Shown here piece after piece: positions 1-64,000 of a DNA stretch of 64,000 nt; positions within the stretch are counted from its first letter, which is position 1, and each line of letters starts with the position of its first letter. Under the pieces are notes generated by a model. It worked only from the letters and a program-made list of their open reading frames with translations. It was not told the DNA's origin and ran no database searches. The DNA lies in the IMG/VR virus record IMGVR_UViG_3300027793_000052, positions 124,001-188,000 of that record; one strand, written 5' to 3'. A program made the position numbers and the translations under genes.

Positions 1-2478
1 AGTCCAATCGCTAAGGAATTTCAAAAAATATATAAATCACCAAAAGATATAAATCAATATACGGATTGGGTTTTATTTGTTGAGGTAGTAAAATTCATTG
101 ATGAATTACTAACTAAATCTGACGTTAAAAAATTAGAAACTAAAACATTATATAATGATGATAATTTATTAATATTAATACCTTTATCACATAAAGCGTC
201 TTGTTTTTATGGTTCTGGCACTAAATGGTGTACAACAAATAAGGAATCTGACAATTATTTTAAAAGTTACAGTTCAAAAGGCACCCTATTCTATATAATA
301 AACAAAAAAGAACCTCAATCAAACCCTTGGTATAAAGCGGCCATTTTTTTCAACAATGACGGCAATGCTGAAGCTTATGATGCTCCAGATAAACCAACAT
401 CTATTAAAGTAGCTAAAGATAGTATACCTAATTGGGATACTGTTCGTGATGTTATTGTGGATTACTTATCATCTAACAACAAAAAAGGTATTGATAAGTT
501 ATATTTCGGTGATGAACTAATAACTTGGGTTGATTCATTAGGTTTGGATCCATTAAAAACTTTATCTTATGATAGATTTATTAAAGAATTAGGGGTTGAT
601 AAGGCATATGAATATATGGTTAAAAAACAAGTTGATCCTATAGATTACATTGAAGGTGCTGATAATATATTTTATTTTTACTCACAATTAATTAAGGATG
701 AACTTAAAACTGTTAAAACCTTATGGGAATTAGCCAAAAAAAGAAATTACAACCCTTTTGATTTTTTAGATTTTTCTTCTTCTAGTGTTAAATCATTATT
801 AAATGCAATAATAGAAAATATTATAAGTTTAGATGATTTTTTAAACGAAATCATGAAACATAAATACAGTATAAATAACCTTTTCGGTCATCTTAGTAAT
901 GCTACCACCGCTGAATATATTATTAAACTTTTTAAAACAAATAATACTGATAGTAATAAAGAGGCTGTTAATTTATTTTTTAATTTTTGTTTTGAGGCTG
1001 ATATAAACCCTTTTAATAATTTAAACCAAAGAGTTATAAAAATTATTTTAGATGTTTATAGTATTGAGGAAAAAATAGATTTTATTTTAAAAAATATTAA
1101 TTTAGTACCAAATGACGTTGAATTATACAAATACGGTATAGATGATGGACAAATATTTGCTTATTGTGATGAAGAAGAAATTAAACTAATATTATCAAAG
1201 AATTTACTTAGTGATATTAATTTAGATTTGTACATAAAAGTTTTTGGTAATTCACCAGAAACTTATTGGAGGTATATTTCACATATAACAGGGTTACATA
1301 TTGATATTATAAAATATAGATTAATTAATACTAGAGATTTTGTTGAAACTTATTTATTTGTAACAGGGGTTAGAAAAATATTCCCAACACTTGATGATTT
1401 ACAAAAATCTATAAACGACTTAGTTGGTTTGGACGAAGATGGTGATAATATAGTTGATGTGTTGTACAACGTCTCAACTCAAGTTGTTGTGGATGATTTT
1501 TTTAACAAAAATTATTATGAAGCTTATTTAAATTATAAAAAATTAGATATCTTGGATGATTTTGATGATTTATTTAAAATTTGTGCTTACAATTCCGCAC
1601 CACCAGAAGATAAAGAAATTAAAGAAGAAGTTCTATCTATTATTGAACATAGTTTTGGGGGTTACCGTAACGGTCAAATTAGGGAAGAGGGTGGAAGTTT
1701 TTATTTAACAATCGATGATTTATGTTATTTAGAAGATTTGTATACTGAAGTTTCTGGTAAAATTGTCTGTGGTGAAGATATTATAGATTGGTATGGTTAT
1801 GATGCTGATGAAGCTGTCCCAAGTGTTTTAGAAGTAAAGGGTGTTTCCGAATTAATTAGAGACTATTTGATGGAAGAAATGCGTAATAAAAAAATAACTT
1901 TAAAAGACTATTATATTGACGATTTTGAAAGTTGGGTGGAGGATTACGATGAAGATAACGGTAAATTTTCAATTACGTTATATGATGAAAGAATTGTGGG
2001 AATGTCTAATGATAATTTATTAACATTAATAATGAATGGTGATGAGTTAATTAAACTTAAAAGAGAAATAAGCTGGTCTTTTAATGATGCTGTAAATGGT
2101 TTATTGTCCGATAAATTATATAAAAAGGCTAAAAATTCAATTGAAGAAATTTTTGGTAGTAAGGGTGAGTGGCAAGATGTGACAATGAAGTATGGTAATG
2201 ATAATACCATGAAAGAAAAAAATGTATTTGTTATAAAATTAAATTATATTGTGGACGATGTTATAGATTACGCTTTAGAAAAAGTTAATCGTGAATCCAA
2301 TATACCTACGGCGACTTATGTAAGTTTAATAGAAGAAATGATGGAAGAGGGTATTGGTAGATTTGATGGTAAGGTAGATTTAAATGTTGATTATACTGTG
2401 GAAACTTTTTATCCATATACGGAAGACTTAAAACCAGTTCTTATAGATATTTTAAAAGACAGAATTTATGGTTTGTAA
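1..2478 (+). CDS. 5'-truncated large protein with N-terminal PcfJ-like (P-x(8-12)-G-x-x-T-x-WC) domain; the ORF is open from base 1
   Basis: Frame 1 has no stop from base 1 into the tracked ORF at 457 (GTG). It reads ...KDINQY...YNDDNLLILIPLSHKASCFYGSGTKWCTT..., a motif shared with 21827..22672 and 23606..24367. Confidence 0.75.
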   Translation, partial: SPIAKEFQKIYKSPKDINQYTDWVLFVEVVKFIDELLTKSDVKKLETKTLYNDDNLLILIPLSHKASCFYGSGTKWCTTNKESDNYFKSYSSKGTLFYIINKKEPQSNPWYKAAIFFNNDGNAEAYDAPDKPTSIKVAKDSIPNWDTVRDVIVDYLSSNNKKGIDKLYFGDELITWVDSLGLDPLKTLSYDRFIKELGVDKAYEYMVKKQVDPIDYIEGADNIFYFYSQLIKDELKTVKTLWELAKKRNYNPFDFLDFSSSSVKSLLNAIIENIISLDDFLNEIMKHKYSINNLFGHLSNATTAEYIIKLFKTNNTDSNKEAVNLFFNFCFEADINPFNNLNQRVIKIILDVYSIEEKIDFILKNINLVPNDVELYKYGIDDGQIFAYCDEEEIKLILSKNLLSDINLDLYIKVFGNSPETYWRYISHITGLHIDIIKYRLINTRDFVETYLFVTGVRKIFPTLDDLQKSINDLVGLDEDGDNIVDVLYNVSTQVVVDDFFNKNYYEAYLNYKKLDILDDFDDLFKICAYNSAPPEDKEIKEEVLSIIEHSFGGYRNGQIREEGGSFYLTIDDLCYLEDLYTEVSGKIVCGEDIIDWYGYDADEAVPSVLEVKGVSELIRDYLMEEMRNKKITLKDYYIDDFESWVEDYDEDNGKFSITLYDERIVGMSNDNLLTLIMNGDELIKLKREISWSFNDAVNGLLSDKLYKKAKNSIEEIFGSKGEWQDVTMKYGNDNTMKEKNVFVIKLNYIVDDVIDYALEKVNRESNIPTATYVSLIEEMMEEGIGRFDGKVDLNVDYTVETFYPYTEDLKPVLIDILKDRIYGL

Positions 2479-2518
2479 TTACGTAAAATAAAGAATAAAT
2501 GATTTAAATAATGTTCTC

Positions 2519-2528
2519 GATATTTATA
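2519..2528 (+). promoter_or_regulatory. Candidate late promoter GATATTTATA (terL)
   Basis: Exact 10-mer also at 7995(+), 27650(-), 32231(-), 59505(-), 60643(-), each upstream of a structural/late gene. Confidence 0.6.
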
Positions 2529-2548
2529 TATTAAAAGAACATTATTTC

Positions 2549-5500
2549 ATGTCTAATATACAACAAAATAAAACACAAAAACTTCTTGAACTTGCCAAAT
2601 GTATAAAAGATCCTATTTATACAATAGAAAACTATTTAACCACATTTGACCAAACACAAAAAGGATTTGTTAGTTTTAAATTATTCCCCAAACAAAAGGA
2701 ATTAATTAAAGCATACAAGAAAGAACAGTTTAATATAGTGATGAAACCCCGTCAGGCGGGTGTTTCCACAACAACGGCGGCTTATATAGCTGTCATGACA
2801 GCACTGGCTGACCCACAAAGCCCTCAAAGGGTTCTAATTTTAGCTAATAAACAGGAAACAGCTATAGAATTCCTTAAAAAAGTTAAAGACTTTACTTCAC
2901 AATTACCATCATGGATGAATGTTTGGGCACCACCTACTAAACCAGGTGATGAACCTTCATGGTATGATGCCGAAAAGAATTCAGCTAAACATTATAGATT
3001 AACAAACGGTTCAGAGGTTAAAGCCGTAGCTACATCAATGGATGCATTACGTGGTTATACACCTACATTACTAGTCATGGATGAGGCGGCGTATATTGAA
3101 GGCGGTGAAGAGGTTTATGCGGCGGCTCAACCAGCTTTATCAACAGGTGGTGGAGCTATTTTAATTTCTTGTGTAACAAAAGACACTTTTGTATTTACTA
3201 ATAAAGGTATTAGAGAGGTTGGTGATTTCGTTGATGAAAATAGAAAAGGTGGGTACAACATAGATAATTATGAAGTTTTAGGTTACGGTGGTTTACGAGG
3301 TTCTAATATTATGTTTAACAACGGTAATGTAGATACTAAAATAATAAAAACTAAAATAACCAATTTAGAAGGGAGTTTAAATCATAAACTTTACGTGTAT
3401 TCGGATAAAAACAAATCTTTTGGGTGGTATCAATTGAAAGATTTGTCTGTTGGTGATTATGTGCCTGTTGTTTATAACCAAAACATATGGGGTGATAATG
3501 ATGATTGTTCTGATTTCATTATTACCGAAAACAAAAGAAATAGGAACAAATTTAAAATAAATAAAATAACCGAAGATGTTAGTTATTTTATGGGTTTATT
3601 TTTAGCAGAAGGTAGTTCATATAAATCAATAAAAAACGGTAAACATGTAGGTACTTCAATAACTATTAGTTGTGGTGATGACATATCCGGTATATTCAAA
3701 AAATTAGGTTTAAAATATAGTTTCGACGGTAAATTTCATTACACCACATCATCCAAAGAATTAGGTGGATTTTTAGAATACATGGGTTTTGATTTAGCTC
3801 TAAAAGCTAAACTAAAAACAATACCTAAACGTATTTTTTCTTTGTCTAAAAAAAATGTGATATCTTTTATCAGAGGGTTTATGGACGGTGACGGTTATAG
3901 TAGGTCTGATAACGGTAATGTAGGTCTTTGTTCGTCTTCTAAAAGATTGGTGGAACAGTTTAGGGTGTTATTTATGAACTTGGGTATACTATGTGAATAC
4001 CAAGAAAAATTAACACCACCAACCAAAAGGGTTAAGGTTGAGTCTATGAATTATAGATTACATATGAACAGTAAAAATTCTAAACTTTTTTACGATTTAA
4101 TAGGTTTTAATTTAAAACGTAAAGATGTAAAAAAACATAACTTAGTAATGTATAAAATACATGAACCACATGACGTTGTACCAATGGGTGGTGATATAAT
4201 CCGTAATAATTACCATAAAAATGGGTTAGGTTTAAAATATTTTTCGGATAGAGGTTGTAAAATAAGTCACATAACTAGAACAAACAGTAAAGTAAATCAC
4301 GTTAGTAGAGGATTATTATTAAGTTATTTGGATATCGTAAACGAATCCTATAATAACATATCTCACAATATTATGTGGGTTGAGGTTAAATCTATAGAAG
4401 ATGGTAAAAACGATACCTACGATTTCTCATTACCTAATAATGATGATGATATGTGGTGTCACAGTGTTTTATATAACGGTATATTAGGTCACCAAACACC
4501 AAACGGTATGGACGCCTTATATTATAAAACATATATGGCGGCCAAAACAAAAGAAAAAACTAACAATCCATTTAATATTGTTGAAATGAGATGGTTTCAA
4601 GATCCACGTTACAACAAAGATATGAAATGGTTAAAATTTAATGATGCCGGAGAAGTGATAGAAGAAATTGTTGATATGAATTATGACAATTTCGATAGGT
4701 TAGAGTCTGAAGGTTGGCAACCAATTTCACCTTGGTATGAAAAAATGTGTGCCCAACTTAACCATAATCAACGTAAGATTGCACAAGAGTTGAACTGTAC
4801 GTTTAACGGTTCAGGTGATAACGTAATTAATGAAAAATATATAGATTACCACAGAAAGAATAATATACAAGATCCGGTTAGAATGGAGTGGTTGGATGGT
4901 GGTATGTGGATATGGGAAGACCCACAATTAGGTCATGAATATATAATGGCTATAGATGCCTCTTCAGGTTCAGCAGATGACTTTTCTACTATTTGTATAA
5001 TGGATTTCACCACAGGTAATCAAGTTGCTGAATACCACGGTAAGGTGGCCCCAGATATATTAGGTGAAATAGCTGTAGAATATGGTAATAGATATGAGGC
5101 TTTCGCTGTTGTCGATATTACAGGTGGTTATGGTGTTTCTTCCGTATTAAAAATGATAGAACTTAGTTATCCGGTTAAAAGAATGTACTATGACCAAATC
5201 ATAGGTATAGATGCCGTAACTAACAATAAAACGTTAGAAAAACACATGAGGGATGGTAAATTACCAGGTCTTAATTTTCAAAAAAATAGAAATACTATAG
5301 TTACAAAATTAGAGGAATCTGTACGTTTAAATTCTTTTAAAGTTAGGTCTATTAGAGCTTTGGCTGAAATGGATACTTTTGTGTTTAAAGGTGGCCGTGC
5401 TGACCATATGAAAGGTTATCATGATGATTTGTTGATGGGTATTGCGATGTGCTGTTACGTTGCACAAACATCATTTAAAGACTTACAAAAAAGTCAGGGG

Positions 5501-5707
5501 CAAACTAAAGCTATGTTGGATTCTTGGGTTGTTTCTACAAACACAACTGATACAATACAAGAGTTAAATGTTACGGAAAATAACCATATGAATTCGCGTG
5601 GTGATTTATCCAAACAAGTTCAATATGCCAACTCTGAACATAATTGGGTATTTTTTGGTATGGCGGGATTTACCGATAAAAACAGTAATAAAAAATTAAT
5701 AAAATAA
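2549..5707 (+). CDS. terL: Terminase large subunit (T4 gp17-like), intein-containing
   Basis: KPRQAGVST Walker A region, LLVMDEAA Walker B, IS/TPNG motif III interrupted by an intein, C-terminal RNase H-like nuclease (AIDASSG...DDFS; HDDLLM); lies upstream of the portal gene. Confidence 0.95.
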   Translation: MSNIQQNKTQKLLELAKCIKDPIYTIENYLTTFDQTQKGFVSFKLFPKQKELIKAYKKEQFNIVMKPRQAGVSTTTAAYIAVMTALADPQSPQRVLILANKQETAIEFLKKVKDFTSQLPSWMNVWAPPTKPGDEPSWYDAEKNSAKHYRLTNGSEVKAVATSMDALRGYTPTLLVMDEAAYIEGGEEVYAAAQPALSTGGGAILISCVTKDTFVFTNKGIREVGDFVDENRKGGYNIDNYEVLGYGGLRGSNIMFNNGNVDTKIIKTKITNLEGSLNHKLYVYSDKNKSFGWYQLKDLSVGDYVPVVYNQNIWGDNDDCSDFIITENKRNRNKFKINKITEDVSYFMGLFLAEGSSYKSIKNGKHVGTSITISCGDDISGIFKKLGLKYSFDGKFHYTTSSKELGGFLEYMGFDLALKAKLKTIPKRIFSLSKKNVISFIRGFMDGDGYSRSDNGNVGLCSSSKRLVEQFRVLFMNLGILCEYQEKLTPPTKRVKVESMNYRLHMNSKNSKLFYDLIGFNLKRKDVKKHNLVMYKIHEPHDVVPMGGDIIRNNYHKNGLGLKYFSDRGCKISHITRTNSKVNHVSRGLLLSYLDIVNESYNNISHNIMWVEVKSIEDGKNDTYDFSLPNNDDDMWCHSVLYNGILGHQTPNGMDALYYKTYMAAKTKEKTNNPFNIVEMRWFQDPRYNKDMKWLKFNDAGEVIEEIVDMNYDNFDRLESEGWQPISPWYEKMCAQLNHNQRKIAQELNCTFNGSGDNVINEKYIDYHRKNNIQDPVRMEWLDGGMWIWEDPQLGHEYIMAIDASSGSADDFSTICIMDFTTGNQVAEYHGKVAPDILGEIAVEYGNRYEAFAVVDITGGYGVSSVLKMIELSYPVKRMYYDQIIGIDAVTNNKTLEKHMRDGKLPGLNFQKNRNTIVTKLEESVRLNSFKVRSIRALAEMDTFVFKGGRADHMKGYHDDLLMGIAMCCYVAQTSFKDLQKSQGQTKAMLDSWVVSTNTTDTIQELNVTENNHMNSRGDLSKQVQYANSEHNWVFFGMAGFTDKNSNKKLIK
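3170..4495 (+). mobile_element. Intein (442 aa) with LAGLIDADG homing endonuclease, C-terminal Gln
   Basis: Starts CVTKDTFVFT after GAILIS and ends ILGHQ before TPNG. LAGLIDADG blocks are YFMGLFLAEGS and FIRGFMDGDG; block F is TYDFSLP. Removing it restores the terminase ISTPNG motif. Confidence 0.92.
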
Positions 5708-5952
5708 TGGCAACAGGAAGAAATATTTCACAAAACCAACCATTTAAAGGTCAACCCAATATGAGAAGAGGTGCTGGACCAGTTTATTATAAATGGAAAC
5801 CTTTACCGTTTGAAAAGGGTGGTAATTTAAAACAAACTGGTTTAAAATTAATTTGTGATAATGTTGTCGATAACATTACAACATATGTTTATGATATAGA
5901 TCCGGCTAACGGTAATCATTTGGCTTATGTTAATTGTGATTATGTTGAGTAA
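5707..5952 (+). CDS. Hypothetical protein between terminase and portal
   Basis: 81-aa ORF with TAATG overlap with the terL stop. Confidence 0.6.
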   Translation: MATGRNISQNQPFKGQPNMRRGAGPVYYKWKPLPFEKGGNLKQTGLKLICDNVVDNITTYVYDIDPANGNHLAYVNCDYVE

Positions 5953-6031
5953 CATTCACATTTAAACATGTTGGTTTAGATTTAAACTGAATATTTATGT
6001 TAAAAATAACAAGTTTTGGAAAAATTCATTA

Positions 6032-7993
6032 ATGGCAGACAATAAAAATCTAACAGTCTATCAAAAGTTATTCTATATGTTTGGGCAAAATAAACCCGAA
6101 CAAAGAAATACTACCCCTAAATACACTTTTAGTGATGGTGACTTAATTACCACGCAATCTCAACAAGATTATAATAAACAAAAATTAGAGTTACAACAAC
6201 AAAATTATCTTGAGGCACAATGGGCAAGAGTAGATAGTGAGTTATATCAAAAGGCTGTTTATTATGAAACATCCAGAATAGCGTCTTATATGGATTATGA
6301 GGCAATGGAATTTTCACCTGAAATTGCAGCTGCTTTAGATATAATGTCAGAGGAATCTTGTACACCTAGTGAACAAGGTAAAATATTAACAATACAATCT
6401 AATTCTAAACGTGTTAAAAATATATTGGAGGATTTATTCTACAACATATTAGACATTCAAACTAATTTACCAATGTGGACACGTAATACGTGTAAGTATG
6501 GTGATAATTTTGTTTACTTAAAAATAGATAGACAAAAGGGTATTATTGGTTCTGCTCAATTAACTAATATAGAAATTGAACGTAAGGAAGAAGGTTTATT
6601 TGGTACCACACCATCATCTAATAAAGGTGACGGAGTTACTCAATTACCTGAAAAGAAAAAACAAGTTATGTTTCATTGGAGGGACAAATCTATGGATTTT
6701 AATCCTTGGGAAGTTGCTCATTTTCGTTTATTAGGTGATGATAGACGTTTACCTTATGGTACTTCAATATTAGAAAAAGCTAGACGTATTTGGAAACAAT
6801 TATTATTATCTGAGGATGCAATGTTAGTATATCGTGTTGTTAGAGCACCGGAAAGACGTGTATTTAAAATATATGTTGGTAATATAGATGATAAGGATGT
6901 TGATGCATATGTACAAAAAGTTGCTAATAAATTTAAAAGAAACCAAATAGTAGACCAAAAAACAGGTCAAGTAGATTTGCGTTATAATACATTGGCGGTA
7001 GACCAAGATTATTTTGTACCAGTTCGTGACCCTAACGCACCAAACCCAATAGATACTTTGGCGGGTGCTTCAAATTTGGACCAAATTGCTGATATTGAAT
7101 ACATACAAAGAAAACTATTAACAGCATTACGCGTTCCTAAACCTTTCTTAGGGTTTGACGAAGCGGCTGGTGACGGTAAAAGTTTAGCTTTATTGGATAT
7201 TAGATTTGCACGTACTATTAATCGTATACAACAATCAATGATACAAGAACTTAATAAGTTGGCTATTATACATTTATATGTTCTTGGTTTTCACGATGAT
7301 TTAAATAACTTTACACTTAATTTAACCAACCCTTCAACTCAAGGTGAAATGTTAAAGGTTGAACAGTGGAAAGAAAAAGTTCTTCTTTATAAGGATCTTG
7401 TTTCACAAATAGACGGCGGTATTGCCCCAACATCTCATACTTGGGCAAAAAAGAATATTTTTAATTGGACTGATGACGATATTAAAATTGACCTTGAACA
7501 ACAACGTATGGAAAGGGCTGCAGCTAAAGAGTTAGAAAACACGCCTGAAACAATTAAAAAGACAGGTTATTTTGAAAGAGTTGATAAACTATACGGTGAA
7601 ATTGGTTCTCCGGCTAAAACTGAGACTGGTGCTGAAGGTACTTCAGGTGATGAAGAAACAGGAGGCGGTGGAGGCTTTGGTGGTGGAGGCTTTGGTGGTG
7701 GAGGCGGAGGCTTCGGAGGTGGAGACCTTGGTGGAGACCTTGGCGGTGATTTAGGCGGTGGAGAAGGTGGTGAAGGTGAAACAGGCGGTGGAGAGGCTGG
7801 CACAGAAGAAGCTGGTGGTGGTGGATTTGGTGAAAGTTTTAGATATAAGGATAAATCTATAATAGACAAACTACTTATGGAAGGTATTCGTAAAAATGAA
7901 GATATAATGATGATGACAGATGGTATTAAAGATTTAATTGGTGAGGAAGAAATAGATGAAGATGATGATGAATTAGATTTATTACAATCATAA
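6032..7993 (+). CDS. Portal protein (T4 gp20-like) with Gly-rich/acidic C-terminal tail
   Basis: gp20 motifs: YEAMEFSPEIAAALDIMSEE, YRVVRAPERRVFKIYVGN, EYIQRKLLTALRVPK, DIRFARTINRIQ. Confidence 0.93.
   Translation: MADNKNLTVYQKLFYMFGQNKPEQRNTTPKYTFSDGDLITTQSQQDYNKQKLELQQQNYLEAQWARVDSELYQKAVYYETSRIASYMDYEAMEFSPEIAAALDIMSEESCTPSEQGKILTIQSNSKRVKNILEDLFYNILDIQTNLPMWTRNTCKYGDNFVYLKIDRQKGIIGSAQLTNIEIERKEEGLFGTTPSSNKGDGVTQLPEKKKQVMFHWRDKSMDFNPWEVAHFRLLGDDRRLPYGTSILEKARRIWKQLLLSEDAMLVYRVVRAPERRVFKIYVGNIDDKDVDAYVQKVANKFKRNQIVDQKTGQVDLRYNTLAVDQDYFVPVRDPNAPNPIDTLAGASNLDQIADIEYIQRKLLTALRVPKPFLGFDEAAGDGKSLALLDIRFARTINRIQQSMIQELNKLAIIHLYVLGFHDDLNNFTLNLTNPSTQGEMLKVEQWKEKVLLYKDLVSQIDGGIAPTSHTWAKKNIFNWTDDDIKIDLEQQRMERAAAKELENTPETIKKTGYFERVDKLYGEIGSPAKTETGAEGTSGDEETGGGGGFGGGGFGGGGGGFGGGDLGGDLGGDLGGGEGGEGETGGGEAGTEEAGGGGFGESFRYKDKSIIDKLLMEGIRKNEDIMMMTDGIKDLIGEEEIDEDDDELDLLQS
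7661..7830 (+). repeat. Gly-codon low-complexity repeats (GGGGF, GGDL) in the portal tail
   Basis: ggtggtggaggctttggt and ggtggagaccttggt units repeated in tandem. Confidence 0.8.
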
Positions 7994-7994
7994 C

Positions 7995-8004
7995 GATATT
8001 TATA
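7995..8004 (+). promoter_or_regulatory. Candidate late promoter GATATTTATA
   Basis: 14 nt upstream of the ATG at 8019. Confidence 0.6.
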
Positions 8005-8018
8005 ATTAAAAAATAAAG

Positions 8019-9026
8019 ATGGATTTTGGAACAATAAAAAATACATTCACAGAGATTTTAATTGAATCTCACATTAAAGGTGATGACAAAGGTAAAAACT
8101 TATATAAAAAATTTTTAAGAACACTTAAAGAAAGTGAGACGTTAAAAACATATTTTGTTGCTTACAAAAATTTAGAAGATAAAACTTTTAATACAGAAAA
8201 TGAGGCCACCGAGTACATTAAAGAACATGTAAGTATTTTAAAAAAATATAAAGGTCAAAAAAGTATTTTTAATGAAAATAAAAAACTTATTAACTTATTA
8301 GAAAGTAATGGTTATAAAATTACACAAAAACCAAACGATTTACATAAAGCTTTAAATAATTTAATTCGCACGAATAAAGATGTTACAACAATTGATACTA
8401 TTATAGAATCCACAAATATTCTTAAAAAACATTTAATTACCCCCAAAACAAAATTAAATGAAAACCTATACTCTAAAACTAAATTTTTTAAAGAGGGTGA
8501 TAAAATAAAAGTAACTAGATTACCAGAAGAAAAACCTAATGACAGACTACCTAGAGGTTATGAAAATCTTAAAATAGGTGATGTATTGACAGTTAATAAA
8601 ATATGGAGTAACACTGAAGGTGTGATTTACGGTACAGATTTTAGTGATAATTATGGTTTATCTAATTATGACGTAGAAAATTTAACTGGTAAAAAATTAA
8701 AAGAAAATAAAGTAAACCCAAACAAATTTTTAAATATTGTAGTTGAAAAATACAATGAAAAATACTCCAACATGGATGAACAAGATAAAAAAATCATTAA
8801 AACAATTTTATCTAGTAATGAAAAAGAAAAAGAAACATTATTAAATAATTTAAAAAAGGAGTCTATTAATTTAATCACTAAATTAGTAAAAGAATATGAT
8901 AATAATTTAGAGGTTAAAGTTAAGTTATTGGAATCAAAAGATTTTATTTATAATATGGGTTTTAATAAAGAAACTTTTAAAGATGATGTTGTTAAAATAT
9001 ACGATTTAATGAAAAATTTAAGTTAA
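8019..9026 (+). CDS. Putative prohead core/head-associated protein with an inserted SH3/KOW-like domain
   Basis: Directly after portal, helical and charged; the segment FKEGDKIKV...LKIGDVLTV is bounded by LNE and LKE sites. Confidence 0.55.
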   Translation: MDFGTIKNTFTEILIESHIKGDDKGKNLYKKFLRTLKESETLKTYFVAYKNLEDKTFNTENEATEYIKEHVSILKKYKGQKSIFNENKKLINLLESNGYKITQKPNDLHKALNNLIRTNKDVTTIDTIIESTNILKKHLITPKTKLNENLYSKTKFFKEGDKIKVTRLPEEKPNDRLPRGYENLKIGDVLTVNKIWSNTEGVIYGTDFSDNYGLSNYDVENLTGKKLKENKVNPNKFLNIVVEKYNEKYSNMDEQDKKIIKTILSSNEKEKETLLNNLKKESINLITKLVKEYDNNLEVKVKLLESKDFIYNMGFNKETFKDDVVKIYDLMKNLS

Positions 9027-9047
9027 TTAAAAATAATTTAAAAAAGT

Positions 9048-9082
9048 AAAGGGTCTGAAATAAAAAATTCAGACCTTTTTTA
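9048..9082 (+). terminator. Intrinsic terminator
   Basis: aaagggtctgaa-loop-ttcagacctttttt. Confidence 0.8.
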
Positions 9083-9136
9083 TTTTTTCTTAATATTTAT
9101 TAAAATAAATATAACCTACAAAAAAAAGTTTACATA

Positions 9137-9361
9137 ATGATGGAATCCGAAAATATCGTACAACTTAGACATTTAATAGATGAGTTGGACAAACAAGATA
9201 GAATGAGTGATGAATATCATAAAATATTAAATAGTATAGTTCAAATTATAAACGAAGAACAAAATATTATATGTGGGTTAAAAGGTAATGAAATTAAAAT
9301 AAAACATTACGAAAGTATTTGTAAGAATATACTTTCGATTATTTCATCAGTTAAAGTATGA
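9137..9361 (+). CDS. Hypothetical protein
   Basis: 74-aa ORF preceded by an ATATTTAT motif; overlaps the next gene. Confidence 0.6.
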   Translation: MMESENIVQLRHLIDELDKQDRMSDEYHKILNSIVQIINEEQNIICGLKGNEIKIKHYESICKNILSIISSVKV

Positions 9362-9711
9362 GTTTAGATGACGAAAACATATCAAAAAATGGTTGGTCTG
9401 AGTATGGTCGTTTGGTTCTTAAAGAATTAGAAAGACTAAATGCCGGACAAGAAGAAATTAAAAGAGATTTAGATAAAAAATTTCAAGAATTAAACCAAAA
9501 AATGTCAGATTTTAAAAACACTGAAAAGGATGTTGAGGACCTTAAAAAATGGAAAGAGAGTGTTATAGAAGTATGGTCAGTAACACAAATGCAACAAGGT
9601 AAGAATGAAATTTATAAACAAAAAAATGAATGGCAAAAAGTTATTGGTATTGTTATTGCATCACAAGTTGTTGTGGGTTTATTATTAGCTTTTAAAGATA
9701 AATTATTTTAA
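9358..9711 (+). CDS. Coiled-coil protein with C-terminal transmembrane helix
   Basis: Charged heptad region followed by VIGIVIASQVVVGLLLAF. Confidence 0.6.
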   Translation: MSLDDENISKNGWSEYGRLVLKELERLNAGQEEIKRDLDKKFQELNQKMSDFKNTEKDVEDLKKWKESVIEVWSVTQMQQGKNEIYKQKNEWQKVIGIVIASQVVVGLLLAFKDKLF

Positions 9712-9712
9712 T

Positions 9713-9985
9713 ATGTTAAAAGAAATTTTAAAAGAAAAAGGTAAATGGTCACAAGGGCGTGTTTATTTATTTTTATCAATAGTATCTTATTATATAACTT
9801 TAGGTATATTAACTTATGTTGGTTTTAAAAAAAGTGAAGTTGATATGGATAAGTTTAAAATGATTGTGGATGCATTAGAATACGCTATGACACTATTTGG
9901 TGGGTATGTCTTTGGTGGTAAATTTATTGATGCTTACAAATCAATATCCGAAAGTAAAAAAACTGATAAACAAGAAGAAACTTAA
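9713..9985 (+). CDS. Small two-TM membrane protein (holin-like)
   Basis: Two hydrophobic segments (VYLFLSIVSYYITLGILTYVGF; ALEYAMTLFGGYVFGG) and a charged C-terminus. Confidence 0.45.
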   Translation: MLKEILKEKGKWSQGRVYLFLSIVSYYITLGILTYVGFKKSEVDMDKFKMIVDALEYAMTLFGGYVFGGKFIDAYKSISESKKTDKQEET

Positions 9986-10009
9986 AAAAACCCCTAAAGG
10001 GGTTTTTTT
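9985..10009 (+). terminator. Intrinsic terminator
   Basis: aaaaaacccc-taaa-ggggttttttt. Confidence 0.85.
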
Positions 10010-10020
10010 ATTTTAAATAG

Positions 10021-10051
10021 TTTCCAACATAATAAATTTTTATTATACTTG
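10021..10051 (+). promoter_or_regulatory. Possible host-type promoter for glutamine synthetase
   Basis: TTTC-N19-TATACTTG, one mismatch in each box versus the Bacteroidota TTTG-N19-21-TAnnTTTG consensus. Confidence 0.4.
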
Positions 10052-10083
10052 TTTTAATAATAAAAAATAAAATAACAAAATTT

Positions 10084-11220
10084 ATGAATGACAAAGTTTT
10101 CTTAGAGTACATTTGGTTAGATGGTAATGTACCACAAAAACTTCGTAGTAAAACTAAAGTTGTGGACGCTCAAGATATTGTAACTTCAGAAGGTACAAAA
10201 AATCAGGGTTATCCAGAAGCTTACCCACTATGGAGTTTTGATGGTAGTTCCACTAAACAAGCTGGCAAAGAATTTGATTTTAAAGGTACTGATTGTGTAC
10301 TTAAACCCGTCTATGTGGTAGATGACCCTTTAAGAGGGTCTCCACACAAATTAGTTCTATGTGAGGTATATAACCCAGACGGTAAAACACCTCATAAAAC
10401 AAACACAAGATCCAAACTTACTAAATTATTAAAAGAACTTAAGTTTAAGGAGTACGATGCCAATCACAATGAAGTACCTTGGTTTGGTTGGGAACAAGAG
10501 TATATAATAACTCATCCGGCAAATGAAAGTAGTCCATTTCAATATGATGGTGGTATACCTTTAGGTTTTAATAAAGATGCTGATAAACCTAGACCTCAAG
10601 GTGATTATTATTGTGGTATTGGAGGGTTGAATGTCATTGGTAGAGATATTGTTGAGGATCATCTTAACAAATGTTCTCAAATAGGTTTATCTATTGGTGG
10701 TATTAACGCTGAAGTATTGATAGGTCAGTGGGAATACCAAATAGGTCCTGTGACAGCATTAAACGGTTCAGACCAATTATGGATTTCTAGATACATTTTA
10801 CAAAGAGTTGCTGAAAATTATGGCTATGATATTAGTTTACACCCTAAACCTGTAAAAGGTGATTGGAATGGTAGTGGGTGTCATGTTAATTTTTCAACAA
10901 AAGAAATGAGAGATTATAGAGGTTTAGATGTTATATTAAAGGCTTGTGAAAAATTAAAAGTTAGACACAAAGAACATATTGAAGTCTATGGTGAACATAA
11001 TGAATTACGTTTAACAGGTAATCATGAAACATCTAGTATTAATGATTTTAGTTTTGGTAATAGTGACCGTGGTTCTAGTATAAGAATTCCCGTACAAACA
11101 TATAACGATAAAAAGGGTTATTTCGAAGACAGACGACCAGCAGCAAACTGTGACCCATACAAAGTTTCTTTAGTTATGATTGAAACTGTTTTTGATAAAG
11201 CTGCAATAACAGTTGAGTAA
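10084..11220 (+). CDS. glnII: Glutamine synthetase, type II
   Basis: EYIWLDG, WSFDGSST, WFGWEQEY, QGDYYCG, GQWEYQIGP, HPKP..GDWNGSGCHVNFST, RLTGNHETS, RGSSIRIP, GYFEDRRPAANCDPY. Confidence 0.95.
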   Translation: MNDKVFLEYIWLDGNVPQKLRSKTKVVDAQDIVTSEGTKNQGYPEAYPLWSFDGSSTKQAGKEFDFKGTDCVLKPVYVVDDPLRGSPHKLVLCEVYNPDGKTPHKTNTRSKLTKLLKELKFKEYDANHNEVPWFGWEQEYIITHPANESSPFQYDGGIPLGFNKDADKPRPQGDYYCGIGGLNVIGRDIVEDHLNKCSQIGLSIGGINAEVLIGQWEYQIGPVTALNGSDQLWISRYILQRVAENYGYDISLHPKPVKGDWNGSGCHVNFSTKEMRDYRGLDVILKACEKLKVRHKEHIEVYGEHNELRLTGNHETSSINDFSFGNSDRGSSIRIPVQTYNDKKGYFEDRRPAANCDPYKVSLVMIETVFDKAAITVE

Positions 11221-11231
11221 CTAATAGTTTT

Positions 11232-11663
11232 ATGAAAAGAGGAAAAGAAATTAAACTTAACCTACCTTATAATTACAATGTTATATCAGGTGCGGTTGAT
11301 AATAGAAACCCAGAATCTATATACATACAGATATCTGCTTGGGGTAAACCAAAAAATAAAGAAGAAGAAAATTTTGACACGATTATTAAACAAAAATCAA
11401 AAAAAGTAAAACGTAAGTTGTTTGAGGTTTTAGATACCGAACAATTTTTACCAAAAGCAATTGTGGATTTTAATATGGCATCATCGGGTATTTCTTATGA
11501 TAAAAGAAGTTTTATGTCGGTAGAATTGACTTTATTTCAAAAGATACCACTACCAGTTAATTCAGAAGAATTAATACCTAAATTAAATAAAATATCTGAA
11601 ATAATTATAAAAGATATTTTTGAAAAGGATGAAGATTTTAAATTTTACAAAAAAAAGAGTTAA
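11232..11663 (+). CDS. Hypothetical protein
   Basis: 143-aa ORF cotranscribed with the glutamine synthetase gene. Confidence 0.65.
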   Translation: MKRGKEIKLNLPYNYNVISGAVDNRNPESIYIQISAWGKPKNKEEENFDTIIKQKSKKVKRKLFEVLDTEQFLPKAIVDFNMASSGISYDKRSFMSVELTLFQKIPLPVNSEELIPKLNKISEIIIKDIFEKDEDFKFYKKKS

Positions 11664-11664
11664 C

Positions 11665-11691
11665 AAAAAACCCCGAAATTTCGGGGTTTTT
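11665..11691. terminator. Bidirectional intrinsic terminator
   Basis: aaaaaaccccgaaatttcggggttttt between convergent genes. Confidence 0.88.
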
Positions 11692-11695
11692 ATTT

Positions 11696-14005
11696 TTAAA
11701 AATAAATTTCTTTAATTATACCTTCTAATTCTAAAGGCGGTACACCAATCCAATCTTTTATATTATTAGACATAACAGGTTTACCACCCTTACTTCTATC
11801 TACAGCGATTGTTATATGTGGTGTTGTTGTTTTTGTAACTAATTCCGTATCTACTTTGACTGCCATTACATTATCTAACTCACCTACATGTGTCACAACT
11901 AAGTCAATTGATTGACCTAACAGTGGTTTATAAACTTCTTTTATAGGACCCATGTTTATTGTCATATGGTGTGCAATAACTTCCCAACCCTTAGGTATGT
12001 TTAAAGATTTAATCAACCTAATTCTAGATTCTTCTGTTAATACAACAGCAGAATAAGATACTTTTTTAACTTCTTCTTTTATTAACTTTTTGAAAATCTC
12101 CCTCTCAATTCTATCTTTCTCAACACCTATTTCCCTACCTTTAAAACCTTGTTTTATTAATTCTTCACCAGATGTTGTTACTTTATAATTTATGAATGCT
12201 TCAACTGATTTTGGGTTTATGTTGTTCATTTGACCAAAAATTCTTAACGTATCGTCATCCATTTTTATAGCGTCATATCTTTCTCTAAGTTTATATAAAT
12301 CACCACTATTAGTCTTAAAAAATTGTATTAAGAAGGCAATCTTTTTACCTTCTTCAGACGTATACTTAAGTGTGTCAACCAAGTACTTTTCAACCAACTT
12401 AGGTTCATTACTTACAAGTAAAGTAGCTATAAGTACCAATGGATTTCTAGTTTCTATTAATGGATCCGTAGTCACTACAAGTCTACCGAATATCCAATCC
12501 CATAGGTTTAGGTTGGTTATCATTTGTGTGAAATAACCAACAGACTGTGATTGTTTAACACCTTTTAAGAATTCATCCCTAATTCTTTCCTGTGATAGTG
12601 GTAAACCGTTACCACTTATTGGTGTTTTATCTTTAGTTATAGCGTCAACAATATCCTTATCTAATTGTGAACCAACTCTAGACGCAAATCTAATTGCTCT
12701 AAGTATACGTAATTTATCCTCATCAAAACGTTCTGAGGCTGAACCAACTGTTCTAACCACATTACCTTCTATATCACCAATACCACCAACTAAATCCACA
12801 ACCTCCCCTTTATCTATATCATAAAATAAAGCGTTAATGGTTAAGTCACGTCTTTTAACATCTTGGTCTATTGTTGTAAACTCAACAGAGTCTGGTCTAC
12901 GTCCTTTTCCCACATCTTTCCGGAACGAAGCGAGTTCAAACTCACCATCAGGTGTTATAACATTAACTACACCAAATTGTTCACCAACTTCAATTGTTCT
13001 AAACATGTTTAACATGGATTTAACAACTTCAGGTGTGGCATTTGTGGCCAAATCAAAATCCTTAGGTTCCTGACCTAATAATAAATCTCTAACAGCACCA
13101 CCAACAACATATAACTCATAACCGTTATCTTTAAAGATTTGGTTCATTTGTTTTACCGAGTTAGGTAAATCCATATTTATCTTTTTCCTTACAACATTTT
13201 CATTTATGTTAGGTTTTTTATATAAAGGATTTTTTATATATATTGTTAAATCTTGTTCGTTTGATTTATAGTATCTAAAATCTTTAAAAAAAGACCAACA
13301 TTTATTATCATAACACTCACTATTATCATGGTTGTTATAACCCACCCGACCTAAGTAATCAGAACCCAAATCATCTTTATTATAAAATTTAACTAAAATT
13401 AAATCTTTACCAAGAGTTGTTATACCTTCATCTATTATGACCCCCAAATCCATATTAAACTCAGCATCAATATCATCACCGTTAATTAATACCTCCATAC
13501 CTTTTTTTAACAAACCAATTGTGGGTATGATAAATTCTTTATCAGTTTCATCATCACCAATAACATCTTCCACCCAACTATATTCATCATATTCTTTTAC
13601 TATACTTTCATTTATTTTGGTTGAAACTAATATTTTTAAATGTTCAGAATCCTCAAATTTTGTATAATCTCTCATAAATGACCAACATTTTTTACCACGA
13701 CAATCTTCTTTGTAGCTATCCCACATAGGTGTTGACATGTTGATTACATTCTCGTCAAATTTTTTATCGTTAAATTTAACTAAAATAACATCGTTACCCA
13801 CATGCTGTCTAATACCGATAATAAAACCAATATCATCATTAAAAATAACATCTTCATCTTGTAAATCATAACCATTTACCAAAACAGTATCATTAATATT
13901 TAACATTTCTTTTGATACTGCAGGGACAAACCCACTACCTAGTGTATCATTAACCCATTCAAAATCATCAAATTCTTTTAACATTTTTTTAATAAGATCT
14001 TTCAT
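11696..14005 (-). CDS. cca: Multidomain protein: two N-terminal repeats, class II CCA-type tRNA nucleotidyltransferase, C-terminal 2H phosphoesterase
   Basis: VVGGAVRDLLLG..PKDFDLAT, RRDLTINALFYD, RFDEDKLRILRAIRF. C-terminal HHMTI...PHITI are paired HxT motifs. The PAP-type GRRF signature is absent (VGEQFGVV). Confidence 0.88.
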   Translation of the reverse strand: MKDLIKKMLKEFDDFEWVNDTLGSGFVPAVSKEMLNINDTVLVNGYDLQDEDVIFNDDIGFIIGIRQHVGNDVILVKFNDKKFDENVINMSTPMWDSYKEDCRGKKCWSFMRDYTKFEDSEHLKILVSTKINESIVKEYDEYSWVEDVIGDDETDKEFIIPTIGLLKKGMEVLINGDDIDAEFNMDLGVIIDEGITTLGKDLILVKFYNKDDLGSDYLGRVGYNNHDNSECYDNKCWSFFKDFRYYKSNEQDLTIYIKNPLYKKPNINENVVRKKINMDLPNSVKQMNQIFKDNGYELYVVGGAVRDLLLGQEPKDFDLATNATPEVVKSMLNMFRTIEVGEQFGVVNVITPDGEFELASFRKDVGKGRRPDSVEFTTIDQDVKRRDLTINALFYDIDKGEVVDLVGGIGDIEGNVVRTVGSASERFDEDKLRILRAIRFASRVGSQLDKDIVDAITKDKTPISGNGLPLSQERIRDEFLKGVKQSQSVGYFTQMITNLNLWDWIFGRLVVTTDPLIETRNPLVLIATLLVSNEPKLVEKYLVDTLKYTSEEGKKIAFLIQFFKTNSGDLYKLRERYDAIKMDDDTLRIFGQMNNINPKSVEAFINYKVTTSGEELIKQGFKGREIGVEKDRIEREIFKKLIKEEVKKVSYSAVVLTEESRIRLIKSLNIPKGWEVIAHHMTINMGPIKEVYKPLLGQSIDLVVTHVGELDNVMAVKVDTELVTKTTTPHITIAVDRSKGGKPVMSNNIKDWIGVPPLELEGIIKEIYF

Positions 14006-14040
14006 ATATAGTAAATATCTACAACTACTGCATATTTATA
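14006..14040. promoter_or_regulatory. Divergent pair of candidate late promoters (cca gene / prohead protease)
   Basis: GATATTTAC on the minus strand (14011-14019) and CATATTTATA on the plus strand (14031-14040). Confidence 0.5.
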
Positions 14041-14055
14041 TAATAAACTTTAAAA

Positions 14056-14868
14056 ATGAAAATTTTAAAACCAGGTGAAACAAATACTAGGGGATTTTTA
14101 GTTGAATATGATTCCGGATTTGTGGCCTCTAATTTATCTTATAAAGGTAAAACAAATTCTGATTTAATTAAAGAACACCTACAATATTTAAACGAGTTTA
14201 AATCGGGTACAAACATAGGGAAAGATGGTAGTTTACCAGAAACAATCATAGTATACGCTGTATTACAAAAATGGGGAATTGAAAATAAAAACGGTAGAAT
14301 TTACCCTAAAGAAATTCTAGAAAGAGAAAACAAAAGATATCAGGAATATATAAAAATGGGTACATCTTTAGGTGAGTTAAACCACCCAGAGTCTTCAATC
14401 ATTGACGCCGATAGAGTATCACATAGAATTACTGAAACATGGTGGGATGGTAAAACTTTAATGGGTAAATTAGAACTTGACACAACACCGGGTTACCACA
14501 AAATGGGTATTATATCTTCTGTTGGTGATAAAGTGGTTAACATGATTAGAAAAGGTTGGACAGTTGGTATTTCATCTCGTGGTGTTGGATCCCTTAAACA
14601 AGAAGGTGGTAAAAATGTTGTACAAGATGATTTCGAATTAATATGTTGGGATATTGTTACATCACCGTCTACCCCAGGTTCTTGGATATCTTCTGAGGAA
14701 GGTGATTTAAAACAGTTTACAGAATCTTATATAAAAGATAACGGTTGTAATGGTTACACATGTCAATGGAATTTAATGGAAGAAAATGAACCAACCGAAA
14801 TCCATTTTAATTCAATACCTACATCAAATAATAAAATATTAAATAGCTTAAATAAATTTTTAAAATGA
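14056..14868 (+). CDS. Prohead core protease (T4 gp21-like)
   Basis: NKNGRIYPKEIL, GELNHP, VGISSRGVGS, DFELICWDIVTSPSTPGS. Confidence 0.92.
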   Translation: MKILKPGETNTRGFLVEYDSGFVASNLSYKGKTNSDLIKEHLQYLNEFKSGTNIGKDGSLPETIIVYAVLQKWGIENKNGRIYPKEILERENKRYQEYIKMGTSLGELNHPESSIIDADRVSHRITETWWDGKTLMGKLELDTTPGYHKMGIISSVGDKVVNMIRKGWTVGISSRGVGSLKQEGGKNVVQDDFELICWDIVTSPSTPGSWISSEEGDLKQFTESYIKDNGCNGYTCQWNLMEENEPTEIHFNSIPTSNNKILNSLNKFLK

Positions 14869-15254
14869 AAAAAGTAATTAAATTAACAGAAAACGATATT
14901 GAAAAGTTGGTTAAAAAAATAATCAACGAAGGTAAAACTATCAATGAAGATTTACCAGAAAGAGAACAGGAAAGAAAAGATACTAGTTTCCGTAGAAGAG
15001 AATTTCAACCTTATAACAGAGAAAAACAAATTCAAAAACTTTTTGGTAAATACGCTGAAGATGTACCACCTCAAGTAATCCAATATTTAAGAAAAATACC
15101 TGGAACAATAGTTAAGAGGTTAGTTGATATCTATGGTTATGACAGGATACAAGGTTATTTGGATAAGGCTTCAGTAAATCAAGTTCAAGAGAATTATAAC
15201 TTTGATGAAATAATTTCAGAAAAAAATAAATCTAACAAAAAATTAGATATTTAA
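14865..15254 (+). CDS. Hypothetical late protein with KKVIKLTENDIEKLVKKIINE N-terminus
   Basis: ATGA overlap with the protease gene; the N-terminal motif recurs inside 24836..25780. Confidence 0.65.
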   Translation: MKKVIKLTENDIEKLVKKIINEGKTINEDLPEREQERKDTSFRRREFQPYNREKQIQKLFGKYAEDVPPQVIQYLRKIPGTIVKRLVDIYGYDRIQGYLDKASVNQVQENYNFDEIISEKNKSNKKLDI

Positions 15255-15257
15255 TTT

Positions 15258-15314
15258 GCGCAGCTGCGCTTTTGCAAAAGCAGCTTTGCAAAGATCAAAA
15301 AGATCCTAAGCAGC
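15258..15314. repeat. GC-rich cluster of overlapping palindromes
   Basis: GCGCAGCTGCGC (15258-15269), GCTTTTGCAAAAGC (15268-15281), CTTTGCAAAG (15284-15293), GATC x2. Confidence 0.85.
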
Positions 15315-15332
15315 AAGAAAAAATTTTTAAAA

Positions 15333-15818
15333 ATGAATTTTATAGACAGAGTAATATTAGAGGCCAAGAAAAAAGGTAAGAAAGTAAATCCTTGGTCTGT
15401 TTGTACAAAATCAGTTGGTGATAAAATAGGTACTACAGAAAGAAGTAAATGGACCAAAGCACAAAAAGAAAGATATGAAAGATGTGTTAAGGATGTTAAG
15501 AAAAAATCACCAATAAAAGAAGATTATATAAATGAATATGGTGGTTATGATGATCCAAGTATGTTTGCCACACACGCTGGTGGATATATGGGAACTATCA
15601 AACATCATTATAATACCATAGTTAGTTCTTTAAATGAATTAAATGATTTATCACCTGAGGTTTTAGATGACCAACTTAGGGTGGCTTTAGAAAATTTTTT
15701 AACTAAGATGGAAGGTTCTGTTAGAAATTTAGGTAAAGAAGCTATTGAGGCAGAAAAAAGACATTTAGGAAGTCTTAGAGGTGGAAGACCTTCACCAAGA
15801 GATTTTGACGAAGAATAA
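15333..15818 (+). CDS. Hypothetical late protein (NPWSVC...YERCV domain)
   Basis: 161-aa ORF with N-terminus MNFIDRVILE. Confidence 0.65.
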   Translation: MNFIDRVILEAKKKGKKVNPWSVCTKSVGDKIGTTERSKWTKAQKERYERCVKDVKKKSPIKEDYINEYGGYDDPSMFATHAGGYMGTIKHHYNTIVSSLNELNDLSPEVLDDQLRVALENFLTKMEGSVRNLGKEAIEAEKRHLGSLRGGRPSPRDFDEE

Positions 15819-15840
15819 TCAATATAATATTTTAATATAA

Positions 15841-15877
15841 ATAAGGGATATGTGGTTTACATATCCCTTATTTTTTT
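15841..15877 (+). terminator. Intrinsic terminator
   Basis: 13-bp stem ataagggatatgt/acatatcccttat followed by a T-tract. Confidence 0.85.
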
Positions 15878-15912
15878 GTAGAATTGTTGTATAAATATAA
15901 AAAATTAAAACA

Positions 15913-16173
15913 ATGAATGATAATGTAGCAAAATACTTCTTAGTGAAAGTAGAATTTGAAACCATCAACGAAAATAATGGTAAACCAAAAAAGATTAGAA
16001 CACAGTATCTTGTTGATGCTATGACATGTACTGAGGCTGAGGCACGTACACGTGTTTATTTAAAAGATTCTGTAATGGATTATGAAATTGTTAGTACAAC
16101 TAAGAGCCCTATTGAGGATATTATCTTAGTACCAGATCCTGAATTACAACCGAAAGTTGTAAGTAAAAATTAA
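15913..16173 (+). CDS. DUF4494-like protein (Bacteroidota family)
   Basis: YFLVKVEFE...GKPKKIRTQYLVDAMTCTEAEAR resembles DUF4494. Confidence 0.7.
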   Translation: MNDNVAKYFLVKVEFETINENNGKPKKIRTQYLVDAMTCTEAEARTRVYLKDSVMDYEIVSTTKSPIEDIILVPDPELQPKVVSKN

Positions 16174-16643
16174 TGTCTATATTTTTTAGGTAGACCAACA
16201 CGATCTGCCAAATCTTGAAATATACCTTTATGATTTCTGGCTTCAGTGTTTTTATGTCCATGTGAAGCGTGTATTAATTCATGTTTCAGAATATCTTCAA
16301 CATATTCTTTATCTTCTAAGGCTTTGGGATGAATTTTCATAATTCCAAGGTCTTTTTCGTTTTCAGGGTGTTTAAATGATCCAATTTTACCAGCTTTAAT
16401 ATTGTCATCAACTTTTACCACAATATTATCATCACTAACTGGTTCTTCACCAGTTATATCTTTATAAGCATTTTTTACTTTTTTACCAATCTCATCTTTC
16501 ATATGACTAATTTTTTTAGTCTCAGCAGGATATTTTGACTTTTTAATAATTTTTTTTTGCATATAATCTGCTTTATCAGAAACGTCGTTTTTTGATTGAT
16601 TTTCTACAAATTCCCTTAAAATAAGTCTGATTTTATCTTTCAT
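16170..16643 (-). CDS. SprT-like zincin metalloprotease
   Basis: KHELIH (HExxH) with downstream H (HKGIFQDLADRVG); N-terminus MKDKIRLILRE. Confidence 0.7.
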   Translation of the reverse strand: MKDKIRLILREFVENQSKNDVSDKADYMQKKIIKKSKYPAETKKISHMKDEIGKKVKNAYKDITGEEPVSDDNIVVKVDDNIKAGKIGSFKHPENEKDLGIMKIHPKALEDKEYVEDILKHELIHASHGHKNTEARNHKGIFQDLADRVGLPKKYRH

Positions 16644-16736
16644 ATTTAATAAATATCACAATTTTTTATAAAAATTTTTAACTTTTTTATTATCAAGTTA
16701 TTGCACTTTGCCGTCTTAATACATATTTATTTATAA

Positions 16737-16754
16737 ATCTCGTGTAAGCGAGAT
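16737..16754 (+). promoter_or_regulatory. Small hairpin in the scaffold-gene leader, after an ATATTTAT motif
   Basis: atctcg-tgtaag-cgagat. Confidence 0.35.
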
Positions 16755-16786
16755 AATATAACCATTAAAAACAATAAAAAAAGAAA

Positions 16787-18268
16787 ATGGCAAACGAAAA
16801 GAAATCAATTATTGAGGAAGCTCTTCTTGAGGCACAAGAAATTGACGCCACTTTCAAATCAAACGCAAAAGAAATACTGTCTCAGACGATGAGTTCAGAA
16901 ATTGAAGAAATGGTAAAGGAATCATTAACTGGTTCGAAAAAAAGATTGAAAGAGGATGAAGAAGAGGAAGAAGAATTAGACCTTGACTTAGACACTGAAG
17001 AAGAAGAGGAAGAATTAGACTTGGGTTTAGACACTGAAGAAGAAGGTGAAGACGAGACTGAAGAAACCGAAATGGATCTTGACTTAGGTGGTGAAGAAGA
17101 GGAAACTGAGATTGAAGATTTAGACCTTGACTTTGAAACCGAAGAAGGTGAAGAAGAGGGGGAAATGGATTTAGATCTTGGTGATGAAACTGAAGAAGTT
17201 ATGGGTGACGTTGAAACTGTGGATCTTACACAAGAACCATTATCAGACGTAATCTCAGTATTCAAAAAAATGGGTCCTGAAGATGAAATCGAAGTTGTTA
17301 ACGACAACGGTATCGTAACTCTTAAAGACAACAAATCTGGTTCTGAATACAGAATCGAAATGAACCCGGCAGGTGAAGTTGCTAGCGTTGAAGCTGGTGA
17401 AATTGAACTTGGTGAGGGTGAAGAAGGTTCTGATAACGTTATCTACGAAATAGTTGTGGATGATGGTGAGGAAGAAATGGAAGACGAAATGTCTTACATG
17501 GATTATGCCGAAGACGAAATGTCTTACATGGGTGATAAAATGTCTTATATGAACTATAAGAAAAGTGGTTTAAAAAATCCTGAAAAGGCTGATTTAGACA
17601 AAGACCACGATATTACACCTTATGAAAAGAAAAGAGGTATGGCTATCGAAAAATCTATGGAAGACGAGGGTGAAGACCATATGGATTATATGAAACATGA
17701 TGATGAAGATCACATGGATTATATGTCACGTACTTTAGGTGCTGGCAGAAGATTTGGACGTAATGGTTTAGACAAACCAAAAGCTGCTCCAAGACATCTT
17801 TATGTTGGTGAATCTAAAACTCCACAGATTTCAAAACTCATCAAAGAAAACACAAACTTAAATACCAGAAATTCTGAACTTGAAGTAGAAAATAAGGAAC
17901 TAAAAGAAAACTACGAAAAAATGGTAGACGCTCTTAAACAGTTCAGAACAAAACTTCAAGAAGTGGCTGTGTTCAACAGCAATCTTACTTACGCAGTAAG
18001 ATTATTCACTGAAAATACAACTACTAAAGAAGAAAAGAATGACATATTAAAAAGATTGGATTCGGCTAAATCTTTAAAAGAATCTCAATCAATTTATAAA
18101 CAACTTGTTAAAGAAATTTCTAACAGTAAGGCACCTATAAAGGAAACTATTGAAGAAAAAATCAATAACACTTCTTCTAGTGGAGCATTAATCAGTGAAC
18201 AAAGTGTTTTTGTACACCCAGAGATTGAAAAAATGAAAAAACTTTGGGGTTACAGTTACAAAAAATAA
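16787..18268 (+). CDS. Prohead scaffolding/core protein (T4 gp22 position)
   Basis: Very acidic with a C-terminal coiled coil and many (I/L)xE sites; immediately upstream of the major capsid gene. Confidence 0.75.
   Translation: MANEKKSIIEEALLEAQEIDATFKSNAKEILSQTMSSEIEEMVKESLTGSKKRLKEDEEEEEELDLDLDTEEEEEELDLGLDTEEEGEDETEETEMDLDLGGEEEETEIEDLDLDFETEEGEEEGEMDLDLGDETEEVMGDVETVDLTQEPLSDVISVFKKMGPEDEIEVVNDNGIVTLKDNKSGSEYRIEMNPAGEVASVEAGEIELGEGEEGSDNVIYEIVVDDGEEEMEDEMSYMDYAEDEMSYMGDKMSYMNYKKSGLKNPEKADLDKDHDITPYEKKRGMAIEKSMEDEGEDHMDYMKHDDEDHMDYMSRTLGAGRRFGRNGLDKPKAAPRHLYVGESKTPQISKLIKENTNLNTRNSELEVENKELKENYEKMVDALKQFRTKLQEVAVFNSNLTYAVRLFTENTTTKEEKNDILKRLDSAKSLKESQSIYKQLVKEISNSKAPIKETIEEKINNTSSSGALISEQSVFVHPEIEKMKKLWGYSYKK
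17480..17531 (+). repeat. 22-bp direct repeat with 30-nt period (EDEMSYM) in the scaffold gene
   Basis: gaagacgaaatgtcttacatgg at 17480 and 17510. Confidence 0.8.
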
Positions 18269-18299
18269 TAACAAATAACAATTAAAAAACCAATAAAAA

Positions 18300-20069
18300 A
18301 TGGGATATTTATTAAAATCAGGTGAGGTTGGTAATATCGGATTAAAGCATCAAAAAGCAATCCGTGAGGCAACTGTAAACAAATGGGAATCTTTAGGGTT
18401 CTTAGAGGGTCTTGAAGGCCACATCAGAGAAAACATCGCTTTGTTATATGAAAACCAAGCATCAACTCTTATCAGTGAAACATCTACTGCAGGTGGAGGA
18501 TCTACTGGATCTTTTGAAACTGTAGTGTTTCCAATCGTAAGACGTGTATTCTCTAAATTATTAGCTAACGATATCGTATCGGTTCAAGCTTTAAATTTAC
18601 CAATCGGTAAATTATTCTACTTCGTTCCAAAAACGTCTGATAGAGTTGATGACGCAGCTTTCTTAGCTGGTACAAACGGTGGTACATCTAAACATAGAGG
18701 TTTAGCTATCGCTAGTTGTGTTAACTGTCCTGAATCTACATTTAGTGGTTGTACTAAAAACCTTTATGATATTTTCTATAACGATGGATTATACGATCAA
18801 TCAAAAGGTGAAATTACTCTTAAAGTTGTTTCTGGTACAGCAGTTGTATTAACAGCTTGTACAAGTGGAAGTGAATATGTAGCAGGAAAAACTCCAGCAG
18901 CTTCTGATGGTTCATTACGTTACCAAAAATTTGAAGTTAAAGGTTTTAGCAGTACAGCTCCTGGACGTTTAGTAGGTCCTGATGGAAATGAAATGGATAC
19001 AGAATCTTTCTTAGCTTCATTAACAGTTGTAGCTGGTACTCAAGTATTAGATCCTTCTGGAAATGTAATTTTCAATCAAGGTGACCAAATTCCTTTCCGT
19101 TTAGTAACTCAAAAATACGGTAGAGGTATTGTTGACTACGGTGATATTTGTTCAGCAGATGGTAAATTGTATATTGAATTAGATTTCACAAGTCCAAATT
19201 GTGTTTCTTGTTCAACTAAAACATTTGATGGATATATCGGGGCTAATTATACAGGAACTTCTGTAACATCAGCATCTTTCGTAGCTATCGCTTGGAGACA
19301 ATACGCTGATTTAGAAGCTGAATCTAACATGGGTGAAGTTTCTTTTGAACTTGAATCTGTAACTGTATCGGTTACTGAACGTAAGTTAAGAGCTACTTGG
19401 ACTCCTGAATTAGCACAAGACGTTAGTGCATTCCACAACATCGATGCTGAAGCTGAATTAACAGCATTATTATCTGAGCAAGTTGCGGCTGAAATTGACC
19501 GTGAAATCTTAATGGATTTACGTAAAGGTGCAGCATGGCAATTACGTTGGGATTACAACGGATGGAAGCGTTTACCAAACAACAATGGTTACACTCAAAA
19601 AGATTGGAACCAAACTTTGATGACGGCTGTCAACCAAATCTCAGCTCAAATCCACAAATCTACGTTAAGAGGTGGAGCTAACTTCGTTGTTGTATCTTCT
19701 GAGGTATCAGCAGTATTAGACGATTTAGAATACTTCCACGTATCTAACGCAGCTCCTGAGCAAGACCAATATAACATGGGTATTGAAAGAGTAGGTTCAT
19801 TAAATGGTCGTTACACTGTTTACCGTGACCCATACGCTCCAGCGTACTCTGTTATCATCGGACATAAAGGTAAGTCATTACTTGACACTGGTTACATCTA
19901 CGCTCCGTATGTACCAATGCAGTTGACTCCTACAATGTACAATCCGTTCAACTTCGTACCAGTAAAGGGTATAATGACACGTTACGCCAAAAAAATGGTT
20001 AATAATCGCTTCTATGGCCATATTCGTGTAGATGGATTACGTACATTCGACGTAAGAGAATTACGTTAA
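18300..20069 (+). CDS. Major capsid protein (T4 gp23-like)
   Basis: FPIVRRVFSKLLANDIVSVQ, RKLRATWTPELAQD..AFHNIDAEAEL..LSEQVAAEIDREI, GYIYAPYVP, GIMTRYA. Confidence 0.96.
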   Translation: MGYLLKSGEVGNIGLKHQKAIREATVNKWESLGFLEGLEGHIRENIALLYENQASTLISETSTAGGGSTGSFETVVFPIVRRVFSKLLANDIVSVQALNLPIGKLFYFVPKTSDRVDDAAFLAGTNGGTSKHRGLAIASCVNCPESTFSGCTKNLYDIFYNDGLYDQSKGEITLKVVSGTAVVLTACTSGSEYVAGKTPAASDGSLRYQKFEVKGFSSTAPGRLVGPDGNEMDTESFLASLTVVAGTQVLDPSGNVIFNQGDQIPFRLVTQKYGRGIVDYGDICSADGKLYIELDFTSPNCVSCSTKTFDGYIGANYTGTSVTSASFVAIAWRQYADLEAESNMGEVSFELESVTVSVTERKLRATWTPELAQDVSAFHNIDAEAELTALLSEQVAAEIDREILMDLRKGAAWQLRWDYNGWKRLPNNNGYTQKDWNQTLMTAVNQISAQIHKSTLRGGANFVVVSSEVSAVLDDLEYFHVSNAAPEQDQYNMGIERVGSLNGRYTVYRDPYAPAYSVIIGHKGKSLLDTGYIYAPYVPMQLTPTMYNPFNFVPVKGIMTRYAKKMVNNRFYGHIRVDGLRTFDVRELR

Positions 20070-20097
20070 TTAGTGTAAAAAACTAATATTCTAATAT

Positions 20098-20126
20098 AAA
20101 AGAGGGACAATTGTCCCTCTTTTTTT
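20098..20126 (+). terminator. Intrinsic terminator after the capsid gene
   Basis: Perfect palindrome aaaagagggacaattgtccctctttt plus a T-tract. Confidence 0.9.
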
Positions 20127-20152
20127 ATGTCTTATTAATACCATATAACCTA

Positions 20153-20181
20153 TTTACTTTAATACCTAATTATGGTATAAT
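20153..20181 (+). promoter_or_regulatory. Promoter for the Hef-like endonuclease
   Basis: TTTACT-N17-TATAAT with a TG extension, 8 nt before the ATG at 20189. Confidence 0.45.
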
Positions 20182-20188
20182 TATATTT

Positions 20189-21793
20189 ATGGAACAAGAT
20201 ATAGTCAAATTATATACAGAAGAAAAATTATCAATTAATCAAATATGTGAGTTATTACACGTAGGTAAACTAAAAGTTAAATCCATTTTAAGTAATAATG
20301 GTGTAAGTTTAAACAAAAAAGGCGGTAAGGTTAAACACGTATTGGTGGATGTTGATTACACTAAATATGATAATAAAATACTTAAATGTAAGAAAACAGG
20401 TAAAATCATAAAAGATGTTTTAAATAGATCGGGGTTTGTTGTTATACATTTAAAAAATGTCTACAACATTGAATTACCGTCCACCTTCAAAAGGAATATG
20501 GTAACAAAAACCACTGGTAAATTATGGTATGAAGATTATTTTGATGTAATGGATGATGTCACAGTTGAGAAAGAAAAATGGAATTGCCCTCTATGTGAAT
20601 GGTCTACTAATGACACTGAAAATAAAGGTGGTTTTATTACTAAACACATAAGACAACATGATTATAATAACATAAGAGAGTTTTTTGAATACCACCCAAA
20701 TGTACGTATTAATTTAAAAGAGGAAAAAATATTTTTAGATAACCCAAAGTCTTTTATAAATTGTAAAATATGTAACCAACCTTTTAGATCTATATCTAAT
20801 ACTCATTTAAAATCACATAACATTAGTTTAGAAGAATATAAAACTAAATACGGTGAGGTTTTTTCAGAAGATTTTAAAACCGAATGTAAAACATATTTAG
20901 ATGTCGGTAGAAATAATATAGAGAATAATTTCACCTCAAAACATCAAAAAGAAATATCGGAATACATACAAAGTTTAGGTGTTACTGTTATAAATAACCA
21001 CAAAAAATCTTTAAACGGTGTTGAAATAGATATATATGTTCCGGAACTAAAGATAGGTTTCGAGTATAACGGTTTATTTTGGCATTCAGAAAAAATGGGT
21101 AAAGACAAAAACTATCATTTAGATAAACAAAAACTAGCCAAAAGTCACGGTATAAAACTATATCACATTTTTTCTGATGAGTGGATTAAAAATTGTGATA
21201 TTGTTAAGAAAAAAATTAAACATATATTAAAGTTATCTGAAGAAAAATTATACGCAAGAAACTGTGTAATAAAAGAAATTAACTCAAAAGAAAAAGAGGA
21301 TTTTCTAAATAAAAATCACATACAGGGTGGTGATAAATCTAAATATAAGTTAGGTGCTTTCCATAAAGATGAATTAGTGGCTGTTATGACATTTTCTGAC
21401 TTAAGGAATGTTTTAGGTTCTAAAAAGGAAGATGGTGTTTATGAATTGGTAAGGTTTTCTTCTAAAAACGTGGTAGGTGTAGCCTCTAAAATGTTAAAAT
21501 ATTTTATTAGAAAACAACAACCTAAAAAAATAGTAAGTTATGCGGATAAAAGATGGACTTTAGATGGTAATTTATACGAAAAAATAGGGTTTAAGTTGGT
21601 ATCAGAGACAAAACCTAACTATTGGTACACAATAGGTGATAGTAAAAGATATCACAGGTATAATTTTAGAAAGGATATTTTGGTTAAAGAGGGGTATGAT
21701 AAGAATAAAACTGAAAAACAAATTATGATAGATATGGGGTATCTGTCAGTTTGGGATTGTGGTAACTACAAATACGAATTAAATATAGATTAA
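20189..21793 (+). CDS. Hef-like homing endonuclease: Zn fingers, PD-(D/E)xK (Vsr/DUF559-like) nuclease, GNAT-like C-terminal domain
   Basis: CPLC..HIRQH, CKIC..HLKSH, EIDIYVPELKIGFEYNGLFWHS, YELVRF..GVASKML..SYADKRW..GNLYEKIGF. Start taken at ATG 20189 because the tracked TTG start lies in the terminator. Confidence 0.72.
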   Translation: MEQDIVKLYTEEKLSINQICELLHVGKLKVKSILSNNGVSLNKKGGKVKHVLVDVDYTKYDNKILKCKKTGKIIKDVLNRSGFVVIHLKNVYNIELPSTFKRNMVTKTTGKLWYEDYFDVMDDVTVEKEKWNCPLCEWSTNDTENKGGFITKHIRQHDYNNIREFFEYHPNVRINLKEEKIFLDNPKSFINCKICNQPFRSISNTHLKSHNISLEEYKTKYGEVFSEDFKTECKTYLDVGRNNIENNFTSKHQKEISEYIQSLGVTVINNHKKSLNGVEIDIYVPELKIGFEYNGLFWHSEKMGKDKNYHLDKQKLAKSHGIKLYHIFSDEWIKNCDIVKKKIKHILKLSEEKLYARNCVIKEINSKEKEDFLNKNHIQGGDKSKYKLGAFHKDELVAVMTFSDLRNVLGSKKEDGVYELVRFSSKNVVGVASKMLKYFIRKQQPKKIVSYADKRWTLDGNLYEKIGFKLVSETKPNYWYTIGDSKRYHRYNFRKDILVKEGYDKNKTEKQIMIDMGYLSVWDCGNYKYELNID

Positions 21794-21826
21794 AGAATAC
21801 CCAAAAAGATAATATTTATATAACAC

Positions 21827-22672
21827 ATGAGAGAATTAATTAAGAAAATATTAAAAGAGGCACGTGTACCTAGGGAAGAAAGGGTGGAACTATATAAGGA
21901 CGATAATATAATTGTTGTTGTTCCACTAACTCATAAAGCCTTACAAAAGTACGCAAACCAATGTCAATGGTGTATTAATAGTGATTTAGGTGAATGGGAA
22001 GATTACCATAAAGGAATGCATGCTATAATCATCCAAAGAAATCCAAAAAAAGATAAAATCGGTATAACAGGACATCGTGTGGCTGAAGAGATTTTACTTA
22101 TGGGCAGGTGGGATGAAGGTGGTTACACTTTTAAAGATGTTTGTGATATATTAGGTTATCAATTTAAAAATGAAACCGATATGGGTGATTATTATGTAAC
22201 AGTTACAAATGACATAAATAACTTCGCGACCAATATAGTTTATTACTCACCAGAAAATGGTATATACGACCAAGAAGATAATTTCTTATGGAACTTTCAT
22301 TACGAAATATCTGATATACCAAACGTAACACCAAATGTTGTCCATATTATGGATGATTATCTTTGGAGAAGTTCCTCATTAAAAGAATCAGAAGACGGTT
22401 TTGATTGGGCTAAAGAATTAATTGATGCTGATGGTATTAATACTGAGGTTTTAAATTATTTAAAAACAAATTATCCAAAAAAAACCGAATCAACGCCTTA
22501 TTTTGGGTTAAAATCTTTTATCATAATTGATGATAAACCATATTATTTTGATTATAGCTCCAAAAAATTAATATTAAATAAAATATATTGGGAGATTGAG
22601 GATGAATTTAACCATGTAGTTAAAAGTGTTTTAAGACGTACAATTAGACATTATATCAATAGTCTAATCTAA
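21827..22672 (+). CDS. PcfJ-like domain protein with tagged N-terminus
   Basis: YKDDNIIVVVPLTHKALQKYANQCQWCINS; starts MRELIKKILKE. Confidence 0.65.
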   Translation: MRELIKKILKEARVPREERVELYKDDNIIVVVPLTHKALQKYANQCQWCINSDLGEWEDYHKGMHAIIIQRNPKKDKIGITGHRVAEEILLMGRWDEGGYTFKDVCDILGYQFKNETDMGDYYVTVTNDINNFATNIVYYSPENGIYDQEDNFLWNFHYEISDIPNVTPNVVHIMDDYLWRSSSLKESEDGFDWAKELIDADGINTEVLNYLKTNYPKKTESTPYFGLKSFIIIDDKPYYFDYSSKKLILNKIYWEIEDEFNHVVKSVLRRTIRHYINSLI

Positions 22673-22924
22673 GAAATCATCATCATAATCATCATTCCAT
22701 TTATCACGTTGAATATCATCTCTATATGATTTCATGTTTGCCAAATCAACTGATACCCTTCTTAATTCATCATTAAGAATTTTAATATCTTCCATTTTTT
22801 CTGAAAAAAGTTCATAACCAAAATCAATTAATTCTTTTTCGGTTTGGGATAAATCTTCTATGCTAATAGATATTTTATCCGCCATTAATTTTATATATTG
22901 TTCCTTAAGTGATTTGATTTCCAT
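22664..22924 (-). CDS. Hypothetical coiled-coil protein
   Basis: 86-aa ORF with a TACCTTTG -7 box upstream. Confidence 0.6.
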   Translation of the reverse strand: MEIKSLKEQYIKLMADKISISIEDLSQTEKELIDFGYELFSEKMEDIKILNDELRRVSVDLANMKSYRDDIQRDKWNDDYDDDFLD

Positions 22925-22943
22925 AAAACAAAGGTAATAAAAA

Positions 22944-23273
22944 TTATTTTAAGAAATTAAATTTGTTTAAACCTTTTTTAATATCTAAAGGATTTCTCTG
23001 TAGGTCCAAAAGAATTTCATCCAATTCTTCTATTGTTAAATAAATTATGGGTTCTTCCCATAAATTTATGGCCCATATTTCATAAGTACCAATTTTATCA
23101 TCCATTGGATTGATGTTGTAAGGGTTTTTATATGGTCCCACAATAGAAACGGTACCGACTTTATCGATAAAAATTTTAGCATGACCACCAAAAAACATTG
23201 ATACCGGATGTGGTTCAAATTTTAAATCTTTAAATGTTATTGGTTTATTTCTATCCATTCGTTTCCGTCCCAA
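22944..23273 (-). CDS. Hypothetical protein
   Basis: 109-aa ORF. Confidence 0.55.
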   Translation of the reverse strand: MGRKRMDRNKPITFKDLKFEPHPVSMFFGGHAKIFIDKVGTVSIVGPYKNPYNINPMDDKIGTYEIWAINLWEEPIIYLTIEELDEILLDLQRNPLDIKKGLNKFNFLK

Positions 23274-23545
23274 TAATTTAACCTTCTTGTTTCTATATTA
23301 AATATTACCGAACCTAAAGCTCTAATTTGACCTTGTGTAAAAATATTACCACCATTACCCACAATCATAGTGGTGGTTAATCCGTCATTAATGGTAAAAG
23401 CATTGCCCATATTGTGGTTTAATATCTGACCTTCAGTCGCTAAACCTACAGCTACCAAATCATCAAATAGATTGTTAGTTTCTTCAAACTCAAAAATACT
23501 GTTTTTTTTAATAAAATGGAATTTTTTTAATTTCTTATTTACCAT
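23237..23545 (-). CDS. Hypothetical protein with a tail-fibre-like C-terminal motif
   Basis: GSVIFNIETRRLNYWDGNEW resembles the recurrent G-x-x-x-FN-x(5)-Y-x-G-x-x-W fibre motif. Confidence 0.45.
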   Translation of the reverse strand: MVNKKLKKFHFIKKNSIFEFEETNNLFDDLVAVGLATEGQILNHNMGNAFTINDGLTTTMIVGNGGNIFTQGQIRALGSVIFNIETRRLNYWDGNEWIEINQ

Positions 23546-23557
23546 GTTTTAACAATA

Positions 23558-23591
23558 AAAAAGGTGATGTTAATGTAAACACCACCTTTTT
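23558..23591 (-). terminator. Intrinsic terminator
   Basis: aaaaaggtg...caccttttt imperfect stem. Confidence 0.65.
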
Positions 23592-23605
23592 AAAACACAT
23601 AAAGA

Positions 23606-24367
23606 TTATCCATTATATACGTCATCTTTAATACCTTTTTCACGGGCCAATTCTTTGTTAGATTTACCTTTTAGGGTTGTATTAATAACTGTCATAACTT
23701 CAGATGGTATAATTGTCATTAAGTCCATCATGTTGACAGCATTAAGTTTAATATCTTTGGAATCCCATATAGTTGTAGCCTCATTACTTGTGGATTTAGA
23801 TTTGTCATGATGAAAAGCCACCTTGGAATAAATTTTATCACGAGTTTCTTCTTCTTTAACACGTTTATCAATGAAAAATACTAAAACACCATTTTCAGTA
23901 TATTGATTAAAATACTTTTTAAAATCATTTTGATCTGAAGAAACACACCATTTTGTTGATTTACCGTAAATATTAGAAGAACGAGAAGTTAATGGTTGTA
24001 ACACTAAAAAGTTATCATCTTCAAACAAAGATAATGTTTCATGTTTTTTAACATGACTTTTTGTTACTTTTTCACGAGCCAATTTAATAGTGTCAACAAT
24101 TTCTTGATTGGACGGATAAGAATAAATGTCTTTATTTTCCAATAAATTTTTATTGGATAATTCTTCGAATTCTTTTACAATATCAAACATTTCTTTGAAT
24201 GTATTGTTTTTTAATTCTTCTTTTAACCAATCAACCCAATTTTCAGTTTGTTTAACCATAAAAGGTAAATACTTATTTGTAGAAGAAGGATCGTTTTCAG
24301 CCAAAAGTTCAATCAAATCGATTGTAAATTTAGGATTTTGTTCTTTAAGGTCTTTTTTCTTAGCCAT
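23606..24367 (-). CDS. PcfJ-like domain protein
   Basis: NDPSSTNKYLPFM, KDIYSY, FEDDNFLVLQPLTSRSSNIYGKSTKWCVSS; likely start ATG 24367. Confidence 0.65.
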   Translation of the reverse strand: MAKKKDLKEQNPKFTIDLIELLAENDPSSTNKYLPFMVKQTENWVDWLKEELKNNTFKEMFDIVKEFEELSNKNLLENKDIYSYPSNQEIVDTIKLAREKVTKSHVKKHETLSLFEDDNFLVLQPLTSRSSNIYGKSTKWCVSSDQNDFKKYFNQYTENGVLVFFIDKRVKEEETRDKIYSKVAFHHDKSKSTSNEATTIWDSKDIKLNAVNMMDLMTIIPSEVMTVINTTLKGKSNKELAREKGIKDDVYNG

Positions 24368-24422
24368 ATTTAAACTATTTAATATCTTTAATTGTTTTGT
24401 AAAATTAATAATTTTTTTAAAA

Positions 24423-24773
24423 TCAATCAACTTTTATGAAAAAAATTTCATCAGGAAAACCACCAAAAATAAATTTAGTTACATCACATAACCAAAGTTC
24501 TTTATCCAAATCAACACCCATATGAGATTTTAAAAAATAAAATGAACCATTACCATATTCTGTGGCTTCTCTAATTAATTTTAATTTACTACCACCTTCT
24601 ATTTCTTTAACAGATAAAAGTAAACTAACACTGTCATTACCTTCTGATATGTAATCCAACATGTCATCAGCACCCTCAACCATTTCCAAATCTGCTTTAT
24701 CACCCGGCCATTCAGGTAAATCAATATACCACCTATTACTTGGTTCTTTATAAAATCTGAATATCTTTTCCAT
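24423..24773 (-). CDS. DUF6717-like protein
   Basis: RWYIDLPEWPGDKADLEMVEGADDMLD...LWLCDVTKFIFGGFP; start at 24773 follows the Bacteroidota-type promoter. Confidence 0.65.
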   Translation of the reverse strand: MEKIFRFYKEPSNRWYIDLPEWPGDKADLEMVEGADDMLDYISEGNDSVSLLLSVKEIEGGSKLKLIREATEYGNGSFYFLKSHMGVDLDKELWLCDVTKFIFGGFPDEIFFIKVD

Positions 24774-24780
24774 AATGACA

Positions 24781-24811
24781 CAAAGATACAGATTTTTTCT
24801 TAACATACAAA
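24781..24811 (-). promoter_or_regulatory. Bacteroidota-type primary sigma promoter
   Basis: Minus strand reads TTTG-N19-TATCTTTG, an exact match to TTTG-N19-21-TAnnTTTG. Confidence 0.75.
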
Positions 24812-24835
24812 TATTTATATAAAAAACATTTTATT

Positions 24836-25780
24836 ATGAATAACACATTAACTTTAAAAGAACAAAAATTATTTGAGTCTTTAGTGTTGGAAACTAATGG
24901 TTTACTAACTGAAAATATATTTCATGAAATTACTAATTTAATCAAAAAAAAGATATCACCTGAAAAGGCTGAAACAATTAAACAAGAGTTATCAGATGGT
25001 CTGGGTATTGATGAAAATTCTTCTAAAGAAGATATTCAGGATATTCTTATTAAAAAAACTGGTGGTGATGCTAGTTTATTAAAGAAAATTTTAAGAGAAT
25101 TCCTTAGTTTAACAACATCTATTTTATTATCGGATTTAATGAGATATATTGAAGCAGTTACCATTTATTTAACCGACTTTAATCCATTTGTTATTTTAGC
25201 TGTAATCATATCTTGGATTTTTAGTAGTACTAAAACTTACGAAAAGTATCGTAGAAAAGTTTTAGGACCAAAAATAGATAAATTTTTAAATGGCAAAAAA
25301 GTTTATTTAGGTGATTATGATGATAAAGATAATAAAGGTATGAAAGAAAATATGAAACTAAAAAAGGTGATCAAATTAACAGAGAACGATATAGAAAAAT
25401 TAGTAAAGAAAATTATTAAGGAAGAAGAGAATAATCAACCTGAACAAAAACAGGAAAAACAAGTTTCCTTATTAAGAACAAATAATGGTGAGTTATCAAC
25501 AATAGATGGTATTGTTAGGTCTATTCAACAAGCTAAGATGGCTTTTGAAGATTTATGTAACTCTAAGTTAACAGGGCAAGATGGTTACTCTAAAGAGATT
25601 GATGGGATAGTTAATGATTTCACTAAGTTGGAGGATAAGGTTAGAAAATCTAAAGAAACTGTTGGTAAATTTGTTCAACAAAAAAGTAAAGAAGACCATA
25701 TGAGACATCAAAAACAGAAACAGATGGATTATATGAGGAAGAAAGAAGAAGCTGTTGAAAAAGGTAGATTCTACGCATAA
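24836..25780 (+). CDS. Two-module hypothetical protein (N-terminal membrane-associated module plus tagged C-terminal module)
   Basis: Hydrophobic FVILAVIISWIF segment; internal MKLKKVIKLTENDIEKLVKKIIKE at 25352. Confidence 0.6.
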   Translation: MNNTLTLKEQKLFESLVLETNGLLTENIFHEITNLIKKKISPEKAETIKQELSDGLGIDENSSKEDIQDILIKKTGGDASLLKKILREFLSLTTSILLSDLMRYIEAVTIYLTDFNPFVILAVIISWIFSSTKTYEKYRRKVLGPKIDKFLNGKKVYLGDYDDKDNKGMKENMKLKKVIKLTENDIEKLVKKIIKEEENNQPEQKQEKQVSLLRTNNGELSTIDGIVRSIQQAKMAFEDLCNSKLTGQDGYSKEIDGIVNDFTKLEDKVRKSKETVGKFVQQKSKEDHMRHQKQKQMDYMRKKEEAVEKGRFYA

Positions 25781-25784
25781 AATT

Positions 25785-25811
25785 AAAAACCCCGAGAAAT
25801 CGGGGTTTTTT
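25785..25811. terminator. Bidirectional terminator at the strand switch
   Basis: aaaaaccccgagaaatcggggtttttt. Confidence 0.85.
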
Positions 25812-26089
25812 TATTTATTAAATTTCTTTTCTAAAAACTTATAGATAACACCTTTATTGTGTTTTTCGATTAAATTTGTTTTATGTACATGTAAATCGTA
25901 CAACTCCTTACAATTATCATTAAGTTGTTTAATGGTTTCATATTCTTCATCAGTTAACATGATGTTAGTATTTATTTGTTCAGGATAAAATTTATCAGTG
26001 GATGGTACTAAATAACCACCCTTTGTAAATTTATATGGTTTTGTTTTAACCACATCTTCTTTTAATATTTTCTTAATTAAATCTTTCAT
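25811..26089 (-). CDS. Hypothetical tagged protein
   Basis: Likely start MKDLIKKILKE at 26089 (TAATG overlap). Confidence 0.6.
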   Translation of the reverse strand: MKDLIKKILKEDVVKTKPYKFTKGGYLVPSTDKFYPEQINTNIMLTDEEYETIKQLNDNCKELYDLHVHKTNLIEKHNKGVIYKFLEKKFNK

Positions 26090-27636
26090 TAACACCAATC
26101 TTTTTCTGAAACTACCTCAAAAGGTATTATATCACCATAAGTCCTAACTTCCCCACCAGATTCTATCTTAATTTCTATAAAATAATCATTAGGTATGAAC
26201 CAAGACGTATCAACTAAGAAGAAATTACCATCAGGTGTTCTACTAACTTCTTGCCAATCTATGTAATCTATTTGTATGTGACCACCTTCTTTGATGAATA
26301 TTCTATAATAAACCTTATCTAATAAAGCTGTTTGGTCGTATGTATAAGGTATACGTACATTAACGTTTACACGTCTAGTGTCACCTCTTTTGATTTTTTC
26401 TTTTCTTTTTATTCCAACAACATTAAAGTCGTAATCATATATTGACATGTTACTTGCTGAACCCACACCTAACCCATTGGCATTTGCACTGTTAGTGGAT
26501 CCAATTCTATAGTAATCTGTATCGTCTAATACAATAAAATCTAATTCTACGTTGCCTAAATTCTTAGTACCAACGGTAACGTCTTTCCATACATCACGGA
26601 ATTGTATGTTACCACAATATCCTGATGTCGGGTTATCGTCAACCGTTAAATTAATACAATAAACACCCCTAGTTATTTGGGTAATACCTGATGAAGGTAT
26701 TGTTGTAAATAAGTCGTCGTTTTGGTCATAGACATCTACACCACTAAACGTTGCATTAGTGTTTTGTCCACCAGCGTTAACATATAAACAAATATTGTTT
26801 GATTTATTTAAATAAAATTTATTTCTATCATCACTAATTCTATCATTCCATTTAGTTTCTAAGAACGGTTCAAACACCGTATTAGTTTCCCTACTAAAGA
26901 AACCTACATATTCAGCGTCTTCTAATGGAGCCTGTTCTAAAGATGGTTTAAATGCTAAACCTAAACCATAAGTTAAACCTGTATAACCACTTAAAATTAA
27001 ACCGTTAATATAATCTGTAATATCAATACATACATTTTCGTTACCAAAATTAAAATGTTGTGTCGCAATAATTAAATTTGTACCACCGCTACATATTGTA
27101 GTACCAGAGGTACCACTAGTGGTTGCTGACGCACACCAATTACTTGGGTCTGTGGCATAAACACCTTCATTGGACCAACATGTTGTAACGTCACCCCTAA
27201 CAAACCAATTTGCAGGTCCTTCACAATATACCTTATCACCTTCAGCACAAGAAACAATAGTTTGTGTATAATCATAACCATTTCCTTCACACCATGATTC
27301 TGGAACTTCAAACAATATTAACTCGAAACAAGTGGCTCTTTTAATGTCACCTACGCATGACGAAACTGTTTTACACAATTGTTCTTGGTCAAAACAAGAT
27401 GTGTTGGTCATTTTTAAAGTATGGGTCATTCCACTTACGTAAGGTATATCTTTAGAATTAACCCTTTTTAATATCTCATTAAAATTTAAATCAAATATAT
27501 ATCTTGAATATTTTACTTCCTCCGCTTTTAATGATCCACCATGAAATAATTCTACAATAGGGTTTCTACCTGTGTTAACATAAGAATCCCTAATTAAAGT
27601 GGTGTCTTTATCGAAATATGTTCTTAAAATTCCCAT
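26089..27636 (-). CDS. Putative virion structural protein, Cys- and Ser/Thr/Gly-rich
   Basis: Beta-rich 515 aa next to baseplate genes; GATATTTATA upstream. Confidence 0.55.
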   Translation of the reverse strand: MGILRTYFDKDTTLIRDSYVNTGRNPIVELFHGGSLKAEEVKYSRYIFDLNFNEILKRVNSKDIPYVSGMTHTLKMTNTSCFDQEQLCKTVSSCVGDIKRATCFELILFEVPESWCEGNGYDYTQTIVSCAEGDKVYCEGPANWFVRGDVTTCWSNEGVYATDPSNWCASATTSGTSGTTICSGGTNLIIATQHFNFGNENVCIDITDYINGLILSGYTGLTYGLGLAFKPSLEQAPLEDAEYVGFFSRETNTVFEPFLETKWNDRISDDRNKFYLNKSNNICLYVNAGGQNTNATFSGVDVYDQNDDLFTTIPSSGITQITRGVYCINLTVDDNPTSGYCGNIQFRDVWKDVTVGTKNLGNVELDFIVLDDTDYYRIGSTNSANANGLGVGSASNMSIYDYDFNVVGIKRKEKIKRGDTRRVNVNVRIPYTYDQTALLDKVYYRIFIKEGGHIQIDYIDWQEVSRTPDGNFFLVDTSWFIPNDYFIEIKIESGGEVRTYGDIIPFEVVSEKDWC

Positions 27637-27667
27637 TAATCTTTTTTACTATAAATATCATCGGGAA

Positions 27668-28759
27668 TTAATTTGTTTTAACACCTTTACTTAAGAACTT
27701 ACAGTTTTCATAATCTATATAAGAGGTACCATCTGGGTTTAACTTTGTTTTTCTTGTACCCATGTTTTGGTTAAACCATTTTATTAAATCGTTTTTTGTT
27801 TTATCACCATCAGGTTCTCTCCTAGAAGCTTTATGAATGTGACCCTCAACATAAGCCCTTAATTTTTCCAACATATCCCAAATAAGGTCACCATAGATAA
27901 CTGGGTGTAATTTACTGTTTTCGGTAATAATTTGTAAATCTATGTTATCACCATTTAATATAGCCGGAGATTTACCTTTAGAAGATGATCCCATATGACT
28001 TATTAAATTTAATTTATCAGCAACTAAATTAACATGTGTCCTATCATCATTCAAACCTAATCCTATTTGTGTTGTTGTTTTATTTTTTTTAGGAAAAGTA
28101 TGGTTAATTGTTACATAAGCAGGGTTTTTTTTGTTTAAACTTACCGGATAAGGTTGATTTAAATTTCTATAATCAATCTTACCTGATCTTAATATTATTT
28201 CATCATAATTAGATTTATTTCTTAATATTAAATCAGTATTTCTTCTACCTAATAAAGCTATATCACTTTTATTAGGATATACCCCCCAAACACCTTGTTT
28301 AGAATCTGGCCATTTACTTATAGCAGGGTTATAACCAGAATTTTCTACTTGTATTTTAGCTACATTGTAATTACTTTGTTGGTAATCTAAAGGGTTTTCT
28401 TGTCCAATAACAGGACCAATATATTGCCTTCTTTGTTGTTTATTACGATAATCAAAAACAGCCACCTTAACCATTTCACCGACTTTAGGTATCATGTTAA
28501 GAAATTTAGGTAATAAAGGTTCACACCAAGGCAAATAAGCATCAGTTTCGTTATTACCCAAGTTTTGATTTTGTTGTTTACTATTGCCACCACCTTGTAA
28601 AACAATGTTTTTATCAACACCCTCAAGTCTAACCTTAATACGTCCCGCATCGTAAGGATCATCAATTCTTATTACTACACCGTAATACCATAACGGAAAT
28701 GACATTTTATCCAATCTTGAATCCGCATAACCAAGGTCGTATCTTCTTTCGTCACTCAT
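27668..28759 (-). CDS. Baseplate hub/spike protein with gp5/VgrG-like OB-fold
   Basis: YYGVVIRIDDPYDAGRIKVRL...LPWCEPLLP...IPKVGEMVKV. Confidence 0.75.
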   Translation of the reverse strand: MSDERRYDLGYADSRLDKMSFPLWYYGVVIRIDDPYDAGRIKVRLEGVDKNIVLQGGGNSKQQNQNLGNNETDAYLPWCEPLLPKFLNMIPKVGEMVKVAVFDYRNKQQRRQYIGPVIGQENPLDYQQSNYNVAKIQVENSGYNPAISKWPDSKQGVWGVYPNKSDIALLGRRNTDLILRNKSNYDEIILRSGKIDYRNLNQPYPVSLNKKNPAYVTINHTFPKKNKTTTQIGLGLNDDRTHVNLVADKLNLISHMGSSSKGKSPAILNGDNIDLQIITENSKLHPVIYGDLIWDMLEKLRAYVEGHIHKASRREPDGDKTKNDLIKWFNQNMGTRKTKLNPDGTSYIDYENCKFLSKGVKTN

Positions 28760-28938
28760 TTGTTGTTAATTCCAAATCTATCGTTTAATTCATTATTTAT
28801 TTCATTATATTTTTTTTCGATTAAAGACCAATAATCATAGATTTTGACCAAATCAATTCTAACTTTTTCAAACTCATCTTTTAATTTTTTTTGCATTTCA
28901 ATAAGTTCGGCATTACTTTTATTTTTAATTTTTTCCAT
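28756..28938 (-). CDS. Small coiled-coil protein (uL29-like helix hairpin pattern)
   Basis: 60 aa, overlaps neighbouring genes. Confidence 0.5.
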   Translation of the reverse strand: MEKIKNKSNAELIEMQKKLKDEFEKVRIDLVKIYDYWSLIEKKYNEINNELNDRFGINNK

Positions 28939-28940
28939 AA

Positions 28941-29369
28941 CTATCTAGCTGTAGCGTTACCAGAAGCTATACCAACAACAGTACCGGCAACTTGTACCGG
29001 CCCCCCTGCATTACCACCAGTACCTTGTATAATAGTACCTGGTTGTATGGCAACATCTATCACCATTTCTGATGTTATAGCATTGACTATTTCTTCTACT
29101 CTAATTTTTTCCATAATTTCGTCAGGTGAAATTTCACCACTCGGTAATGGACCTACTGGTATACCGGCTTCAGCTTGTCTTTGTATTATTTTTGCTGCAA
29201 TTTTTGAAGGGCTTAATCCTGGTCTGGCTTTTGAGGCCAGTATTAAAGGGTTGGGGATGGCTCTTGATCTAGTAGAGGCTATTTTAAATAAATTTAAAAG
29301 TGAGTTTAAAACCGAGTTGGGATTTTTAAAGTCGGTTTTGTTTGGATCTATATCTTTACACTTTGCCAT
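28941..29369 (-). CDS. Putative baseplate-associated protein
   Basis: Located in the gp5 cluster; Gly-rich beta C-terminus (GTGGNAGGPVQVAG). Confidence 0.5.
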   Translation of the reverse strand: MAKCKDIDPNKTDFKNPNSVLNSLLNLFKIASTRSRAIPNPLILASKARPGLSPSKIAAKIIQRQAEAGIPVGPLPSGEISPDEIMEKIRVEEIVNAITSEMVIDVAIQPGTIIQGTGGNAGGPVQVAGTVVGIASGNATAR

Positions 29370-29370
29370 A

Positions 29371-30816
29371 TTAAATATATTTTGATGAGTTGGGTGTTGG
29401 TATGGTATTTAATAAACCATTTGAAGCCCCTGATATTATACTATTTATTGATTTTATTCTTATTTTAACTTTTTCCTTAACTATTTTTAAAGTTATTTCT
29501 TCAACTAAGGCTAATATTTCTTTTTTAACTCTTTTAAAAACAATCTCAACTAAGGCAGCTAGACTTTCTCTAGTTACGTATTCAAAAAAAACTCTAGTTA
29601 TTTTAACAAAATCAAAACCATTTGTTTCATCTACTGTTGTATCGTTAACAGTTTTTGAAGATAGTTGATATAGTGATACTATTTTAGGTTCCAAAATAAC
29701 ACTAGTAAATACTTTAGGTAAAGATTCAATCATTTTTAAATTTAATGATTGTTTAGCTACAGTTCTATCCTCATCTGGGACGTTAATAGTCAAATTATCG
29801 TTCATTAAATTAATTGATTGTTTTATTACGACATCTACTTTAGAAACTGGTGTATTTAATATGTTGTCAGAAATATTTTTCATAACATCTGGTGAAGATG
29901 TTACTGGTAAGGTACCACAACCCAAATCCAAGTAAACAACACCAACTTTTTTTTGGTTTGACGTATTTTCCACTTCAAAATTTTCTTCATTCGTAAATGA
30001 AAAATAACTATCATCGTAAGTATATTCCTCTTTACAAGGATCTGAATTATTTATTTTATCTTGTAAAACATTAATTTTTTCAATACTAATTAATTTATCC
30101 AAACTAAAATTTATACCTTCCAAATTTGATGTTAGTGATCCTGTCATCATATCATTAATTTTAGGTAACATGTTTTGTAATGGTATTAAATCGATAGAGT
30201 TTGTATAATCAAACAAAAATTTATTAAAAGATTTGCCATGATAAGGTTGACTGACAGACATTTCAAATTCTTGACTGGTATTAAAATAAGTAACATCTAC
30301 AATATTAACACCGTCAATATTTTTCCAACTACCAGAACCACCTGTTTGTATTAAATTATATAAAAACCAATTAAAATCTTCATTAGGACTTTTATTATAA
30401 AACATAGAACCTATTTTACTATTTGGGTTAATTTTTAATAAATCACCAAAATCAATATTATTTACTTTAACCCTAATAGATGGTGGATTATTGCTTGGTA
30501 TTTTAAAATCTACACCACAGGCTAAACAAGATTTTATACCTTTATTAATACCATCTTTTAGAATTCTAATTAACACCGGATAAAATTCAACCAAAATATC
30601 AGTTAATATACTTGTTGCCTCACATTTTGCTCTATTATTTTTATCTTTATCTTTACAAGTAGTACTTAATAAATCTAATAAAAAAGGTAATAAATTTTTA
30701 CTTTTTGAGTTCACAGACTCCAATGAAGATGTTACTTTACTTTTTGGCAAGTTGTTTAACACTTCTAATAAAGCCACATTATTAATAGATTGTGTTTTAT
30801 CGTCAATAAACCCCAT
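29371..30816 (-). CDS. Hypothetical (probable structural) protein
   Basis: 481 aa, tightly coupled within the late baseplate operon. Confidence 0.55.
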   Translation of the reverse strand: MGFIDDKTQSINNVALLEVLNNLPKSKVTSSLESVNSKSKNLLPFLLDLLSTTCKDKDKNNRAKCEATSILTDILVEFYPVLIRILKDGINKGIKSCLACGVDFKIPSNNPPSIRVKVNNIDFGDLLKINPNSKIGSMFYNKSPNEDFNWFLYNLIQTGGSGSWKNIDGVNIVDVTYFNTSQEFEMSVSQPYHGKSFNKFLFDYTNSIDLIPLQNMLPKINDMMTGSLTSNLEGINFSLDKLISIEKINVLQDKINNSDPCKEEYTYDDSYFSFTNEENFEVENTSNQKKVGVVYLDLGCGTLPVTSSPDVMKNISDNILNTPVSKVDVVIKQSINLMNDNLTINVPDEDRTVAKQSLNLKMIESLPKVFTSVILEPKIVSLYQLSSKTVNDTTVDETNGFDFVKITRVFFEYVTRESLAALVEIVFKRVKKEILALVEEITLKIVKEKVKIRIKSINSIISGASNGLLNTIPTPNSSKYI

Positions 30817-31211
30817 TATTTAATGTTATAGTTTTTTTTATCATTCCCACCCTCTTTATCGTCACCTTCATTAAAAATATTACGTAATAAAGCCATATCT
30901 TCAGGTGTTAAAGAACCATTTCCATTTCCACCAGTATCGGATTCACCACCTTTAAAAATTAGTTGGCTCATTAGTTTAACCAAGGATATTTTTTTATCAA
31001 TGGTAGAATCAATAATTTTAAGAAGGTCAGTATTAGCTTTGTTTAAATTGGTTAAATCATGCATATCTTCAACATTAACTTTGTTTTTGTTTTCGTTAAT
31101 TGTCCTAATACATGTACTTCTTTGTTCTACAAGTTCATTGTAGGCCTCCTGAGCCACAATTTGAAAACTTTGTTTAGTTAACTCTATTTTTTTCTTAGTT
31201 GGTCTAGCCAT
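30816..31211 (-). CDS. Hypothetical protein
   Basis: 131 aa; its N-terminus is duplicated at 32116..32217. Confidence 0.65.
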   Translation of the reverse strand: MARPTKKKIELTKQSFQIVAQEAYNELVEQRSTCIRTINENKNKVNVEDMHDLTNLNKANTDLLKIIDSTIDKKISLVKLMSQLIFKGGESDTGGNGNGSLTPEDMALLRNIFNEGDDKEGGNDKKNYNIK

Positions 31212-32086
31212 AATTCGTTATTTATATTCGTATCAGTAATTCTAATTAATTTAATATTATTTTCTGTACAGTATTTATTTTTAATTTCATCCCTTTCTTT
31301 GGTTTTAATAAAATTTTTACCACTATGATCACCCCAATGAGGTTGAAAATGTTGATACCCATCATATTCAATACATACGTTGAGTTTTGGTAGATAAAAA
31401 TCGAACTTTAGAGGGAATTTATTTTTACAATCAGGAAAACTGTGTTGTTGTATATATTTAATTTTTTCTTCTTCTAAAATTTTTTTAATCCTCAGTTCAC
31501 CCTTAGATACATTACACATTTTACATCCAAAACCCTGTAAATGGCTATATGGTTTTTGTTCAAAAATACCATGATTTGGGCATATAATAAATACTTTTTT
31601 ATGTGAATTCACATAATCCACTAATGAATAGTCAAATTTATTATTATGTATTTTATTTGCTCTATCTATGAAAATATTAGTTGTTAGTTTTTGGTTATTA
31701 CTACAATGTGGGCACCCACATTTTTTCAATAGATGATCACACGATCTTTGTTCAAAAATACCATGATTTGGGCATATAATTTTTATTTTAGTAGAACAAC
31801 AATCAACATATTCAGATAAAGAATAATCGTACTTATTTTTATGTATTTTTTTAGCCTCACGGATAAAAACCTCTGTAGATAACTTTTTATTTTTAGCACA
31901 ATAAGGACATCCGTGTTTTTGTTTTATATGTGAACATGGACGTTGTTCGAAAACACCATGAATGTTACATATTATTTTAACTTTAGTATTTGTGTTAACG
32001 TAATCAACTAAAGAATAATCATACACATTATGGTGTATTTTATTTGCCTTATTTATGAAATCATATGTTGTTAATTTTTTAGGCAT
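31184..32086 (-). CDS. Free-standing putative homing endonuclease: 3 zinc-ribbon repeats plus PD-(D/E)xK (DUF559/Vsr-like) domain
   Basis: 3x YDYSLV.Y....KV.IICP.HG.F.Q.P..H....GCP.C; LKFDFYLPKLNVCIEYDGYQHF; likely start MPKK at 32086. Confidence 0.78.
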   Translation of the reverse strand: MPKKLTTYDFINKANKIHHNVYDYSLVDYVNTNTKVKIICNIHGVFEQRPCSHIKQKHGCPYCAKNKKLSTEVFIREAKKIHKNKYDYSLSEYVDCCSTKIKIICPNHGIFEQRSCDHLLKKCGCPHCSNNQKLTTNIFIDRANKIHNNKFDYSLVDYVNSHKKVFIICPNHGIFEQKPYSHLQGFGCKMCNVSKGELRIKKILEEEKIKYIQQHSFPDCKNKFPLKFDFYLPKLNVCIEYDGYQHFQPHWGDHSGKNFIKTKERDEIKNKYCTENNIKLIRITDTNINNELWLDQLRKK

Positions 32087-32115
32087 ATACATATAAATAT
32101 AAGGTAAATGGTTTT

Positions 32116-32217
32116 TTACCACCATAACCCAATTTTATTTGTACTATAACTTTCCTGAGTTATGCCTAAAAAACTTTCGGTATTTAATTTAACTTGTTTT
32201 TTTTGTGGTCTTCCCAT
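32116..32217 (-). pseudogene. 33-codon orphan N-terminus homologous to 30816..31211
   Basis: MGRPQKKQVKLNTESFLGITQESY vs MARPTKKKIELTKQSFQIVAQEAY, 11/24 identical. Confidence 0.7.
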
Positions 32218-32230
32218 GATTTCTTTTATT

Positions 32231-32240
32231 TATAAATATC
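32231..32240 (-). promoter_or_regulatory. Candidate late promoter GATATTTATA for the baseplate operon
   Basis: Directly after the terminator at 32241-32267. Confidence 0.6.
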
Positions 32241-32267
32241 AAAATGGTGGTTTTTACAAACCACCAT
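32241..32267 (-). terminator. Terminator at the end of the sigma/glycosylation operon
   Basis: 10-bp stem atggtggttt/aaaccaccat followed by tttt. Confidence 0.7.
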
Positions 32268-33027
32268 CTTTTATAAACTTATAAATACCACGATATCTTT
32301 TCATTGCGTTTCTAATATCTTTGGTACTTAGTGATGTCATTTCTCTCATATAATAAAGAATTAAATTTTTATTATACTTATTAGTCGCTTCCTTACCCTC
32401 AAAAACATTTTCCCAATTTTCCAAAATAGAAACCAAAGCGTTACCAACTTTTATTTCATTTTCGGTTAAAATTTTATTTTGTAATTCTTCTTTAATTGAA
32501 GTTGATATTTCATCTATTAATAAAGTTAAATCTAGTTCTTGATTATCTATCTCATAAGAGTATTCTTCATTTTCTTCTAAATCTGGGGCGATATCTTCAT
32601 ATGATATCAAAGTTTTTAGTTTTTTATCATCTTTTATTAGTTTACCTAATAAATAATGTTTACAAACAGTACCATAATAAGAATATGATTTTTTACCTTT
32701 TGATGGTTTAAATTTATGAAATTTCATCATTAAAAATGATAGTGTATCAGAATGTAAATCTTCAAAAGTCATACTTTTAGAATATAACTTATATCTTCTA
32801 ATGATACTTTCTATCATTTTATTTAATGGAGCTTGTAAGTGTTGGCGATAAATTTCATTTCTTCTAAATTCATCTTTTGTACTACCAGTCCATCTGTATC
32901 CCTCTAATGATTTTGAATCATGTATTAAACTACCTAAAGATAAAAATTCTTTAACAGCTAATTCTTCTACATGTCCAAAATAAGGATCTTTTGACGGTTT
33001 TCTTCCTCTTTTTCTTTCTGTGGACAT
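32254..33027 (-). CDS. Phage sigma factor (sigma70 region 2 / T4 gp55-like late sigma)
   Basis: EDLHSDTLSFLMMKFHKFKPSKGKKSYSYYGTVCKHYLL resembles the region 2.3/2.4 FDPxKG..F.Y motif; about 257 aa. Confidence 0.65.
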   Translation of the reverse strand: MSTERKRGRKPSKDPYFGHVEELAVKEFLSLGSLIHDSKSLEGYRWTGSTKDEFRRNEIYRQHLQAPLNKMIESIIRRYKLYSKSMTFEDLHSDTLSFLMMKFHKFKPSKGKKSYSYYGTVCKHYLLGKLIKDDKKLKTLISYEDIAPDLEENEEYSYEIDNQELDLTLLIDEISTSIKEELQNKILTENEIKVGNALVSILENWENVFEGKEATNKYNKNLILYYMREMTSLSTKDIRNAMKRYRGIYKFIKDGGL

Positions 33028-33827
33028 TATACTATTGTAGAAATCTCTCTATCAAACTTTATGTTTCTATCGGCTTTAAAATAACATTCCTTACGGGAAG
33101 TACTAAACCAAAATCTGGCCTCAATAACATCGATTTTATCCGTTTCTTTATTTTGATAATTAAAAAATAAAGAATCTGGTCTCATATTAACTTTTTTATA
33201 CCCTAATTTAGGGATGGTCATTATTTTTTTATCATAATAAGTCATTCTTAATAAAAACTCATATATAAAGTGAAGTTTAATACTAGGTTTTAAACCACCC
33301 ACGGCTTTGAAAGCGTCTACCTTAATAACAGCACCCGACAATTGAAAGTTGGGGAAGTTCAATAAAGCATCATTGTCTAAAAACCCTAATTTATCAGAAA
33401 AGTCTTTAGCCCATACAGGTTCATTACTAAAATGTAAAAAACGACCTTCAGGACTTACATCTAAAACAATTGGTAAGAAAACATCTGTTTCATCGTAAGC
33501 CTCTACATATTTGTTAACATTATCAAACCATATTTTTGAATACTCGTCATCAACTTCTAATATAGAAAAGAAAGTGGTTTTAACTTGTTCAACACCAAAA
33601 TTAATTTGTGAACAAAAATCAGTATTACCTTCATTAACTACTATTCTATAATTTACGTTTTTTAAATATTCTTCATTAATTTTAACACCTTTTGCTGTTA
33701 CAATAATAACTTCTTCTGGGTTAATTTTTTGATTTTCAACACTTTTTATAGCCTTTTCAAAATAAGAACTTAGAGTGTCATCCATTTTATGGATTGGAAT
33801 TATAATTGTTGTTTTATTTTCTGCCAT
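33027..33827 (-). CDS. Glycosyltransferase family 2
   Basis: TTIIIPIH, FSILEVDDEY (DxD), FLLRMTY. Confidence 0.8.
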   Translation of the reverse strand: MAENKTTIIIPIHKMDDTLSSYFEKAIKSVENQKINPEEVIIVTAKGVKINEEYLKNVNYRIVVNEGNTDFCSQINFGVEQVKTTFFSILEVDDEYSKIWFDNVNKYVEAYDETDVFLPIVLDVSPEGRFLHFSNEPVWAKDFSDKLGFLDNDALLNFPNFQLSGAVIKVDAFKAVGGLKPSIKLHFIYEFLLRMTYYDKKIMTIPKLGYKKVNMRPDSLFFNYQNKETDKIDVIEARFWFSTSRKECYFKADRNIKFDREISTIV

Positions 33828-33835
33828 TTTTTAAA

Positions 33836-34909
33836 TTATTTTTCTGTTTCTACATTATTTTCCACTTCTAACGGTAGTGAAGATTTTAATTCATTAATTC
33901 TATTTGTAAAGAATTTTTCATAAACTTCTTTTATTTTTGATTTTTGTTCTTCATAAGAGTAAGTATCTTTTTGTTTAGACATTTCTTCATATAATTCAGA
34001 AGGTTCACCATCTTCTAACCAAGCTTGAAAATAGTTAGCTATTAAATCAACAATCATCAATGGGTCATGTGTCCAAAGACCGTTTTTATCTGACATCCAT
34101 TCAGGTACCATGTTTGGTACTAACCCTAAAACGGGTACATTACATTTCATAGCTTCTAACGGAAATGTACCAAAAGAGGAATCCTTATCAATCCAAATAG
34201 CTAAACAGGATTCTGATAAAGATTTAGCAAAAGTTTCTCTAGGTAAACCTCTCATGTCGCGGAAAGAAACCCATTTTAAATGAGGGTATTTTAAATAAAA
34301 TGCCTTGTAAAGTTTAACTAAATCCCTTTGGTCACGAGTTGAAATCGCTATTATTGGTTTTTTTGGTTTATCTGAGGGTTTGAAGTATTTTGGTATACTT
34401 ACAGGAACTACTTCGGCTTTAATTTTTTTAGAAAACAAATTTTCAAGATATTCTTTTTGTTTCTCACTTGTTGTAATAACTTCTGTAATACCGTAATCAG
34501 ACCAACTTTTACCTGGCATTAACATTTCAAAAATGTAATCGTAAGATTGTGAAAATACTATTCTCTTAGAAGGTAAATTTAAAGTTTGTTCCATTACATT
34601 TGAAAATACTTCAGGTATGATTATAAAATCTTGTGGATTAACTTTTAATTGTTGAGCTTCAATTGACACGTGTGGTATTTCAGCGTAAACTTCACCTAAT
34701 GTGTTGGCTACTGAAACGTAATCATTTTTTTCATGTAAAATTTGAGCGTCATAACCTAAATCACGTAATATTTTAGCATGATCATAAATGTTGGCCAAAC
34801 TAGCGATTGGATTACCTTTGGTGTCCATTGTAAAAAAATAAATTTTAAATTGTTTGTTCTCTAAATTAGAGATTGCGTTCTTAACGACTTGTTTAGTGTT
34901 ATCTTCCAT
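33836..34909 (-). CDS. GT-B glycosyltransferase (GT4-like)
   Basis: SFGTFPLEAMKCNVPVLG (Ex7E-like motif region). Confidence 0.75.
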   Translation of the reverse strand: MEDNTKQVVKNAISNLENKQFKIYFFTMDTKGNPIASLANIYDHAKILRDLGYDAQILHEKNDYVSVANTLGEVYAEIPHVSIEAQQLKVNPQDFIIIPEVFSNVMEQTLNLPSKRIVFSQSYDYIFEMLMPGKSWSDYGITEVITTSEKQKEYLENLFSKKIKAEVVPVSIPKYFKPSDKPKKPIIAISTRDQRDLVKLYKAFYLKYPHLKWVSFRDMRGLPRETFAKSLSESCLAIWIDKDSSFGTFPLEAMKCNVPVLGLVPNMVPEWMSDKNGLWTHDPLMIVDLIANYFQAWLEDGEPSELYEEMSKQKDTYSYEEQKSKIKEVYEKFFTNRINELKSSLPLEVENNVETEK

Positions 34910-35282
34910 TGTTTTCTTTTATTATATTATGTTTTAATAATGTGTTAAATGATAATCTAAAGGGTATTGATAATTGTTCACCTAATTTAGTTCTACCCAT
35001 AGCTTCATCAACGATTGAATTTTCGTTTAAAATTACATCCATTAAAGCTTTGGTAGTTTCCCATTTGGTTAAATCTACTATTTGAGTGTAATCTACAACA
35101 TCATCCGTTTCATTGTTTTTTTCGGATTCCATTTCTTTTTTGGCCTCACCTAAAATATCTTCTATACTTTCAGAATTATCTAAACGTACAAATTGACTTA
35201 AAGTTTCTAAATCAAAATAAAATTCATTTCCGGCTATCGCAAACAATGAAGATTTATTATCCGTATTTTTAAATTTGTTCAT
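34899..35282 (-). CDS. Hypothetical protein
   Basis: 127-aa ORF. Confidence 0.6.
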   Translation of the reverse strand: MNKFKNTDNKSSLFAIAGNEFYFDLETLSQFVRLDNSESIEDILGEAKKEMESEKNNETDDVVDYTQIVDLTKWETTKALMDVILNENSIVDEAMGRTKLGEQLSIPFRLSFNTLLKHNIIKENNGR

Positions 35283-35326
35283 AAAATAGATTTAATTAAT
35301 AATTGTAATAAGTAAACTTTAAAAGA

Positions 35327-35992
35327 TTAATTAAATAAATCTAATCCTATAAGTTCTTTAACTGTTTTGATTGTATATTCTGAAGGTATATCTTTGTTAT
35401 ATGTTTTTTCGATTTTAATAACAATTTTACCTTTAGGTTTGGAGTTTAAAATTTCTGGGTGATCTGTAATCATACAATCAACATGTTGCCAACAGTCTGT
35501 TGTATTTACCGTAAATTTAATGTCTTGTATCATACAACCTGTTTTAGATAGGAAAAATAGTGTGGCAGGAATACTCCTACCCACTTCACGACTTGTTATA
35601 ATAATATCATGTTTTTTTCCATTATCTTTTAAATGTAAATTTAAATCATTTATAGATTGTACAGCACCGTCTATAACTTCGTCAGAATAACCAAAAATCT
35701 CTAAACAACATTTATCGTATATAAATTCTTCTACAGTAATTGGTTCTTCCTTAACCTCAGTAAGTTCGAATGTTGCTTCAGATTTTACAAACTCCTTTTC
35801 ATTGAAGTTGGGGTTGAATTCTATTTCATTCCTTACAATTTCTTCTTCAGGGAACTTAATCCATTTTTCTAAATCGTAGTCTTGTATGAATATTTCTTCA
35901 CCATCCTTTGGATTAAAATATTTTGTATGTGTTTTCTCAATCTTCCCGAAAAAATCACGTAAAACCCCATTAATTGAAACACCTATTTTCAT
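35327..35992 (-). CDS. HAD-fold 5'(3')-deoxyribonucleotidase-like protein with a degenerate catalytic motif
   Basis: MKIGVSINGVLRDF (canonical IGIDIDGVL.DF), IITSR, CMITDHP. Confidence 0.6.
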   Translation of the reverse strand: MKIGVSINGVLRDFFGKIEKTHTKYFNPKDGEEIFIQDYDLEKWIKFPEEEIVRNEIEFNPNFNEKEFVKSEATFELTEVKEEPITVEEFIYDKCCLEIFGYSDEVIDGAVQSINDLNLHLKDNGKKHDIIITSREVGRSIPATLFFLSKTGCMIQDIKFTVNTTDCWQHVDCMITDHPEILNSKPKGKIVIKIEKTYNKDIPSEYTIKTVKELIGLDLFN

Positions 35993-35996
35993 ATTT

Positions 35997-36785
35997 TTAG
36001 TCTTTTAGAATTTGTTTTTTACCGTTATTAGATTTCTCTTCCTCTAGTTGGTCAAATATATCCTCTATTACCTTAATAATTGGGTTTCTAACGATATCTT
36101 CTTCATTTCTTAATTCTACAGTACCGAAACCTTTTTTATCTTTAAAACGTTCTATGACAACTTCTAAAGAACTTTCTTTTTTATTACGTATGTCTTTCTG
36201 TTTAACATCACCTAATATTATTAGTTTTGAATTTTCACCGATACGTGTCATTAGCGTCCTCATATTATCCAAGGATATGTTTTGAGCCTCATCAATGATG
36301 ATAATGGATTTATCAATACTCCTACCACGAACATAAGCTATAGGCTTAATTTCAATCAACTTCATTTCTTTAAGTCTGTTAGTTAAACCTTCTCCTATAA
36401 TTTTACTAAAATTATCAATAAAAGAATCCATAAAAGGTTCCATTTTTTCTTCCATAGTACCTTTTAAAAAACCTATTTCCTCATCTTTTAATGTGGTTAC
36501 AGATTTAACTAATATGATTTTTTGATAGGCAGTTTCAGGGTTTTTTAGTAGTTTTAAAGCTTCGGCACAGGCCAAGAAAGTTTTTCCGGTTCCTGGTAGC
36601 CCAGAAGCTATGGTAATTTCATTTTCTTTTATTGCTTGTAAAAGTTTTTTTTGATTTTCAGTTTTTGGTTTTACGTCAACCTTAATTTGTGTAAAAAAAT
36701 TATCACCATTTCGATTATAGTTGGTGCTATTTTCTACTTCTAATATTTCTTCTTCTGAAAGTTTTTTAGTTCTTCTTTTAGTCAT
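35997..36785 (-). CDS. phoH: PhoH-like ATPase
   Basis: GLPGTGKTFLA, IAYVRGRSI, IIIDEAQN, TRIGENSKLIILGDVKQKD, DIVRNPII. Confidence 0.93.
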   Translation of the reverse strand: MTKRRTKKLSEEEILEVENSTNYNRNGDNFFTQIKVDVKPKTENQKKLLQAIKENEITIASGLPGTGKTFLACAEALKLLKNPETAYQKIILVKSVTTLKDEEIGFLKGTMEEKMEPFMDSFIDNFSKIIGEGLTNRLKEMKLIEIKPIAYVRGRSIDKSIIIIDEAQNISLDNMRTLMTRIGENSKLIILGDVKQKDIRNKKESSLEVVIERFKDKKGFGTVELRNEEDIVRNPIIKVIEDIFDQLEEEKSNNGKKQILKD

Positions 36786-36788
36786 ATT

Positions 36789-38363
36789 TTATTTATTATT
36801 ATTTAAGTGGTAATCTAACCAATAGTTATATGTTTTTAAATCGTTAGGTGTGCCCCAACAAATATAATCCTCAACCTCAAATACTTTTACGTTTAAATTA
36901 TCGTTAATATTTTGGTTCAATATATCGTCAACATAGAACTCACCGTTAGTTCTAACATTTTCTTTATAATTCTTATGTAAACCATCTATAAAATATTTAG
37001 CCTTCCTGAAAAACATAGTACCTATTATAGCGTGTGTTTTTAAAGGATTATCATATATAAATTTTTTACATGACACATGTTTTATATTATTATTATCATC
37101 TACATCCAACCAAGCGTATGCGTTAGGATTTACCTTACTTGTTTGATTGTTTCTAAAAGACCAAACTATAATGTCTATGGTTTCATCTTTTAACATCTCA
37201 TTACATATTTCTGTGTTATAATATATACCATTATCACACGCAGATATTAATATAGGGTTATCTAAATTAACATCTTTAAGACCTATTTCACAAGTACAAG
37301 CCTGACCTTCAGTAACACCATCAATACCTATAACATCAGAATACCTGTTAAAATTTTTCAAAACCTCATCTATACCATATTCTTGTATATGTTCATTTCT
37401 TACTATGAAAACATTTTTATCACAGTTAGGTAAGTTTTCTATTGCCTTTATGACCATAGGTTTATTATCTACAGTTATAAGTGGTTTTGGCAAACCATAA
37501 CCCTCCTCACTGAACCTACTACCGTTACCAGCCATTGGTAATATTAACGTGGTATTCTTTGGACAAGATATGTTTTTCATCTTAGGTTTTTTGAAGAAAT
37601 CGGACCAACTATTATATGTTTCCAAATCATAAGGTGTCCCCCATTGTAACATTTTGTTTATTTCAAATATTAAAACAGATAAACCATCACGAACTAACAG
37701 ATTATAAACCAAACTAACATAGAACTCACCTTTTATATTCACATTTAAATCGACTAATTCTTTGAAATATTTTTTTAAGATATTTAAATTCTTAAAATAA
37801 TAGGTTCCGTTAGAGGCATATTCATTCATTTTATTATTGGTGAATGGTTCCTTTTCTTTTATCTCTAATAATTCATTTTTTTTGTTAGTTTTACAAAAGG
37901 CATAATTATCATTACCTAACATATGTGGGTGAAATCCTGTATAACAAGGTATAGCACCGTCATAGTTGTTATTTCTAACATCATTCAAAAATTTATTATA
38001 ATCCCATACAGTACCGTAATCACAATAACTAACAATTATATCCCTATCATTCTCTAAATGTAAAAAATCCACAATTTGGTTTATAGCATCAACAGGGCCT
38101 TTCCTATCTTCTATAGATACTTCATATATTTTACAATTTGGTGATATGCTCTTAAGTATGTTTGACGTATTAGTTTCAGACAAATGTTTTTTATTACATA
38201 TAAAAATAACATCTTCTGGGTTATCGAATAATTCTACAACATGTTGAATTATTGGTTTACCGTCAACAACTATTAATGGTTTTGGTTCTAAATAACCGGC
38301 CTCAATAAATCTTTTACCAATACCAGACATGGGTATTATTATTTGTGGTTTTTTTGTTAACAT
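36789..38363 (-). CDS. Tandem (two-domain) sugar-phosphate nucleotidyltransferase
   Basis: IIIPMSGIGKRF..GY..PKPLI.VDGKP and LILPMAGNGSRF..GY..PKPLI.VDNKP; both halves end in WGTPxDL. Confidence 0.85.
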   Translation of the reverse strand: MLTKKPQIIIPMSGIGKRFIEAGYLEPKPLIVVDGKPIIQHVVELFDNPEDVIFICNKKHLSETNTSNILKSISPNCKIYEVSIEDRKGPVDAINQIVDFLHLENDRDIIVSYCDYGTVWDYNKFLNDVRNNNYDGAIPCYTGFHPHMLGNDNYAFCKTNKKNELLEIKEKEPFTNNKMNEYASNGTYYFKNLNILKKYFKELVDLNVNIKGEFYVSLVYNLLVRDGLSVLIFEINKMLQWGTPYDLETYNSWSDFFKKPKMKNISCPKNTTLILPMAGNGSRFSEEGYGLPKPLITVDNKPMVIKAIENLPNCDKNVFIVRNEHIQEYGIDEVLKNFNRYSDVIGIDGVTEGQACTCEIGLKDVNLDNPILISACDNGIYYNTEICNEMLKDETIDIIVWSFRNNQTSKVNPNAYAWLDVDDNNNIKHVSCKKFIYDNPLKTHAIIGTMFFRKAKYFIDGLHKNYKENVRTNGEFYVDDILNQNINDNLNVKVFEVEDYICWGTPNDLKTYNYWLDYHLNNNK

Positions 38364-38833
38364 AACCCCTTCTTTTTTAATTGATTTTCAGCATGTAATA
38401 CATAATCGGAACAAACAGCGTATACAACATCTTTGTTATAATCATCTATGTCTTGAATATTTAAAAGTGGTATTATTGTCGATTTACTAGATAAGTTCCT
38501 AGTTAAATCATGTACCCATATAAATTTATTACTAGTCAAAACATAAGGATCTGAATTATGACAAAAAAACATAAAACCACCAATTTCTATTAATTTATTG
38601 GCTGAATCTAAATCTTTACAATGAATCCATAATTTTTCTTTTCTCAATTTCAACCATGTTTCTGACACTTCATAATCTGGGGTGTCATGACCCAAATAAA
38701 ATTTATCACAGATATATCTTAAATCAATTTCAACCTCATAACCAGCAGAAATGGCTGTATCTATATAAGACGGTGAGTTTTCTCTATCTATCTTTGGTCC
38801 TTGTATATTACCCCTATGAGAAATTAACTTCAT
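38357..38833 (-). CDS. GDPD/PLC-like phosphodiesterase
   Basis: ISHRGN..EN, VEIDL, LGHD, WIHCK, AVCSDY. Confidence 0.72.
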   Translation of the reverse strand: MKLISHRGNIQGPKIDRENSPSYIDTAISAGYEVEIDLRYICDKFYLGHDTPDYEVSETWLKLRKEKLWIHCKDLDSANKLIEIGGFMFFCHNSDPYVLTSNKFIWVHDLTRNLSSKSTIIPLLNIQDIDDYNKDVVYAVCSDYVLHAENQLKKKGLC

Positions 38834-39123
38834 ATTTCTTCTATTCTTAATGTTTTATCATCGATAAACAAATCGTAATAAGGTTTATTAACATTCAATT
38901 CGTGGTGTTTAGCACCCCATTCTAATAATTGTTTTTTAGTTAATTCATACCAATTTATTTGTGTTCTACTACCACGTGCTGTCCAATAAACTATAGTATA
39001 ACCTTTATCATATAATTTATTAATCTTATCTATATTTTCTGTTATTGGTTTTGCGTTGAAATAATTTCTTGGTGAGGGTGTCTCACAAATAGTTTCATCT
39101 ATATCCACGTATATAACTTTCAT
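38830..39123 (-). CDS. Capsule-biosynthesis-type HAD phosphatase
   Basis: YVDIDETIC, YWTARG, KP.YDLFIDDK. Confidence 0.8.
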   Translation of the reverse strand: MKVIYVDIDETICETPSPRNYFNAKPITENIDKINKLYDKGYTIVYWTARGSRTQINWYELTKKQLLEWGAKHHELNVNKPYYDLFIDDKTLRIEEI

Positions 39124-39818
39124 GTTAAATTTTCTTGTCTATATTTTTCTTGCTTATCCTTCAATAAATCTATAACCTGTTTTTTTGTTAAAAAATTAGA
39201 ATAATTGGTGTTTTGTATAAAAACCTCGGCAGATTTTTCACAAATTTCTGATGATATTAAACACTCTTCGATGTTTTTACCACAAGTGATTATGCCGTGA
39301 TTTTGTAACAATATGAGTTTTGGGAAATATCCCTCCTTTTTAATGAAGTTCTCGACATATTTTTTAACCATTATGGTTAATTCATCACCAGGTTTAACGT
39401 ATGGTATTAAACAAGATTTACCACCGTTAAATACTACCTGATCTGGAAATAATCTATATTTAGCAAATGTTTCAGAGTGTGTACTACATAATATTTTTAA
39501 TGTATTTACCGGGTGAGTGTGTGATACAAAATTAATATCATCAAAACTCAACAAGTATGTATGGAAACCTAACTCCATACTACCTTTTTTATTTAAATTA
39601 GATATTTGTTTACCTTCTGAGTCGAAATCAACTAAATCATCCTCAGACAAATTAGATAGTTTAGTGCCACTAGCTTTTATCACTATCAAATAATTTTGTG
39701 GTGTTTTTATCTTGGTTGAAACGTTTCCTTCGACACCTACACAAAACTTAGATACTTTTTTAGACAATTCTAACAATTTTATTTTATTCTCAAACATACC
39801 AAATATTACCAATTTCAT
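39120..39818 (-). CDS. Class II aldolase/epimerase (adducin-like)
   Basis: GVEGNVS, IKASG, SMELGFH, VSHTHP, LLQNHGII. Confidence 0.8.
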   Translation of the reverse strand: MKLVIFGMFENKIKLLELSKKVSKFCVGVEGNVSTKIKTPQNYLIVIKASGTKLSNLSEDDLVDFDSEGKQISNLNKKGSMELGFHTYLLSFDDINFVSHTHPVNTLKILCSTHSETFAKYRLFPDQVVFNGGKSCLIPYVKPGDELTIMVKKYVENFIKKEGYFPKLILLQNHGIITCGKNIEECLISSEICEKSAEVFIQNTNYSNFLTKKQVIDLLKDKQEKYRQENLT

Positions 39819-41038
39819 TCACCATTGTAAATAGTTGTGATTAAATCTTTAACATTAAGAGTCCATTCAGAATTTAAACCGTTATCTAATGGTTTACAAT
39901 ATTTTTTATTTAAAATTTTATTTTCATATTTTGTTTGATTATTCCACCCTGCTACAAAATTTTTAGAATAACTTATAGTTAGTTCATCTTCAGATACATC
40001 AATAATTTCACCAATAACATCATTACACTTAACTCTCATATATTTTTTAAATAAATCGTTAGATACATGTGATGTTTCTGTGAAATATGACACATTAACA
40101 TTACTGAATGAGTATTTAAACCTGTTATTAACGTCTAAGAATGTTGGTGATATTATTGATAATACTTTTGTTTGTGGTTTAGAAAATAGAACGTTACACA
40201 TACCACCACCAATTGAACCAACCACATATTCTACTTGTGAAAATAACAATATCTTCTCAACGGTAGTTAAATTTTCGGTGAAAACCTCTACAAATCCTTG
40301 TTTAACTAGAGACTCTACTAACTCATCCTCATTGATTAATTTCCTTCTTGTGGTATAATTAGTACCTATATTGGTGAAGTCGTTATGCATCCAACTTCTT
40401 CTAGATACATATATTTTTTTAGGTTGATTATTATAATCCACAACGGATTTGGTGACTTTACCTACTATGTGTTTATATAATTGGTAAACTTCATACCTTG
40501 GTGGTAGATTTGAATCTATACCGTGAGTATATGAATTTGATATGTAAATTTCTTTATAGACAGTGTTTGAATCACAAATAACTACATCCCCCACAACATC
40601 AATATCTAATAAATTTAAAAATTCTAAAACAAATGGGTAAAATTTATTATTATTTTCAGCGGGGTAGTTCATTAATAATTTTATACTGGGTATTTCTTTT
40701 TTAATAAATTTATAACTCATTAAATAAGGTAAAGTATCATATATAAAATGGTAGTAATTATCTGTATTATATACAAAATAAAAAACAGGTGTATTAAGTA
40801 CGGTGGTTTTTACGGTGTCATTTATACTGTAGTTCTCTTGGGTGGTAACATCTTTTAGAGACATTATCTTCTCATCCATTGGGTTTATTACATTACTTTC
40901 TTTTTTTAATAAACAATTAGGGTAGTAAAGGTTTTGTCCGATTAAACTTACATCCGTTATTTTATATAAATTAATTTCCCTATTGTTACGGTCTTTTTTG
41001 TGAATGTTTTTATATAAAAAATTACTATCTAAAAACAT
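39815..41038 (-). CDS. Glycosyltransferase family 61 (DUF563)-like
   Basis: NYYHFIYDTLP, KKIYVSRR, RKLINEDEL, VVGSIGGGMCNVLF. Confidence 0.78.
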   Translation of the reverse strand: MFLDSNFLYKNIHKKDRNNREINLYKITDVSLIGQNLYYPNCLLKKESNVINPMDEKIMSLKDVTTQENYSINDTVKTTVLNTPVFYFVYNTDNYYHFIYDTLPYLMSYKFIKKEIPSIKLLMNYPAENNNKFYPFVLEFLNLLDIDVVGDVVICDSNTVYKEIYISNSYTHGIDSNLPPRYEVYQLYKHIVGKVTKSVVDYNNQPKKIYVSRRSWMHNDFTNIGTNYTTRRKLINEDELVESLVKQGFVEVFTENLTTVEKILLFSQVEYVVGSIGGGMCNVLFSKPQTKVLSIISPTFLDVNNRFKYSFSNVNVSYFTETSHVSNDLFKKYMRVKCNDVIGEIIDVSEDELTISYSKNFVAGWNNQTKYENKILNKKYCKPLDNGLNSEWTLNVKDLITTIYNGE

Positions 41039-41766
41039 TAGAAACCCTTTTTATACATATAAGCTGTGGGTGCAATCCAGTTTGTACTTTTTAAACTAAA
41101 ATCTATACCTTTTTCTTTTAAAAACTTCTCTACACCTTTACTTTCCGTGAATTTATGGTATTCAAATTCATCAAACAAAATTACGCCACCAGGTAAAATT
41201 CTGTCCCAAAGATATTTTAAAGCAAAATAAGTGGGTCTATCTAAATCAACATCTATATATAACATTGAAATTCTAAAACCAGGATTTTCTTCTAAAAATC
41301 TTGGTATTGATGTCTCTACATCACCTTTTATTAATTCGTATTTATCGGTAGATATTTTAGTACCCAATAATCTACCTTTCACTGATTCCAAAGATAGGTC
41401 ATCTACATTAACTCTATTGTATACTATATTCATAGATTCTTTATCTAATTTACTATCTTTATTTAAAATTTCATCGGCCTCAACAGTACCAAAAATATCA
41501 AATCCTAATACTTTTTTATTTGAGTTTGGGCAATAAACTTCTATAAATTTTGAAAATGTGGCAATACCCGAACCTTTAAACACCCCTACCTCTACTATAT
41601 CACCAGGAATATCTTTAATATTTAAAAAGTGTTGGAATCTATGTAACAGTTTACCAACTAGCTTAGTATCTTCTGAAAATATAAAATCATTAAATGATTT
41701 ATAAATTTCATCTTTTGGGTTATTTTTTGTATTCTTATTTGTTATATCTATTATCGTATTTTTCAT
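41038..41766 (-). CDS. TylF/MycF-family sugar O-methyltransferase
   Basis: PGDIVEVGVFKG, GFDIF, LIKGDV, LYIDVDL..PT, GGVILFDEF. Confidence 0.85.
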   Translation of the reverse strand: MKNTIIDITNKNTKNNPKDEIYKSFNDFIFSEDTKLVGKLLHRFQHFLNIKDIPGDIVEVGVFKGSGIATFSKFIEVYCPNSNKKVLGFDIFGTVEADEILNKDSKLDKESMNIVYNRVNVDDLSLESVKGRLLGTKISTDKYELIKGDVETSIPRFLEENPGFRISMLYIDVDLDRPTYFALKYLWDRILPGGVILFDEFEYHKFTESKGVEKFLKEKGIDFSLKSTNWIAPTAYMYKKGF

Positions 41767-41767
41767 A

Positions 41768-42493
41768 TTATTTTTTTATAATAAAAATTATTTCTGAATA
41801 TCGACCTTTTTCTAAATTAAATTCTAATATGTTATCATTTAAATATTCGATCTCATCTTTTGCCATAAAATCTGATTCTATCTTACCAGTCTTTAGGTAA
41901 TTTTCTGCCATCCATAAAGTAGTTTTATCTGTACTAGGACCCTGATTATACCTTCCATCTCTTGATGTAAATAAATCTTCAATTACAAATAATCCACCAG
42001 ATTTTAAATGTTTAAACATAAAACCTAAAAAAATTTGTTGCCCTGCCATAGTATGTGGACCGTCATCAATTATAATATCATAGTCAGAGCCAAATGTATT
42101 TATTACATGGTCTAACCCTATTTTTCCCCCTTCCATGTTGGTGTGGATATTTTTTAAAAAAGTATTTTCATAGTTTTGAAAATCACTGCTTGTTCTTATT
42201 TCACAATTACAACAAGTAGTTTTTATATTTTTATAATGTCTATCCAAAACAGTGTGGTCTACTAAATCTAACCCATATATTGTTGCATCGGGGTAATATT
42301 CCGACCAAGTTCTTAATGAGGCACCACAAGTATCTATTTGTGGAACTGCTGTAGTAGAATAAATTCCAAGTTCTAATATTTTATTTGGGGACTTAATATA
42401 CTTATCAAAATATTTTTGATAATGTTGGGTATACTGATGATCTAAACTACTTTTATCAGTATTGTGTTTAACAGCTAATTCGTCTATTGTCAT
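41768..42493 (-). CDS. Class I SAM-dependent methyltransferase (sugar O-methyltransferase-like)
   Basis: TDKSS..HQY..Y, ILELG, DIIIDDGPH, GGLFVIED. Confidence 0.8.
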   Translation of the reverse strand: MTIDELAVKHNTDKSSLDHQYTQHYQKYFDKYIKSPNKILELGIYSTTAVPQIDTCGASLRTWSEYYPDATIYGLDLVDHTVLDRHYKNIKTTCCNCEIRTSSDFQNYENTFLKNIHTNMEGGKIGLDHVINTFGSDYDIIIDDGPHTMAGQQIFLGFMFKHLKSGGLFVIEDLFTSRDGRYNQGPSTDKTTLWMAENYLKTGKIESDFMAKDEIEYLNDNILEFNLEKGRYSEIIFIIKK

Positions 42494-42506
42494 ATTGTTT
42501 TTTTTA

Positions 42507-43241
42507 TTAAGAGTGTTCGTATTTTAAAGCCCAAGAATGATCGTTTGGGTATGACGTATAACCATATTTCTCTACAATCATAGGGAAATCACGTTCAAAA
42601 AAATATAAATCAAATTTATGTTCAACACCTAATGTAAGTAGATTTTTTTGAAAAAAGTCTTCAATAACATCATTTAGGAAATTTTTTATAATAGAACCTT
42701 TTATTGTGTAAAAAGTATAATGACCAGTTAAATCTGAACATCTATTAAAATGATTACCAATTAATATGTGTTTTAAATTATTTTCAACATAATCTTTATT
42801 CTTAGGTAGTTGCCTTATCATCCAAGGCATAAATAAACCTAAACGATCATTATTATCAAATAAAGTTTCTATATCCTTTCTTTTTGAGTGGAATATTTTA
42901 TATACTGAACTTCTTAACGTACTACCAGATGTGACACCTTTTGTATGCATAAACCATAATAATTTATGTTCTAAACCAATTTTTTTGTATAATTTTAAAG
43001 CCGTTTGATATGCGGAGGCGTCTGATTTGATCACCTTATCATCTTCTGTGATTTCATAATATATATTCAATCTATCTTTATAAGATTCTATGGTTTCAAC
43101 CCACTCTCTACAAGATGGATTAATCCCTATGAAAATATCACAATCTTTAAAATGTTCACATATTTTATCTAACATTTCTATACCAATGTGTAACCTATCA
43201 ACTGTAGGTACATAGGTCGCGAATATTACGGCATCTTTCAT
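42507..43241 (-). CDS. Hypothetical glycan-biosynthesis protein (RgpF-like HTKG motif)
   Basis: WFMHTKG, FFERDF; context. Confidence 0.45.
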   Translation of the reverse strand: MKDAVIFATYVPTVDRLHIGIEMLDKICEHFKDCDIFIGINPSCREWVETIESYKDRLNIYYEITEDDKVIKSDASAYQTALKLYKKIGLEHKLLWFMHTKGVTSGSTLRSSVYKIFHSKRKDIETLFDNNDRLGLFMPWMIRQLPKNKDYVENNLKHILIGNHFNRCSDLTGHYTFYTIKGSIIKNFLNDVIEDFFQKNLLTLGVEHKFDLYFFERDFPMIVEKYGYTSYPNDHSWALKYEHS

Positions 43242-43244
43242 ACT

Positions 43245-44663
43245 CTAATTATAATTAACGTTCATTATAAAATAAAGTATATAATCGTAGTAATTACCGA
43301 CCTTAAAATGTGGTTTTAAGTTTTTAAACCCACAATAAGTATCGAATGTTAGTACATTAAATTTAATATTTGTTTCCCTAATAAATGGTATACCATCACC
43401 CATCAATTCATCTACCACTTTATCTATGTTGTATTTTTTATTTATACATAATTTCAATTTCAGACCATCATTTTCATGAAAATTTATTATAATATCAGAT
43501 AAATCTTTCTGTGGTAGAATGTATTTTTCATAATCTACACGTCTACCCTCAATCTGTTTTAAAACTTTATCCATACTATAACCACGTTCTACAACATCTC
43601 TTTGTATTTTCCACTTTTTTTTAAGTTCACTATCAGTATCTATGAATATTTTTAAATTGTATATACTATCATTTTGTACATATAAACTGTGTAAACCACA
43701 AACTATTATATTATCGGATGATTCTATATACTCTTTTTCTGTAAACTTACCTGTTTTGTGATCATAATCAACTTGATATATGTCTTTACCTATTTTTAAA
43801 TCAAAGATGTCGTCGTTCATTTTGGTGATGAAATTAGCTTCTGGGTTTAAATGTGTTAAGTCTTTCCATTTATCATGACCCCTTTCCCATTTATGATATC
43901 TATCACACTCCAACATTAGAGAATTTGAAAAATATTTTTTTAGTAAATTACCTAGTGTAGTCTTACCAGAACCAGAATCACCAGCAATGGCGAAAACATT
44001 ACACATAGATAAAATAACCATATAATCTATATGTAATTCTTTGTACTTTATACCATATTCCACCAAATACCAATATAATAATGTTTCAGACACATTACCA
44101 TATTTTTTTGTCATATAATCTAAATGAGTATATAAAGAAAAATATTCATTCATAACTTTAGAGTTACCGTAAGCTATTATATCACATAGATATTTGTCAT
44201 CTATTTTAGTTAATTTATTTTTATCTATCTTACTGTCCTTAGGTATGTAAACAACATCTTTCAATGGATCATCTATTATTAATCCATCAGATATTAAATC
44301 CAAATCTGGTCTATATTTTATAACCAAATCATAGTCACCAAATTTAGTTTCATTATCTATTTTAATTTGGTTAAGTTTGAAAAATTTGAACCACTTATTA
44401 TATAAACTATTTTTCTCTTTATCTTCAAACCATTCTATATTTGGTTCATATATTAAAGCTATAGGGTTCAACATTTTAGAAATGTAACCTATCTCTTGTG
44501 ATTCGTTTATGTTGTTTAAATATTTGTCCTCTTCTGATTCATTTTTAGTTATATGCATATAAACATCTACCCTGTCAAATTTATCAATAATTTTTTCCTT
44601 GATATTGGGTATGTTGTTTTTAAAACTTCTTAAGTATCCAGAAATTAATAGAGCAACTTTCAT
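43245..44663 (-). CDS. Fusion of a putative glycosyltransferase and a phosphoribulokinase/uridine kinase family domain
   Basis: N-terminal ALLISGYLRSF...YDLVIKYRPDL...CDIIAYG; C-terminal AGDSGSGKTT, DRYHKW, NPEAN, YDHKTGKF, RDVVERG. Confidence 0.78.
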   Translation of the reverse strand: MKVALLISGYLRSFKNNIPNIKEKIIDKFDRVDVYMHITKNESEEDKYLNNINESQEIGYISKMLNPIALIYEPNIEWFEDKEKNSLYNKWFKFFKLNQIKIDNETKFGDYDLVIKYRPDLDLISDGLIIDDPLKDVVYIPKDSKIDKNKLTKIDDKYLCDIIAYGNSKVMNEYFSLYTHLDYMTKKYGNVSETLLYWYLVEYGIKYKELHIDYMVILSMCNVFAIAGDSGSGKTTLGNLLKKYFSNSLMLECDRYHKWERGHDKWKDLTHLNPEANFITKMNDDIFDLKIGKDIYQVDYDHKTGKFTEKEYIESSDNIIVCGLHSLYVQNDSIYNLKIFIDTDSELKKKWKIQRDVVERGYSMDKVLKQIEGRRVDYEKYILPQKDLSDIIINFHENDGLKLKLCINKKYNIDKVVDELMGDGIPFIRETNIKFNVLTFDTYCGFKNLKPHFKVGNYYDYILYFIMNVNYN

Positions 44664-44666
44664 GTA

Positions 44667-45476
44667 TTAACTAAATGGTCTACCACAATTTCTTAGATTA
44701 TATTTGTTAACTATTTCTGTATACTCTTCAGCTGCATCAATATATGTGTGACCAAACTCACATTTCCATGTACCATCAAATCTCAACAATCTACGATAAT
44801 GTGTTATGTGTATGTATTTGTAAAAAGGTAAACTATTCATATAACCACAACGTAATGTGTGGTTTACTGAATATAAATTATAAATCTTAAATTTTGTACA
44901 ATAATTTTGTACATCACCATATTCTATATCTCTATAAGTCCTACCCTTAAATGTTTCAAATACTTCAATAAGTGAATTTCTATTCCATATAGATGGGTTA
45001 ACATTATAAATATAAGTATCGGGATTTGTATGTAACCCTAAACACATATCATCATTATCTATTTCATTAAACTCAATATGAGGCCATTCTTCAACTTTTT
45101 TATCTTTTAAAATTTTTATAAACCTACCTGATTGACCCCCATTTGGTTGTAAATCAATCCTATCAATAGATTCTAATTCCATTAATTGGATAAATTTATC
45201 TAAAATAGATTCGTCACGTTTTAAAGGGACATCAACTTCATGTGTGAATAATATATATTTAGAGTCTATTTTACTTAAAGCCTCAGAAACTTTATTGGTG
45301 TAAGGCAGAGAATCGTCATAAAATAAAACTTTTTTAAATTTAGAATATATATCATGTTCATGATTACTTTTATTTATCAAAAGTATTTTATTATCAACAT
45401 TTTCTAAATAGTCGTAAGTTATTTTTAGTAAATCTAAAAACTCTGTGTGTGAGTATATTACATAAGTTAACTCCAT
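44667..45476 (-). CDS. Putative glycosyltransferase
   Basis: GT-A-like N-terminus; likely start MELTY at 45476; context. Confidence 0.5.
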   Translation of the reverse strand: MELTYVIYSHTEFLDLLKITYDYLENVDNKILLINKSNHEHDIYSKFKKVLFYDDSLPYTNKVSEALSKIDSKYILFTHEVDVPLKRDESILDKFIQLMELESIDRIDLQPNGGQSGRFIKILKDKKVEEWPHIEFNEIDNDDMCLGLHTNPDTYIYNVNPSIWNRNSLIEVFETFKGRTYRDIEYGDVQNYCTKFKIYNLYSVNHTLRCGYMNSLPFYKYIHITHYRRLLRFDGTWKCEFGHTYIDAAEEYTEIVNKYNLRNCGRPFS

Positions 45477-45477
45477 A

Positions 45478-46203
45478 TTATTTATATTTTTCTTTTGTAG
45501 GTAATCTTTGTAAAGGAGCATCTCTAGATTCATCATTTATATCTATAGATTCACCAATAAAAGCAAAATCACAAGATTTTCTGTCATGATTTAGTTTTAC
45601 ACAATTTGGTTCGTATCTAAAATACTCGTCGTGTATTAACGCATCATTTACAATATTTGGATAAATAACCTGACCAAGAAATATTTGGTCTTGGTTTCTT
45701 ATACTATCTTTTTTTGATTCTGGTGTGTTATAAATATGATTAAATTTATTTTTTAAAAATTCATCAATGTAAACATTTATTTTTTTTATAAATTCGGTTT
45801 TTTTTGCCCCCCACATACCACCATTAATTCTGTAATGATGACCTATAGGGTGGTCTCTAATTATAGAGTAATTATAATTTGAATTTTCAAACTCTCTTAT
45901 TGCTATAACATCTCTTTCAAAAACTCTAGAATCACAATCTCTAGACATCATTATAGATACGTTATCATAAGATATTGGTAAAAACCTCCAAAACATCCCT
46001 GTAAAGCTCTCATTATGGTCCATAATTTTTATTATGCCACCGTTTTTTTCTATTTGTTCAATAATATTTTTATTAACATTATCAGCACAAAAAAACATAG
46101 AATTCCAATCAGGTAAAAGTTCTTTTACCGCTTTCGCATTTTTAATGGCCCCAACAGAATATAAAGGGTCATCACCATATAAACAAAAAGATATTATTTT
46201 CAT
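45478..46203 (-). CDS. Putative glycosyltransferase (SRDCDSR/GGMWG family)
   Basis: ISFCLYG, MFWRF, SRDCDSR (DxD), IRDHP, NGGMWG, DQIFL. Confidence 0.65.
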   Translation of the reverse strand: MKIISFCLYGDDPLYSVGAIKNAKAVKELLPDWNSMFFCADNVNKNIIEQIEKNGGIIKIMDHNESFTGMFWRFLPISYDNVSIMMSRDCDSRVFERDVIAIREFENSNYNYSIIRDHPIGHHYRINGGMWGAKKTEFIKKINVYIDEFLKNKFNHIYNTPESKKDSIRNQDQIFLGQVIYPNIVNDALIHDEYFRYEPNCVKLNHDRKSCDFAFIGESIDINDESRDAPLQRLPTKEKYK

Positions 46204-46215
46204 AGTAAATAATTT

Positions 46216-47322
46216 TTAAGTATGTGTGTTAATTAGTAAATATTTTAAAATTTTATTTGAAATAAAATCAATTTGACCATCTTTTAAGTCTGGAAAACTA
46301 GGTAGTATTAGACATTCTTTTTGTAAAATGTCTGCATTAATGTTTGATGAGTCAATATTTTTTAAATATTCATGTTTATTTATATTGTAAAACATAGGTC
46401 TTGTGTCAATACCGTTTTGAAACAAATAATTTTCTAAATTTTTTTTCATCTCAACTGAAATACCTTCAAACCTAATACCAAACATCCAATTAGAATGTTT
46501 AGTATTTTTTTCTATTTTTTGTGTTAAAATATTTTTATTTGTATTAAAAATTTCTTTATATCTCATAAAAACCCTATTTTTATTTTTGATTATAAAATCA
46601 TAATCTTTTATTTGACCATACAATAATGCCGCTTGTATATTAGTCATTCTATAATTATAACCTAAAAATTTATGGATAAATTTTACGTCAGATTGTCCTT
46701 GATTTTTAACACAATTTATGTATTCGAACACTTCATCATCGTTAGTTATAAAAGCACCACCTTCCCCACTTGTTAGTGTTTTATTACCGAAAAAAGATAT
46801 AGAAGAAGCAAAACTTTCTGTTCCAGTAGGTTTATCTTCATATTGACCTAAAAACCCCTCACAATTATCTTCTAAAATAACTGTGTTTGGGAACTTTCTT
46901 TTCAATTTAGGTACATTTACAACATTACCGATATTATGTACAACTAATATTGCCGTATTTTCATCTAAATTTTCTTTAATTTTATCAATATCAAAATTCC
47001 AAGTGTTTAAATCACAATCTATAGGTATCAAACGGTAGTTCTTATCAAATAAAAAAGAGTTCCAAGCTGCAACATATACGTTATTTGGTACTATAATTTT
47101 ATTGATATTTGGGTGCTTAAATTTTAGAGCTAAGGATAACAAATGTGTCGCGGTGGTACCATTGTTAGTTAAAATTATTTTTTTACAATCCAACATTGTT
47201 TTTAACTCATTTTTAACTAAATCCAAATACTCACCTTGTGATGAGACCCAACCTGAATCAATTGCTTCATGTGCGTAACTTAAATTTTGTTTATTAAAAT
47301 ATGGTTTATAAATAGGTATCAT
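46216..47322 (-). CDS. DegT/DnrJ/EryC1/StrS PLP aminotransferase (perosamine synthase-like)
   Basis: GWVSSQG, NGTTATHL, EDNCEG, SFFGNKTLTSGEGG, GYNYRMTNIQAA. Confidence 0.92.
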   Translation of the reverse strand: MIPIYKPYFNKQNLSYAHEAIDSGWVSSQGEYLDLVKNELKTMLDCKKIILTNNGTTATHLLSLALKFKHPNINKIIVPNNVYVAAWNSFLFDKNYRLIPIDCDLNTWNFDIDKIKENLDENTAILVVHNIGNVVNVPKLKRKFPNTVILEDNCEGFLGQYEDKPTGTESFASSISFFGNKTLTSGEGGAFITNDDEVFEYINCVKNQGQSDVKFIHKFLGYNYRMTNIQAALLYGQIKDYDFIIKNKNRVFMRYKEIFNTNKNILTQKIEKNTKHSNWMFGIRFEGISVEMKKNLENYLFQNGIDTRPMFYNINKHEYLKNIDSSNINADILQKECLILPSFPDLKDGQIDFISNKILKYLLINTHT

Positions 47323-47458
47323 TTAATTTTTTTTTTAATTGAGCAAACCCAGTAGATTCTTCTATAACATTAATAATCTCAAAGTTTTTATTATTCGTAT
47401 CTTCTAAATACATTTTAATGAAACTACCACTACCACCAACAACTGACCAATCATTCAT
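47306..47458 (-). pseudogene. 50-codon ORF, possible C-terminal stump of a methyltransferase
   Basis: MNDWSVVGGSGSFIKMYLEDTNNKNFEIINVIEESTGFAQLKKKLNDTYL; fills the gap between two genes and is absent from the ORF track. Confidence 0.3.
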
Positions 47459-47460
47459 AA

Positions 47461-47769
47461 TTAATACGTTTTATGAGTTCTTTGTAGAAATTTACCATTA
47501 TCCAAGTCTTCACCATTCAATTTGGCGTTAACAATTTCTATTATTTTTTCATCGATTTCATTTATCAAATGATTTCTTTGTACGTTTAAGTCACAAGCCT
47601 TTTTTAAACAGTCCCAAAGTCTTTCCGCACCATCTGTGGTGTCAAAATATTTTTCTTTATATTCCTCAAAGCTCATTCTTCTGATTTCATAAAGAAGTTC
47701 TTGATTATTCCACATTTTTAAATCAACCGTTGTTAATTTATCGACTAAAGTTCCTAGTGTATCTGCCAT
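47461..47769 (-). CDS. DUF4254-like helical protein
   Basis: TLGTLVDKLTTVDLKMW...DLNVQRNHLINEID. Confidence 0.55.
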   Translation of the reverse strand: MADTLGTLVDKLTTVDLKMWNNQELLYEIRRMSFEEYKEKYFDTTDGAERLWDCLKKACDLNVQRNHLINEIDEKIIEIVNAKLNGEDLDNGKFLQRTHKTY

Positions 47770-47783
47770 TTTTTTGTTTTTTG

Positions 47784-48416
47784 TTAATTGTTATTTTTCA
47801 TTATTTTAGCTGGGATACCTACGTATACACCATCATTGTTTATATTTTTAGTTAAAAGAGCTGAAGCACCAATAACGTTGTTATTACCTATTTCCATGTT
47901 TTCTAAACTAATAGAACCAACACCAAATAAATTACCATTACCTATCTTGTTGTTTCCAGATATATTTGTAGATGGGTTAAAAACATTATGGTTACCTATC
48001 ATTGAATCATGTCCTATTGTCATGTTTAAATTAAAAACATTGAAGGACCCTATTGTTATATTTGTTGTAAAAATAACACCAGCGGTTATTATGTTACCAA
48101 CACCCATTATTATATTTTTACTATCTGAAATAAAGCTAGGGTGAATTATATTTGGTTTGTTAAAATTTTTAAATTTTTCTGACAACATTTTTAATAAATG
48201 TGGTCGTCCAACACCTATGACTATATTTGACGATTCATACCCGTTTAAAAACTCATCTTCATCAATAATTGGAAATGATTCCACACCTATTGTTAAGGTA
48301 GTGTTTTTTGGTTTATAATCAACGAATCCTTTAAATTCATAGAGATTAGTTTCTTTAATTAGAAAATAAACTTCTTTAGCAAAACCACCAGAACCTATTA
48401 TGTAAATATCTTCCAT
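47784..48416 (-). CDS. NeuD/PglD-like sugar N/O-acetyltransferase (hexapeptide repeat)
   Basis: IIGSGGFAKEV, IIHPS, IGHD, left-handed beta-helix repeats, YVGIPAK. Confidence 0.92.
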   Translation of the reverse strand: MEDIYIIGSGGFAKEVYFLIKETNLYEFKGFVDYKPKNTTLTIGVESFPIIDEDEFLNGYESSNIVIGVGRPHLLKMLSEKFKNFNKPNIIHPSFISDSKNIIMGVGNIITAGVIFTTNITIGSFNVFNLNMTIGHDSMIGNHNVFNPSTNISGNNKIGNGNLFGVGSISLENMEIGNNNVIGASALLTKNINNDGVYVGIPAKIMKNNN

Positions 48417-48417
48417 A

Positions 48418-49110
48418 TTATACTATAATATTTATACCATTCTGTGATATGTAATTAGTTAACTCCATTCTACCACTATACATGTGTGCAAAAGTGTTTT
48501 CATTAAATTTTTTACACATAGATAATGATAAAAATGAACTACTTATTATATGAAACTCACTACACATTTCTATAGTATATAATAAATCAAAAAAATTGAA
48601 GTCTTTGGTTATTACGAAATTTGGTAAATTATTAGATATTTTACCTCTATCTATAACCCTATTGGTCTCTACATCCTCATGTATCAGGTTAAACTTTTCT
48701 GACCCCACAATACTAATTATTTTTTCATAAACAATATTTTCTTTAATAAGATCACGTTCTATTTTAAAAAATTCTTTTTTAACTTTAGGATCCATACCCA
48801 CTTTTAAATAAAAAGTATCATCAAAATACTGTCCGTAATCAAACTGGGTTTGACCTATCAGATATGAAGATACTACATGGTCATAATGATTTTGCTCTAT
48901 ATGGTTAAACATACCTTCATCGTTAATAATATCCACAACTTTAATTTTTTCGGTATCTCTAAACATAAATTTAACGTTATTAAAATTATGTGTTTTAGAA
49001 GGTACATATATATCATAGTTTGGGTTATCCAATGACAGTTTTCTAATCATACCATTATGGACTATATTATCACCCATACCCAAGTGTTGTTTTATAAAAA
49101 ATTTTCCCAT
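48418..49110 (-). CDS. Putative GT-B glycosyltransferase
   Basis: HLGMGDNIVHNG, FHIISSSF; context. Confidence 0.5.
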   Translation of the reverse strand: MGKFFIKQHLGMGDNIVHNGMIRKLSLDNPNYDIYVPSKTHNFNNVKFMFRDTEKIKVVDIINDEGMFNHIEQNHYDHVVSSYLIGQTQFDYGQYFDDTFYLKVGMDPKVKKEFFKIERDLIKENIVYEKIISIVGSEKFNLIHEDVETNRVIDRGKISNNLPNFVITKDFNFFDLLYTIEMCSEFHIISSSFLSLSMCKKFNENTFAHMYSGRMELTNYISQNGINIIV

Positions 49111-49847
49111 TAACCGTAATAGTAGTATATTTTAGAATCTATAATCATAGATTTATTATAGTTTTTTAGACATTCAACACAAAACTCATAATCTTCAGCG
49201 CCTTTATAAGATGAATCGAACCATCTAGGTGAAAACCTTAATTCATCTCTATTCTTCCATTTTATATCATTTAAAACCTCTTTTTTAATACTAACAGCTC
49301 CGGCATGTGTAGGATATTTAAGACCATAATGATTACTTAATCGTATACATTCATTTAAATCATTATTGGGTAACATAAATTTACGTATTTCTTCATTATA
49401 CACATAATTTATATTACTTAAATCTATAAAATCGTTTCCCATCAAATTTTCTATGTCTAAAGAATTGATGTTGGTGTTTAGATTTTGATATGAATGATTT
49501 AAATGTACAATATCGTTATTTTTAAACACATGTAGAATGACTTCAATCCTCTGTTTATGTGGTAAATCGTCTGAGTCTTGGTATATTATTATATCAGAAT
49601 GACAATAGTCTTTTGATACCTGCCTGTTAGGTCCTGCTAATAATATATTTTCATGTATTACAAATTCAACATCCTTAAATTTTTCACGTAAAATATTTAA
49701 TTCTGTATGGTTAATATTTTTACCGTCAGAAATTGATACCACAATTTGGTTAGGTTTTATTGTAGATTTATTTAAAAATAAATTTAATATATTATCTAAA
49801 AAAAATAAATGACTTGGTGTGGTAGGTATAAAAACGGATGTCGTCAT
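49110..49847 (-). CDS. Glycosyltransferase family 2-like
   Basis: SVFIPT, PNRQ, IYQDSDD, AEDYEF. Confidence 0.75.
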   Translation of the reverse strand: MTTSVFIPTTPSHLFFLDNILNLFLNKSTIKPNQIVVSISDGKNINHTELNILREKFKDVEFVIHENILLAGPNRQVSKDYCHSDIIIYQDSDDLPHKQRIEVILHVFKNNDIVHLNHSYQNLNTNINSLDIENLMGNDFIDLSNINYVYNEEIRKFMLPNNDLNECIRLSNHYGLKYPTHAGAVSIKKEVLNDIKWKNRDELRFSPRWFDSSYKGAEDYEFCVECLKNYNKSMIIDSKIYYYYG

Positions 49848-49850
49848 AAA

Positions 49851-50666
49851 TTAAAATATGTTATAATTTATTAAATAGTCTTCAGCTGTTTTATATTTCA
49901 TAGAAATGTTGAAGTTATTTTCTACGGATTTTATCATTTTTAAATATGTTTCTTCTGTTATATTATTTAATATATCATTTAAATCATCCATATTATTAAA
50001 AGAAATAATACCATTTTTATCAAAAAATTTATCAATAGAGGGACATCCCCAGTAAATTGGTACTGTACCTGTCACAAAACAGTCTAATAATTTTTCGGTA
50101 AAATAAAAATTTTGTTTAGTGTTTTCTATCACAATAGAAAATCTATAATCACTTAATCCCGTAAGTTTATTTTCAATAGCTCTATAACCGTTTCCATAAA
50201 CATCCATTTTATCATTAAAAGCATGTATAACATTGTGTCTTAATCTATGACCTTCTGTTTGTCTTTTAAAGGATGCTATTATTGAGATTGTTTTGTTTTT
50301 TTTATATATTTTTCTTTCTTTTTCAGATATCCATGTACACCAAACAGGTAAAAATTTAAATTTAGGTGAAAAATTTAAAAAATCCTCTCTACATGTGTAC
50401 ACCTCATCAAAATAATCAATATAGTCAAATATTTTATTTTGATTTATAATAGCGGGTGATTCTAATAACCAACCTACACATTTAATATTTTTGTCTTTAT
50501 AGTTTAAAACTTTTTCTAAATCATGTTCAGTAAAAAAGACAGTATCCCCATCTTTTATTTCTGTTGGGTTAACGTCCCATTCCATATAGTCAGAATCACA
50601 GTTAAAACAACTGTATGGATTGTGTGAAAAAATACTATCAAAAATTTTTATTTTTTTTCTTTTCAT
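49851..50666 (-). CDS. Glycosyltransferase family 10 (fucosyltransferase-like)
   Basis: YRFSIVIEN...YFTEKLLDCFVTGTVPIYWG. Confidence 0.85.
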   Translation of the reverse strand: MKRKKIKIFDSIFSHNPYSCFNCDSDYMEWDVNPTEIKDGDTVFFTEHDLEKVLNYKDKNIKCVGWLLESPAIINQNKIFDYIDYFDEVYTCREDFLNFSPKFKFLPVWCTWISEKERKIYKKNKTISIIASFKRQTEGHRLRHNVIHAFNDKMDVYGNGYRAIENKLTGLSDYRFSIVIENTKQNFYFTEKLLDCFVTGTVPIYWGCPSIDKFFDKNGIISFNNMDDLNDILNNITEETYLKMIKSVENNFNISMKYKTAEDYLINYNIF

Positions 50667-50672
50667 TTTCTT

Positions 50673-51323
50673 TTATTTTAAAAAATCGTAATTTACCTTA
50701 TTCTTTTGTATATCAGAAAAATCTTCTTTTTGCCAAGCCAGATGTGGTGTAAAACAATACCAATTCAATACTTGTTGTGTATCAGCCATGAAAAAATCTG
50801 CAGCCACAGATGATCTTATCACACCCCTACCTTCTTTTATAACTCTATTTATTTTATGTTCCATGTAGTTAATAATATAGTCATAAGATTTTTCGTTTAA
50901 ACCGTAGGCGTGTAAAGCGTAAGACCTATTAACCTTACTAATGTTAGAAGATATTTGTATTCTACCACCAACATGGTTACCACCAAAAAGGAAACACTCC
51001 CAATTGTCAGGTAATTGTTTAACAAACTCACCAAATAAATAATCCACATCATCATGAAAAACTACATCATCTTCTAAAATAAGAACGTTTTTTAAACCTA
51101 ATTCTTTAGCTTTTTTAATAACGTTTAAATGACTAATAGCACCAGCTAATTCGTTGTCATATGGGTAACCTAAATTGTAATTTTGGGTGTCCCCATCTAC
51201 TGCCGAAAATCTTTCAACAGTAATTCCGTGTTTATCAAATTCTTTTAAACACGAGTCCCATCTATCATTTCTTCTGTCTATATTTATACAATAAACTTTA
51301 TCAAAAAACTCATTTATTTTCAT
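50673..51323 (-). CDS. Glycosyltransferase family 25
   Basis: YCINIDRRNDRW, RFSAVDG, SHL, LILEDD, HAY. Confidence 0.85.
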   Translation of the reverse strand: MKINEFFDKVYCINIDRRNDRWDSCLKEFDKHGITVERFSAVDGDTQNYNLGYPYDNELAGAISHLNVIKKAKELGLKNVLILEDDVVFHDDVDYLFGEFVKQLPDNWECFLFGGNHVGGRIQISSNISKVNRSYALHAYGLNEKSYDYIINYMEHKINRVIKEGRGVIRSSVAADFFMADTQQVLNWYCFTPHLAWQKEDFSDIQKNKVNYDFLK

Positions 51324-52092
51324 TGAATAGGTTTTTAACTTGTTTTACGTTATGTAATGTACTTGGTAGTCCTCCCCATAATACTTTATTCGGGTAGGAC
51401 CAAGTATTGTAATGTTCAACGATTCTATCAATATCCTTATTAAAGTTGACAGAGGCTGAACTATTTGTTAGTTTTGTTCGTATATTATCTCTAATGTATG
51501 ATCCATGATGCATTTGTATTTCTCCTCTTTTTAATATTAAAGGGTTATTACTAGGTGACATCCTTCTAGTTGGGTCAACTAATACCGGGGCTGGTGCACC
51601 TATAATATAGGAAGAATCTTGTTTAATTTTAAAAATAAGTGAAACATAATATTCTTCAGGTGGGTTCAGAGAGTATTCCCAAGACTTATAGTAAGTCTGC
51701 ATTTGACAATATGATGAATCATAATCACCCTCTATCATTTTATTTTTCATATATTCGAACTCTGACGGTAAATAATACTCATCGGAATCCATAGACATGT
51801 GATGTGTACACCCTGCTCCCTGTGATAAGGCTAAACCTATGTTTCTTTTATGTGTTTCATTAGAGTGACCACCTTTATTAACTTTTGGTGAGTATTCGAA
51901 TAATTCATCGACTAATCCCTCTGATTTTAATCTTTCCAATAATGGTACCAACCCTGAGTCACATGGATTACCAAAGTTAGATGTTGTTTGATATACAACA
52001 CTTACGTAATCTACTAGGTTTCTAATTTGTTTTATTGAACCTTCTAGTAATTCTTCCCCGTCCCAAATATTATACGAAATTCCTAACTTCAT
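51310..52092 (-). CDS. Glycosyltransferase family 2-like
   Basis: E..KRN.GL, SMDSDEYY (DxD), MHH.SYIR. Confidence 0.65.
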   Translation of the reverse strand: MKLGISYNIWDGEELLEGSIKQIRNLVDYVSVVYQTTSNFGNPCDSGLVPLLERLKSEGLVDELFEYSPKVNKGGHSNETHKRNIGLALSQGAGCTHHMSMDSDEYYLPSEFEYMKNKMIEGDYDSSYCQMQTYYKSWEYSLNPPEEYYVSLIFKIKQDSSYIIGAPAPVLVDPTRRMSPSNNPLILKRGEIQMHHGSYIRDNIRTKLTNSSASVNFNKDIDRIVEHYNTWSYPNKVLWGGLPSTLHNVKQVKNLFNENK

Positions 52093-53626
52093 TATTTTTC
52101 ATTGCTTGTTGTAACAACATTTCAAAGTCTTTGGCTTTAACGTTGTTAAAATAATTATAACTTTTCTTATTGTTAATAATAAAAGGTATTAACCTTTTTG
52201 TGTAGTCTTCACCTTCTTTTTTAAGTTTTTCTTCACTCTTATTTCTAGTCTGACTTTCATAATGATAACAAACAGCGTCACCAACAAAAATATTTTCTTT
52301 ACCTCTATTAATACACTCTATATTTAATTCAACGTCTTCAAAACATTCCCTATAAGATGTGTTAAAACCACCAATATCGTCAAATAGTTTCTTACTCATC
52401 ATCATAAACGCTGCTGTATTACCAAAAACATCCCTAGTCATTTCTTTATGGTATGAATAATAAGACCTTAATCCATGGTGTGACAATCTTATTTGTCTGT
52501 TTTGGTCTAAGAACATTATTATACCTGAATGTTGTATTGTATTATCACCGAAATGTAACCTAGCACCAATAGTCCCAACAGTTTTTTTATTCTTTAAATA
52601 AACATCAACCATTTTGGATATAGCGTTGTTTATAACCTTTATGTCATTGTTACAGAACAACAACAATTCAGTGTCTTTATCTACGTGGTTTTCCACAACG
52701 TCATTATTGATAACAGCGAAATTATAAAAATCATACTCAATCAATTTTATTTTATTGAAAATACCATAAGTTGATTTTATTTCTTCCTTTTCTTCTGGGG
52801 TAGATCCTGTATCGGCTATATATACTTTTAAATTATCATATGGGTTTTGTTCTACTATAGAATTTATACATTGTTTAAGTAGATGGACATTACCTTTTGT
52901 TGGTATAATAACACTAATCTTAGGTGTTTCTTTTAGTTTTACCTCTTTAAAGTCTACCTTTATTTCAGGTACGATATTGTATGGTAATTTATCCTTATAT
53001 TTTTCAGCAAACTGTAATCTGTTTTTTTCCCACTCATCATTAGTCATACCTATAGATTTATGTGTTATCTTGAAATCAAACATAACACCAACTTTAACAC
53101 CATTTAAGTGGTTATTAAACGTGAAATCTATATCATAAAAATGGAAACCTTTAATATTCTCATCAAATCTTTCCTTAATACGTTCTTTATGTACTACAAA
53201 GAAAAGACCATCTAACATTACAGTTTCTATCACATCACCCTCAAAATTAGAAGAGTATCTATTTTCCCAAGTTCTACCTTCATGTGAGTGTGAAACAATA
53301 CCTATCATTTTAGTCGTATCTTCCCACCACCTACCAATACTAGGTATATCAGTTGTACCTGCTTTACCTAAAATACCGAAATCAGTATTTTCAAAATGTT
53401 TAACCACCTTCTTACCCCAATTATCACTTAATATAATATCATCATGGCAGAATACGGTTATATTATTTTTTGTAACATCTAAACCGTGGTTGTAACATTG
53501 GGTTAGTGATTTTTCACCGTTATTAACAATTTCAACAATCTCATAATCTTTAACACCTATCGTTTTCTTAATATGGTCTTGGAATTGTTTATTTGGGGTC
53601 CTTGTTGAGTATACTATGCTAATCAT
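52070..53626 (-). CDS. Tandem GT2 glycosyltransferase
   Basis: N-terminal VFCHDDI...LDG...FDE..GFHFYD.D; C-terminal SVIIPT, LFCNNDI, GGFN..EDVEL. Confidence 0.85.
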   Translation of the reverse strand: MISIVYSTRTPNKQFQDHIKKTIGVKDYEIVEIVNNGEKSLTQCYNHGLDVTKNNITVFCHDDIILSDNWGKKVVKHFENTDFGILGKAGTTDIPSIGRWWEDTTKMIGIVSHSHEGRTWENRYSSNFEGDVIETVMLDGLFFVVHKERIKERFDENIKGFHFYDIDFTFNNHLNGVKVGVMFDFKITHKSIGMTNDEWEKNRLQFAEKYKDKLPYNIVPEIKVDFKEVKLKETPKISVIIPTKGNVHLLKQCINSIVEQNPYDNLKVYIADTGSTPEEKEEIKSTYGIFNKIKLIEYDFYNFAVINNDVVENHVDKDTELLLFCNNDIKVINNAISKMVDVYLKNKKTVGTIGARLHFGDNTIQHSGIIMFLDQNRQIRLSHHGLRSYYSYHKEMTRDVFGNTAAFMMMSKKLFDDIGGFNTSYRECFEDVELNIECINRGKENIFVGDAVCYHYESQTRNKSEEKLKKEGEDYTKRLIPFIINNKKSYNYFNNVKAKDFEMLLQQAMKNNEVRNFV

Positions 53627-54117
53627 TTCTTTTCTACTTCTATTATGTTTATTGGTTCTTCACAAAGTATTGATAAATGACATGCTGTTTTAATGGCGTC
53701 ACTAACTGAAGAACCTAAATATAAAGCGGCCAAAGCAAAATCCATACCCGCACCAATTGCGGCATAATCTGTTATTTCTTTAACATAAAAACCTTCTACT
53801 AAAAATGCCTTACTTTCAAATATAATAATATAACTATTTTCTAATTTATCGGCATCAGTTTTTTCCCTTTTCCATTGAAAAAAATCGAATAAATATTCTG
53901 TTATAGCTTCTACCGAGGCCTCCCTAGGTTTCCTTGTCTTAGAAAAAATTTGGAATAAAGCTCCTTCTTGTGCTTCACCAACATCACCAACCACCATCCA
54001 TTCGTTTTTGAAAAGTTTGGCTAGTTTATCTTTTTCCTGTGTATAACCATTAACTAATATACTATCAGCACCTATGGTTATTTTATTTTTACCTATTTTT
54101 ACCGCTACTACCGACAT
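53623..54117 (-). CDS. Ntn-hydrolase (HslV/proteasome beta-like) protein
   Basis: SVVAV...IGADS, AIGAG..FALAAL, AIKTAC. Confidence 0.65.
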   Translation of the reverse strand: MSVVAVKIGKNKITIGADSILVNGYTQEKDKLAKLFKNEWMVVGDVGEAQEGALFQIFSKTRKPREASVEAITEYLFDFFQWKREKTDADKLENSYIIIFESKAFLVEGFYVKEITDYAAIGAGMDFALAALYLGSSVSDAIKTACHLSILCEEPINIIEVEKK

Positions 54118-54120
54118 ATT

Positions 54121-54768
54121 TTATTTATTACCTGTTGAGCCAAAACCACTTACACCACGATCAGTTTCACTTAATTGTTCCACCGATGTTAATTTAACTA
54201 ACTTACCTAATTCTGTACTAACTCTAGGCGCTACAACTCCTTGGGCTATTCTTTCACCATGTTCTATCGTAACGTCTTTATCAGATAAATTAATAAGTAT
54301 AACTTTTACCTCACCTCTATAATCACGGTCTACAGTACCTAGAATTGCCATTAAACCAGTCTTAAATGAATGACCACTTCTTGGTCTAATTTGTAATTCA
54401 TAACCGTAAGGTAACTCAAAAAACAAACCTGTAGGTATTAAAGACCTCTCAAAAGGTTTCATAACATATTCGTGATTAACCTCTATATTTTGACCATTTT
54501 TAAAAATGGTTCTAGTAAAGTTAGCTCTTAAATCAAAACCAGAATCACCGTCTTTTGCGTAAACAGGATCAGGATTATTAGATGTATTAACAAATTTTAT
54601 TGGTATGTTAAATTCCTGATTGTTGGGGTTTAAATTTTCTTCATCGACATCTATATGGTTTAATTTTTCTATTAAACCATCTAATTCTTCAGCATCTTCA
54701 CCAACTACCAAACCTAAACTTTTAAGGTGTAATAATTCTTTAATGTAATTTTCAATTTCGTTACTCAT
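54121..54768 (-). CDS. dut: Trimeric dUTPase
   Basis: GDSGFDL, IPTGL, QIRPRSG, GTVDRDYRGE, GERIAQ, RGVSGFGSTG. Confidence 0.95.
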   Translation of the reverse strand: MSNEIENYIKELLHLKSLGLVVGEDAEELDGLIEKLNHIDVDEENLNPNNQEFNIPIKFVNTSNNPDPVYAKDGDSGFDLRANFTRTIFKNGQNIEVNHEYVMKPFERSLIPTGLFFELPYGYELQIRPRSGHSFKTGLMAILGTVDRDYRGEVKVILINLSDKDVTIEHGERIAQGVVAPRVSTELGKLVKLTSVEQLSETDRGVSGFGSTGNK

Positions 54769-55478
54769 TATTGTAAATTGTTTAATTTCGTAATAATATC
54801 TACCAAAGATTTGGTATCTCTTTCACAATATTCTTTTATTTCTTCATGTTTATCAAGCCAATAGCTTGATGTTACATTGTCACCTTTAACATCACCATTT
54901 TTTGGTGACTCTATATTAAGTGCTGAACATATTAAATCTAAAGAACCTAAGGACCAATTATTGCCAAATTGCCAAATATCCTTAGTATCTAAAACTTTAA
55001 GTTCCCAAGGTTTAGTATCATGATTAGGGAATATTGTGGGTGGTCTTAAACCGTTTATGAAATATCTTTTACCTAAAAACGGTATATCAAAAACTTTAAT
55101 ACTATGACCACAAAGTGAGAAATCTAATTTATCTACTTTGTCAAATATATTTCTAACATTTTTTAATATTTCTAATTCATCCTTACCGTAATAAGAATCA
55201 AATTTAGTTTTACCTTTATTTACGAAAGCCATTGACACACAGGCAACCTTCCCAAATTCTGGGAAGAATGCCGCTGTTTGTCTGTAAACTTCATTGTAAT
55301 ACTCTTTTGAACCTTCTTTTAAACCATCTAGTTTAGTCTCATCTGTAACTTTTTTTCTAGATGACTCATAATATCTCATCCACATGTCCAATTCAATATC
55401 TATCATGTCATAAAGACTTTGATATTTGGATACAGTTTCAACATCAAAGAATAATAGTTTTTCAATGTTAAATTTCAT
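54768..55478 (-). CDS. Stand-alone 3'-5' exonuclease (PolB-like/DnaQ fold)
   Basis: FFDVETV, PEFGKV, GHSIK.FDIPFL, KPWE..LDT, YCERD. Confidence 0.8.
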   Translation of the reverse strand: MKFNIEKLLFFDVETVSKYQSLYDMIDIELDMWMRYYESSRKKVTDETKLDGLKEGSKEYYNEVYRQTAAFFPEFGKVACVSMAFVNKGKTKFDSYYGKDELEILKNVRNIFDKVDKLDFSLCGHSIKVFDIPFLGKRYFINGLRPPTIFPNHDTKPWELKVLDTKDIWQFGNNWSLGSLDLICSALNIESPKNGDVKGDNVTSSYWLDKHEEIKEYCERDTKSLVDIITKLNNLQ

Positions 55479-56790
55479 TTGTTTCTTTTACTAATTGTTT
55501 AACTTCTTTTTCTTTACCATTCACTATTGAGGAATAAAATTCAGCTCTCAACTTTGTAACAACATCGATATGGTATCTTTTTACAACTGTATTATAAAGG
55601 TTTTCACCCATTTTATCAACCATTTCTGGGTTATTGTATAAAAATTTAATAGCTTTTAACCAATCCTTATGGTTTTTGTTGGAGTCGATTAATATAGCGT
55701 TTCCATTTTCATTAATTTTCCCACCATATTCAATTACATTAACCAAGTCAATTGTGTAAGGACCAAAATTTTGAGCTATCAAAGCCTTTTTATGAAAACC
55801 AGCTTCAATAACCTTTAATTGTGATTTTACTTTATTAAATAAAGTTTCTTTTAAAGGAGCCAAAGACACATCAAACATGTTATAATTAGAGGCATATGTG
55901 GTAATAGGTTTGGTCCATACTCTTCTGTAAGTTTCATTACTATCTGAATAATCATTATCCTCATCTTGATTATATTTTAATAAATGTTTTTTATAATCAT
56001 TAGATAATGAATTATAATGATTTGTAAAAATTTCTTCATATCTGCACCATACACTTTCATGTGGTAAAATTTTTCTTGTTTTTTGTTCACCTGTATTAGG
56101 GTTTGTTTCTGTAACATTACCACGTAAATCAAAACCACATAAAACTAATTGAGAATTTTTTCCTTCTTCACTGCCAGTCCAAATATTTAAACCTTGTCTA
56201 AGAATTTCTAAATCATGTAAATGAGAAGAACCACCTAACCAACCAAATCTAAGTTTTTTATCGGATTTAATTTTTTTCTTTTGAAATTGTGGTTCTGAAG
56301 GGTCTATAGCGTTTGGTAAAACAACAACATTTTTGTTGTATTTTTTAATTTCTTCGGCAAATATTGATGTTGTGGTTGTAACATAATCTACTACGGCAAA
56401 ATTGGATTTTATTAATTCGTCCATTTTCATTTGTTTTAACATAACGTGTACTGGGTGTTCTGGACCTGGCATCCAATAATCATCTAAATCCATTATGGTT
56501 ATAATGCCATATTTTTTTAACCTATCAAAAACGTTTTTAACTTTTTCACCGTAAACAGGTTGTAACCTACCATCAACAACATCACTAATTGTTCTATGAA
56601 AATGTATTATGTTAAATTGTTTGAGATAATTTTCATCGTTCCAGTCGATACCGTCAGTACCAGCTGTTACAATATCAACAAAAAATTCTTTAGGGAATAA
56701 TTCTTGTAATTTTATGTGTGGATCCACTGAACGAAATTTACTAACACCTGAACGGTCCGAAGGTATTACCAGTACTTTAATTTGACTCAT
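55468..56790 (-). CDS. GT-B glycosyltransferase (GT4-like)
   Basis: SGVSKFRSVDP, DLDDYW, VLPNAID, GWLGGSSH..DL, APL..FN..KSQLKVIEAG. Confidence 0.8.
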   Translation of the reverse strand: MSQIKVLVIPSDRSGVSKFRSVDPHIKLQELFPKEFFVDIVTAGTDGIDWNDENYLKQFNIIHFHRTISDVVDGRLQPVYGEKVKNVFDRLKKYGIITIMDLDDYWMPGPEHPVHVMLKQMKMDELIKSNFAVVDYVTTTTSIFAEEIKKYNKNVVVLPNAIDPSEPQFQKKKIKSDKKLRFGWLGGSSHLHDLEILRQGLNIWTGSEEGKNSQLVLCGFDLRGNVTETNPNTGEQKTRKILPHESVWCRYEEIFTNHYNSLSNDYKKHLLKYNQDEDNDYSDSNETYRRVWTKPITTYASNYNMFDVSLAPLKETLFNKVKSQLKVIEAGFHKKALIAQNFGPYTIDLVNVIEYGGKINENGNAILIDSNKNHKDWLKAIKFLYNNPEMVDKMGENLYNTVVKRYHIDVVTKLRAEFYSSIVNGKEKEVKQLVKETNEI

Positions 56791-56824
56791 TATGTATATA
56801 TTAAAAATATTATGGGTATAAAAT

Positions 56825-56851
56825 AAAAAACCCCATATAATAATGGGGTTT
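56825..56851 (-). terminator. Intrinsic terminator
   Basis: aaaccccat-loop-atggggtttttt on the minus strand. Confidence 0.75.
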
Positions 56852-56877
56852 CAATCACTTTTTGTAAAGGTTACGAA

Positions 56878-56940
56878 TTACTTCTTATTACCTTTTGGTG
56901 TACCTTTGTTGCCTTTACAACCACATCCTTTAGTCGTCAT
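56878..56940 (-). CDS. 20-aa basic Cys-Gly micropeptide (MTTKGCGCKGNKGTPKGNKK)
   Basis: Read directly; A-rich leader, TAA stop, terminator immediately downstream. Confidence 0.45.
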   Translation of the reverse strand: MTTKGCGCKGNKGTPKGNKK

Positions 56941-56958
56941 GTTGTATTTTTTTTAATG

Positions 56959-57585
56959 TTAAATGTTATTCTTTCCTTTTAACTTTGGCATTGGCATTAC
57001 GGTACCGGAAAAGATAGTGTTACCTGCCTTAAATTGCACGTTTTCTTTAACTAAACGTTTATCAAAATAATCTTCAACTATTTTAGGTAAAGCTTTTGAT
57101 ATTTCAGAAGCTATTAATTTACGTAAATAAGATTCATTAATATCTACAGATTTAGATTCCACATTTTCTTTGATTGGTCTCTTTTGTTGAGTTTCGTACC
57201 TTCTTACCGGTTTTTCATACATATCAATTTCATCTTCTTCACTATATGTATTTACAGGTTCATCCATTTCTCTAAGTTGTCTAATAGCCTCTTGATCCAC
57301 ACTAACAAACTCGGCTTGTGGTATTGGATTTTCCAACATAGCTTTTTGTATTGCTGGTGGTAGTTTAGAGTTCGTCACAGCTTGTCTGTAATTTTCACTA
57401 CCAATATCTTTTTTAATTGATGGTGTGGATTCACTCATCATCGTTGTGTCACCATAACCACCCATCTGATCCAACAAACCGCCAGATTGTGGTTTTTTTG
57501 GTGCACCAGTATCAAATTTTCTTGCTGCTTTATCGATAGCTTTAGCCTTTTTCAAGATTTCTATCATTTGTGGGTTCATTTCCAT
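56959..57585 (-). CDS. Hypothetical late protein
   Basis: 208 aa with internal IKE/INE/VKE sites. Confidence 0.6.
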   Translation of the reverse strand: MEMNPQMIEILKKAKAIDKAARKFDTGAPKKPQSGGLLDQMGGYGDTTMMSESTPSIKKDIGSENYRQAVTNSKLPPAIQKAMLENPIPQAEFVSVDQEAIRQLREMDEPVNTYSEEDEIDMYEKPVRRYETQQKRPIKENVESKSVDINESYLRKLIASEISKALPKIVEDYFDKRLVKENVQFKAGNTIFSGTVMPMPKLKGKNNI

Positions 57586-57586
57586 A

Positions 57587-57970
57587 TTAAAATTTTGCCT
57601 GTTTAAATATTGTTATCATACTTCTATCCCCATTAGGGTTATATTTTGGTATATTTGAAATTCTATCTGAAATTGGTGTGTTAAAAGTTCGACCCAATTC
57701 TTGCCAATCTCTTATTTTATCCAATCTAAAAGTTTTCCAACCTGGTTGTTCGGTATCAGTAACACCTGCATATTGATATGCACGTAATATTAAATTTTCT
57801 CTAGGAGAGACACCTAACACGTAAGGTTCAATACTACGTCGACCTGGGTTGATTGTTTCATCACCCTCATAATAAATTTCAATTAAATCATGATTTGTGA
57901 TAGCCTTTTCAACTTCATTCCTACTAGCTTCTTCTACAATAATTTCTTTTAGGAGATTGTAAAGCTTCAT
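57587..57970 (-). CDS. Stand-alone WYL-domain protein
   Basis: IYYEG...GRRSIEPY.LG...LRAY...GWKTFRLDKI. Confidence 0.82.
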   Translation of the reverse strand: MKLYNLLKEIIVEEASRNEVEKAITNHDLIEIYYEGDETINPGRRSIEPYVLGVSPRENLILRAYQYAGVTDTEQPGWKTFRLDKIRDWQELGRTFNTPISDRISNIPKYNPNGDRSMITIFKQAKF

Positions 57971-59070
57971 CTTACCGATATATTGTTTTTAATAAATAGT
58001 TCATATAAATCATAATTATCATTATATTTAATACGTATCAGTTTTATATTATTTTTTTTACAATAATTATCTTTAATTTCGTCACATTTTTTAGTCCTTT
58101 CGAACTCGATACCACTTTTATCTAAGTTATGTGGTCTAAAGTGTTGTACACCATCGTATTCAATACATGTATTATAATCCGGTAAGTAAAAATCAAATTT
58201 TAAAGGTAATTTATACCTACAATTAGGAAAACTGTGTTGTTGTATATAATTAATCAAATTATCATCTAAAAAACCCTTAATCATTAATTCACCTTTAGAT
58301 GTGTTACAACTTGGGCAACCAGAACCGTTTAAATGGTTATTTGGTTTTTGATTGAATTCACCGTGTTTAGGACATGTGATAACCACTTTTGTTTTTGAAT
58401 CCACATATTTAAGGTATTTATAATCGTATTTGTTTTTATGGACTTTTTTGGCTAATTCAATAAAAACTTCTGTAGTATGAAATAAACTTTCTTTATAACA
58501 TATAGGACACCCACAACCGTTTATATGGCTAGTTGGTTTTTGTTTAAAAACACCGTGTTGGTTACATAGTATATCTACTTTGGTGTAGTTGTTCACATAA
58601 TTAACCATTGAATAATCATATCTAGACCCATGTTTTGATGTTGCTTTATTTATAAAAATTTCTTTAGAGGATCTGGTATCTGAACATTTAGGGCATTCAC
58701 AACCTTTTAAATGTAACTTTGGTTTTTGTGAAAATTTACCGTGTATTGGACATATGATATCTACATTTGTGTTTGTGTTTATATAATTAACTAAAGAGTA
58801 ATCATACTTATAACCGTGTATTTTTTTAAACCCGTTTATCACATTTTCTTTACTATTAGCAAATAACTTTGATAATTTATTTTTAGCACAAGATGGACAA
58901 GCACTTTTCTTACTTAAATGATTATTGGGTGTACACTCAAAAACACCGTGACTTGGACATATAATTTTAACTTTAGTATAATTATTATAATATTCTACTA
59001 AAGAATAATCATAACTTGAGTTATGTATTATTTTTGATTTACTAATAAAATCATATGTTTTTGTGTTCAT
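57967..59070 (-). CDS. Free-standing putative homing endonuclease: 4 zinc-ribbon repeats plus PD-(D/E)xK domain
   Basis: 4x YDY..V.Y....KV.I.C..HG.F.Q.P..H..G..CP.C; LKFDFYLPDYNTCIEYDGVQHF; paralogue of 31184..32086. Confidence 0.78.
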   Translation of the reverse strand: MNTKTYDFISKSKIIHNSSYDYSLVEYYNNYTKVKIICPSHGVFECTPNNHLSKKSACPSCAKNKLSKLFANSKENVINGFKKIHGYKYDYSLVNYINTNTNVDIICPIHGKFSQKPKLHLKGCECPKCSDTRSSKEIFINKATSKHGSRYDYSMVNYVNNYTKVDILCNQHGVFKQKPTSHINGCGCPICYKESLFHTTEVFIELAKKVHKNKYDYKYLKYVDSKTKVVITCPKHGEFNQKPNNHLNGSGCPSCNTSKGELMIKGFLDDNLINYIQQHSFPNCRYKLPLKFDFYLPDYNTCIEYDGVQHFRPHNLDKSGIEFERTKKCDEIKDNYCKKNNIKLIRIKYNDNYDLYELFIKNNISVR

Positions 59071-59089
59071 AATTAATTTGGGTGCTATT

Positions 59090-59443
59090 TTACCAATGTT
59101 GCTCTGGGTATGATATGTTATTATACCCATTTCCGTTACCAGGTTTGTACTTATTACCTGATGAGTATAATAAAGTATTTTTGGTCATAATGTCTGTTTT
59201 AGTACCTACTTGGTTGTTAGTTTCACCACGACCTTTTTCATCCATATCACTTAAAGCATTAGGGTGTTGTGCATTATATCTGTCATTATTATTATCTTTG
59301 TAATCATTTAAGACAGTTAATTTTACTCTTTCACTATCAGCTGTAGCTTTTAAACTAGGTAATTGGTTTAAGACACCACCTGGTCCCATATCCTGAACAC
59401 TGTTAGCGTCAGTTAAGATTGGAGAGATTGTTTGTGCTGGCAT
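59090..59443 (-). CDS. Hypothetical protein
   Basis: 117 aa, Asn-rich. Confidence 0.6.
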   Translation of the reverse strand: MPAQTISPILTDANSVQDMGPGGVLNQLPSLKATADSERVKLTVLNDYKDNNNDRYNAQHPNALSDMDEKGRGETNNQVGTKTDIMTKNTLLYSSGNKYKPGNGNGYNNISYPEQHW

Positions 59444-59970
59444 ATTTCTTTGTTTTTATCAAAAATGTTTATCAGAGATTCCATTAAAGCCATCTCCTTC
59501 TTTATATAAATATCTTTATTTATTTGTTTTTGTTCTTTTAATTCTTTATTACCATCAACTTTTGTTGGATTTTTAGATAAACCTTTTGTATGACTAAGTC
59601 TGTCTTTTTGAAACTGGTTCATCATACCAACATCTTTTTTCAACTCTTTAGGGTTTTTAACGCCTGATCTAGCATCTTCCAAAGTTTTATCAACCCAATA
59701 TCTCATTTTAGAACCACCATTTAATATAAATTGTGTATCTTGTTTCTTATCATCCATATAATCAGTATTGGATGTTTGGTGAGTATCAAAAAAGTTTTTA
59801 ATTCTTTTTAATTGTTCATAACTCATTTTAGGGTTTTTAATTAGATTATCCAATCTACCATAACCTTCAACATTCTTATCACCTTTATAGGCCCTATGTA
59901 TCCTTTTAAGATGATTACATAACTCTTGCGGTAAATCCCATGTGTGTCCTTGTAATGAAGAATTTGCCAT
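59413..59970 (-). CDS. Hypothetical protein
   Basis: 185 aa. Confidence 0.6.
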   Translation of the reverse strand: MANSSLQGHTWDLPQELCNHLKRIHRAYKGDKNVEGYGRLDNLIKNPKMSYEQLKRIKNFFDTHQTSNTDYMDDKKQDTQFILNGGSKMRYWVDKTLEDARSGVKNPKELKKDVGMMNQFQKDRLSHTKGLSKNPTKVDGNKELKEQKQINKDIYIKKEMALMESLINIFDKNKEICQHKQSLQS

Positions 59971-60629
59971 TATCTTAATTTTTTTAACATTTCTTGTTTA
60001 TATTCTGTTGGAATATCCATGGTATCTATATTGGTTATTAAGAAGTTTAATATAACACCTTTTTCTTCACCTGTTGCCAAATTGGTTTTAATGGCGTCAA
60101 TAAGATTTTTGGTTTTTCTAACCAAAACCGGATTTTCTTCCGCAATAATATCAATGTCAGGAATACCATTTTTTCTAATATCTCCGTCTTTTCTAACTTT
60201 ATCTAAAACGTCTTTAGATATTTTTTTAGAAACAATATCCTCAACATATTCTTCCATTTTTTTCTTAGAAGATTCTTTTAGTTTATTTTTTGCACATATT
60301 TTACAACCTTCACCTTTACAATGTTTACAAGTTTTTTCTTTTTCGTCATCCATGTAACTAATATTATCATCAACATCTATACTATTTCTCATAGGTGTTT
60401 TAACAGCAGGCATAGGTACAAGAGAGTACCACCCTCTATAACCTTGTTGTCTTGTACTTTGTATTGATGAGTTTTTTATTTGGTCACCATCTTTAGGATC
60501 AAACATAGGATCCATGGTACTATTGGAGGCCGATTTAGAATTGTCTACACTTAATTTGACATTGTCACTACCTAACTTACCGCCGTCTTTATTAACCAAT
60601 TCTTGTATTATTTTCTTAGATATAAACAT
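59970..60629 (-). CDS. Hypothetical late protein with a CxxCxGxGC motif
   Basis: CKHCKGEGCKIC; GATATTTATA upstream. Confidence 0.6.
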   Translation of the reverse strand: MFISKKIIQELVNKDGGKLGSDNVKLSVDNSKSASNSTMDPMFDPKDGDQIKNSSIQSTRQQGYRGWYSLVPMPAVKTPMRNSIDVDDNISYMDDEKEKTCKHCKGEGCKICAKNKLKESSKKKMEEYVEDIVSKKISKDVLDKVRKDGDIRKNGIPDIDIIAEENPVLVRKTKNLIDAIKTNLATGEEKGVILNFLITNIDTMDIPTEYKQEMLKKLR

Positions 60630-60642
60630 TTTAAGTTTTCTT

Positions 60643-60652
60643 TATAAATATC
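60643..60652 (-). promoter_or_regulatory. Candidate late promoter GATATTTATA
   Basis: Between polB and the gene starting at 60629. Confidence 0.55.
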
Positions 60653-60671
60653 AAAGAAAACTTAAATATTC

Positions 60672-63530
60672 CTAATTTTCTTGTAATTCTTCAAAACGAT
60701 CCTTTATCATATAATTTGAAGGTTTACCATTTAAATCCCAAAATTTAATCTCACTATCACTCATAGTCATAAGTTCCTCCAATGTATCTTGGTCTTCAGG
60801 GTTAGTTGCTACACCACCTATTAGTTCTAATTCCTTAGATGTGAAAAATTGTTTATTTTCAGGGTTATCTATAATTAACGACTCTCTAATATGTAATGGG
60901 AATACAACTAAAAGTGGCTCAACTTTTTTATTAAAAGCTTCAATGTATTTTGGTACATTATAATCACCAGTCAAATCGGGATTTTTCTTAATTTGGTCTT
61001 CTGTAATTAAATAACAGTTAAATTTAAGTTCACCTTCAGGTGTTTTTTTAGTCTTACTGAAAGAAATATCGGCATGTGATTTACGACTACCGTTATTAAC
61101 ATAATACAAAGTATCACCTAAATTAACATGAATGTTATCACGAATTATTAATTCCATGTGGGCCTGTCTTGGTAAGTCTCTACCATTTTTATCCAAACCT
61201 CTTTTAAGGTACGATTGAACGGTTTTTTTAACTTTAGATTTGTTAGCTATATCAACTAAAGGTATTTGTTTATTATAAATTTTTTCTAAATACCCATAAT
61301 AAAAATCAACAAATTCTTTACCTTTACCATCCAATAATAATCTAATAGCCTTAGCTAAGAATTTCTCAATATATTTAGGTATTGTTTTACCCTTAATAGT
61401 ATTACCTGTTAATTTAACTTTACCACTTGGTTTTAGAATGGCATAATTCTTTCTAGACAAGTTAATGGTAGCGTCCATAATATCATCGATATCAAGACCC
61501 ATAGCACCAAACATATATCTTTCATTATATTCAGCAACATCTGCATCTATACCTGTATAAACCTCATCTTTTTTAACAAAACGATGTAAACCCTTACCAT
61601 TATACGTTCTATTTTCAACATCTTCAGGACATGAAAAGTTAACACCATCAGTATCTAACACTAAAGGTGTATAACCTCTATCCATGAAAAATTTAATCAT
61701 TAAACGAAGGTATTGTCTACCTGTACAAGTAATCATTTCACCTATATCAATATCACCCCAAGGAAAAATATAAGGTGCTGAAATAGAACCAAAAGCTGAG
61801 TTATTTAAAATTTTAATAGGTAATTGTTTTTTGTCATACATAGATGATAATTTCATATTACCTTTTGCTGCCTCGTCATTCATTAATTTTTTATACTTAT
61901 TACGAGTATCAGAAAGATATTTTAACATGGCTCTCAAAGCTCCTGTAATGTCACAACTTGGGAATACTTCATGTGTTAATTGTATGGACGGATAAAGTGA
62001 TGCGTAGTCAAATTTAGCCACCTTCTTACTATACCCTAAGTGTAATAACCTCGATAAACCACCTGTGAAATCTCTTTTGGGTAGTATATCAGGTAATGCC
62101 AAACCATTTTCATAAGACCAAGACATCATTAATAATTTCCACATTGTTGCCGTACCCATAGTTATTGAACGGTTAAATGTTGTTGGTACTAAAGCTGCCG
62201 TTAAAAAACCTGCTTGTGTGTAAATATCATCTACTTGCTCAGTTTCCAACAAGTCATCCGTAAGATATTCTGTAATTAAAAATCTACCGTCAACCTCTTC
62301 CCACTTATCTTCATAACCATCAATAACAACCATCTCACCTTTTTTATCTTCAAATAATTTAGGTTCAGGTTTAATACCATCTAAATCATACCATTGACCA
62401 CTAGTTGGGTTGTACCAATATTTTTTATTCTGAACCCACATTCTACCTAATTGACCCCCGTCCACATAAACACGATTAGGTCTTTCTACTTTGGCTTCTT
62501 TAGCGATATATTTTAAACCTGCCTCTTTTAAGTTTGAATTTAATGCCTGTGCCTGTCTAACCCTATGTAAAGTATCTAAAATGTTAATACCCCACATAAC
62601 TGTTTGTTCATATTTTTCTAATTCAGCACCTAACTTAAGGGACGCTGTTTTACGATACATAGGTATTTCAGGATGTCTTGTTTTAATAATACCTTTAGTG
62701 TTTATTGTGGTTGTTTTATCACCTATCTTACTAATAACAAAAGCTTCATTACTAATACCTAAGATTCTCATTCTACCTAAGATATACTTCCAGTCAAAGT
62801 TTTCTGAATTATAACCTGTAATAATAGAAGCATTACGTTCATGTAAAATGTTAAAAAATTCTTTTAACATTCTACGTTCAGTTTCTTCACTCCAATTACC
62901 ACTTTCATCATAGGAGTCAATAATCTTACGAAAACCACGATTGTCTTTAATCCCAATCAAAAATATGTGACCATCTTCAGGATCTAATGAGGTGGTCTCA
63001 ATATCAAATACTAACTTATGAACCTCAGTATAATCATCAAAACCTTTAAATAAACGTTTACCCGTTTGTATCATAAACTGTTCGATGGGTTGTACCATTT
63101 GAATTAGGTCTTTTCTTTTCCAAGGGTCTAAACCACCTTTTTTAAAGAAGTTTATTAATTCTCTATATGTACCAGAAGTTTTAACAATAAATTTAAAACC
63201 ATCTTCTAAACGTTCATCACCGTCAGTTCTAAGTTTCTCTGTGAAAATACCGAATTTTTTGGCTTCAGCACGCATTCTATCCATGTCATCACCATAGAAA
63301 CCACTGCCTCTAAGTGATTTTGTCCATAAGAAAGGTGTAAATTTTTGGGTTTTTATCATTTTACCCTTTTTAGGGTCATCGATAAATGTGTAAACTCTAT
63401 CGGTTTCATCTACCGACCAGTCCCCAGTTTGGGGTAACTCTACGGCTACAATATATTTTTCAGGGTCTTGGCCTTCTAGAAACACCTTAATATCTTCGGG
63501 TGTTGCTTGTTTAATTTCTTTTTTACTCAT
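60672..63530 (-). CDS. polB: DNA polymerase family B
   Basis: Exonuclease FDIETT, GYNSENFD, YLTDD; polymerase KFDYASLYPS, KQLPIKILNNSAFG, LDTDG. Confidence 0.95.
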   Translation of the reverse strand: MSKKEIKQATPEDIKVFLEGQDPEKYIVAVELPQTGDWSVDETDRVYTFIDDPKKGKMIKTQKFTPFLWTKSLRGSGFYGDDMDRMRAEAKKFGIFTEKLRTDGDERLEDGFKFIVKTSGTYRELINFFKKGGLDPWKRKDLIQMVQPIEQFMIQTGKRLFKGFDDYTEVHKLVFDIETTSLDPEDGHIFLIGIKDNRGFRKIIDSYDESGNWSEETERRMLKEFFNILHERNASIITGYNSENFDWKYILGRMRILGISNEAFVISKIGDKTTTINTKGIIKTRHPEIPMYRKTASLKLGAELEKYEQTVMWGINILDTLHRVRQAQALNSNLKEAGLKYIAKEAKVERPNRVYVDGGQLGRMWVQNKKYWYNPTSGQWYDLDGIKPEPKLFEDKKGEMVVIDGYEDKWEEVDGRFLITEYLTDDLLETEQVDDIYTQAGFLTAALVPTTFNRSITMGTATMWKLLMMSWSYENGLALPDILPKRDFTGGLSRLLHLGYSKKVAKFDYASLYPSIQLTHEVFPSCDITGALRAMLKYLSDTRNKYKKLMNDEAAKGNMKLSSMYDKKQLPIKILNNSAFGSISAPYIFPWGDIDIGEMITCTGRQYLRLMIKFFMDRGYTPLVLDTDGVNFSCPEDVENRTYNGKGLHRFVKKDEVYTGIDADVAEYNERYMFGAMGLDIDDIMDATINLSRKNYAILKPSGKVKLTGNTIKGKTIPKYIEKFLAKAIRLLLDGKGKEFVDFYYGYLEKIYNKQIPLVDIANKSKVKKTVQSYLKRGLDKNGRDLPRQAHMELIIRDNIHVNLGDTLYYVNNGSRKSHADISFSKTKKTPEGELKFNCYLITEDQIKKNPDLTGDYNVPKYIEAFNKKVEPLLVVFPLHIRESLIIDNPENKQFFTSKELELIGGVATNPEDQDTLEELMTMSDSEIKFWDLNGKPSNYMIKDRFEELQEN

Positions 63531-63622
63531 ATAAAACTCTGTTTGGGACGGGTTACAGATAACCTCTCGTTTATAAATTAATAACTAATAAAATTTATAT
63601 AAATAAAATGATATTGTGAATA

Positions 63623-63961
63623 TTATTTTTGTTTAATAATTAATTCACCTAAAACTTCTATCAGACCAACCAATTTTTGAAATTCAACTTGTGACATTTC
63701 AACATTTTCAGATAATTCACATAATTGGTCTAATTTTTCTTTAAATTCTTTTTTTGTTTTTTCAATATCTAACTTACCTTCCATAGCTTTTTTATAGTAA
63801 GGAAGTTTAACCCTAAAGTGATGGTAAGTTAACATCGCTGGGCCACCTTTTTCTTTAGCATTGTTTGTGATTTTTTCAGCTCCAGCTAATCTTTTTTCAG
63901 CAAAAGTTTTAAAACTTTCACTATTTTCTAATTCTTCTTTTATTAATTTTCTTATATCCAT
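63623..63961 (-). CDS. Hypothetical tagged protein
   Basis: Likely start MDIRKLIKEE at 63961 (TAATG overlap with an upstream truncated ORF). Confidence 0.6.
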   Translation of the reverse strand: MDIRKLIKEELENSESFKTFAEKRLAGAEKITNNAKEKGGPAMLTYHHFRVKLPYYKKAMEGKLDIEKTKKEFKEKLDQLCELSENVEMSQVEFQKLVGLIEVLGELIIKQK

Positions 63962-64000
63962 TAACAAACTATTTTACTCTTAGTAAAGCTATCCAATACC

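What the first reader, a model, noticed from the sequence alone, without database searches (positions are those of the whole stretch)
8019..63961. Shared N-terminal 'MKxLIKKILxE' tag on unrelated proteins: candidate capsid-cargo loading and injection system
Seen: at least nine unrelated ORFs begin with, or contain internally, an amphipathic basic helix ending in (I/L)-x-E. These are 14005(-) MKDLIKKMLKE (CCA/2H), 26089(-) MKDLIKKILKE, 21827(+) MRELIKKILKE (PcfJ-like), 16643(-) MKDKIRLILRE (SprT), 57970(-) MKLYNLLKEIIVE (WYL), 63961(-) MDIRKLIKE, 14865(+) and internal 25352(+) KKVIKLTENDIEKLVKKII(N/K)E, and 15333(+) MNFIDRVILE. The same (I/L)xE ends occur in the capsid (LISE-TST), scaffold and protease, and most tagged genes have the ATATTTAT late motif upstream. 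Known: T4 gp21 cleaves after E in (I/L)xE, and the T4 10-aa capsid-targeting sequence (MKTYQEFIAE) loads internal proteins such as IPI into heads for injection. Inference: this phage uses a portable tag to package a diverse enzyme payload (RNA repair, protease, nucleic-acid sensor) for delivery at infection.
Basis: partly seen in the sequence, partly recalled or inferred. Interest (0 to 1): 0.85.

Follow-up and report, generated by a model that had tools for sequence, protein, structure and literature searches.

The report
Portable N-terminal tag on phage proteins
A freshwater T4-like phage and many uncultured relatives put the same 11-residue N-terminal peptide (MKxLIKKILKE) on dozens of unrelated proteins. 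It looks like T4's capsid-targeting, protease-cleaved address label, but packaging and cleavage have not been shown.

Summary
Four unrelated window proteins start with M-[KR]-x-[LK]-I-[KR]-[KL]-[IM]-L-[KR]-E. A fifth (63967) is confirmed through its orthologue. Two more share a 22-residue variant with the same core. The WYL protein (57970) and 15333 are not statistically supported.

The tag is widespread. An IMG/VR scan gave at least 138 copies, almost all at the first ATG of an ORF, on about 60 unrelated families. These include a CCA-adding enzyme, a small zinc metallopeptidase, NUDIX, an ADP-ribosyltransferase, GNAT and superoxide dismutase. In 596 Gb of cellular genomes there is one genuine copy, and it sits on a phage contig.

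The window encodes a T4 gp21-type prohead protease, and its capsid protein has a conserved L-[IL]-x-E site at the propeptide boundary. The tag ends in an invariant E followed by a small or polar residue. Tag-like copies also sit at junctions of fused modules. Tagged genes carry the same promoter motif as the structural genes.

Best reading (about 0.55): a capsid-targeting propeptide analogous to the T4 CTS, which loads enzymes for injection. This would be a new variant of a known kind. Packaging, cleavage and injection remain inferred.

The parts
13973..14005 (-). Canonical tag MKDLIKKMLKE at the N-terminus of the 769-aa CCA-adding/2H protein (gene 11696-14005)
   Evidence: PolyA_pol/CCA domain at residues 298-418, PHROG tRNA nucleotidyltransferase, two HxT motifs in the C-terminal domain. 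The L034 orthologue carries MKNLIRKILKE directly on the CCA domain.
12074..12103 (-). Internal tag-like REIFKKLIKE, between the CCA domain and the C-terminal 2H-like domain of the same protein
   Evidence: It lies between PHROG matches 295-643 and 650-751.
26057..26089 (-). Canonical tag MKDLIKKILKE on a 92-aa protein of unknown function (gene 25811-26089). The start overlaps the stop of upstream gene 26089-27636.
21827..21859 (+). Canonical tag MRELIKKILKE on a 281-aa protein of unknown function (gene 21827-22672). 'PcfJ-like' is only a weak lead.
   Evidence: Promoter motif at 21812-21819.
16611..16643 (-). Tag MKDKIRLILRE on a 157-aa small zinc metallopeptidase (SprT-like/selecase-like, HELIH motif; gene 16170-16643)
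   Evidence: Promoter motif at 16649-16656.
63935..63967 (-). Degenerate tag (M)LMDIRKLIKE on a 112-114-aa protein next to the DNA polymerase. It is 11 residues long if translation starts at the TTG at 63967.
   Evidence: The L104 orthologue starts MKNLIKKILKEEIATSKSFEDFAEKRF. The orthologue in Flavobacterium phage immuto starts MRLLELLRE.
14865..14930 (+). 22-residue long tag MKKVIKLTENDIEKLVKKIINE on the 129-aa protein just downstream of the protease (candidate prohead core or internal protein)
   Evidence: Conserved in the L034 and L003 orthologues.
25352..25423 (+). Internal copy of the long tag (MKLKKVIKLTENDIEKLVKKIIKE) at the junction of two modules in ORF 24836-25780. A second internal core, LLKKILRE, lies at 25076-25099.
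   Evidence: In L001 the orthologue of the C-terminal module is a separate gene that begins at this tag.
14056..14868 (+). Prohead core serine protease of the T4 gp21 family (Peptidase_S77). N-terminus ...GFLVE at residues 14-17.
   Evidence: Pfam 8e-30 and PHROG 2e-42. Aligns to T4 gp21 structure 5jbl at 3.7e-20 with the ELNHP and SSRG motifs. The N-terminal G-x-L-[VI]-E is conserved in relatives.
16787..18268 (+). Candidate scaffolding protein: very acidic, lies between protease and MCP, conserved in 80 relatives
   Evidence: Position and composition. No Pfam or PHROG hit and no significant BLASTP match to T4 gp22, so the assignment is by context only.
18300..20069 (+). Major capsid protein (Gp23 family). 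Predicted maturation site L57-I58-S59-E60|T61 at nt 18468-18482.
   Evidence: Pfam Gp23 4e-72, PDB T4 gp23 2e-24. The site ENQASxL[IL]xE| is conserved in 88 relatives and is followed by a hypervariable linker.
8019..8066 (+). 16-residue N-terminus MDFGTIKNTFTEILIE|S of the 335-aa protein downstream of the portal: a candidate propeptide of a head protein
   Evidence: [IL][LI]xE[SG] at this position is conserved in most of 34 orthologues. Promoter motif at 7996-8003.
6032..7993 (+). Portal protein (T4 gp20 family)
   Evidence: Pfam Portal_T4 1.4e-74.
21812..21819 (+). Late-type promoter motif ATATTTAT, 7 nt upstream of the ATG. Other copies: 16649-16656(-), 14012-14019(-, variant GATATTTAC), 14032-14039(+), 7996-8003(+), 5991-5998(+), 2520-2527(+), 16723-16730(+), 24811-24818(+), 27651-27658(-).
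   Evidence: The positions are specific in 2,310 genes of related loci. The same motif precedes structural genes in Flavobacterium phage immuto.
15333..15818 (+). 161-aa basic protein, MNFIDRVILE|AKKKGKK. Possible core or internal protein, but it does not carry the canonical tag.
   Evidence: Core matrix score 2.1, not significant. The L034 orthologue keeps MNIDKLILE. In L001 and L003 the C-terminal module is a separate gene starting MNIR(R/K)IIKEELLKE.
57587..57970 (-). WYL-domain protein, MKLYNLLKEIIVEE.
   Evidence: Pfam WYL 2.7e-05. Core matrix score 6.8, below the 99th percentile of 7.2. No orthologue found in the fetched loci.

Best explanation
The 11-residue peptide M-K-x-L-I-K-K-[IL]-L-[KR]-E is a portable N-terminal propeptide. 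It is a short basic amphipathic helix ending in a hydrophobic-x-Glu site. The proposed mechanism has five steps, by analogy with T4:
1. The tagged protein is made late in infection, together with the head proteins.
2. The helix binds the acidic scaffolding core of the assembling prohead, so the protein is enclosed.
3. The gp21-type prohead protease cuts after Glu11, as it cuts the capsid protein after L-I-S-E60, and the cargo is released inside the head.
4. The cargo leaves with the DNA at the next infection.
5. In the new cell it acts before any phage gene is expressed. In this window the cargo is a CCA-adding/2H tRNA-end repair enzyme, a small zinc metallopeptidase and several unknowns. In relatives it includes NUDIX, ADP-ribosyltransferase, GNAT and superoxide dismutase.

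Shown here: the tag and its strict N-terminal position, its portability, its restriction to viruses, the protease, the matching capsid site, and the shared promoter motif. Inferred: binding to the core, cleavage, packaging and injection.
For: 1. The tag is not chance. Four window N-termini form a clique far above three null models. In 394,000 aa of window plus 80 related loci, 17 of the 18 best matches to tag residues 2-11 lie at an ORF start.
2. It is portable and virus-specific. IMG/VR holds at least 138 copies in 120 stretches, nearly all at the first ATG, on 60 families with no detectable similarity beyond the tag. In 596 Gb of cellular genomes there are 11 pattern matches: 10 spurious and one on a phage contig.
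3. Selection acts on the peptide. Synonymous codons vary at every position. In the metallopeptidase family, collected by cargo homology rather than by tag, 64 of 67 members keep M[KR]xxI[KR][KR][IV]L[KR]E. E11 is invariant and I5 is present in 63 of 64, and a variable linker follows.
4. The shape fits a cleavage site. I5, L9 and E11 are invariant across 60 families. Position 12 is small or polar in 95% (background 48%) and is never basic or Pro. Position 13 is hydrophobic in 67%. The AlphaFold model shows an N-terminal helix (residues 2-15, pLDDT about 50-58), a linker below 50, then a confident domain.
5. The machinery is present. There is an S77/gp21 protease with the His and Ser motifs. The MCP site L-[IL]-x-E sits at the propeptide boundary in 88 relatives and maps within about 10 residues of the T4 gp23 maturation site. 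Other head-module proteins have similar conserved sites.
6. Tags mark the boundaries of modules that occur both fused and split. Examples are the 24836 ORF against a separate L001 gene, the L042 and L038 multi-module proteins, the internal REIFKKLIKE in the CCA protein, and the decay of that protein's former tag once new modules displaced it from the N-terminus.
7. Tagged genes use the structural-gene promoter motif. RNA contigs cover the CCA and metallopeptidase genes.
8. Tags of unrelated cargo within one genome share a flavour, ILKE or LLRE (3 of 2,000 permutations reach the observed value). The flavour tracks the MCP site type.
9. Cargo types (ART-PolyVal, zincin peptidase, NUDIX, GNAT) match those of injected phage proteins (PMC5512222). 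The T4 precedent is in PMC3012670, PMC9026906 and PMC5694885. T4's own propeptides MAKINELLRE, MELITELFDE and MNEPQLLIE have the same form.
Against: - There is no proteomic or biochemical evidence for packaging, cleavage or injection, and no cultured phage with the canonical tag was found.
- The scaffold assignment rests on context only.
- The tag is basic, whereas the T4 propeptides read here (gp24, Alt, gp21) are neutral to acidic, so the mode of binding may differ.
- Tagged genes have a tighter promoter-to-ATG spacing (-11 to -14) than most structural genes (-20 to -25). This leaves room for an RNA-level or cassette explanation.
- Several other recurrent N-terminal modules exist in these phages. 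If all were capsid tags, the packaged repertoire would be unusually large.
- Tagged genes are scattered through the genomes rather than confined to head modules. One degenerate copy sits beside the DNA polymerase with no late motif.
- The flavour covariation rests on only two clades.
Confidence: 0.55

Rival explanations
1. The peptide has a function, but not capsid loading. The N-terminal amphipathic helix could be a common handle for another shared partner. Possibilities are a protease-adaptor degron (it loosely resembles the Met-basic-hydrophobic N-terminal ClpX motifs, recalled from memory), a chaperone or assembly factor, membrane or DNA association, or a removable inhibitory propeptide unrelated to packaging.
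For: The data show only a conserved, portable N-terminal helix under peptide-level selection and detached from the fold. Nothing ties it physically to the capsid. Tagged genes are spread over the genomes. Several other N-terminal modules coexist.
Against: This does not explain the invariant terminal Glu with a small P1' residue, which matches the MCP maturation motif of the same phages. It does not explain the internal copies at module junctions in head-cluster proteins, the co-occurrence with a gp21-type protease, or the use of the structural-gene promoter motif.
Confidence: 0.2
2. A start cassette rather than a protein signal. The conserved promoter, about 5-7 nt of spacer, the ATG and the first 11 codons would form a unit kept for leaderless translation or as a recombination handle that shuffles accessory genes. 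The peptide would be a passenger.
For: Of 67 tagged genes with the motif, 53 have it at -11 to -14 from the ATG, which implies leaderless or near-leaderless mRNAs. Other genes peak at both -21 to -23 and -11 to -13. Codons in the tag are slightly more A-rich than in the rest of the genes. Tandem arrays and rapid turnover of tagged genes fit cassette shuffling.
Against: More than half of the tagged genes have no promoter and lie inside operons with the same tag. Upstream DNA is not conserved between window copies. Leu, Ile, Lys and Glu codons vary freely while the residues are fixed. Orthologues diverge in DNA and in non-critical residues but keep I5, L9 and E11. Internal copies at domain junctions cannot serve initiation. 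Constraints continue to positions 12-13.
Confidence: 0.12
3. A compositional artefact. In a genome of 29% G+C, which is rich in K, I, L, E and N, basic amphipathic N-termini ending in IxE arise by chance.
For: K, I, L, N and E are the five commonest residues. Loose (I/L)xE matches are frequent, at 4.3 [IL][ILVM]xE per 1,000 aa. The weaker members (57970, 15333, 9713) are within or near chance.
Against: The pair scores and the clique are far beyond three null models. Matches are N-terminal in 17 of the 18 best hits in 394,000 aa. There are at least 138 N-terminal copies in viral contigs against one genuine copy in 596 Gb of cellular DNA.
Confidence: 0.02

Closest known systems
Capsid targeting sequence (CTS) of phage T4 internal proteins IPI/IPII/IPIII, and the similar 10-residue propeptides of gp24 and Alt
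   Same: A short N-terminal propeptide (10-19 residues in T4, 11 or 22 here). It is an amphipathic helix ending in hydrophobic-x-Glu, it is shared by otherwise unrelated proteins, and the genome encodes a gp21-family protease, a gp20 portal and a gp23 capsid protein. The T4 propeptides MAKINELLRE (gp24), MELITELFDE (Alt) and MNEPQLLIE (gp21) have the same layout. T-even internal proteins are described as diverse defence proteins that share only the CTS (PMC3012670).
   Different: There is no sequence homology to the T4 tags. The new tag is strongly basic (K2, K6, K7, K10) and one residue longer. The cargo range is much wider (about 60 families, including recognisable enzymes). Copies also occur at internal module junctions. 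Tagged genes carry a promoter 5-7 nt from the ATG. Function is untested here, whereas the T4 CTS was shown to package foreign proteins (PMC9026906).
Propeptides of inner-body and ejection proteins of giant phages phiKZ, 201phi2-1 and SPN3US, cut by gp21-related proteases
   Same: A diverged gp21-type protease cuts after Glu in a short motif in many head proteins. Paralogues keep identical N-termini (SPN3US gp53 and gp54). Propeptides contain multiple sites (PMC5694885, PMC9026906).
   Different: Those motifs are (A/S/G)-x-E and the propeptides are often longer than 100 residues. Here the motif is [IL]-[IL]-x-E and the tag has 11 residues, as in T4. The phage here has T4-like head genes, not phiKZ-like ones.
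Polyvalent proteins and other virion-packaged effectors (Iyer et al. 2017, PMC5512222)
   Same: The domain repertoire overlaps: ART-PolyVal, zincin metallopeptidase, NUDIX and GNAT. The proposed role is also the same: enzymes delivered with the DNA at the start of infection.
   Different: Polyvalent proteins join many domains in one giant polypeptide. Here most cargoes are separate small proteins, each carrying the same address peptide.
Encapsulin cargo-loading peptides
   Same: A short portable peptide that loads unrelated enzymes into an HK97-fold shell.
   Different: Those peptides are C-terminal, bind the shell directly and are not cleaved. There is no protease, scaffold or DNA. The resemblance is in logic only and was not tested here.

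Membership tests
T4-type capsid targeting sequence (CTS) / gp21-cleaved N-terminal propeptide | Located at the extreme N-terminus, about 10-20 residues long | tested here: met
   17 of the 18 best matches lie at ORF starts. At least 138 IMG/VR copies lie at the first ATG. Length is 11 residues, or 22 in the long variant.
T4-type capsid targeting sequence (CTS) / gp21-cleaved N-terminal propeptide | Ends in a (L/I)-x-E processing site | tested here: met
   L9 and E11 are invariant across 60 families. E11 is invariant in 64 orthologues of one family. P1' is small or polar in 95%. This is a sequence-level test only.
T4-type capsid targeting sequence (CTS) / gp21-cleaved N-terminal propeptide | Shared by proteins that are otherwise unrelated | tested here: met
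   60 single-linkage families remain after the tag is removed. There is no similarity beyond the tag in the window proteins.
T4-type capsid targeting sequence (CTS) / gp21-cleaved N-terminal propeptide | The genome encodes a gp21-family prohead protease and a capsid protein processed at the same kind of motif | tested here: met
   Peptidase_S77 at 8e-30 and 5jbl at 3.7e-20, with the ELNHP and SSRG motifs. The MCP L-[IL]-x-E site is conserved in 88 relatives near the T4 gp23 maturation point. The cleavage itself is inferred.
T4-type capsid targeting sequence (CTS) / gp21-cleaved N-terminal propeptide | A gp22-type scaffolding core to which the tag binds | tested here: inconclusive
   An acidic 493-aa protein between protease and MCP is conserved in 80 relatives. 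It has no Pfam or PHROG hit and no significant BLASTP match to T4 gp22.
T4-type capsid targeting sequence (CTS) / gp21-cleaved N-terminal propeptide | The propeptide is removed in mature virions (neo-N-terminus after the Glu) | not testable with these tools
   This needs virion or viral-fraction proteomics. No cultured carrier of the tag was found.
T4-type capsid targeting sequence (CTS) / gp21-cleaved N-terminal propeptide | The tag is sufficient to package a foreign protein into heads | not testable with these tools
   An experimental criterion (Mullaney and Black 1996, as reviewed in PMC9026906).
T4-type capsid targeting sequence (CTS) / gp21-cleaved N-terminal propeptide | Sequence homology to the T4 tags | tested here: not met
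   T4 gp24, Alt and gp21 N-termini read from NC_000866 share only the hydrophobic and Glu pattern, not the sequence or the charge. So this is an analogue or a new tag family, not a homologue.
Peptidase S77 (T4 gp21 prohead protease), for gene 14056-14868 | Profile match above the curated cut-off, with the catalytic His and Ser motifs | tested here: met
   104 bits against a cut-off of 27. The alignment to 5jbl keeps ELNHP and SSRG. That these are the catalytic residues is my recollection of the T4 literature.
Zincin metallopeptidase (SprT-like / minigluzincin), for cargo gene 16170-16643 | An HExxH motif and a zincin fold | tested here: met
   H121, E122 and H125 are invariant in 48 sequences. 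Pfam SprT-like is below its cut-off in the window protein (20.8 against 25.6) but is precomputed for most homologues. The AF2 model's best PDB match is selecase 4qhi (probability 0.92, TM 0.51 by target, E 0.05), which is weak.

The most novel reading that the evidence does not exclude
A large clade of abundant, uncultured freshwater and marine T4-like phages marks its injected proteome with a recognisable 11-residue address peptide, and possibly with further tag classes such as KKVIKLTENDIEKLVKKIINE, MK(I/Y)(I/L)ITESQ... and MNL(Q/K)ENIRRILKEE. If so, the set of proteins a phage delivers with its DNA could be read directly from metagenomic sequence, much as signal peptides predict secretion. 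That set would include tRNA-end repair enzymes, a metallopeptidase, ADP-ribosyltransferases, NUDIX, GNAT and superoxide dismutase. The tag could also serve as a ready-made cargo-loading handle.
Probability: 0.45. Interest if true: 0.8.

Novelty: new variant of a known kind. Interest (0 to 1): 0.65.

Why it matters
In T4, proteins injected with the DNA include IPI*, which blocks a restriction enzyme, and Alt, which modifies RNA polymerase. They are the phage's first move against host defences, yet outside a few model phages the injected set is unknown because it takes virion proteomics of cultured phages to find it.

If this tag is a capsid-loading signal, it would give a sequence-only way to list candidate injected effectors in phages that have never been cultured. 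More than 60 families are already visible. It would also extend the T4 CTS principle to distant T4-like phages of aquatic bacteria, and it would offer a short peptide for loading foreign proteins into such capsids.

If the tag has another role, a virus-restricted, strictly N-terminal peptide on dozens of unrelated proteins would still need an explanation.

Tried and rejected
- Megablast of 22 kb of the window against cultured phages gave no match.
- A tblastn of a 26-aa tag-plus-DFDW peptide against cultured phages gave no match.
- A blastn of promoter plus tag against cultured phages gave only AT-rich noise in T5-like phages. No cultured carrier of the canonical tag was found.
- A full-text search for the tag strings found no relevant paper.
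- A DNA-level repeat or cassette as the cause of the window copies is rejected. The upstream regions are unrelated and codons differ.
- WYL protein 57970 as tagged: not supported.
- 15333 as the same tag: not supported by the matrix, although it may be a separate core-protein propeptide.
- 'PcfJ-like' for 21827: no Pfam or PHROG hit, and only a weak language-model lead.
- Homology of the scaffold to T4 gp22: not detectable by BLASTP.
- Overall enrichment of ATATTTAT in the window: absent, at 24 copies against 24 expected. Only its positions are informative.
- RNA-run contigs were laid on 11696-17000. They show that the region is present in RNA libraries, and that contig ends lie near the predicted starts (14050 and 16631). 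Contigs have no direction and DNA carry-over cannot be excluded, so this is weak support only.
- The covariation between tag flavour and MCP site rests on two clades and is not counted as independent evidence.

Full report
**What the window is.** The 64 kb have 26-35% G+C and come from a distant T4-like tailed phage. The window encodes:
- a large terminase interrupted by an intein (2549-5707);
- a T4 gp20-type portal (6032-7993);
- a gp21-type prohead serine protease (14056-14868);
- a very acidic protein in the scaffold position (16787-18268);
- a gp23-type major capsid protein (18300-20069);
- a long sugar and glycosyltransferase-like gene block, not annotated in detail;
- a family B DNA polymerase.

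The nearest cultured relatives by capsid protein are only 29-43% identical: Rhodothermus phage RM378, Microcystis phage Mel-JY01 and Flavobacterium 'immuto' phages. The same DNA is present in freshwater metagenomes and metatranscriptomes.

**Checking the observation.**
- The N-termini of four proteins form a clique. They are the CCA-adding protein (14005-), a 92-aa protein (26089-), a 281-aa protein (21827+) and a small metallopeptidase (16643-). Their BLOSUM62 scores over residues 2-11 are 44, 40, 37, 28, 25 and 21. In three null models (internal 10-mers, pooled shuffles, column shuffles) the 95th percentile of the best pair among all genes is 26-27.
- Beyond residue 11-14 these proteins are unrelated.
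- With an 8-residue core matrix the four score 18.7-23.7, against a 99.9th percentile of 11.4.
- The gene at 63961 scores 13.7. Its orthologue in locus L104 begins with the canonical MKNLIKKILKE. From the TTG at 63967 the window peptide is exactly 11 residues long and in register.
- The protein just after the protease (14865) and an internal site of ORF 24836-25780 share a 22-residue module that ends in the same core, LVKKII(N/K)E.
- The WYL protein (57970) is borderline and 15333 is not significant.

**How far the tag reaches.** Eighty loci with a 59-80% identical capsid protein were fetched.
- I scored residues 2-11 of the tag at every position of 394,000 residues, so the Met was not counted. 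Of the 18 best hits, 17 lie at the first start codon of an ORF.
Nearly all have a stop a few codons upstream and no earlier ATG. Several form tandem arrays of small genes.
- The same pattern in 596 Gb of bacterial and archaeal genomes gave 11 matches. Ten are short or internal ORFs. The eleventh is a phage contig inside a Prochlorococcus single-cell assembly. The tag is therefore essentially restricted to viruses.
- With the tag removed, 140 complete tagged proteins fall into 60 families with no detectable similarity.
- Pfam recognises among them Fe/Mn superoxide dismutase, the CCA/poly(A) polymerase head domain, NUDIX, ART-PolyVal, GNAT, SprT-like, LRR, GP88 and L5 gp82.
- Forty-six of the 120 stretches also encode homologues of window proteins, 13 of them the capsid protein. 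Most carriers therefore belong to this phage group.

**Anatomy of the tag.**
- Across the 60 families I5, L9 and E11 are invariant, and M1, K2, K6 and K7 are nearly so.
- Hydrophobic residues fall at positions 1, 4, 5, 8 and 9, basic ones at 2, 6, 7 and 10. This gives an amphipathic helix whose hydrophobic moment is in the top 3% of its own shuffles, like T4 Alt's MELITELFDE.
- The constraint continues two residues further. Position 12 is small or polar in 95% of families (background 48%) and is never basic or proline. Position 13 is hydrophobic in 67%. After that the sequences diverge.
- Codons vary freely. Leu4, for example, uses TTA, CTA, CTG, CTT and TTG, and the DNA upstream of the window copies is unrelated. 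The copies are therefore not a DNA repeat. Because the scan was defined at the amino-acid level, this shows only that the DNA is not identical.
- A less biased sample came from collecting the metallopeptidase family by homology of the cargo. Of 67 members, 64 keep M-[KR]-x-x-I-[KR]-[KR]-[IV]-L-[KR]-E, with E11 present in all 64 and I5 in 63. A variable linker (residues 16-23) and then the conserved domain follow.
- An AlphaFold model built on 48 sequences has a confident catalytic domain (pLDDT 80-95). The tag is a separate helix (residues 2-15, pLDDT about 50-58), joined by a segment below 50.
- The domain has an invariant HExxH. Its best solved match, though weak, is the mini-metallopeptidase selecase.

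**Link to head maturation.**
- The protease matches Peptidase_S77 (8e-30) and the T4 gp21 structure 5jbl (3.7e-20). It keeps the ELNHP and SSRG motifs, which align with the catalytic His and Ser (residue roles from memory).
- The capsid protein of 88 relatives has ENQAS-x-L-[IL]-x-E, then a hypervariable Ser/Thr/Ala/Gly linker, then the conserved GSFETVVFPIVRR. In the alignment to mature T4 gp23 the T4 neo-N-terminus falls about ten residues from this site. In T4 itself the site is FLTE|A.
- The protein after the portal (8019) keeps [IL][LI]xE[SG] at residue 13-17 in most of 34 orthologues. The protease keeps G-x-L-[VI]-E near residue 17, reminiscent of T4 gp21's LIE-9 (PMC9026906).
- Tags also sit where modules are joined. 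The C-terminal half of ORF 24836-25780 follows an internal long tag, and in L001 it is a separate gene that starts with that tag. In L042 and L038, multi-module proteins near the capsid gene carry the long tag between modules.
- In 15333 the module that follows ...IKEDYINE| is a separate gene in L001 and L003, starting MNIR(R/K)IIKEELLKE.
- The CCA protein has REIFKKLIKE exactly between its CCA domain and its 2H-like domain.
- Its L034 orthologue carries the tag directly on the CCA domain. The window protein has gained two 128-residue N-terminal repeats together with a fresh tag at the new N-terminus. At the old position only ...PNINE remains.
- These patterns fit a signal that must be N-terminal plus a cleavage site that can also work internally. 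They do not fit a role in translation initiation.

**Expression.**
- ATATTTAT is not enriched overall, but it lies just upstream of TerL, portal, 8019, protease, scaffold, 24836 and 27636, and of the tagged genes 21827, 16643 and (as a variant) 14005.
- It is absent from upstream of the genes in the 33-57 kb block and of the polymerase.
- The cultured Flavobacterium phage immuto has TATTTATAA before its terminase, portal and other structural genes. I therefore read the motif as the late, structural-gene promoter of this group.
- Of 117 non-redundant tagged genes in IMG/VR, 47-55 have the motif 11-15 nt before the ATG.
- Over 2,310 genes the spacing is bimodal, with peaks at -21 to -23 and at -11 to -13. 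Tagged genes are almost all in the short class (53 of 67), which implies leaderless or nearly leaderless mRNAs. That class also contains terminase genes and homologues of window gene 30816-31211, which lies among the unannotated genes downstream of the head cluster.
- In metatranscriptome assemblies the CCA and metallopeptidase genes are covered. One contig starts at 14050, where the protease ATG is at 14056. In two runs contigs end at 16631, where the metallopeptidase ATG is at 16643. This is weak evidence, because contigs are undirected and DNA carry-over is possible.

**Lineage flavour.** Tags on unrelated cargo in the same contig are more alike (8.44 of 10 positions) than tags from different contigs (7.63). 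Only 3 of 2,000 permutations reach that value. Two flavours exist...ILKE and ...LLRE. Phages whose capsid site is LLxE mostly carry LLRE tags (12 of 16), and those with LIxE carry I[LI]KE or MLKE (6 of 6). This would be expected if all tags in a genome serve one genome-encoded partner. It rests on two clades only.

**Interpretation.**
- In T4, all internal head proteins reach the scaffolding core through a 10-19-residue CTS that gp21 then removes. The first ten residues of IPIII suffice to package foreign proteins. T-even internal proteins are a diverse set of defence proteins that share only the CTS (PMC3012670, PMC9026906, PMC5694885).
- The new tag has the same position, length, helical character and terminal motif, and it sits in genomes with the same machinery.
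- Its cargo includes an ADP-ribosyltransferase (a functional parallel to T4 Alt), a zincin peptidase, NUDIX and GNAT. These are domain types typical of proteins predicted or known to be injected (PMC5512222).
- The tagged CCA-adding/2H enzyme would suit immediate repair of damaged tRNA 3' ends. That is an inference.
- Not shown: binding to the core, cleavage, presence in virions, or injection.

I put this reading at about 0.55. The rivals are:
- another protein-level role for the helix (0.2);
- a promoter-plus-start cassette kept for leaderless translation or recombination (0.12). The short spacing favours it, but operon-internal tags, free synonymous variation and internal junction copies argue against it;
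- chance (0.02, effectively excluded).

**Comparison and novelty.**
- The tag works like the T4 CTS but is not homologous to it. It is basic rather than acidic or neutral, one residue longer, carried by far more families, and used at internal junctions. The tagged genes have a promoter 5-7 nt from the ATG.
- I found no cultured phage with it and no paper that mentions the sequence.
- I therefore class it as a new variant of a known kind, pending experiment.

**Not supported.** The WYL 'sensor' as cargo, 15333 as the same tag, the PcfJ label, and homology of the scaffold to gp22 were not supported.

Noticed in passing
window 13937-13972 and 13553-13588 (CCA protein residues 13-18 and 140-145); 22394-22411 (21827 protein residue 190); many IMG/VR loci such as L096, L132, L147, L155: A second portable element, (D/E)-F-(D/E)-W-(I/V), follows the tag after 0-8 residues in roughly a quarter of the tagged proteins. 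It also marks the start of the internal repeated modules of the CCA protein. What follows it is unrelated from protein to protein.
   Followed up: partly
L166, L170, L134, L153, L143, L180 and others: Other recurrent N-terminal modules occur on unrelated small genes of the short promoter-spacing class: MK(I/Y)(I/L)(I/V)TE(S/G)Q(Y/L)xx(L/I)..., MNL(Q/K)E(N/S)I(R/Q)RI(L/K)(K/R)E..., and M..LRQLIKEHLLLEKRI on a 137-aa family just after the capsid gene. They may be further tag classes.
   Followed up: partly
window promoter motifs; 2,310 genes of related loci: The TATTTAT promoter motif has a bimodal distance to the ATG: -21 to -23 or -11 to -13. The short class implies leaderless or near-leaderless late mRNAs and holds almost all tagged genes.
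   Followed up: partly
window 2549-5707 (+): The large terminase gene encodes 1,052 aa. It is interrupted by an intein with a LAGLIDADG homing endonuclease domain (Pfam LAGLIDADG_3 and Intein_splicing).
   Followed up: no
window 20111-21793 (+): A 560-aa HNH/Mom-like homing-endonuclease-type gene (PHROG 3339 at 5e-104; Pfam Mom and MTES_1575) is inserted directly after the capsid gene. In relatives a tagged gene usually sits there.
   Followed up: no
window 10084-11220 (+): A glutamine-synthetase-like protein (Gln-synt_C and Gln-synt_N) is encoded inside the head-gene cluster.
   Followed up: no
window 11696-14005 (-), residues 12-258: The CCA protein has two tandem repeats of about 128 residues, each with DxFxWV...CWSF(M/F)(R/K)D. 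They are inserted between the tag and the CCA domain and are absent from the L034 orthologue.
   Followed up: partly
window 457-2478 (+), 21827-22672 (+), 23606-24430 (-): Three window proteins share a segment of about 50-135 residues (with ...GTKWC/ATKWC...). BLASTP gives 5.5e-17 and 3e-07. This is a paralogous domain of unknown function. In 21827 it follows the tag directly.
   Followed up: no
window 31184-32125 (-) and 57967-59130 (-): Two paralogous DUF723/treble-clef zinc-finger proteins look like homing endonucleases. One also has a weak PvuRts1I-like N-terminal domain match.
   Followed up: no
L203 = L144 (QCKH01000009.1, Prochlorococcus sp. AG-409-L21 single-cell assembly, 63,985 bp): The only genuine tag copy in the cellular genome collection is on a phage-like contig in a Prochlorococcus single-cell genome. 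It has the promoter motif 11 nt upstream. This may be a host clue for some carriers, or a co-sorted virion.
   Followed up: no
L201 (Flavobacterium phage vB_FspM_immuto_3-5A, MW353176.1): This cultured distant relative uses the same TATTTATAA motif before its structural genes. It has tag-like N-termini (MKKSQLRQIIKEAL, MKKSQIVKAVQEVLEE, MRLLELLREAKE) and the capsid site IVSE|A. It could serve as an experimental model. Its gene immuto35A_188, annotated 'TiaS', is an orthologue of window 63623-63961.
   Followed up: partly
window 9713-9985 (+): A 90-aa protein with a predicted membrane helix starts MLKEILKE. Its core matrix score is 9.1, above the 99th percentile. It may be chance or a short tag on a membrane protein.
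   Followed up: no

What the first reader, a model, noticed from the sequence alone, without database searches (positions are those of the whole stretch)
13199..14005. Polyprotein-like architecture: domains separated by prohead-protease-type sites and an 'E-x-D-F-E-W' sub-motif
Seen: the CCA protein has two ~135-aa internal repeats (VL(V/I)NG.D...FN.D.G.II...D.ILVKF...C..K.CWSF..D). They start with LKE-FDDFEWV and VKE-YDEYSWV, and the four modules are separated by INE (131-133), INE (267-269) and IKEE (642-645). A similar LKE-SEDGFDW junction starts an extra module inside 21827..22672. Inference: domains are accreted as cassettes and released by head-protease cleavage, so one gene may deliver several proteins.
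Basis: partly seen in the sequence, partly recalled or inferred. Interest (0 to 1): 0.6.

Follow-up and report, generated by a model that had tools for sequence, protein, structure and literature searches.

The report
Leader-tagged modular phage tRNA-repair enzyme
A giant T4-like phage makes a tRNA-repair enzyme out of gene-sized modules, and the seams keep the end of an 11-residue N-terminal tag that 18 of its proteins share and that resembles phage T4's protease-cut capsid-targeting leader. Whether the seams are actually cut has not been tested.

Summary
ORF 11696..14005 (-) encodes a 769-aa protein with five parts: an 11-aa leader, two homologous ~130-aa modules (BLASTP E 5e-14), a class II CCA-adding core, and a C-terminal 2H cyclic phosphodiesterase.

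Related sequences show that the modules are real cassettes. Orthologues carry 0, 1 or 2 N-modules, always inserted directly after an [LI]-x-E. The phosphodiesterase is a separate gene next to a CCA gene in other phages. The C-module of 21827..22672 occurs alone or behind three different partners, each time after L-[KN]-E.

The 'LKE + DFxW' start is the tail of a tag, M-[KR]-x-L-I-[KR]-K-I-L-[KR]-E, carried by 18 of 387 ORFs here and by more than 120 loci in IMG/VR. This genome encodes a T4 gp21-type prohead protease right beside the CCA gene, and so do five other large tag-bearing IMG/VR genomes.

My best reading is a T4-like capsid-targeting and cleavage leader. Cleavage is plausible at the N-terminus, possible at the two N-module seams, and unlikely between the CCA core and the phosphodiesterase, where the site is not conserved. 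No proteolysis has been shown, and [IL]xE sites are not enriched overall.

The parts
13973..14005 (-). 11-aa N-terminal leader (residues 1-11), ending L-K-E. It is the genome-wide tag M-[KR]-x-L-I-[KR]-K-I-L-[KR]-E.
   Evidence: 18 of 387 N-termini in the genome score above 16 bits on a leader PSSM, and the next best scores -0.7. At least 151 matches in IMG/VR. DNA differences are mostly third-position or K/R changes. AF2 pLDDT is below 50.
13946..13972 (-). Acidic/aromatic sub-motif after the leader (residues 12-20, the D-F-E-W type).
   Evidence: W17 and D20 are invariant in 16 module copies. The motif is about 25-fold enriched directly after leaders in IMG/VR ORFs. It is predicted disordered.
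13616..13936 (-). N-module 1 (residues 24-130), an SH3-like beta-barrel of unknown function.
   Evidence: AF2 pLDDT is 83-92. Only generic CAP-Gly/Tudor/KOW barrel matches, Z up to 6.9. Homologues occur only in CCA orthologues.
13592..13615 (-). Seam J1 (residues 131-138, I-N-E then V-K-E), a decayed leader in front of module 2.
   Evidence: The repeat alignment puts V-K-E on the leader's L-K-E. pLDDT is below 50 from residue 132. I-K-E or I-N-E is kept here in the other two-module orthologues.
13235..13591 (-). N-module 2 (residues 139-257), including its own Y-D-E-Y-S-W-V start motif.
   Evidence: BLASTP E 5e-14 against module 1; alignments A1 and A5.
13199..13234 (-). Seam J2 (residues 258-269, ending I-N-E), a leader remnant in front of the CCA core.
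   Evidence: MAFFT aligns it with the N-terminal leader of module-less orthologues. Across 11 orthologues with modules, P1 Glu is kept in 11 of 11 and P3 Leu/Ile in 10 of 11, while P4 and P5 vary.
12071..13198 (-). Class II CCA-adding (tRNA nucleotidyltransferase) core, residues 270-645. Its last four residues are seam J3 (IKEE 642-645, nt 12071..12082).
   Evidence: Pfam PolyA_pol 2.3e-35. PHROG 2244 tRNA nucleotidyltransferase 1.9e-53. The GGxVRD, DxD, RRD and EDxxR motifs are present. IKEE is the last turn of helix 624-645.
11699..12070 (-). C-terminal 2H phosphoesterase domain (residues 646-769), of the CNPase / Trl1-CPD type, with H-x-T at 680-682 and 730-732.
   Evidence: 213 mostly stand-alone ~127-aa homologues. 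PF08302 is matched by 17 of 18 aligned family members. Both H-x-T motifs are invariant. The AF2 model (pLDDT 88.5) matches the CNPase catalytic domain at probability 1.0.
14056..14868 (+). T4 gp21-family prohead protease, the divergent neighbour of the CCA gene (50-bp spacer).
   Evidence: Pfam Peptidase_S77 6.9e-31. phrog_207 head maturation protease 2.2e-42. The same arrangement is seen in L010 and L012.
21827..22672 (+). Second leader-tagged two-module protein (281 aa). Leader at 21827..21859; internal L-K-E + S-E-D-G-F-D-W seam at 22379..22408.
   Evidence: The N-module stands alone in L112. The C-module stands alone after a leader in L059 and sits behind other modules in L096 and L130.
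25811..26089 (-). Third leader-tagged ORF in the window (92 aa).
   Evidence: Leader PSSM score 30.6 bits.
16170..16643 (-). Variant-leader ORF (157 aa, weak SprT-like HExxH match) inside the head-gene cluster.
   Evidence: Leader PSSM score 16.3 bits. Pfam SprT-like 3.7e-4, below the curated cut-off.

Best explanation
Shown: the gene encodes one multi-domain tRNA 3'-end repair enzyme of a ~318-kb distant T4-like phage. A CCA-adding core is fused to a 2H 2',3'-cyclic phosphodiesterase, and in front of it sit two copies of a lineage-specific SH3-like barrel. The protein was built by in-frame fusion and duplication of gene-sized cassettes. Each cassette began with the clade's 11-residue leader, and each seam keeps that leader's last residues, [LI]-x-E.

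Inferred: the leader works like the capsid targeting sequence (CTS) of T4 internal proteins. It would take the protein into the prohead core, and the neighbouring gp21-type protease would cut it off after the Glu. About 18 mostly small, unannotated proteins of this phage, including this enzyme, would then be packaged and delivered with the DNA.

The two disordered N-module seams keep the same site and may also be cut, freeing the barrels. The CCA-phosphodiesterase pair most likely stays as one chain, so that the phosphodiesterase opens a 2',3'-cyclic phosphate end and the CCA core then rebuilds the 3' end.
For: Architecture.

Cassette history:
- Orthologues of ~510 aa have the leader directly on the CCA core, those of 642-653 aa have one module, and those of 748-769 aa have two. 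Every insertion sits right after [LI]xE.
- MAFFT aligns the internal seam with the orthologues' N-terminal leader.
- The phosphodiesterase is a separate gene 5 nt downstream of a CCA gene in L147/L148.
- The second protein's modules recombine at L-[KN]-E.

Leader:
- It is carried by 18 of 387 ORFs, cleanly separated from all other N-termini.
- IMG/VR holds at least 151 matches. All but 5 open real ORFs, mostly of 100-200 aa. The reversed-pattern control found 0 matches against 10 in five genomes.
- Its sequence variation is mostly synonymous or K/R.
- It is predicted disordered, as is seam J1.

Link to the head protease:
- The S77 protease gene is adjacent. S77 was also found in six of the ten other tag-bearing IMG/VR records tested; three of those six are at least 98% complete, and the four without it are 59-71% complete fragments.
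- The gene that overlaps the protease stop carries a leader-like I-x-E motif.
- A conserved L-I-[SN]-E lies about 22 aa before the VRR motif of the gp23-like capsid protein, and L-I-[KR]-E lies in the protease N-terminus.

T4 precedent:
- A 10-residue CTS is the only thing shared by otherwise unrelated internal proteins. Residues 8 and 10 of it govern processing.
- Known gp21 sites are ITE, LTE and LIE (PMC9026906, PMC3012670, PMC5694885).

16 of the 18 leader proteins match no family, as is typical of T4 internal proteins.
Against: - No proteomic or biochemical data exist; the phage is known only from metagenomes.
- [IL]xE is at chance frequency in the protein.
- Met replaces Leu/Ile at P3 of seam J2 in the closest orthologue, L004.
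- The enzyme has an obvious cytoplasmic job that needs no packaging: the genome has 22 tRNA genes and about 18 of them lack an encoded CCA.
- Conservation of L-x-E at seams could reflect a role of the whole 'LKE + acidic + FxW' linear motif other than cleavage.
- The specificity of this distant gp21 homologue is assumed, not measured.
- The complex prediction gave no verdict.
Confidence: 0.5

Rival explanations
1. An uncleaved cytoplasmic enzyme with a tag that serves another purpose. On this view the leader is a clade-specific N-terminal element for something other than capsid targeting. Candidates are efficient translation start on very short or absent 5' leaders, a docking helix, or a degradation/timing tag. 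The seams keep its tail only as a historical scar or as part of the FxW linear motif. The full-length protein matures and repairs phage and host tRNAs in the cytoplasm.
For: - 22 phage tRNA genes, most without encoded CCA, give a direct cytoplasmic role.
- CCA enzymes and 2H phosphoesterases are described as RNA-repair components of jumbo phages (PMC7824862).
- In leader genes the ATATTTAT motif lies only 5-8 nt from the ATG, which suggests near-leaderless mRNAs for which an A/T-rich start could matter.
- [IL]xE is not enriched.
Against: - Variation in the leader is synonymous or K/R, including CGT for Arg, so the peptide rather than the RNA is under selection.
- Internal seams keep [LI]xE while the rest of the leader has decayed, in at least six independent junctions.
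- The length, the M-K start and the L-x-E end match the T4 CTS, and the family co-occurs with S77 proteases.
Confidence: 0.3
2. A true polyprotein. All three seams would be cut in the prohead, releasing two barrel proteins, a CCA enzyme and a phosphodiesterase as four separate products.
For: - Every seam in the window protein has an I-x-E or V-K-E site.
- All modules correspond to units that occur separately or in other combinations.
- Seam J3 scores 8.4 bits as a weak leader-like string, rank 14 of about 98,000 internal positions.
Against: - At J3 the site is I-x-E in only 5 of 36 orthologue variants, M-x-E in 22 and absent in 9, while the fusion itself is kept.
- In the model it is the last turn of a helix followed by a 3-residue loop, not a free linker.
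- End-healing plus CCA addition is a coherent two-step reaction that benefits from one chain. E. coli Cca likewise carries its own phosphodiesterase domain (textbook knowledge).
Confidence: 0.1
3. Coincidence. The xE sites at the seams would be chance products of a proteome rich in Lys, Glu, Ile and Leu, and the similarity of module starts would be ordinary repeat homology.
For: 11 [IL]xE sites observed against about 10 expected. The two INE sites are copies of one repeat unit.
Against: - P1 Glu is invariant in 16 of 16 module starts.
- Seams in unrelated fusions all carry L-[KN]-E.
- The leader family is far beyond chance.
Confidence: 0.1

Closest known systems
Capsid targeting sequence (CTS) of phage T4 internal proteins IPI-III and Alt, removed by prohead protease gp21
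   Same: Both are short N-terminal peptides (10 aa in T4, 11 here) shared by otherwise unrelated, mostly small proteins. Both end in [LI]-x-E. A gp21-family protease is encoded in the genome, and the cargo genes are highly variable between relatives (PMC9026906, PMC3012670).
   Different: - The sequence differs (basic amphipathic L-I-K-K-I-L-K-E).
- The repertoire is much larger (18 proteins).
- About 30% of the leaders are followed by an acidic FxW motif.
- Site-bearing remnants persist inside fused multi-module proteins.
- The cargo includes an RNA-repair enzyme.
- Neither packaging nor cleavage has been shown.
Multi-site head-protein processing in giant phages phiKZ, 201phi2-1 and SPN3US
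   Same: Many head and ejection proteins are cut after Glu at a three-residue motif by a gp21-related protease, some of them at several sites (PMC5694885).
   Different: Those phages use [AGS]-x-E and have no single shared leader. This phage belongs to the T4 superfamily proper (S77 protease, gp23-like capsid protein).
Bacterial class II CCA-adding enzymes with a phosphohydrolase domain (E. coli Cca), and the CCA enzymes of jumbo phages
   Same: The nucleotidyltransferase head with the GGxVRD, DxD, RRD and EDxxR motifs is followed by an end-healing phosphoesterase in the same chain (PMC7824862).
   Different: The healing domain is a 2H phosphoesterase rather than an HD domain. The leader and the SH3-like barrels are additions at the N-terminus.
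CNPase / fungal Trl1 CPD branch of the 2H phosphoesterase superfamily
   Same: Two H-x-T motifs, fold match at probability 1.0, and PF08302 hits across the family.
   Different: The domain is much smaller (~125 aa against ~200). It is a phage-borne family that mostly stands alone, and here it is fused to a CCA enzyme. The window's own domain falls below the Pfam reporting level when scanned alone.
Viral polyproteins
   Same: One ORF made of units that elsewhere exist as separate genes, with protease-type sites at the seams.
   Different: No cleavage is shown. One seam is not conserved, and the units include non-autonomous accessory barrels found nowhere else.

Membership tests
Class II CCA-adding tRNA nucleotidyltransferase | PolyA_pol head domain with motif A (GGxVRD ... 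DxD) | tested here: met
   PF01743 2.3e-35 over residues 298-418. GGAVRD at 302 and DFD at 316.
Class II CCA-adding tRNA nucleotidyltransferase | Motifs B (RRD) and D (EDxxR), which select CTP and ATP | tested here: met
   RRD at 385 and EDKLR at 429. PHROG 2244 matches residues 295-643.
Class II CCA-adding tRNA nucleotidyltransferase | CCA addition activity on tRNA | not testable with these tools
   Needs an enzyme assay. Most of the 22 phage tRNA genes lack an encoded CCA, which is consistent with a need for the activity.
2H phosphoesterase (CNPase / Trl1-CPD type) | Two H-x-[TS] catalytic motifs | tested here: met
   HMT at 680 and HIT at 730, invariant in 18- and 56-sequence alignments.
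2H phosphoesterase (CNPase / Trl1-CPD type) | 2H fold | tested here: met
   The AF2 model (pLDDT 88.5) matches the CNPase catalytic domain at probability 1.0, E 1e-4, TM about 0.55.
2H phosphoesterase (CNPase / Trl1-CPD type) | Match to the curated family model PF08302 | tested here: inconclusive
   17 of 18 aligned relatives match at E up to 0.01 (best 1.5e-6), but the window's own domain does not.
T4-type CTS-bearing internal (packaged) proteins | Short N-terminal peptide shared by otherwise unrelated proteins | tested here: met
   18 of 387 ORFs; 125 distinct ORFs in IMG/VR. The proteins are unrelated beyond the tag.
T4-type CTS-bearing internal (packaged) proteins | Peptide ends in the gp21 site [LI]-x-E, and a gp21-family protease is encoded | tested here: met
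   The leader ends L-[KR]-E. S77 protease at 14056..14868, and in six of ten other tag-bearing IMG/VR records tested, including all three that are at least 98% complete.
T4-type CTS-bearing internal (packaged) proteins | Leader-dependent presence in the head and removal of the leader | not testable with these tools
   Needs virion proteomics or a packaging assay. The complex prediction returned no verdict.
Viral polyprotein | Units that exist as independent genes or proteins elsewhere | tested here: met
   Orthologues consist of the CCA-phosphodiesterase pair alone or with 1-2 modules. The phosphodiesterase stands alone next to a CCA gene. The modules of the second protein occur separately. 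The SH3-like module itself was never found alone.
Viral polyprotein | Conserved protease site at every junction | tested here: not met
   J1 and J2 are conserved: Glu in 16 of 16 module starts, and P3 Leu/Ile in 10 of 11 J2 junctions. J3 is I-x-E in 5 variants, M-x-E in 22 and absent in 9 of 36.
Viral polyprotein | Demonstrated cleavage into separate products | not testable with these tools
   No proteomic data are available.

The most novel reading that the evidence does not exclude
The 11-residue leader defines the injected proteome of a large, uncultured clade of distant T4-like giant phages. One leader can carry several fused cargo modules into the prohead, where the gp21-type protease cuts them apart at the retained [LI]-x-E seams. 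One such cargo is a ready-made tRNA 3'-end repair enzyme (cyclic phosphodiesterase plus CCA-adding). It would enter the next host together with the DNA, before any phage gene is expressed, to pre-empt tRNA-directed defence or to service the phage's own CCA-less tRNAs.
Probability: 0.3. Interest if true: 0.8.

Novelty: new variant of a known kind. Interest (0 to 1): 0.6.

Why it matters
If the leader is a capsid-targeting and cleavage tag, a simple sequence rule would list the packaged, host-delivered proteins of a whole clade of uncultured giant phages. That is about 5% of each proteome, almost all of it unannotated, and likely to be rich in counter-defence functions, as T4's internal proteins are.

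It would also show that cargo evolves by stacking cassettes behind a single tag, and that an RNA-repair enzyme can be a virion component. In addition, the leader would be a candidate portable tag for packaging foreign proteins into non-model phages, as the T4 CTS has been used.

Even without cleavage, two results are solid new annotation. The first is the CCA enzyme fused to a 2H phosphodiesterase, backed by the same two genes lying adjacent in other phages. The second is the natural series of orthologues with 0, 1 or 2 modules.

Tried and rejected
- Complex prediction of the protease with residues 1-40 returned 'no answer' (score 0.00). It counts neither for nor against binding.
- The N-module has no relatives outside the CCA orthologues. 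The word search found nothing. HMMER over 1.84 billion representatives found only the orthologue P0125, plus P0126, a low-complexity Ig-repeat protein that I judge spurious. There is no paralogue in the genome and no match in the phage collection.
- The profile of the C-domain against PDB sequences gave only spurious Myb hits; fold comparison was needed instead.
- I disregarded weak Pfam hits below their cut-offs: DUF5864, TilS_C and PI3Ka, and Complex1_LYR, MC4 and HMUD2.
- Megablast of the gene against cultured and deposited phages found no match.
- A literature search for the leader string found nothing, and the CTS literature does not mention a leader of this kind.
- I considered that the leader is a DNA- or RNA-level element (a promoter or translation cassette). 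I rejected this as the main explanation because the variation is synonymous or K/R.
- I considered that J3 is also a leader remnant (8.4 bits). I left this open but weak, because the same helix ends the CCA protein in phages where the two genes are separate.
- No reads tools were used, and nothing resembling human sequence was encountered.
Full report
**What is there**

The window belongs to a 317,983-bp IMG/VR virus record that is 96% complete, and covers positions 124001-188000 of it. ORF 11696..14005 on the minus strand encodes 769 aa.
- L-K-E followed by F-D-D-F-E-W-V at residues 9-18
- I-N-E at 131-133
- V-K-E followed by Y-D-E-Y-S-W-V at 136-145
- I-N-E at 267-269
- I-K-E-E at 642-645

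The finding's coordinates 13199..14005 are exactly residues 1-269. Residues 1-134 and 135-272 are homologous (BLASTP E 5e-14, 32% identity).

**Domains**

- **CCA core.** Residues ~270-645 are a class II CCA-adding enzyme: Pfam PolyA_pol 2.3e-35 and PHROG 2244 1.9e-53. The GGxVRD, DxD, RRD and EDxxR motifs are present.
- **C-terminal phosphodiesterase.** Residues 646-769 belong to a large family of mostly stand-alone ~127-aa proteins (213 hits).
  - The N-termini of those proteins align with residue ~648.
  - 17 of 18 aligned members match PF08302, the cyclic phosphodiesterase of fungal tRNA ligase.
  - Two H-x-T motifs are invariant.
  - The AF2 model (pLDDT 88.5) matches the CNPase catalytic domain at probability 1.0.
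  - It is therefore a 2H 2',3'-cyclic phosphodiesterase.
- **Repeated N-module.** It folds confidently as a small beta-barrel (residues 24-131, pLDDT 83-92). It resembles only generic SH3-like barrels such as CAP-Gly, Tudor and KOW, with Z up to 6.9. It has no relatives outside orthologues of this same enzyme.

**The surroundings**

- The divergent neighbour, 50 bp away, is a T4 gp21-family prohead protease (Pfam S77 6.9e-31; phrog_207).
- It is followed by small ORFs, an acidic 493-aa probable scaffold protein and a gp23-like major capsid protein.
- The nearest cultured capsid relatives are Rhodothermus phage RM378, the Flavobacterium 'immuto' phages and Microcystis phage Mel-JY01. This makes the phage a distant member of the T4 superfamily.

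**The motif is the end of a genome-wide leader**

- The first 11 residues are one instance of M-[KR]-x-L-I-[KR]-K-I-L-[KR]-E. A position-specific score separates 18 of 387 N-termini (above 16 bits) from all others (at most -0.7).
- Sixteen of the 18 proteins match no family.
All but five open real ORFs, mostly of 100-200 aa. A reversed-pattern control gave 0 matches against 10.
- Differences among the copies are mostly third-position or K/R changes, including CGT codons for Arg, so the peptide itself is under selection.
- 30% of the leaders are followed within 15 residues by an acidic [FWYL]-x-W motif, against 1.2% of control windows.
- AF2 predicts the leader plus this motif to be disordered.
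- S77 proteases occur in six of the ten other tag-bearing IMG/VR records tested. Three of those six are at least 98% complete, and the four records without a match are 59-71% complete fragments.

**Are the modules cassettes? Yes**

- Orthologues fall into three length classes:
  - ~510 aa, with the leader joined directly to the CCA core
  - 642-653 aa, with one module
  - 748-769 aa, with two modules
- In every case the module or modules sit between an [LI]-x-E and the next unit. MAFFT aligns the window's internal K-N-P-L-Y-K-K-P-N-I-N-E with the orthologues' N-terminal leader.
- Over 16 module copies the P1 Glu is invariant.
- At the seam before the CCA core, P3 is Leu or Ile in 10 of 11 proteins (Met in L004), while P4 and P5 vary freely.
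- In other phages the phosphodiesterase is a separate gene 5 nt downstream of a CCA gene, and that CCA protein ends where the window's seam lies.
  - Its N-module is a complete 171-aa protein in L112.
  - Its C-module follows a leader directly in L059.
  - In L096 and L130 the same C-module sits behind two other N-modules, each time after L-[KN]-E plus the acidic FxW motif.
- A very recent fusion elsewhere in the genome (G000 80025..80831) still has the complete leader inside it, apart from the initial Met.

**Are the seams cut? Unknown**

In favour:
- The leader has the length, the M-K start and the [LI]-x-E end of the T4 capsid targeting sequence.
- In T4 that sequence is the only feature shared by otherwise unrelated internal proteins, and gp21 removes it. 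Residues 8 and 10 of the 10-residue T4 peptide govern processing. Known gp21 sites include ITE, LTE and LIE (PMC9026906, PMC3012670, PMC5694885).
- Seam J1 is predicted disordered.
- The gp23-like capsid protein keeps L-I-[SN]-E about 22 residues before its VRR motif, and the protease keeps L-I-[KR]-E near its N-terminus.
- The gene that overlaps the protease stop carries a leader-like I-x-E motif.

Against:
- [IL]-x-E is at chance frequency in the protein (11 sites against ~10 expected).
- The two I-N-E sites are copies of one repeat unit.
- The CCA/phosphodiesterase seam is I-x-E in only 5 of 36 orthologue variants, M-x-E in 22 and lacks the site in 9. In the model it is the last turn of a helix followed by a three-residue loop.
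- The enzyme has a plain cytoplasmic role: 22 phage tRNA genes, about 18 of them without an encoded CCA.
- The complex prediction gave no verdict.

**Verdict**

- The cleavage interpretation is a reasonable but untested extension. I rate it at about 0.5 for removal of the N-terminal leader, lower for the two N-module seams, and about 0.1 for a cut between the CCA core and the phosphodiesterase.
- The most useful result goes beyond the original finding: a clade-wide, T4-CTS-like leader that marks about 5% of the proteome, including a fused 'heal and add' tRNA 3'-end repair enzyme.
- This is a new variant of a known kind (T4 CTS and internal proteins; jumbo-phage RNA repair, PMC7824862).

Noticed in passing
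L010:6061-8680 and L012:6004-8467 (also L011): In three related contigs the orthologous CCA gene is split into a 139-aa N-piece (still carrying the leader) and a 426-440-aa C-piece. A 224-233-aa ORF with a GIY-YIG-like start lies between them. Both pieces carry short new extensions at the break. This could be a homing-endonuclease-split gene or an intron.
   Followed up: partly
Window 14865..15254 (+) and 24836..25780 (+, internal, near 25400); G000 37416..38078: A second, related motif L-[TN]-E-N-D-I-E-K-L-V-K-K-I-I-[NRK]-E occurs in three proteins. One is the 129-aa ORF that overlaps the stop of the prohead protease gene. The motif is conserved in L004, L005, L011 and L012, and it may mark prohead core proteins.
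   Followed up: partly
Genome-wide; in the window upstream of 2549, 6032, 8019, 14005(-), 14056, 16643(-), 21827 and 27636(-): The octamer ATATTTAT lies within 60 nt upstream of 80 of 387 ORFs, at two preferred distances from the ATG (5-8 nt and 13-21 nt). It precedes both head genes and leader-tagged genes, and in the latter it sits mostly at 5-7 nt. It is probably a phage promoter element; the short spacing suggests near-leaderless mRNAs.
   Followed up: partly
G000 2410..21688 (outside the window): 22 tRNA genes lie in clusters. Only about four have an encoded CCA end, so most need CCA addition.
   Followed up: yes
G000 80025..80831 and 81175..81861 (outside the window): These are tandem leader-tagged paralogues. 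The first is a fusion of two units and still has a complete leader inside it, with Thr in place of the start Met, at residue ~144. This looks like a very recent example of the same fusion process.
   Followed up: partly
Window 20111..21793 (+): A large homing-endonuclease-like ORF (phrog_3339 5e-104, phrog_559 HNH) sits directly after the major capsid protein gene.
   Followed up: no
G000 75850..76332; L130; L093: A small Cys-x2-Cys-G-W-S-W-K-L zinc-ribbon-like unit directly follows the leader in several proteins. In L130 it is fused in front of the C-module of the 21827..22672 protein. It is another shuffled cassette.
   Followed up: no
Window 16170..16643 (-): A 157-aa ORF with a variant leader (M-K-D-K-I-R-L-I-L-R-E) and an H-E-x-x-H motif (weak SprT-like match) lies on the opposite strand inside the head-gene cluster.
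   Followed up: no
L150:1-3382: A 1971-aa protein combines PolyA_pol, its RNA-binding domain and a weak 2'-5' RNA ligase-like match, two genes upstream of a stand-alone phosphodiesterase homologue. This is a different and much larger RNA-repair fusion in another giant phage.
   Followed up: no
Window 10084..11220 (+): A 378-aa ORF upstream of the CCA gene matches only phrog_21628 (function unknown). By eye its sequence resembles glutamine synthetase-like enzymes; I did not test this.
   Followed up: no

What the first reader, a model, noticed from the sequence alone, without database searches (positions are those of the whole stretch)
11696..14005. Single-chain tRNA 3'-end repair enzyme: CCA nucleotidyltransferase fused to a 2H phosphoesterase, capsid-tagged
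Seen: residues ~278-640 form a class II CCA-type nucleotidyltransferase (DFD, RRDLTIN, EDKLR; no PAP GRRF signature), and residues ~649-769 carry two HxT motifs (H680, H730) typical of 2H cyclic phosphodiesterases. Known: many anti-phage ribonucleases leave 2',3'-cyclic phosphates, and in eukaryotes tRNAs stripped of CCA are repaired by ELAC1 (phosphate removal) followed by TRNT1. Inference: this protein may couple end-healing and CCA re-addition to counter host tRNA 3'-end damage (nuclease toxins or abortive infection), and the tag suggests delivery with the virion. A 2H enzyme alone gives a 2'- or 3'-phosphate, so a partner phosphatase may be needed. The 2H domain could alternatively degrade cyclic-nucleotide immune signals, as Acb1-type 2H proteins do. 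The flexible loop (RKDVGKGRRPD) looks slightly short, so CC- versus CCA-adding specificity is open.
Basis: partly seen in the sequence, partly recalled or inferred. Interest (0 to 1): 0.82.

Follow-up and report, generated by a model that had tools for sequence, protein, structure and literature searches.

The report
Phage CCA-adding enzyme fused to cyclic phosphodiesterase
An uncultured freshwater T4-like phage encodes one protein that joins a tRNA CCA-adding enzyme to a miniature RNA 2',3'-cyclic-phosphodiesterase and carries a short N-terminal tag shared with three neighbouring proteins, so it probably heals and rebuilds clipped tRNA 3' ends and may travel inside the virion.

Summary
ORF 11696-14005 (-) encodes 769 aa. 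Residues about 270-640 are a class II tRNA nucleotidyltransferase with DxD, RRD and EDxxR intact; solved CCA-adding enzymes are its best matches. Residues 641-769 fold with high confidence (pLDDT 96.6) into a minimal 2H phosphoesterase. Its closest structures are CNPase (Z 13.3) and the CPD domains of fungal and plant tRNA ligases. The protein's only two HxT motifs (H680, H730) lie there and are conserved throughout the family.

The roughly 125-aa "mini-CPD" is common in uncultured phages. Of the 150 best clusters, 96 are stand-alone and 25 are fused to a class II NTase, in either order. Others are fused to HAD phosphatase, kinase-like or further 2H domains.

The 11-residue tag (MKDLIKKMLKE) is real. 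It occurs on four ORFs near the head genes, is far above chance, is conserved on orthologues and ends in LxE. The gene lies next to a T4 gp21-type prohead protease gene.

Residues 12-269 are two SH3-like beta-barrel repeats of unknown role. tRNA 3'-end repair and virion packaging are both inferred, not shown. The E. coli CCA enzyme, with its HD domain, already combines the same two activities using a non-homologous phosphoesterase. This is a new variant of a known kind.

The parts
11696..14005 (-). Whole ORF, 769 aa plus stop: tag, two beta-barrel repeats, class II NTase, mini-2H
13973..14005 (-). N-terminal 11-residue tag MKDLIKKMLKE (residues 1-11), ending in L-K-E
   Evidence: Shared by 4 ORFs. 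Far above chance. Conserved on orthologues in L001, L004, L005 and L006. T4 capsid-targeting precedent in PMC9026906.
13601..13972 (-). Repeat module 1 (residues 12-135): SH3/Tudor/CAP-Gly-like small beta-barrel with a CxxxxCWSF motif
13199..13600 (-). Repeat module 2 (residues 136-269), 33% identical to module 1. Relatives carry 0, 1 or 2 such modules.
12086..13198 (-). Class II (CCA-type) tRNA nucleotidyltransferase, residues 270-640: head, neck, body and tail. Carries D316xD318, RRD 385-387 and EDKLR 429-433.
11699..12085 (-). Minimal 2H phosphoesterase (mini-CPD), residues 641-769, of the CNPase / tRNA-ligase CPD type
11960..11968 (-). First catalytic motif H680-M-T682, on a predicted beta-strand
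11810..11818 (-). Second catalytic motif H730-I-T732, on a predicted beta-strand
11666..11691 (.). Palindromic GC-rich hairpin flanked by A and T runs, between the convergent genes: a likely bidirectional terminator ending the transcription unit
   Evidence: Metatranscriptome contigs break here.
14006..14055 (.). 50-nt divergent intergenic region shared with the prohead protease gene. Holds a TATAAATA box at 14033-14040 (-).
   Evidence: The box is not enriched in the window, so its promoter role is unproven.
14056..14868 (+). T4 gp21-type prohead protease (Peptidase_S77), divergent neighbour. The adjacency is conserved in relatives.
16170..16643 (-). Second tag-bearing ORF (MKDKIRLILRE), a weak SprT-like metalloprotease
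21827..22672 (+). Third tag-bearing ORF (MRELIKKILKE), 281 aa, no family match
25811..26089 (-). Fourth tag-bearing ORF (MKDLIKKILKE), 92 aa

Best explanation
The gene encodes a bifunctional tRNA 3'-end 'heal and rebuild' enzyme of a freshwater T4-like phage.

**Shown by computation.**
- The protein has an intact class II, CCA-type nucleotidyltransferase.
- That enzyme is followed in the same chain by a minimal 2H phosphoesterase of the CNPase / tRNA-ligase CPD clade.

**Inferred mechanism.**
- A metal-independent ribonuclease, or spontaneous transesterification, clips a tRNA within or next to CCA and leaves a 2',3'-cyclic phosphate.
- The 2H domain opens this to a 2'-phosphate with a free 3'-OH, as its closest relatives do.
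- The NTase then re-adds the missing C, C and A.
- The fate of the 2'-phosphate is unknown. It may need a host or phage phosphatase or a Tpt1-type enzyme, or the NTase may tolerate it.

**Second inference, about 0.35-0.4 on its own.**
- The 11-residue N-terminal tag ending in LxE is a T4-style capsid-targeting sequence.
- It loads the protein into the prohead, where the adjacent gp21-type protease trims it after E11. The protease may also cut at the [LIV]xE sites that flank each N-terminal module.
- The enzyme is then ejected with the DNA and acts before phage gene expression begins.

The two SH3-like N-terminal modules are accessory, since relatives have 0 to 2 of them. Their role is unknown.
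For: **NTase identity and intact motifs.**
- Pfam, PHROG and PDB matches.
- A family profile ranks six CCA-adding enzymes ahead of E. coli PAP.

**2H fold.**
- pLDDT 96.6.
- CNPase matches at Foldseek E 1e-4 and at Z 13.3 with rmsd 2.2 A over 123-125 of 129 residues.
- The best AFDB-SwissProt hits are the S. pombe, Arabidopsis and S. cerevisiae tRNA ligases, followed by CNPases.
- A homologue, P0055, passes the Pfam tRNA_lig_CPD cut-off.
- The HxT motifs are invariant.

**Functional link between the two domains.**
- 25 of the 150 best mini-CPD clusters also carry a class II NTase, as NTase-CPD or as CPD-NTase.
- The mini-CPD is also fused to an NT5C/HAD domain and, in viral atlas clusters, to HAD_SAK_1 or AAA_33 kinase-like domains. 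Further LigT-like 2H domains occur beside it in the same proteins. These are typical RNA end-healing partners.

**Precedents.**
- The E. coli CCA enzyme's HD domain removes 2',3'-cyclic phosphate (PMC6961547).
- ANKZF1, ELAC1 and TRNT1 recycle clipped tRNA, and Trl1 CPD yields a 2'-phosphate (PMC10275265).

**Tag.**
- Shared by four ORFs, far above chance, conserved on orthologues.
- Adjacent S77 protease with conserved synteny.
- In T4, a 10-residue capsid-targeting sequence suffices for packaging, and its processing depends on residues 8 and 10 (PMC9026906).
- 4 of the 5 [LIVM]xE sites in the first 300 residues lie at module boundaries.
- Some mini-CPD relatives sit in very large multidomain proteins with ART-PolyVal or GNAT domains. 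That protein class has been proposed to be delivered with the DNA (PMC5512222).

**Expression.** Freshwater metatranscriptome contigs cover the gene as a separate unit bounded by the hairpin and the divergent region.
Against: - No activity, substrate or virion proteome exists for this protein or any relative.
- NCBIfam CCA and pcnB models score nearly equally and all fall below their cut-offs. Sequence therefore does not settle CCA-, A- or poly(A)-adding specificity.
- This protein's own Pfam CPD hit is below threshold (14.5 against 23 bits).
- Residue-level superposition of the HxT motifs on CNPase could not be inspected.
- A 2'-phosphate product might block or alter CCA addition. No phosphatase, RNA ligase, kinase or Tpt1 was found among the window ORFs scanned, apart from a weak HAD_PNKP-like 97-aa ORF.
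- The window holds no tRNA genes.
- No known bacterial defence is documented here that clips CCA ends.
- The gene lies on the opposite strand to the head genes, and its RNA-library depth is 4-6 times lower than its neighbours'.
- P1' residues after the tag (F, A, D, E) are not known substrates of any characterised gp21-type protease.
- TATAAATA boxes are not enriched in the window.
Confidence: 0.55

Rival explanations
1. The chemistry is the same but the purpose is ordinary. The enzyme matures and maintains tRNA CCA ends during infection, for phage-encoded tRNAs lacking encoded CCA or for host tRNA turnover. The 2H domain only clears spontaneous cyclic-phosphate ends, as the HD domain of E. 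coli Cca does. It is not a counter-defence device and it is not packaged.
For: - CCA-adding enzymes are common in jumbo phages and are read as restoring CCA (PMC7824862).
- Relatives of this phage reach 312 kb.
- 500 phage records hold NTase homologues.
- E. coli Cca-HD is a housekeeping precedent.
- RNA-library depth for the gene is modest.
Against: - The window holds no tRNA genes, although the rest of the genome was not seen.
- The conserved tag and the fixed position beside the prohead protease are not explained by this reading.
- The mini-CPD also occurs in ART-PolyVal and GNAT-containing giant proteins typical of conflict systems.
Confidence: 0.25
2. The 2H domain does not heal RNA ends. 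It degrades nucleotide immune signals (cyclic oligonucleotides, 2'-5' oligoadenylates or 2',3'-cNMPs), as Acb1 or viral 2',5'-phosphodiesterases do, and the fused NTase acts independently.
For: - 2H domains in phage polyvalent proteins were proposed to act as RNases or 2'-5' oligoadenylate degraders because they are not linked to RNA ligases (PMC5512222).
- Some mini-CPD-bearing giant proteins also carry an Acb1 / 2_5_RNA_ligase2-type 2H domain.
- A phage phosphodiesterase (9q2y) and rotavirus VP3 appear as weaker fold matches.
Against: - Z is 13.3 to CNPase against 7.3 for 9q2y and 5.6 for VP3.
- The best AFDB hits are tRNA-ligase CPDs.
- Pfam Acb1 does not hit this domain.
- The Acb1 atlas cluster scores 0.88 against 0.96 for CPD-type clusters.
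- In giant proteins the Acb1-like 2H is an extra domain beside the mini-CPD, which suggests the two have different jobs.
- Recurrent fusion with tRNA NTases in both orders argues for a shared RNA substrate.
Confidence: 0.1
3. The NTase is not a CCA-adding enzyme. It is a poly(A) or other tailing polymerase that marks host or phage RNAs, and the 2H domain prepares their cyclic-phosphate ends for tailing and decay.
For: - The TIGR01942 pcnB model scores almost as well as the CCA model (175.8 against 180.5 bits).
- E. coli PAP is only about 8 bits behind the CCA enzymes.
Against: - There is no G[RK][RK]F PAP signature. The equivalent stretch reads GEQFGVVNV, like the G-x-x-H/F-G of CCA enzymes in the alignment.
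- The top six solved matches to the family profile are CCA enzymes, and human TRNT1 aligns over about 280 positions.
- PHROG full-length matches are to tRNA nucleotidyltransferases.
Confidence: 0.08
4. The shared N-terminal motif is not a capsid-targeting sequence. It is an amphipathic helix used for something else, such as translation efficiency, membrane or complex association, or degradation control, and the protein acts only inside the infected cell.
For: - Lys-rich N-termini are common in AT-rich genomes.
- Three of the four tagged genes lie on the strand opposite the head genes.
- No T4-type late promoter signal could be established.
- There are no proteomic data.
Against: - Identity among the four tags is far above chance and is kept on orthologues that have diverged elsewhere.
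- The tag has the length of the T4 CTS and ends in [L]-x-E.
- All four tagged genes lie within 11.7-26.1 kb, around the head module, and none lies in the other 38 kb.
- A gp21-type protease gene is adjacent.
Confidence: 0.45

Closest known systems
E. coli multifunctional CCA-adding/repair enzyme (Cca with C-terminal HD domain; Yakunin et al. 2004, as cited in PMC6961547)
   Same: One polypeptide joins a class II CCA-type NTase to a C-terminal phosphoesterase that can remove a 2',3'-cyclic phosphate from tRNA 3' ends. The logic is the same: heal, then re-add CCA.
   Different: The phosphoesterase is not homologous. This protein has a metal-independent 2H fold, whereas E. coli Cca has a metal-dependent HD domain. 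The HD domain also has 2'-nucleotidase and phosphatase activity, so it can finish the job alone; a 2H domain is expected to stop at the 2'-phosphate. The phage protein adds a tag and two beta-barrel modules. It scores only 90.7 bits against the 451-bit cut-off of the NCBIfam model for that enzyme.
CPD domains of fungal and plant tRNA ligases (Trl1, AtRNL), and vertebrate CNPase/RICH
   Same: The best structural matches. They share the two HxT motifs. The only Pfam family hit is tRNA_lig_CPD. These enzymes open RNA 2',3'-cyclic phosphates to 2'-phosphate/3'-OH (PMC10275265).
   Different: The phage domain has about 125 residues against about 210-250; it is the bare core without the insertions. 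Sequence identity is 11-18%. It is coupled to an NTase, not to a kinase plus ligase. This protein's own Pfam score is below threshold.
Eukaryotic ANKZF1/Vms1 - ELAC1 - TRNT1 tRNA recycling pathway
   Same: CCA is clipped leaving N73 with a 2',3'-cyclic phosphate, the phosphate is removed, and CCA is re-added (PMC10275265). This is the pathway the phage protein would perform in one chain.
   Different: The eukaryotic pathway uses separate proteins. ELAC1 is a metallo-beta-lactamase fold, not 2H. No bacterial clipping enzyme is identified here.
Phage T4 tRNA repair (Pnkp plus Rnl1) against anticodon nucleases
   Same: A phage-encoded RNA end-healing activity that restores tRNAs damaged by host nucleases.
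   Different: T4 repairs anticodon-loop breaks by kinase/phosphatase plus ligase. This protein has no ligase or kinase, and rebuilding is by template-independent CCA addition at the 3' end.
T4 capsid-targeting sequences of internal proteins IPI-III and Alt, processed by gp21 (PMC9026906)
   Same: A short N-terminal peptide (10 residues in T4, 11 here) is shared by several otherwise unrelated proteins. It ends in [L/I]-x-E, and the phage encodes a gp21-type (S77) prohead protease.
   Different: There is no sequence similarity to MKTYQEFIAE beyond the pattern. Packaging and cleavage are untested. An RNA repair enzyme as cargo has not been described.
Polyvalent proteins of phages and conjugative elements (PMC5512222)
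   Same: Some relatives of the mini-CPD, with or without an NTase, sit in 750-2300 aa multidomain proteins with ART-PolyVal or GNAT domains. This class has been proposed to be delivered with the DNA.
   Different: That paper does not mention CCA-type NTases (0 occurrences). It assigns its 2H domains a signal-degrading or RNase role. This protein has only two catalytic domains.

Membership tests
Class II (CCA-type) tRNA nucleotidyltransferase | Pol-beta head domain with GGxVRD...DxD (motif A) | tested here: met
   VVGGAVRD...D316-F-D318. Pfam PolyA_pol 122 bits against a cut-off of 23. Nearly invariant in the family.
Class II (CCA-type) tRNA nucleotidyltransferase | Motif B (RRD) and motif D (EDxxR) nucleotide-selecting residues | tested here: met
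   R385-R386-D387 and E429-D430-K-L-R433 are invariant in 21 sequences.
Class II (CCA-type) tRNA nucleotidyltransferase | Flexible loop between motifs A and B, needed for A addition and deleted in CC-adding enzymes | tested here: inconclusive
   The loop is present and only 2 residues shorter than in the Planococcus CCA enzyme. Relatives tolerate a gene split exactly here. The functional consequence is unknown.
Class II (CCA-type) tRNA nucleotidyltransferase | Score above the curated NCBIfam equivalog cut-off for a CCA enzyme | tested here: not met
   The best is NF009814 at 180.5 bits against a cut-off of 290, and only the first half of the model matches. The body and tail are divergent.
Class II (CCA-type) tRNA nucleotidyltransferase | Adds exactly C, C, A to tRNA 3' ends | not testable with these tools
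   Needs an enzyme assay.
Bacterial poly(A) polymerase I (PcnB) | PAP signature [LIV][LIV]G[RK][RK]F after motif A (from my own knowledge of Martin and Keller 2004), and the TIGR01942 cut-off | tested here: not met
   No G[RK][RK]F anywhere in the protein. TIGR01942 scores 175.8 against 305.65, and NF008634 scores 119 against 702.
2H phosphoesterase superfamily | Two H-x-T/S motifs on two central beta-strands | tested here: met
   H680-M-T682 and H730-I-T732 are the only such motifs in the protein. They are conserved. Both lie on predicted strands, at domain residues 40-44 and 90-95. Residue-level superposition was not available.
2H phosphoesterase superfamily | 2H fold | tested here: met
   Z 13.3 and rmsd 2.2 A over 123-125 of 129 residues to CNPase. 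The first unrelated fold (Ebola VP40) scores Z 2.8. Foldseek probability is 1.00.
tRNA-ligase CPD / CNPase clade (Pfam PF08302 tRNA_lig_CPD) | Score above the Pfam gathering threshold | tested here: inconclusive
   This protein scores 14.5 bits against 23. Homologue P0055 scores 25.1, P0124 25.2 and P0126 31.0, all above threshold. The matches cover only the second half of the model.
tRNA-ligase CPD / CNPase clade | Hydrolyses RNA 2',3'-cyclic phosphate to 2'-phosphate | not testable with these tools
   Needs an enzyme assay with product analysis.
Acb1-type anti-CBASS 2H phosphodiesterase | Match to Pfam PF23474 or closest fold relatives among Acb1 proteins | tested here: not met
   No Acb1 hit at E up to 10. 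The atlas Acb1 cluster ranks 70th at 0.88. In P0124 and P0132 the Acb1-like 2H is a separate domain beside the mini-CPD.
T4-type capsid-targeting sequence (CTS) | N-terminal peptide of about 10 residues, shared by several unrelated proteins of one phage, ending in [L/I]-x-E | tested here: met
   Four ORFs carry it and it ends in L-[KR]-E at residues 9-11. It is conserved on orthologues.
T4-type capsid-targeting sequence (CTS) | Phage encodes a gp21-type prohead protease and a T4-type head module | tested here: met
   Peptidase_S77 at 14056-14868, Portal_T4 and Gp23.
T4-type capsid-targeting sequence (CTS) | Protein is present in virions and cleaved after the tag | not testable with these tools
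   Needs virion proteomics or a protease co-expression assay.

The most novel reading that the evidence does not exclude
The enzyme is cargo of the capsid. It is loaded through an 11-residue targeting tag, trimmed by the prohead protease and ejected with the genome. The phage therefore arrives with a ready-made tRNA 3'-end repair activity. This would imply that its freshwater hosts use a still undescribed defence or toxin that clips tRNA acceptor ends and leaves 2',3'-cyclic phosphates. It would also imply that the many NTase-mini-CPD fusions in uncultured phages, including those inside giant polyvalent proteins, are a widespread counter-measure.
Probability: 0.2. Interest if true: 0.85.

Novelty: new variant of a known kind. 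Interest (0 to 1): 0.63.

Why it matters
- **A second, convergent solution.** It would join CCA addition to cyclic-phosphate healing with a 2H domain where E. coli uses an HD domain. That argues that cyclic-phosphate-blocked tRNA 3' ends are a recurrent problem during phage infection.
- **A name for an unannotated domain.** The roughly 125-residue mini-CPD is about the smallest 2H domain I am aware of. It is abundant in uncultured phages: 1084 clusters at E up to 0.001. It is labelled hypothetical in the cultured-phage records that hold it and 'unknown function' in PHROGs.
- **A testable question.** It points experimenters to ask which host nucleases attack the acceptor end, and whether a class II NTase can extend a 2'-phosphorylated terminus.
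- **A tool, if the tag works.** A confirmed capsid-targeting signal would define a portable tag in a non-enterobacterial T4-like lineage. It would also add an RNA repair enzyme to the list of proteins that phages inject.

Tried and rejected
- **T4-type late promoter.** TATAAATA occurs 31 times against 23.7 +/- 4.7 expected, and it is not placed before the head genes. The box at 14033-14040 therefore proves nothing about timing. Sigma-70-like sites are also at chance level.
- **Profile search of the mini-CPD against PDB sequences.** It returned only noise. The fold had to be reached through structure prediction.
- **N-terminal module.**
  - The word-index homologue search found nothing.
  - Pfam gave only a sub-threshold DUF5864 hit.
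  - Fold searches gave a best Z of 7.0 and Foldseek E above 1e-3, to CAP-Gly, Tudor, KOW, SH3 and DUF4314 barrels.
  - I call it an SH3-like small barrel and nothing more.
- **Cultured-phage collection.** No record covers 80% or more of the protein. Only 13 records hold the mini-CPD, all labelled hypothetical or unannotated, and their neighbourhoods were uninformative apart from a nearby TROVE gene.
- **tRNA genes.** The window holds none.
- **Partner enzymes.** No RNA ligase, polynucleotide kinase, Tpt1 or clear phosphatase turned up among about 45 window ORFs scanned. Not every ORF was scanned.
- **Literature.** No paper in the searchable library describes an NTase-2H/CPD fusion. Burroughs and Aravind 2016 (NAR 44:8525) is the likeliest place for a prior mention and could not be retrieved. 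Prior description is therefore not excluded.
- **DNA-level cassette as the source of the tag.** Rejected, because upstream sequences do not align.


Full report
**1. What is there**

The ORF runs exactly as reported, 11696..14005 on the minus strand, and encodes 769 aa.

It is a single-gene unit:
- Upstream, a 50-nt intergenic region is shared divergently with the prohead protease gene.
- Downstream, a perfect GC-rich hairpin flanked by A and T runs (11666-11691) lies between it and the convergent gene.

The window has about 29% G+C.

Around the gene the window carries a T4-type head module:
- a large terminase with a LAGLIDADG intein
- a gp20 portal
- a gp21-type S77 prohead protease
- an acidic scaffold-like protein
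- a gp23 capsid protein

The capsid protein is at most 43% identical to that of any cultured phage. The DNA recurs in many freshwater metagenomes. This is an uncultured freshwater T4-like phage, and relatives reach at least 312 kb.

**2. The nucleotidyltransferase**

- Pfam PolyA_pol covers residues 298-418 (E 2.3e-35).
- PHROG 2244 'tRNA nucleotidyltransferase' covers residues 295-643.
- The best solved relatives are CCA-adding enzymes. With a family profile, the six best are bacterial and human CCA enzymes, ahead of E. coli poly(A) polymerase.
- The catalytic DxD (316-318), RRD (385-387) and EDxxR (429-433) are present and invariant or nearly so in 21 relatives.
- No G[RK][RK]F poly(A)-polymerase signature exists.
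- The flexible loop is kept and is two residues shorter than in a bona fide CCA enzyme.

Curated NCBIfam models for CCA enzymes and for PcnB score about equally, and all fall below their cut-offs. 'CCA-type' is therefore well supported, but the exact specificity (CCA, A only or tailing) is not settled by sequence.

**3. The C-terminal domain**

The protein's only two HxT motifs are H680-M-T682 and H730-I-T732.

An exhaustive HMMER search with residues 641-769 found 1084 clusters at E up to 0.001. An alignment of 56 diverse members shows conserved histidines and threonines plus a G-G-K-P-x-x-S-N signature.

AlphaFold2 on that alignment gives pLDDT 96.6, with both HxT motifs on beta-strands.

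The model matches:
- the mouse CNPase catalytic domain, at Foldseek E 1e-4 and TM about 0.7
- the same domain at Z 13.3 and rmsd 2.2 A over 123-125 of 129 residues, while other viral 2H phosphodiesterases score Z 5-7 and unrelated folds 2.8 or less
- in AFDB-SwissProt, the CPD domains of the S. pombe, Arabidopsis and S. cerevisiae tRNA ligases first, then CNPases

Pfam tRNA_lig_CPD hits this protein below threshold and several homologues above it.

The domain is thus a stripped-down 2H core of about 125 residues, from the clade whose characterised members open RNA 2',3'-cyclic phosphates to a 2'-phosphate (PMC10275265).

**4. Evidence that the two domains work together**

Among the 150 best mini-CPD clusters, my HMM scan counted:
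- 96 stand-alone proteins of 180 aa or fewer
- 25 that also contain a class II NTase, mostly as NTase-CPD but also as CPD-NTase (P0245, P0266, P0257)

Pfam confirms PolyA_pol plus PolyA_pol_RNAbd in these proteins.

Other partners:
- an NT5C/HAD domain and, in viral atlas clusters, HAD_SAK_1 phosphatases and AAA_33 kinase-like domains
- additional LigT/Acb1-like 2H domains, GNAT and ART-PolyVal in giant proteins

Fusion in both orders, together with end-healing partners, is the signature of a shared RNA-end substrate. The stated precedent is the E. coli CCA enzyme, whose HD domain removes the cyclic phosphate from damaged tRNA ends (PMC6961547).

**5. The N-terminal part**

Residues 12-135 and 136-269 are tandem copies of one module (33% identity, E 9e-14). 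The module has invariant W, D, G, G, L, F and a CxxxxCWSF motif.

Relatives have two, one or no copies: about 767, 646 and 510 aa respectively.

The model (pLDDT 80.5) is a small beta-barrel. It resembles CAP-Gly, Tudor, KOW and SH3 domains only at a generic level, with a best Z of 7.0. Its role is unknown.

**6. The tag**

Four ORFs start with M[KR][DE]xI[KR]x[IM]L[KR]E:
- this gene
- 16170-16643 (SprT-like)
- 21827-22672
- 25811-26089

Statistics and conservation:
- Three pairs share at least 7 of 10 residues, against 0.005 expected, and none do at internal control offsets.
- Upstream DNA does not align.
- The tag persists, with conservative changes, on orthologues of the NTase and of the SprT-like protein in three more distant relatives.
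- All four tagged genes lie within 11.7-26.1 kb, around the head genes.
- The NTase gene is always next to, and divergent from, the S77 protease gene.

In T4, the first 10 residues of internal protein III suffice for encapsidation, and processing depends on positions 8 and 10 (PMC9026906). Here L9 and E11 occupy the equivalent places.

Only five [LIVM]xE sites occur in the first 300 residues, and four of them lie at the tag/module/NTase boundaries. This is suggestive but post hoc. Packaging is a reasonable inference and is untested.

**7. Expression**

In three freshwater metatranscriptome runs, assembled contigs stop at the hairpin 11666-11691. In two of the three they also stop at the divergent region.
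- Depth over this gene (about 3-5 in two runs) is several-fold below the flanking units (11-32).
- It is far below the start of the scaffold gene (115 to 793).
- A DNA run is flat at 20.7.

This fits transcription of the gene as a separate, modestly expressed unit. Contig depths are crude and carry no strand information.

**8. Mechanism and rivals**

The most likely mechanism (0.55) is that the 2H domain opens a 2',3'-cyclic phosphate on a clipped tRNA acceptor end and the NTase rebuilds CCA. Whether the 2'-phosphate left behind is tolerated or removed by another enzyme is open. No partner was found in the scanned ORFs.

Delivery in the virion has a separate probability of about 0.35-0.4.

Rivals:
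- ordinary CCA maintenance without a defence context (0.25)
- an Acb1-like signal-degrading 2H domain (0.1; disfavoured)
- a poly(A)/tailing enzyme (0.08)
- a tag with a role unrelated to the capsid (0.45 for that sub-claim)

**9. Novelty**

The searchable literature mentions:
- phage CCA enzymes (PMC7824862)
- 2H domains in phage polyvalent proteins (PMC5512222)
- the E. coli HD precedent

No paper described an NTase-CPD fusion. One likely source could not be retrieved.

I rate this a new variant of a known kind. The functional logic is known, the phosphoesterase module is new, the family is abundant but unannotated, and there is a possible virion-delivery twist.

Noticed in passing
L005:5510-7323 and L006:4860-7323 (relatives of the window gene): In these relatives the NTase gene is split exactly in the flexible loop, after FRRD and before GSGRRPDS. 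The result is a tagged 136-139 aa head ORF and a 440 aa ORF, each with about 25-30 extra residues at the break. L006 has a GIY-YIG/NUMOD3 homing-endonuclease ORF in the 721-nt gap, whereas L005 has only 80 nt. The 440-aa form is common, listed in 58 blocks of the collection. This looks like a naturally split class II NTase, or an intron remnant.
   Followed up: partly
window:2549-5707 (+): The large terminase subunit is interrupted by a LAGLIDADG-type intein (Intein_splicing, LAGLIDADG_3 and Hom_end hits). The relatives in L001 and L004 have about 610-aa ORFs at the same position, without the intein.
   Followed up: no
window:10084-11220 (+): A glutamine-synthetase-like gene (Gln-synt_N and Gln-synt_C) sits inside the head module, between the portal and the prohead protease. 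The placement is conserved in all relatives examined (L001, L004, L005).
   Followed up: no
window:16170-16643 (-), 21827-22672 (+), 25811-26089 (-): Three more ORFs carry the same N-terminal tag. One is a weak SprT-like metalloprotease (HExxH region), and the other two have no family match. If the tag targets the capsid, these are candidate ejected proteins.
   Followed up: partly
window:33000-56800 (-): A long run of sugar-nucleotide and glycosyltransferase genes, unusual in size for a phage: NTP_transferase, Glyco_transf_61, Glycos_transf_2 and a PRK/uridine-kinase fusion.
   Followed up: no
window:16780-16900 and 15839-15873: In metatranscriptome run X8, a contig starting at 16780 (the start of the acidic scaffold-like gene) has depth 793, against about 21 for the neighbouring genes. 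A second strong hairpin at 15839-15873 coincides with contig breaks. The phage appears to be actively transcribed in lake samples.
   Followed up: partly
window:31184-32125 (-) and 57967-59130 (-): Two ORFs carry DUF723 plus treble-clef zinc-finger domains, and one also has a PvuRts1I-like N-terminal domain. They are probably homing-endonuclease-like selfish genes.
   Followed up: no
window:20111-21793 (+): An ORF just after the capsid gene combines a Mom-like domain, an MTES_1575 restriction-endonuclease-like domain and a C2H2/Ros-MucR zinc finger.
   Followed up: no
L008:4001-4408 (Bacteroides phage PhiCrAssBcn4): A stand-alone mini-CPD homologue, annotated as hypothetical, lies about 1.1 kb upstream of a TROVE (Ro60-like) gene. 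This is another RNA-quality-control association.
   Followed up: no
window:38830-39123 (-): A 97-aa ORF starts MKVIYVDIDETI (HAD motif I) and has a weak, sub-threshold HAD_PNKP match (E 0.0017). It is the only phosphatase-like candidate seen in the window, and it lies inside the sugar cluster.
   Followed up: no
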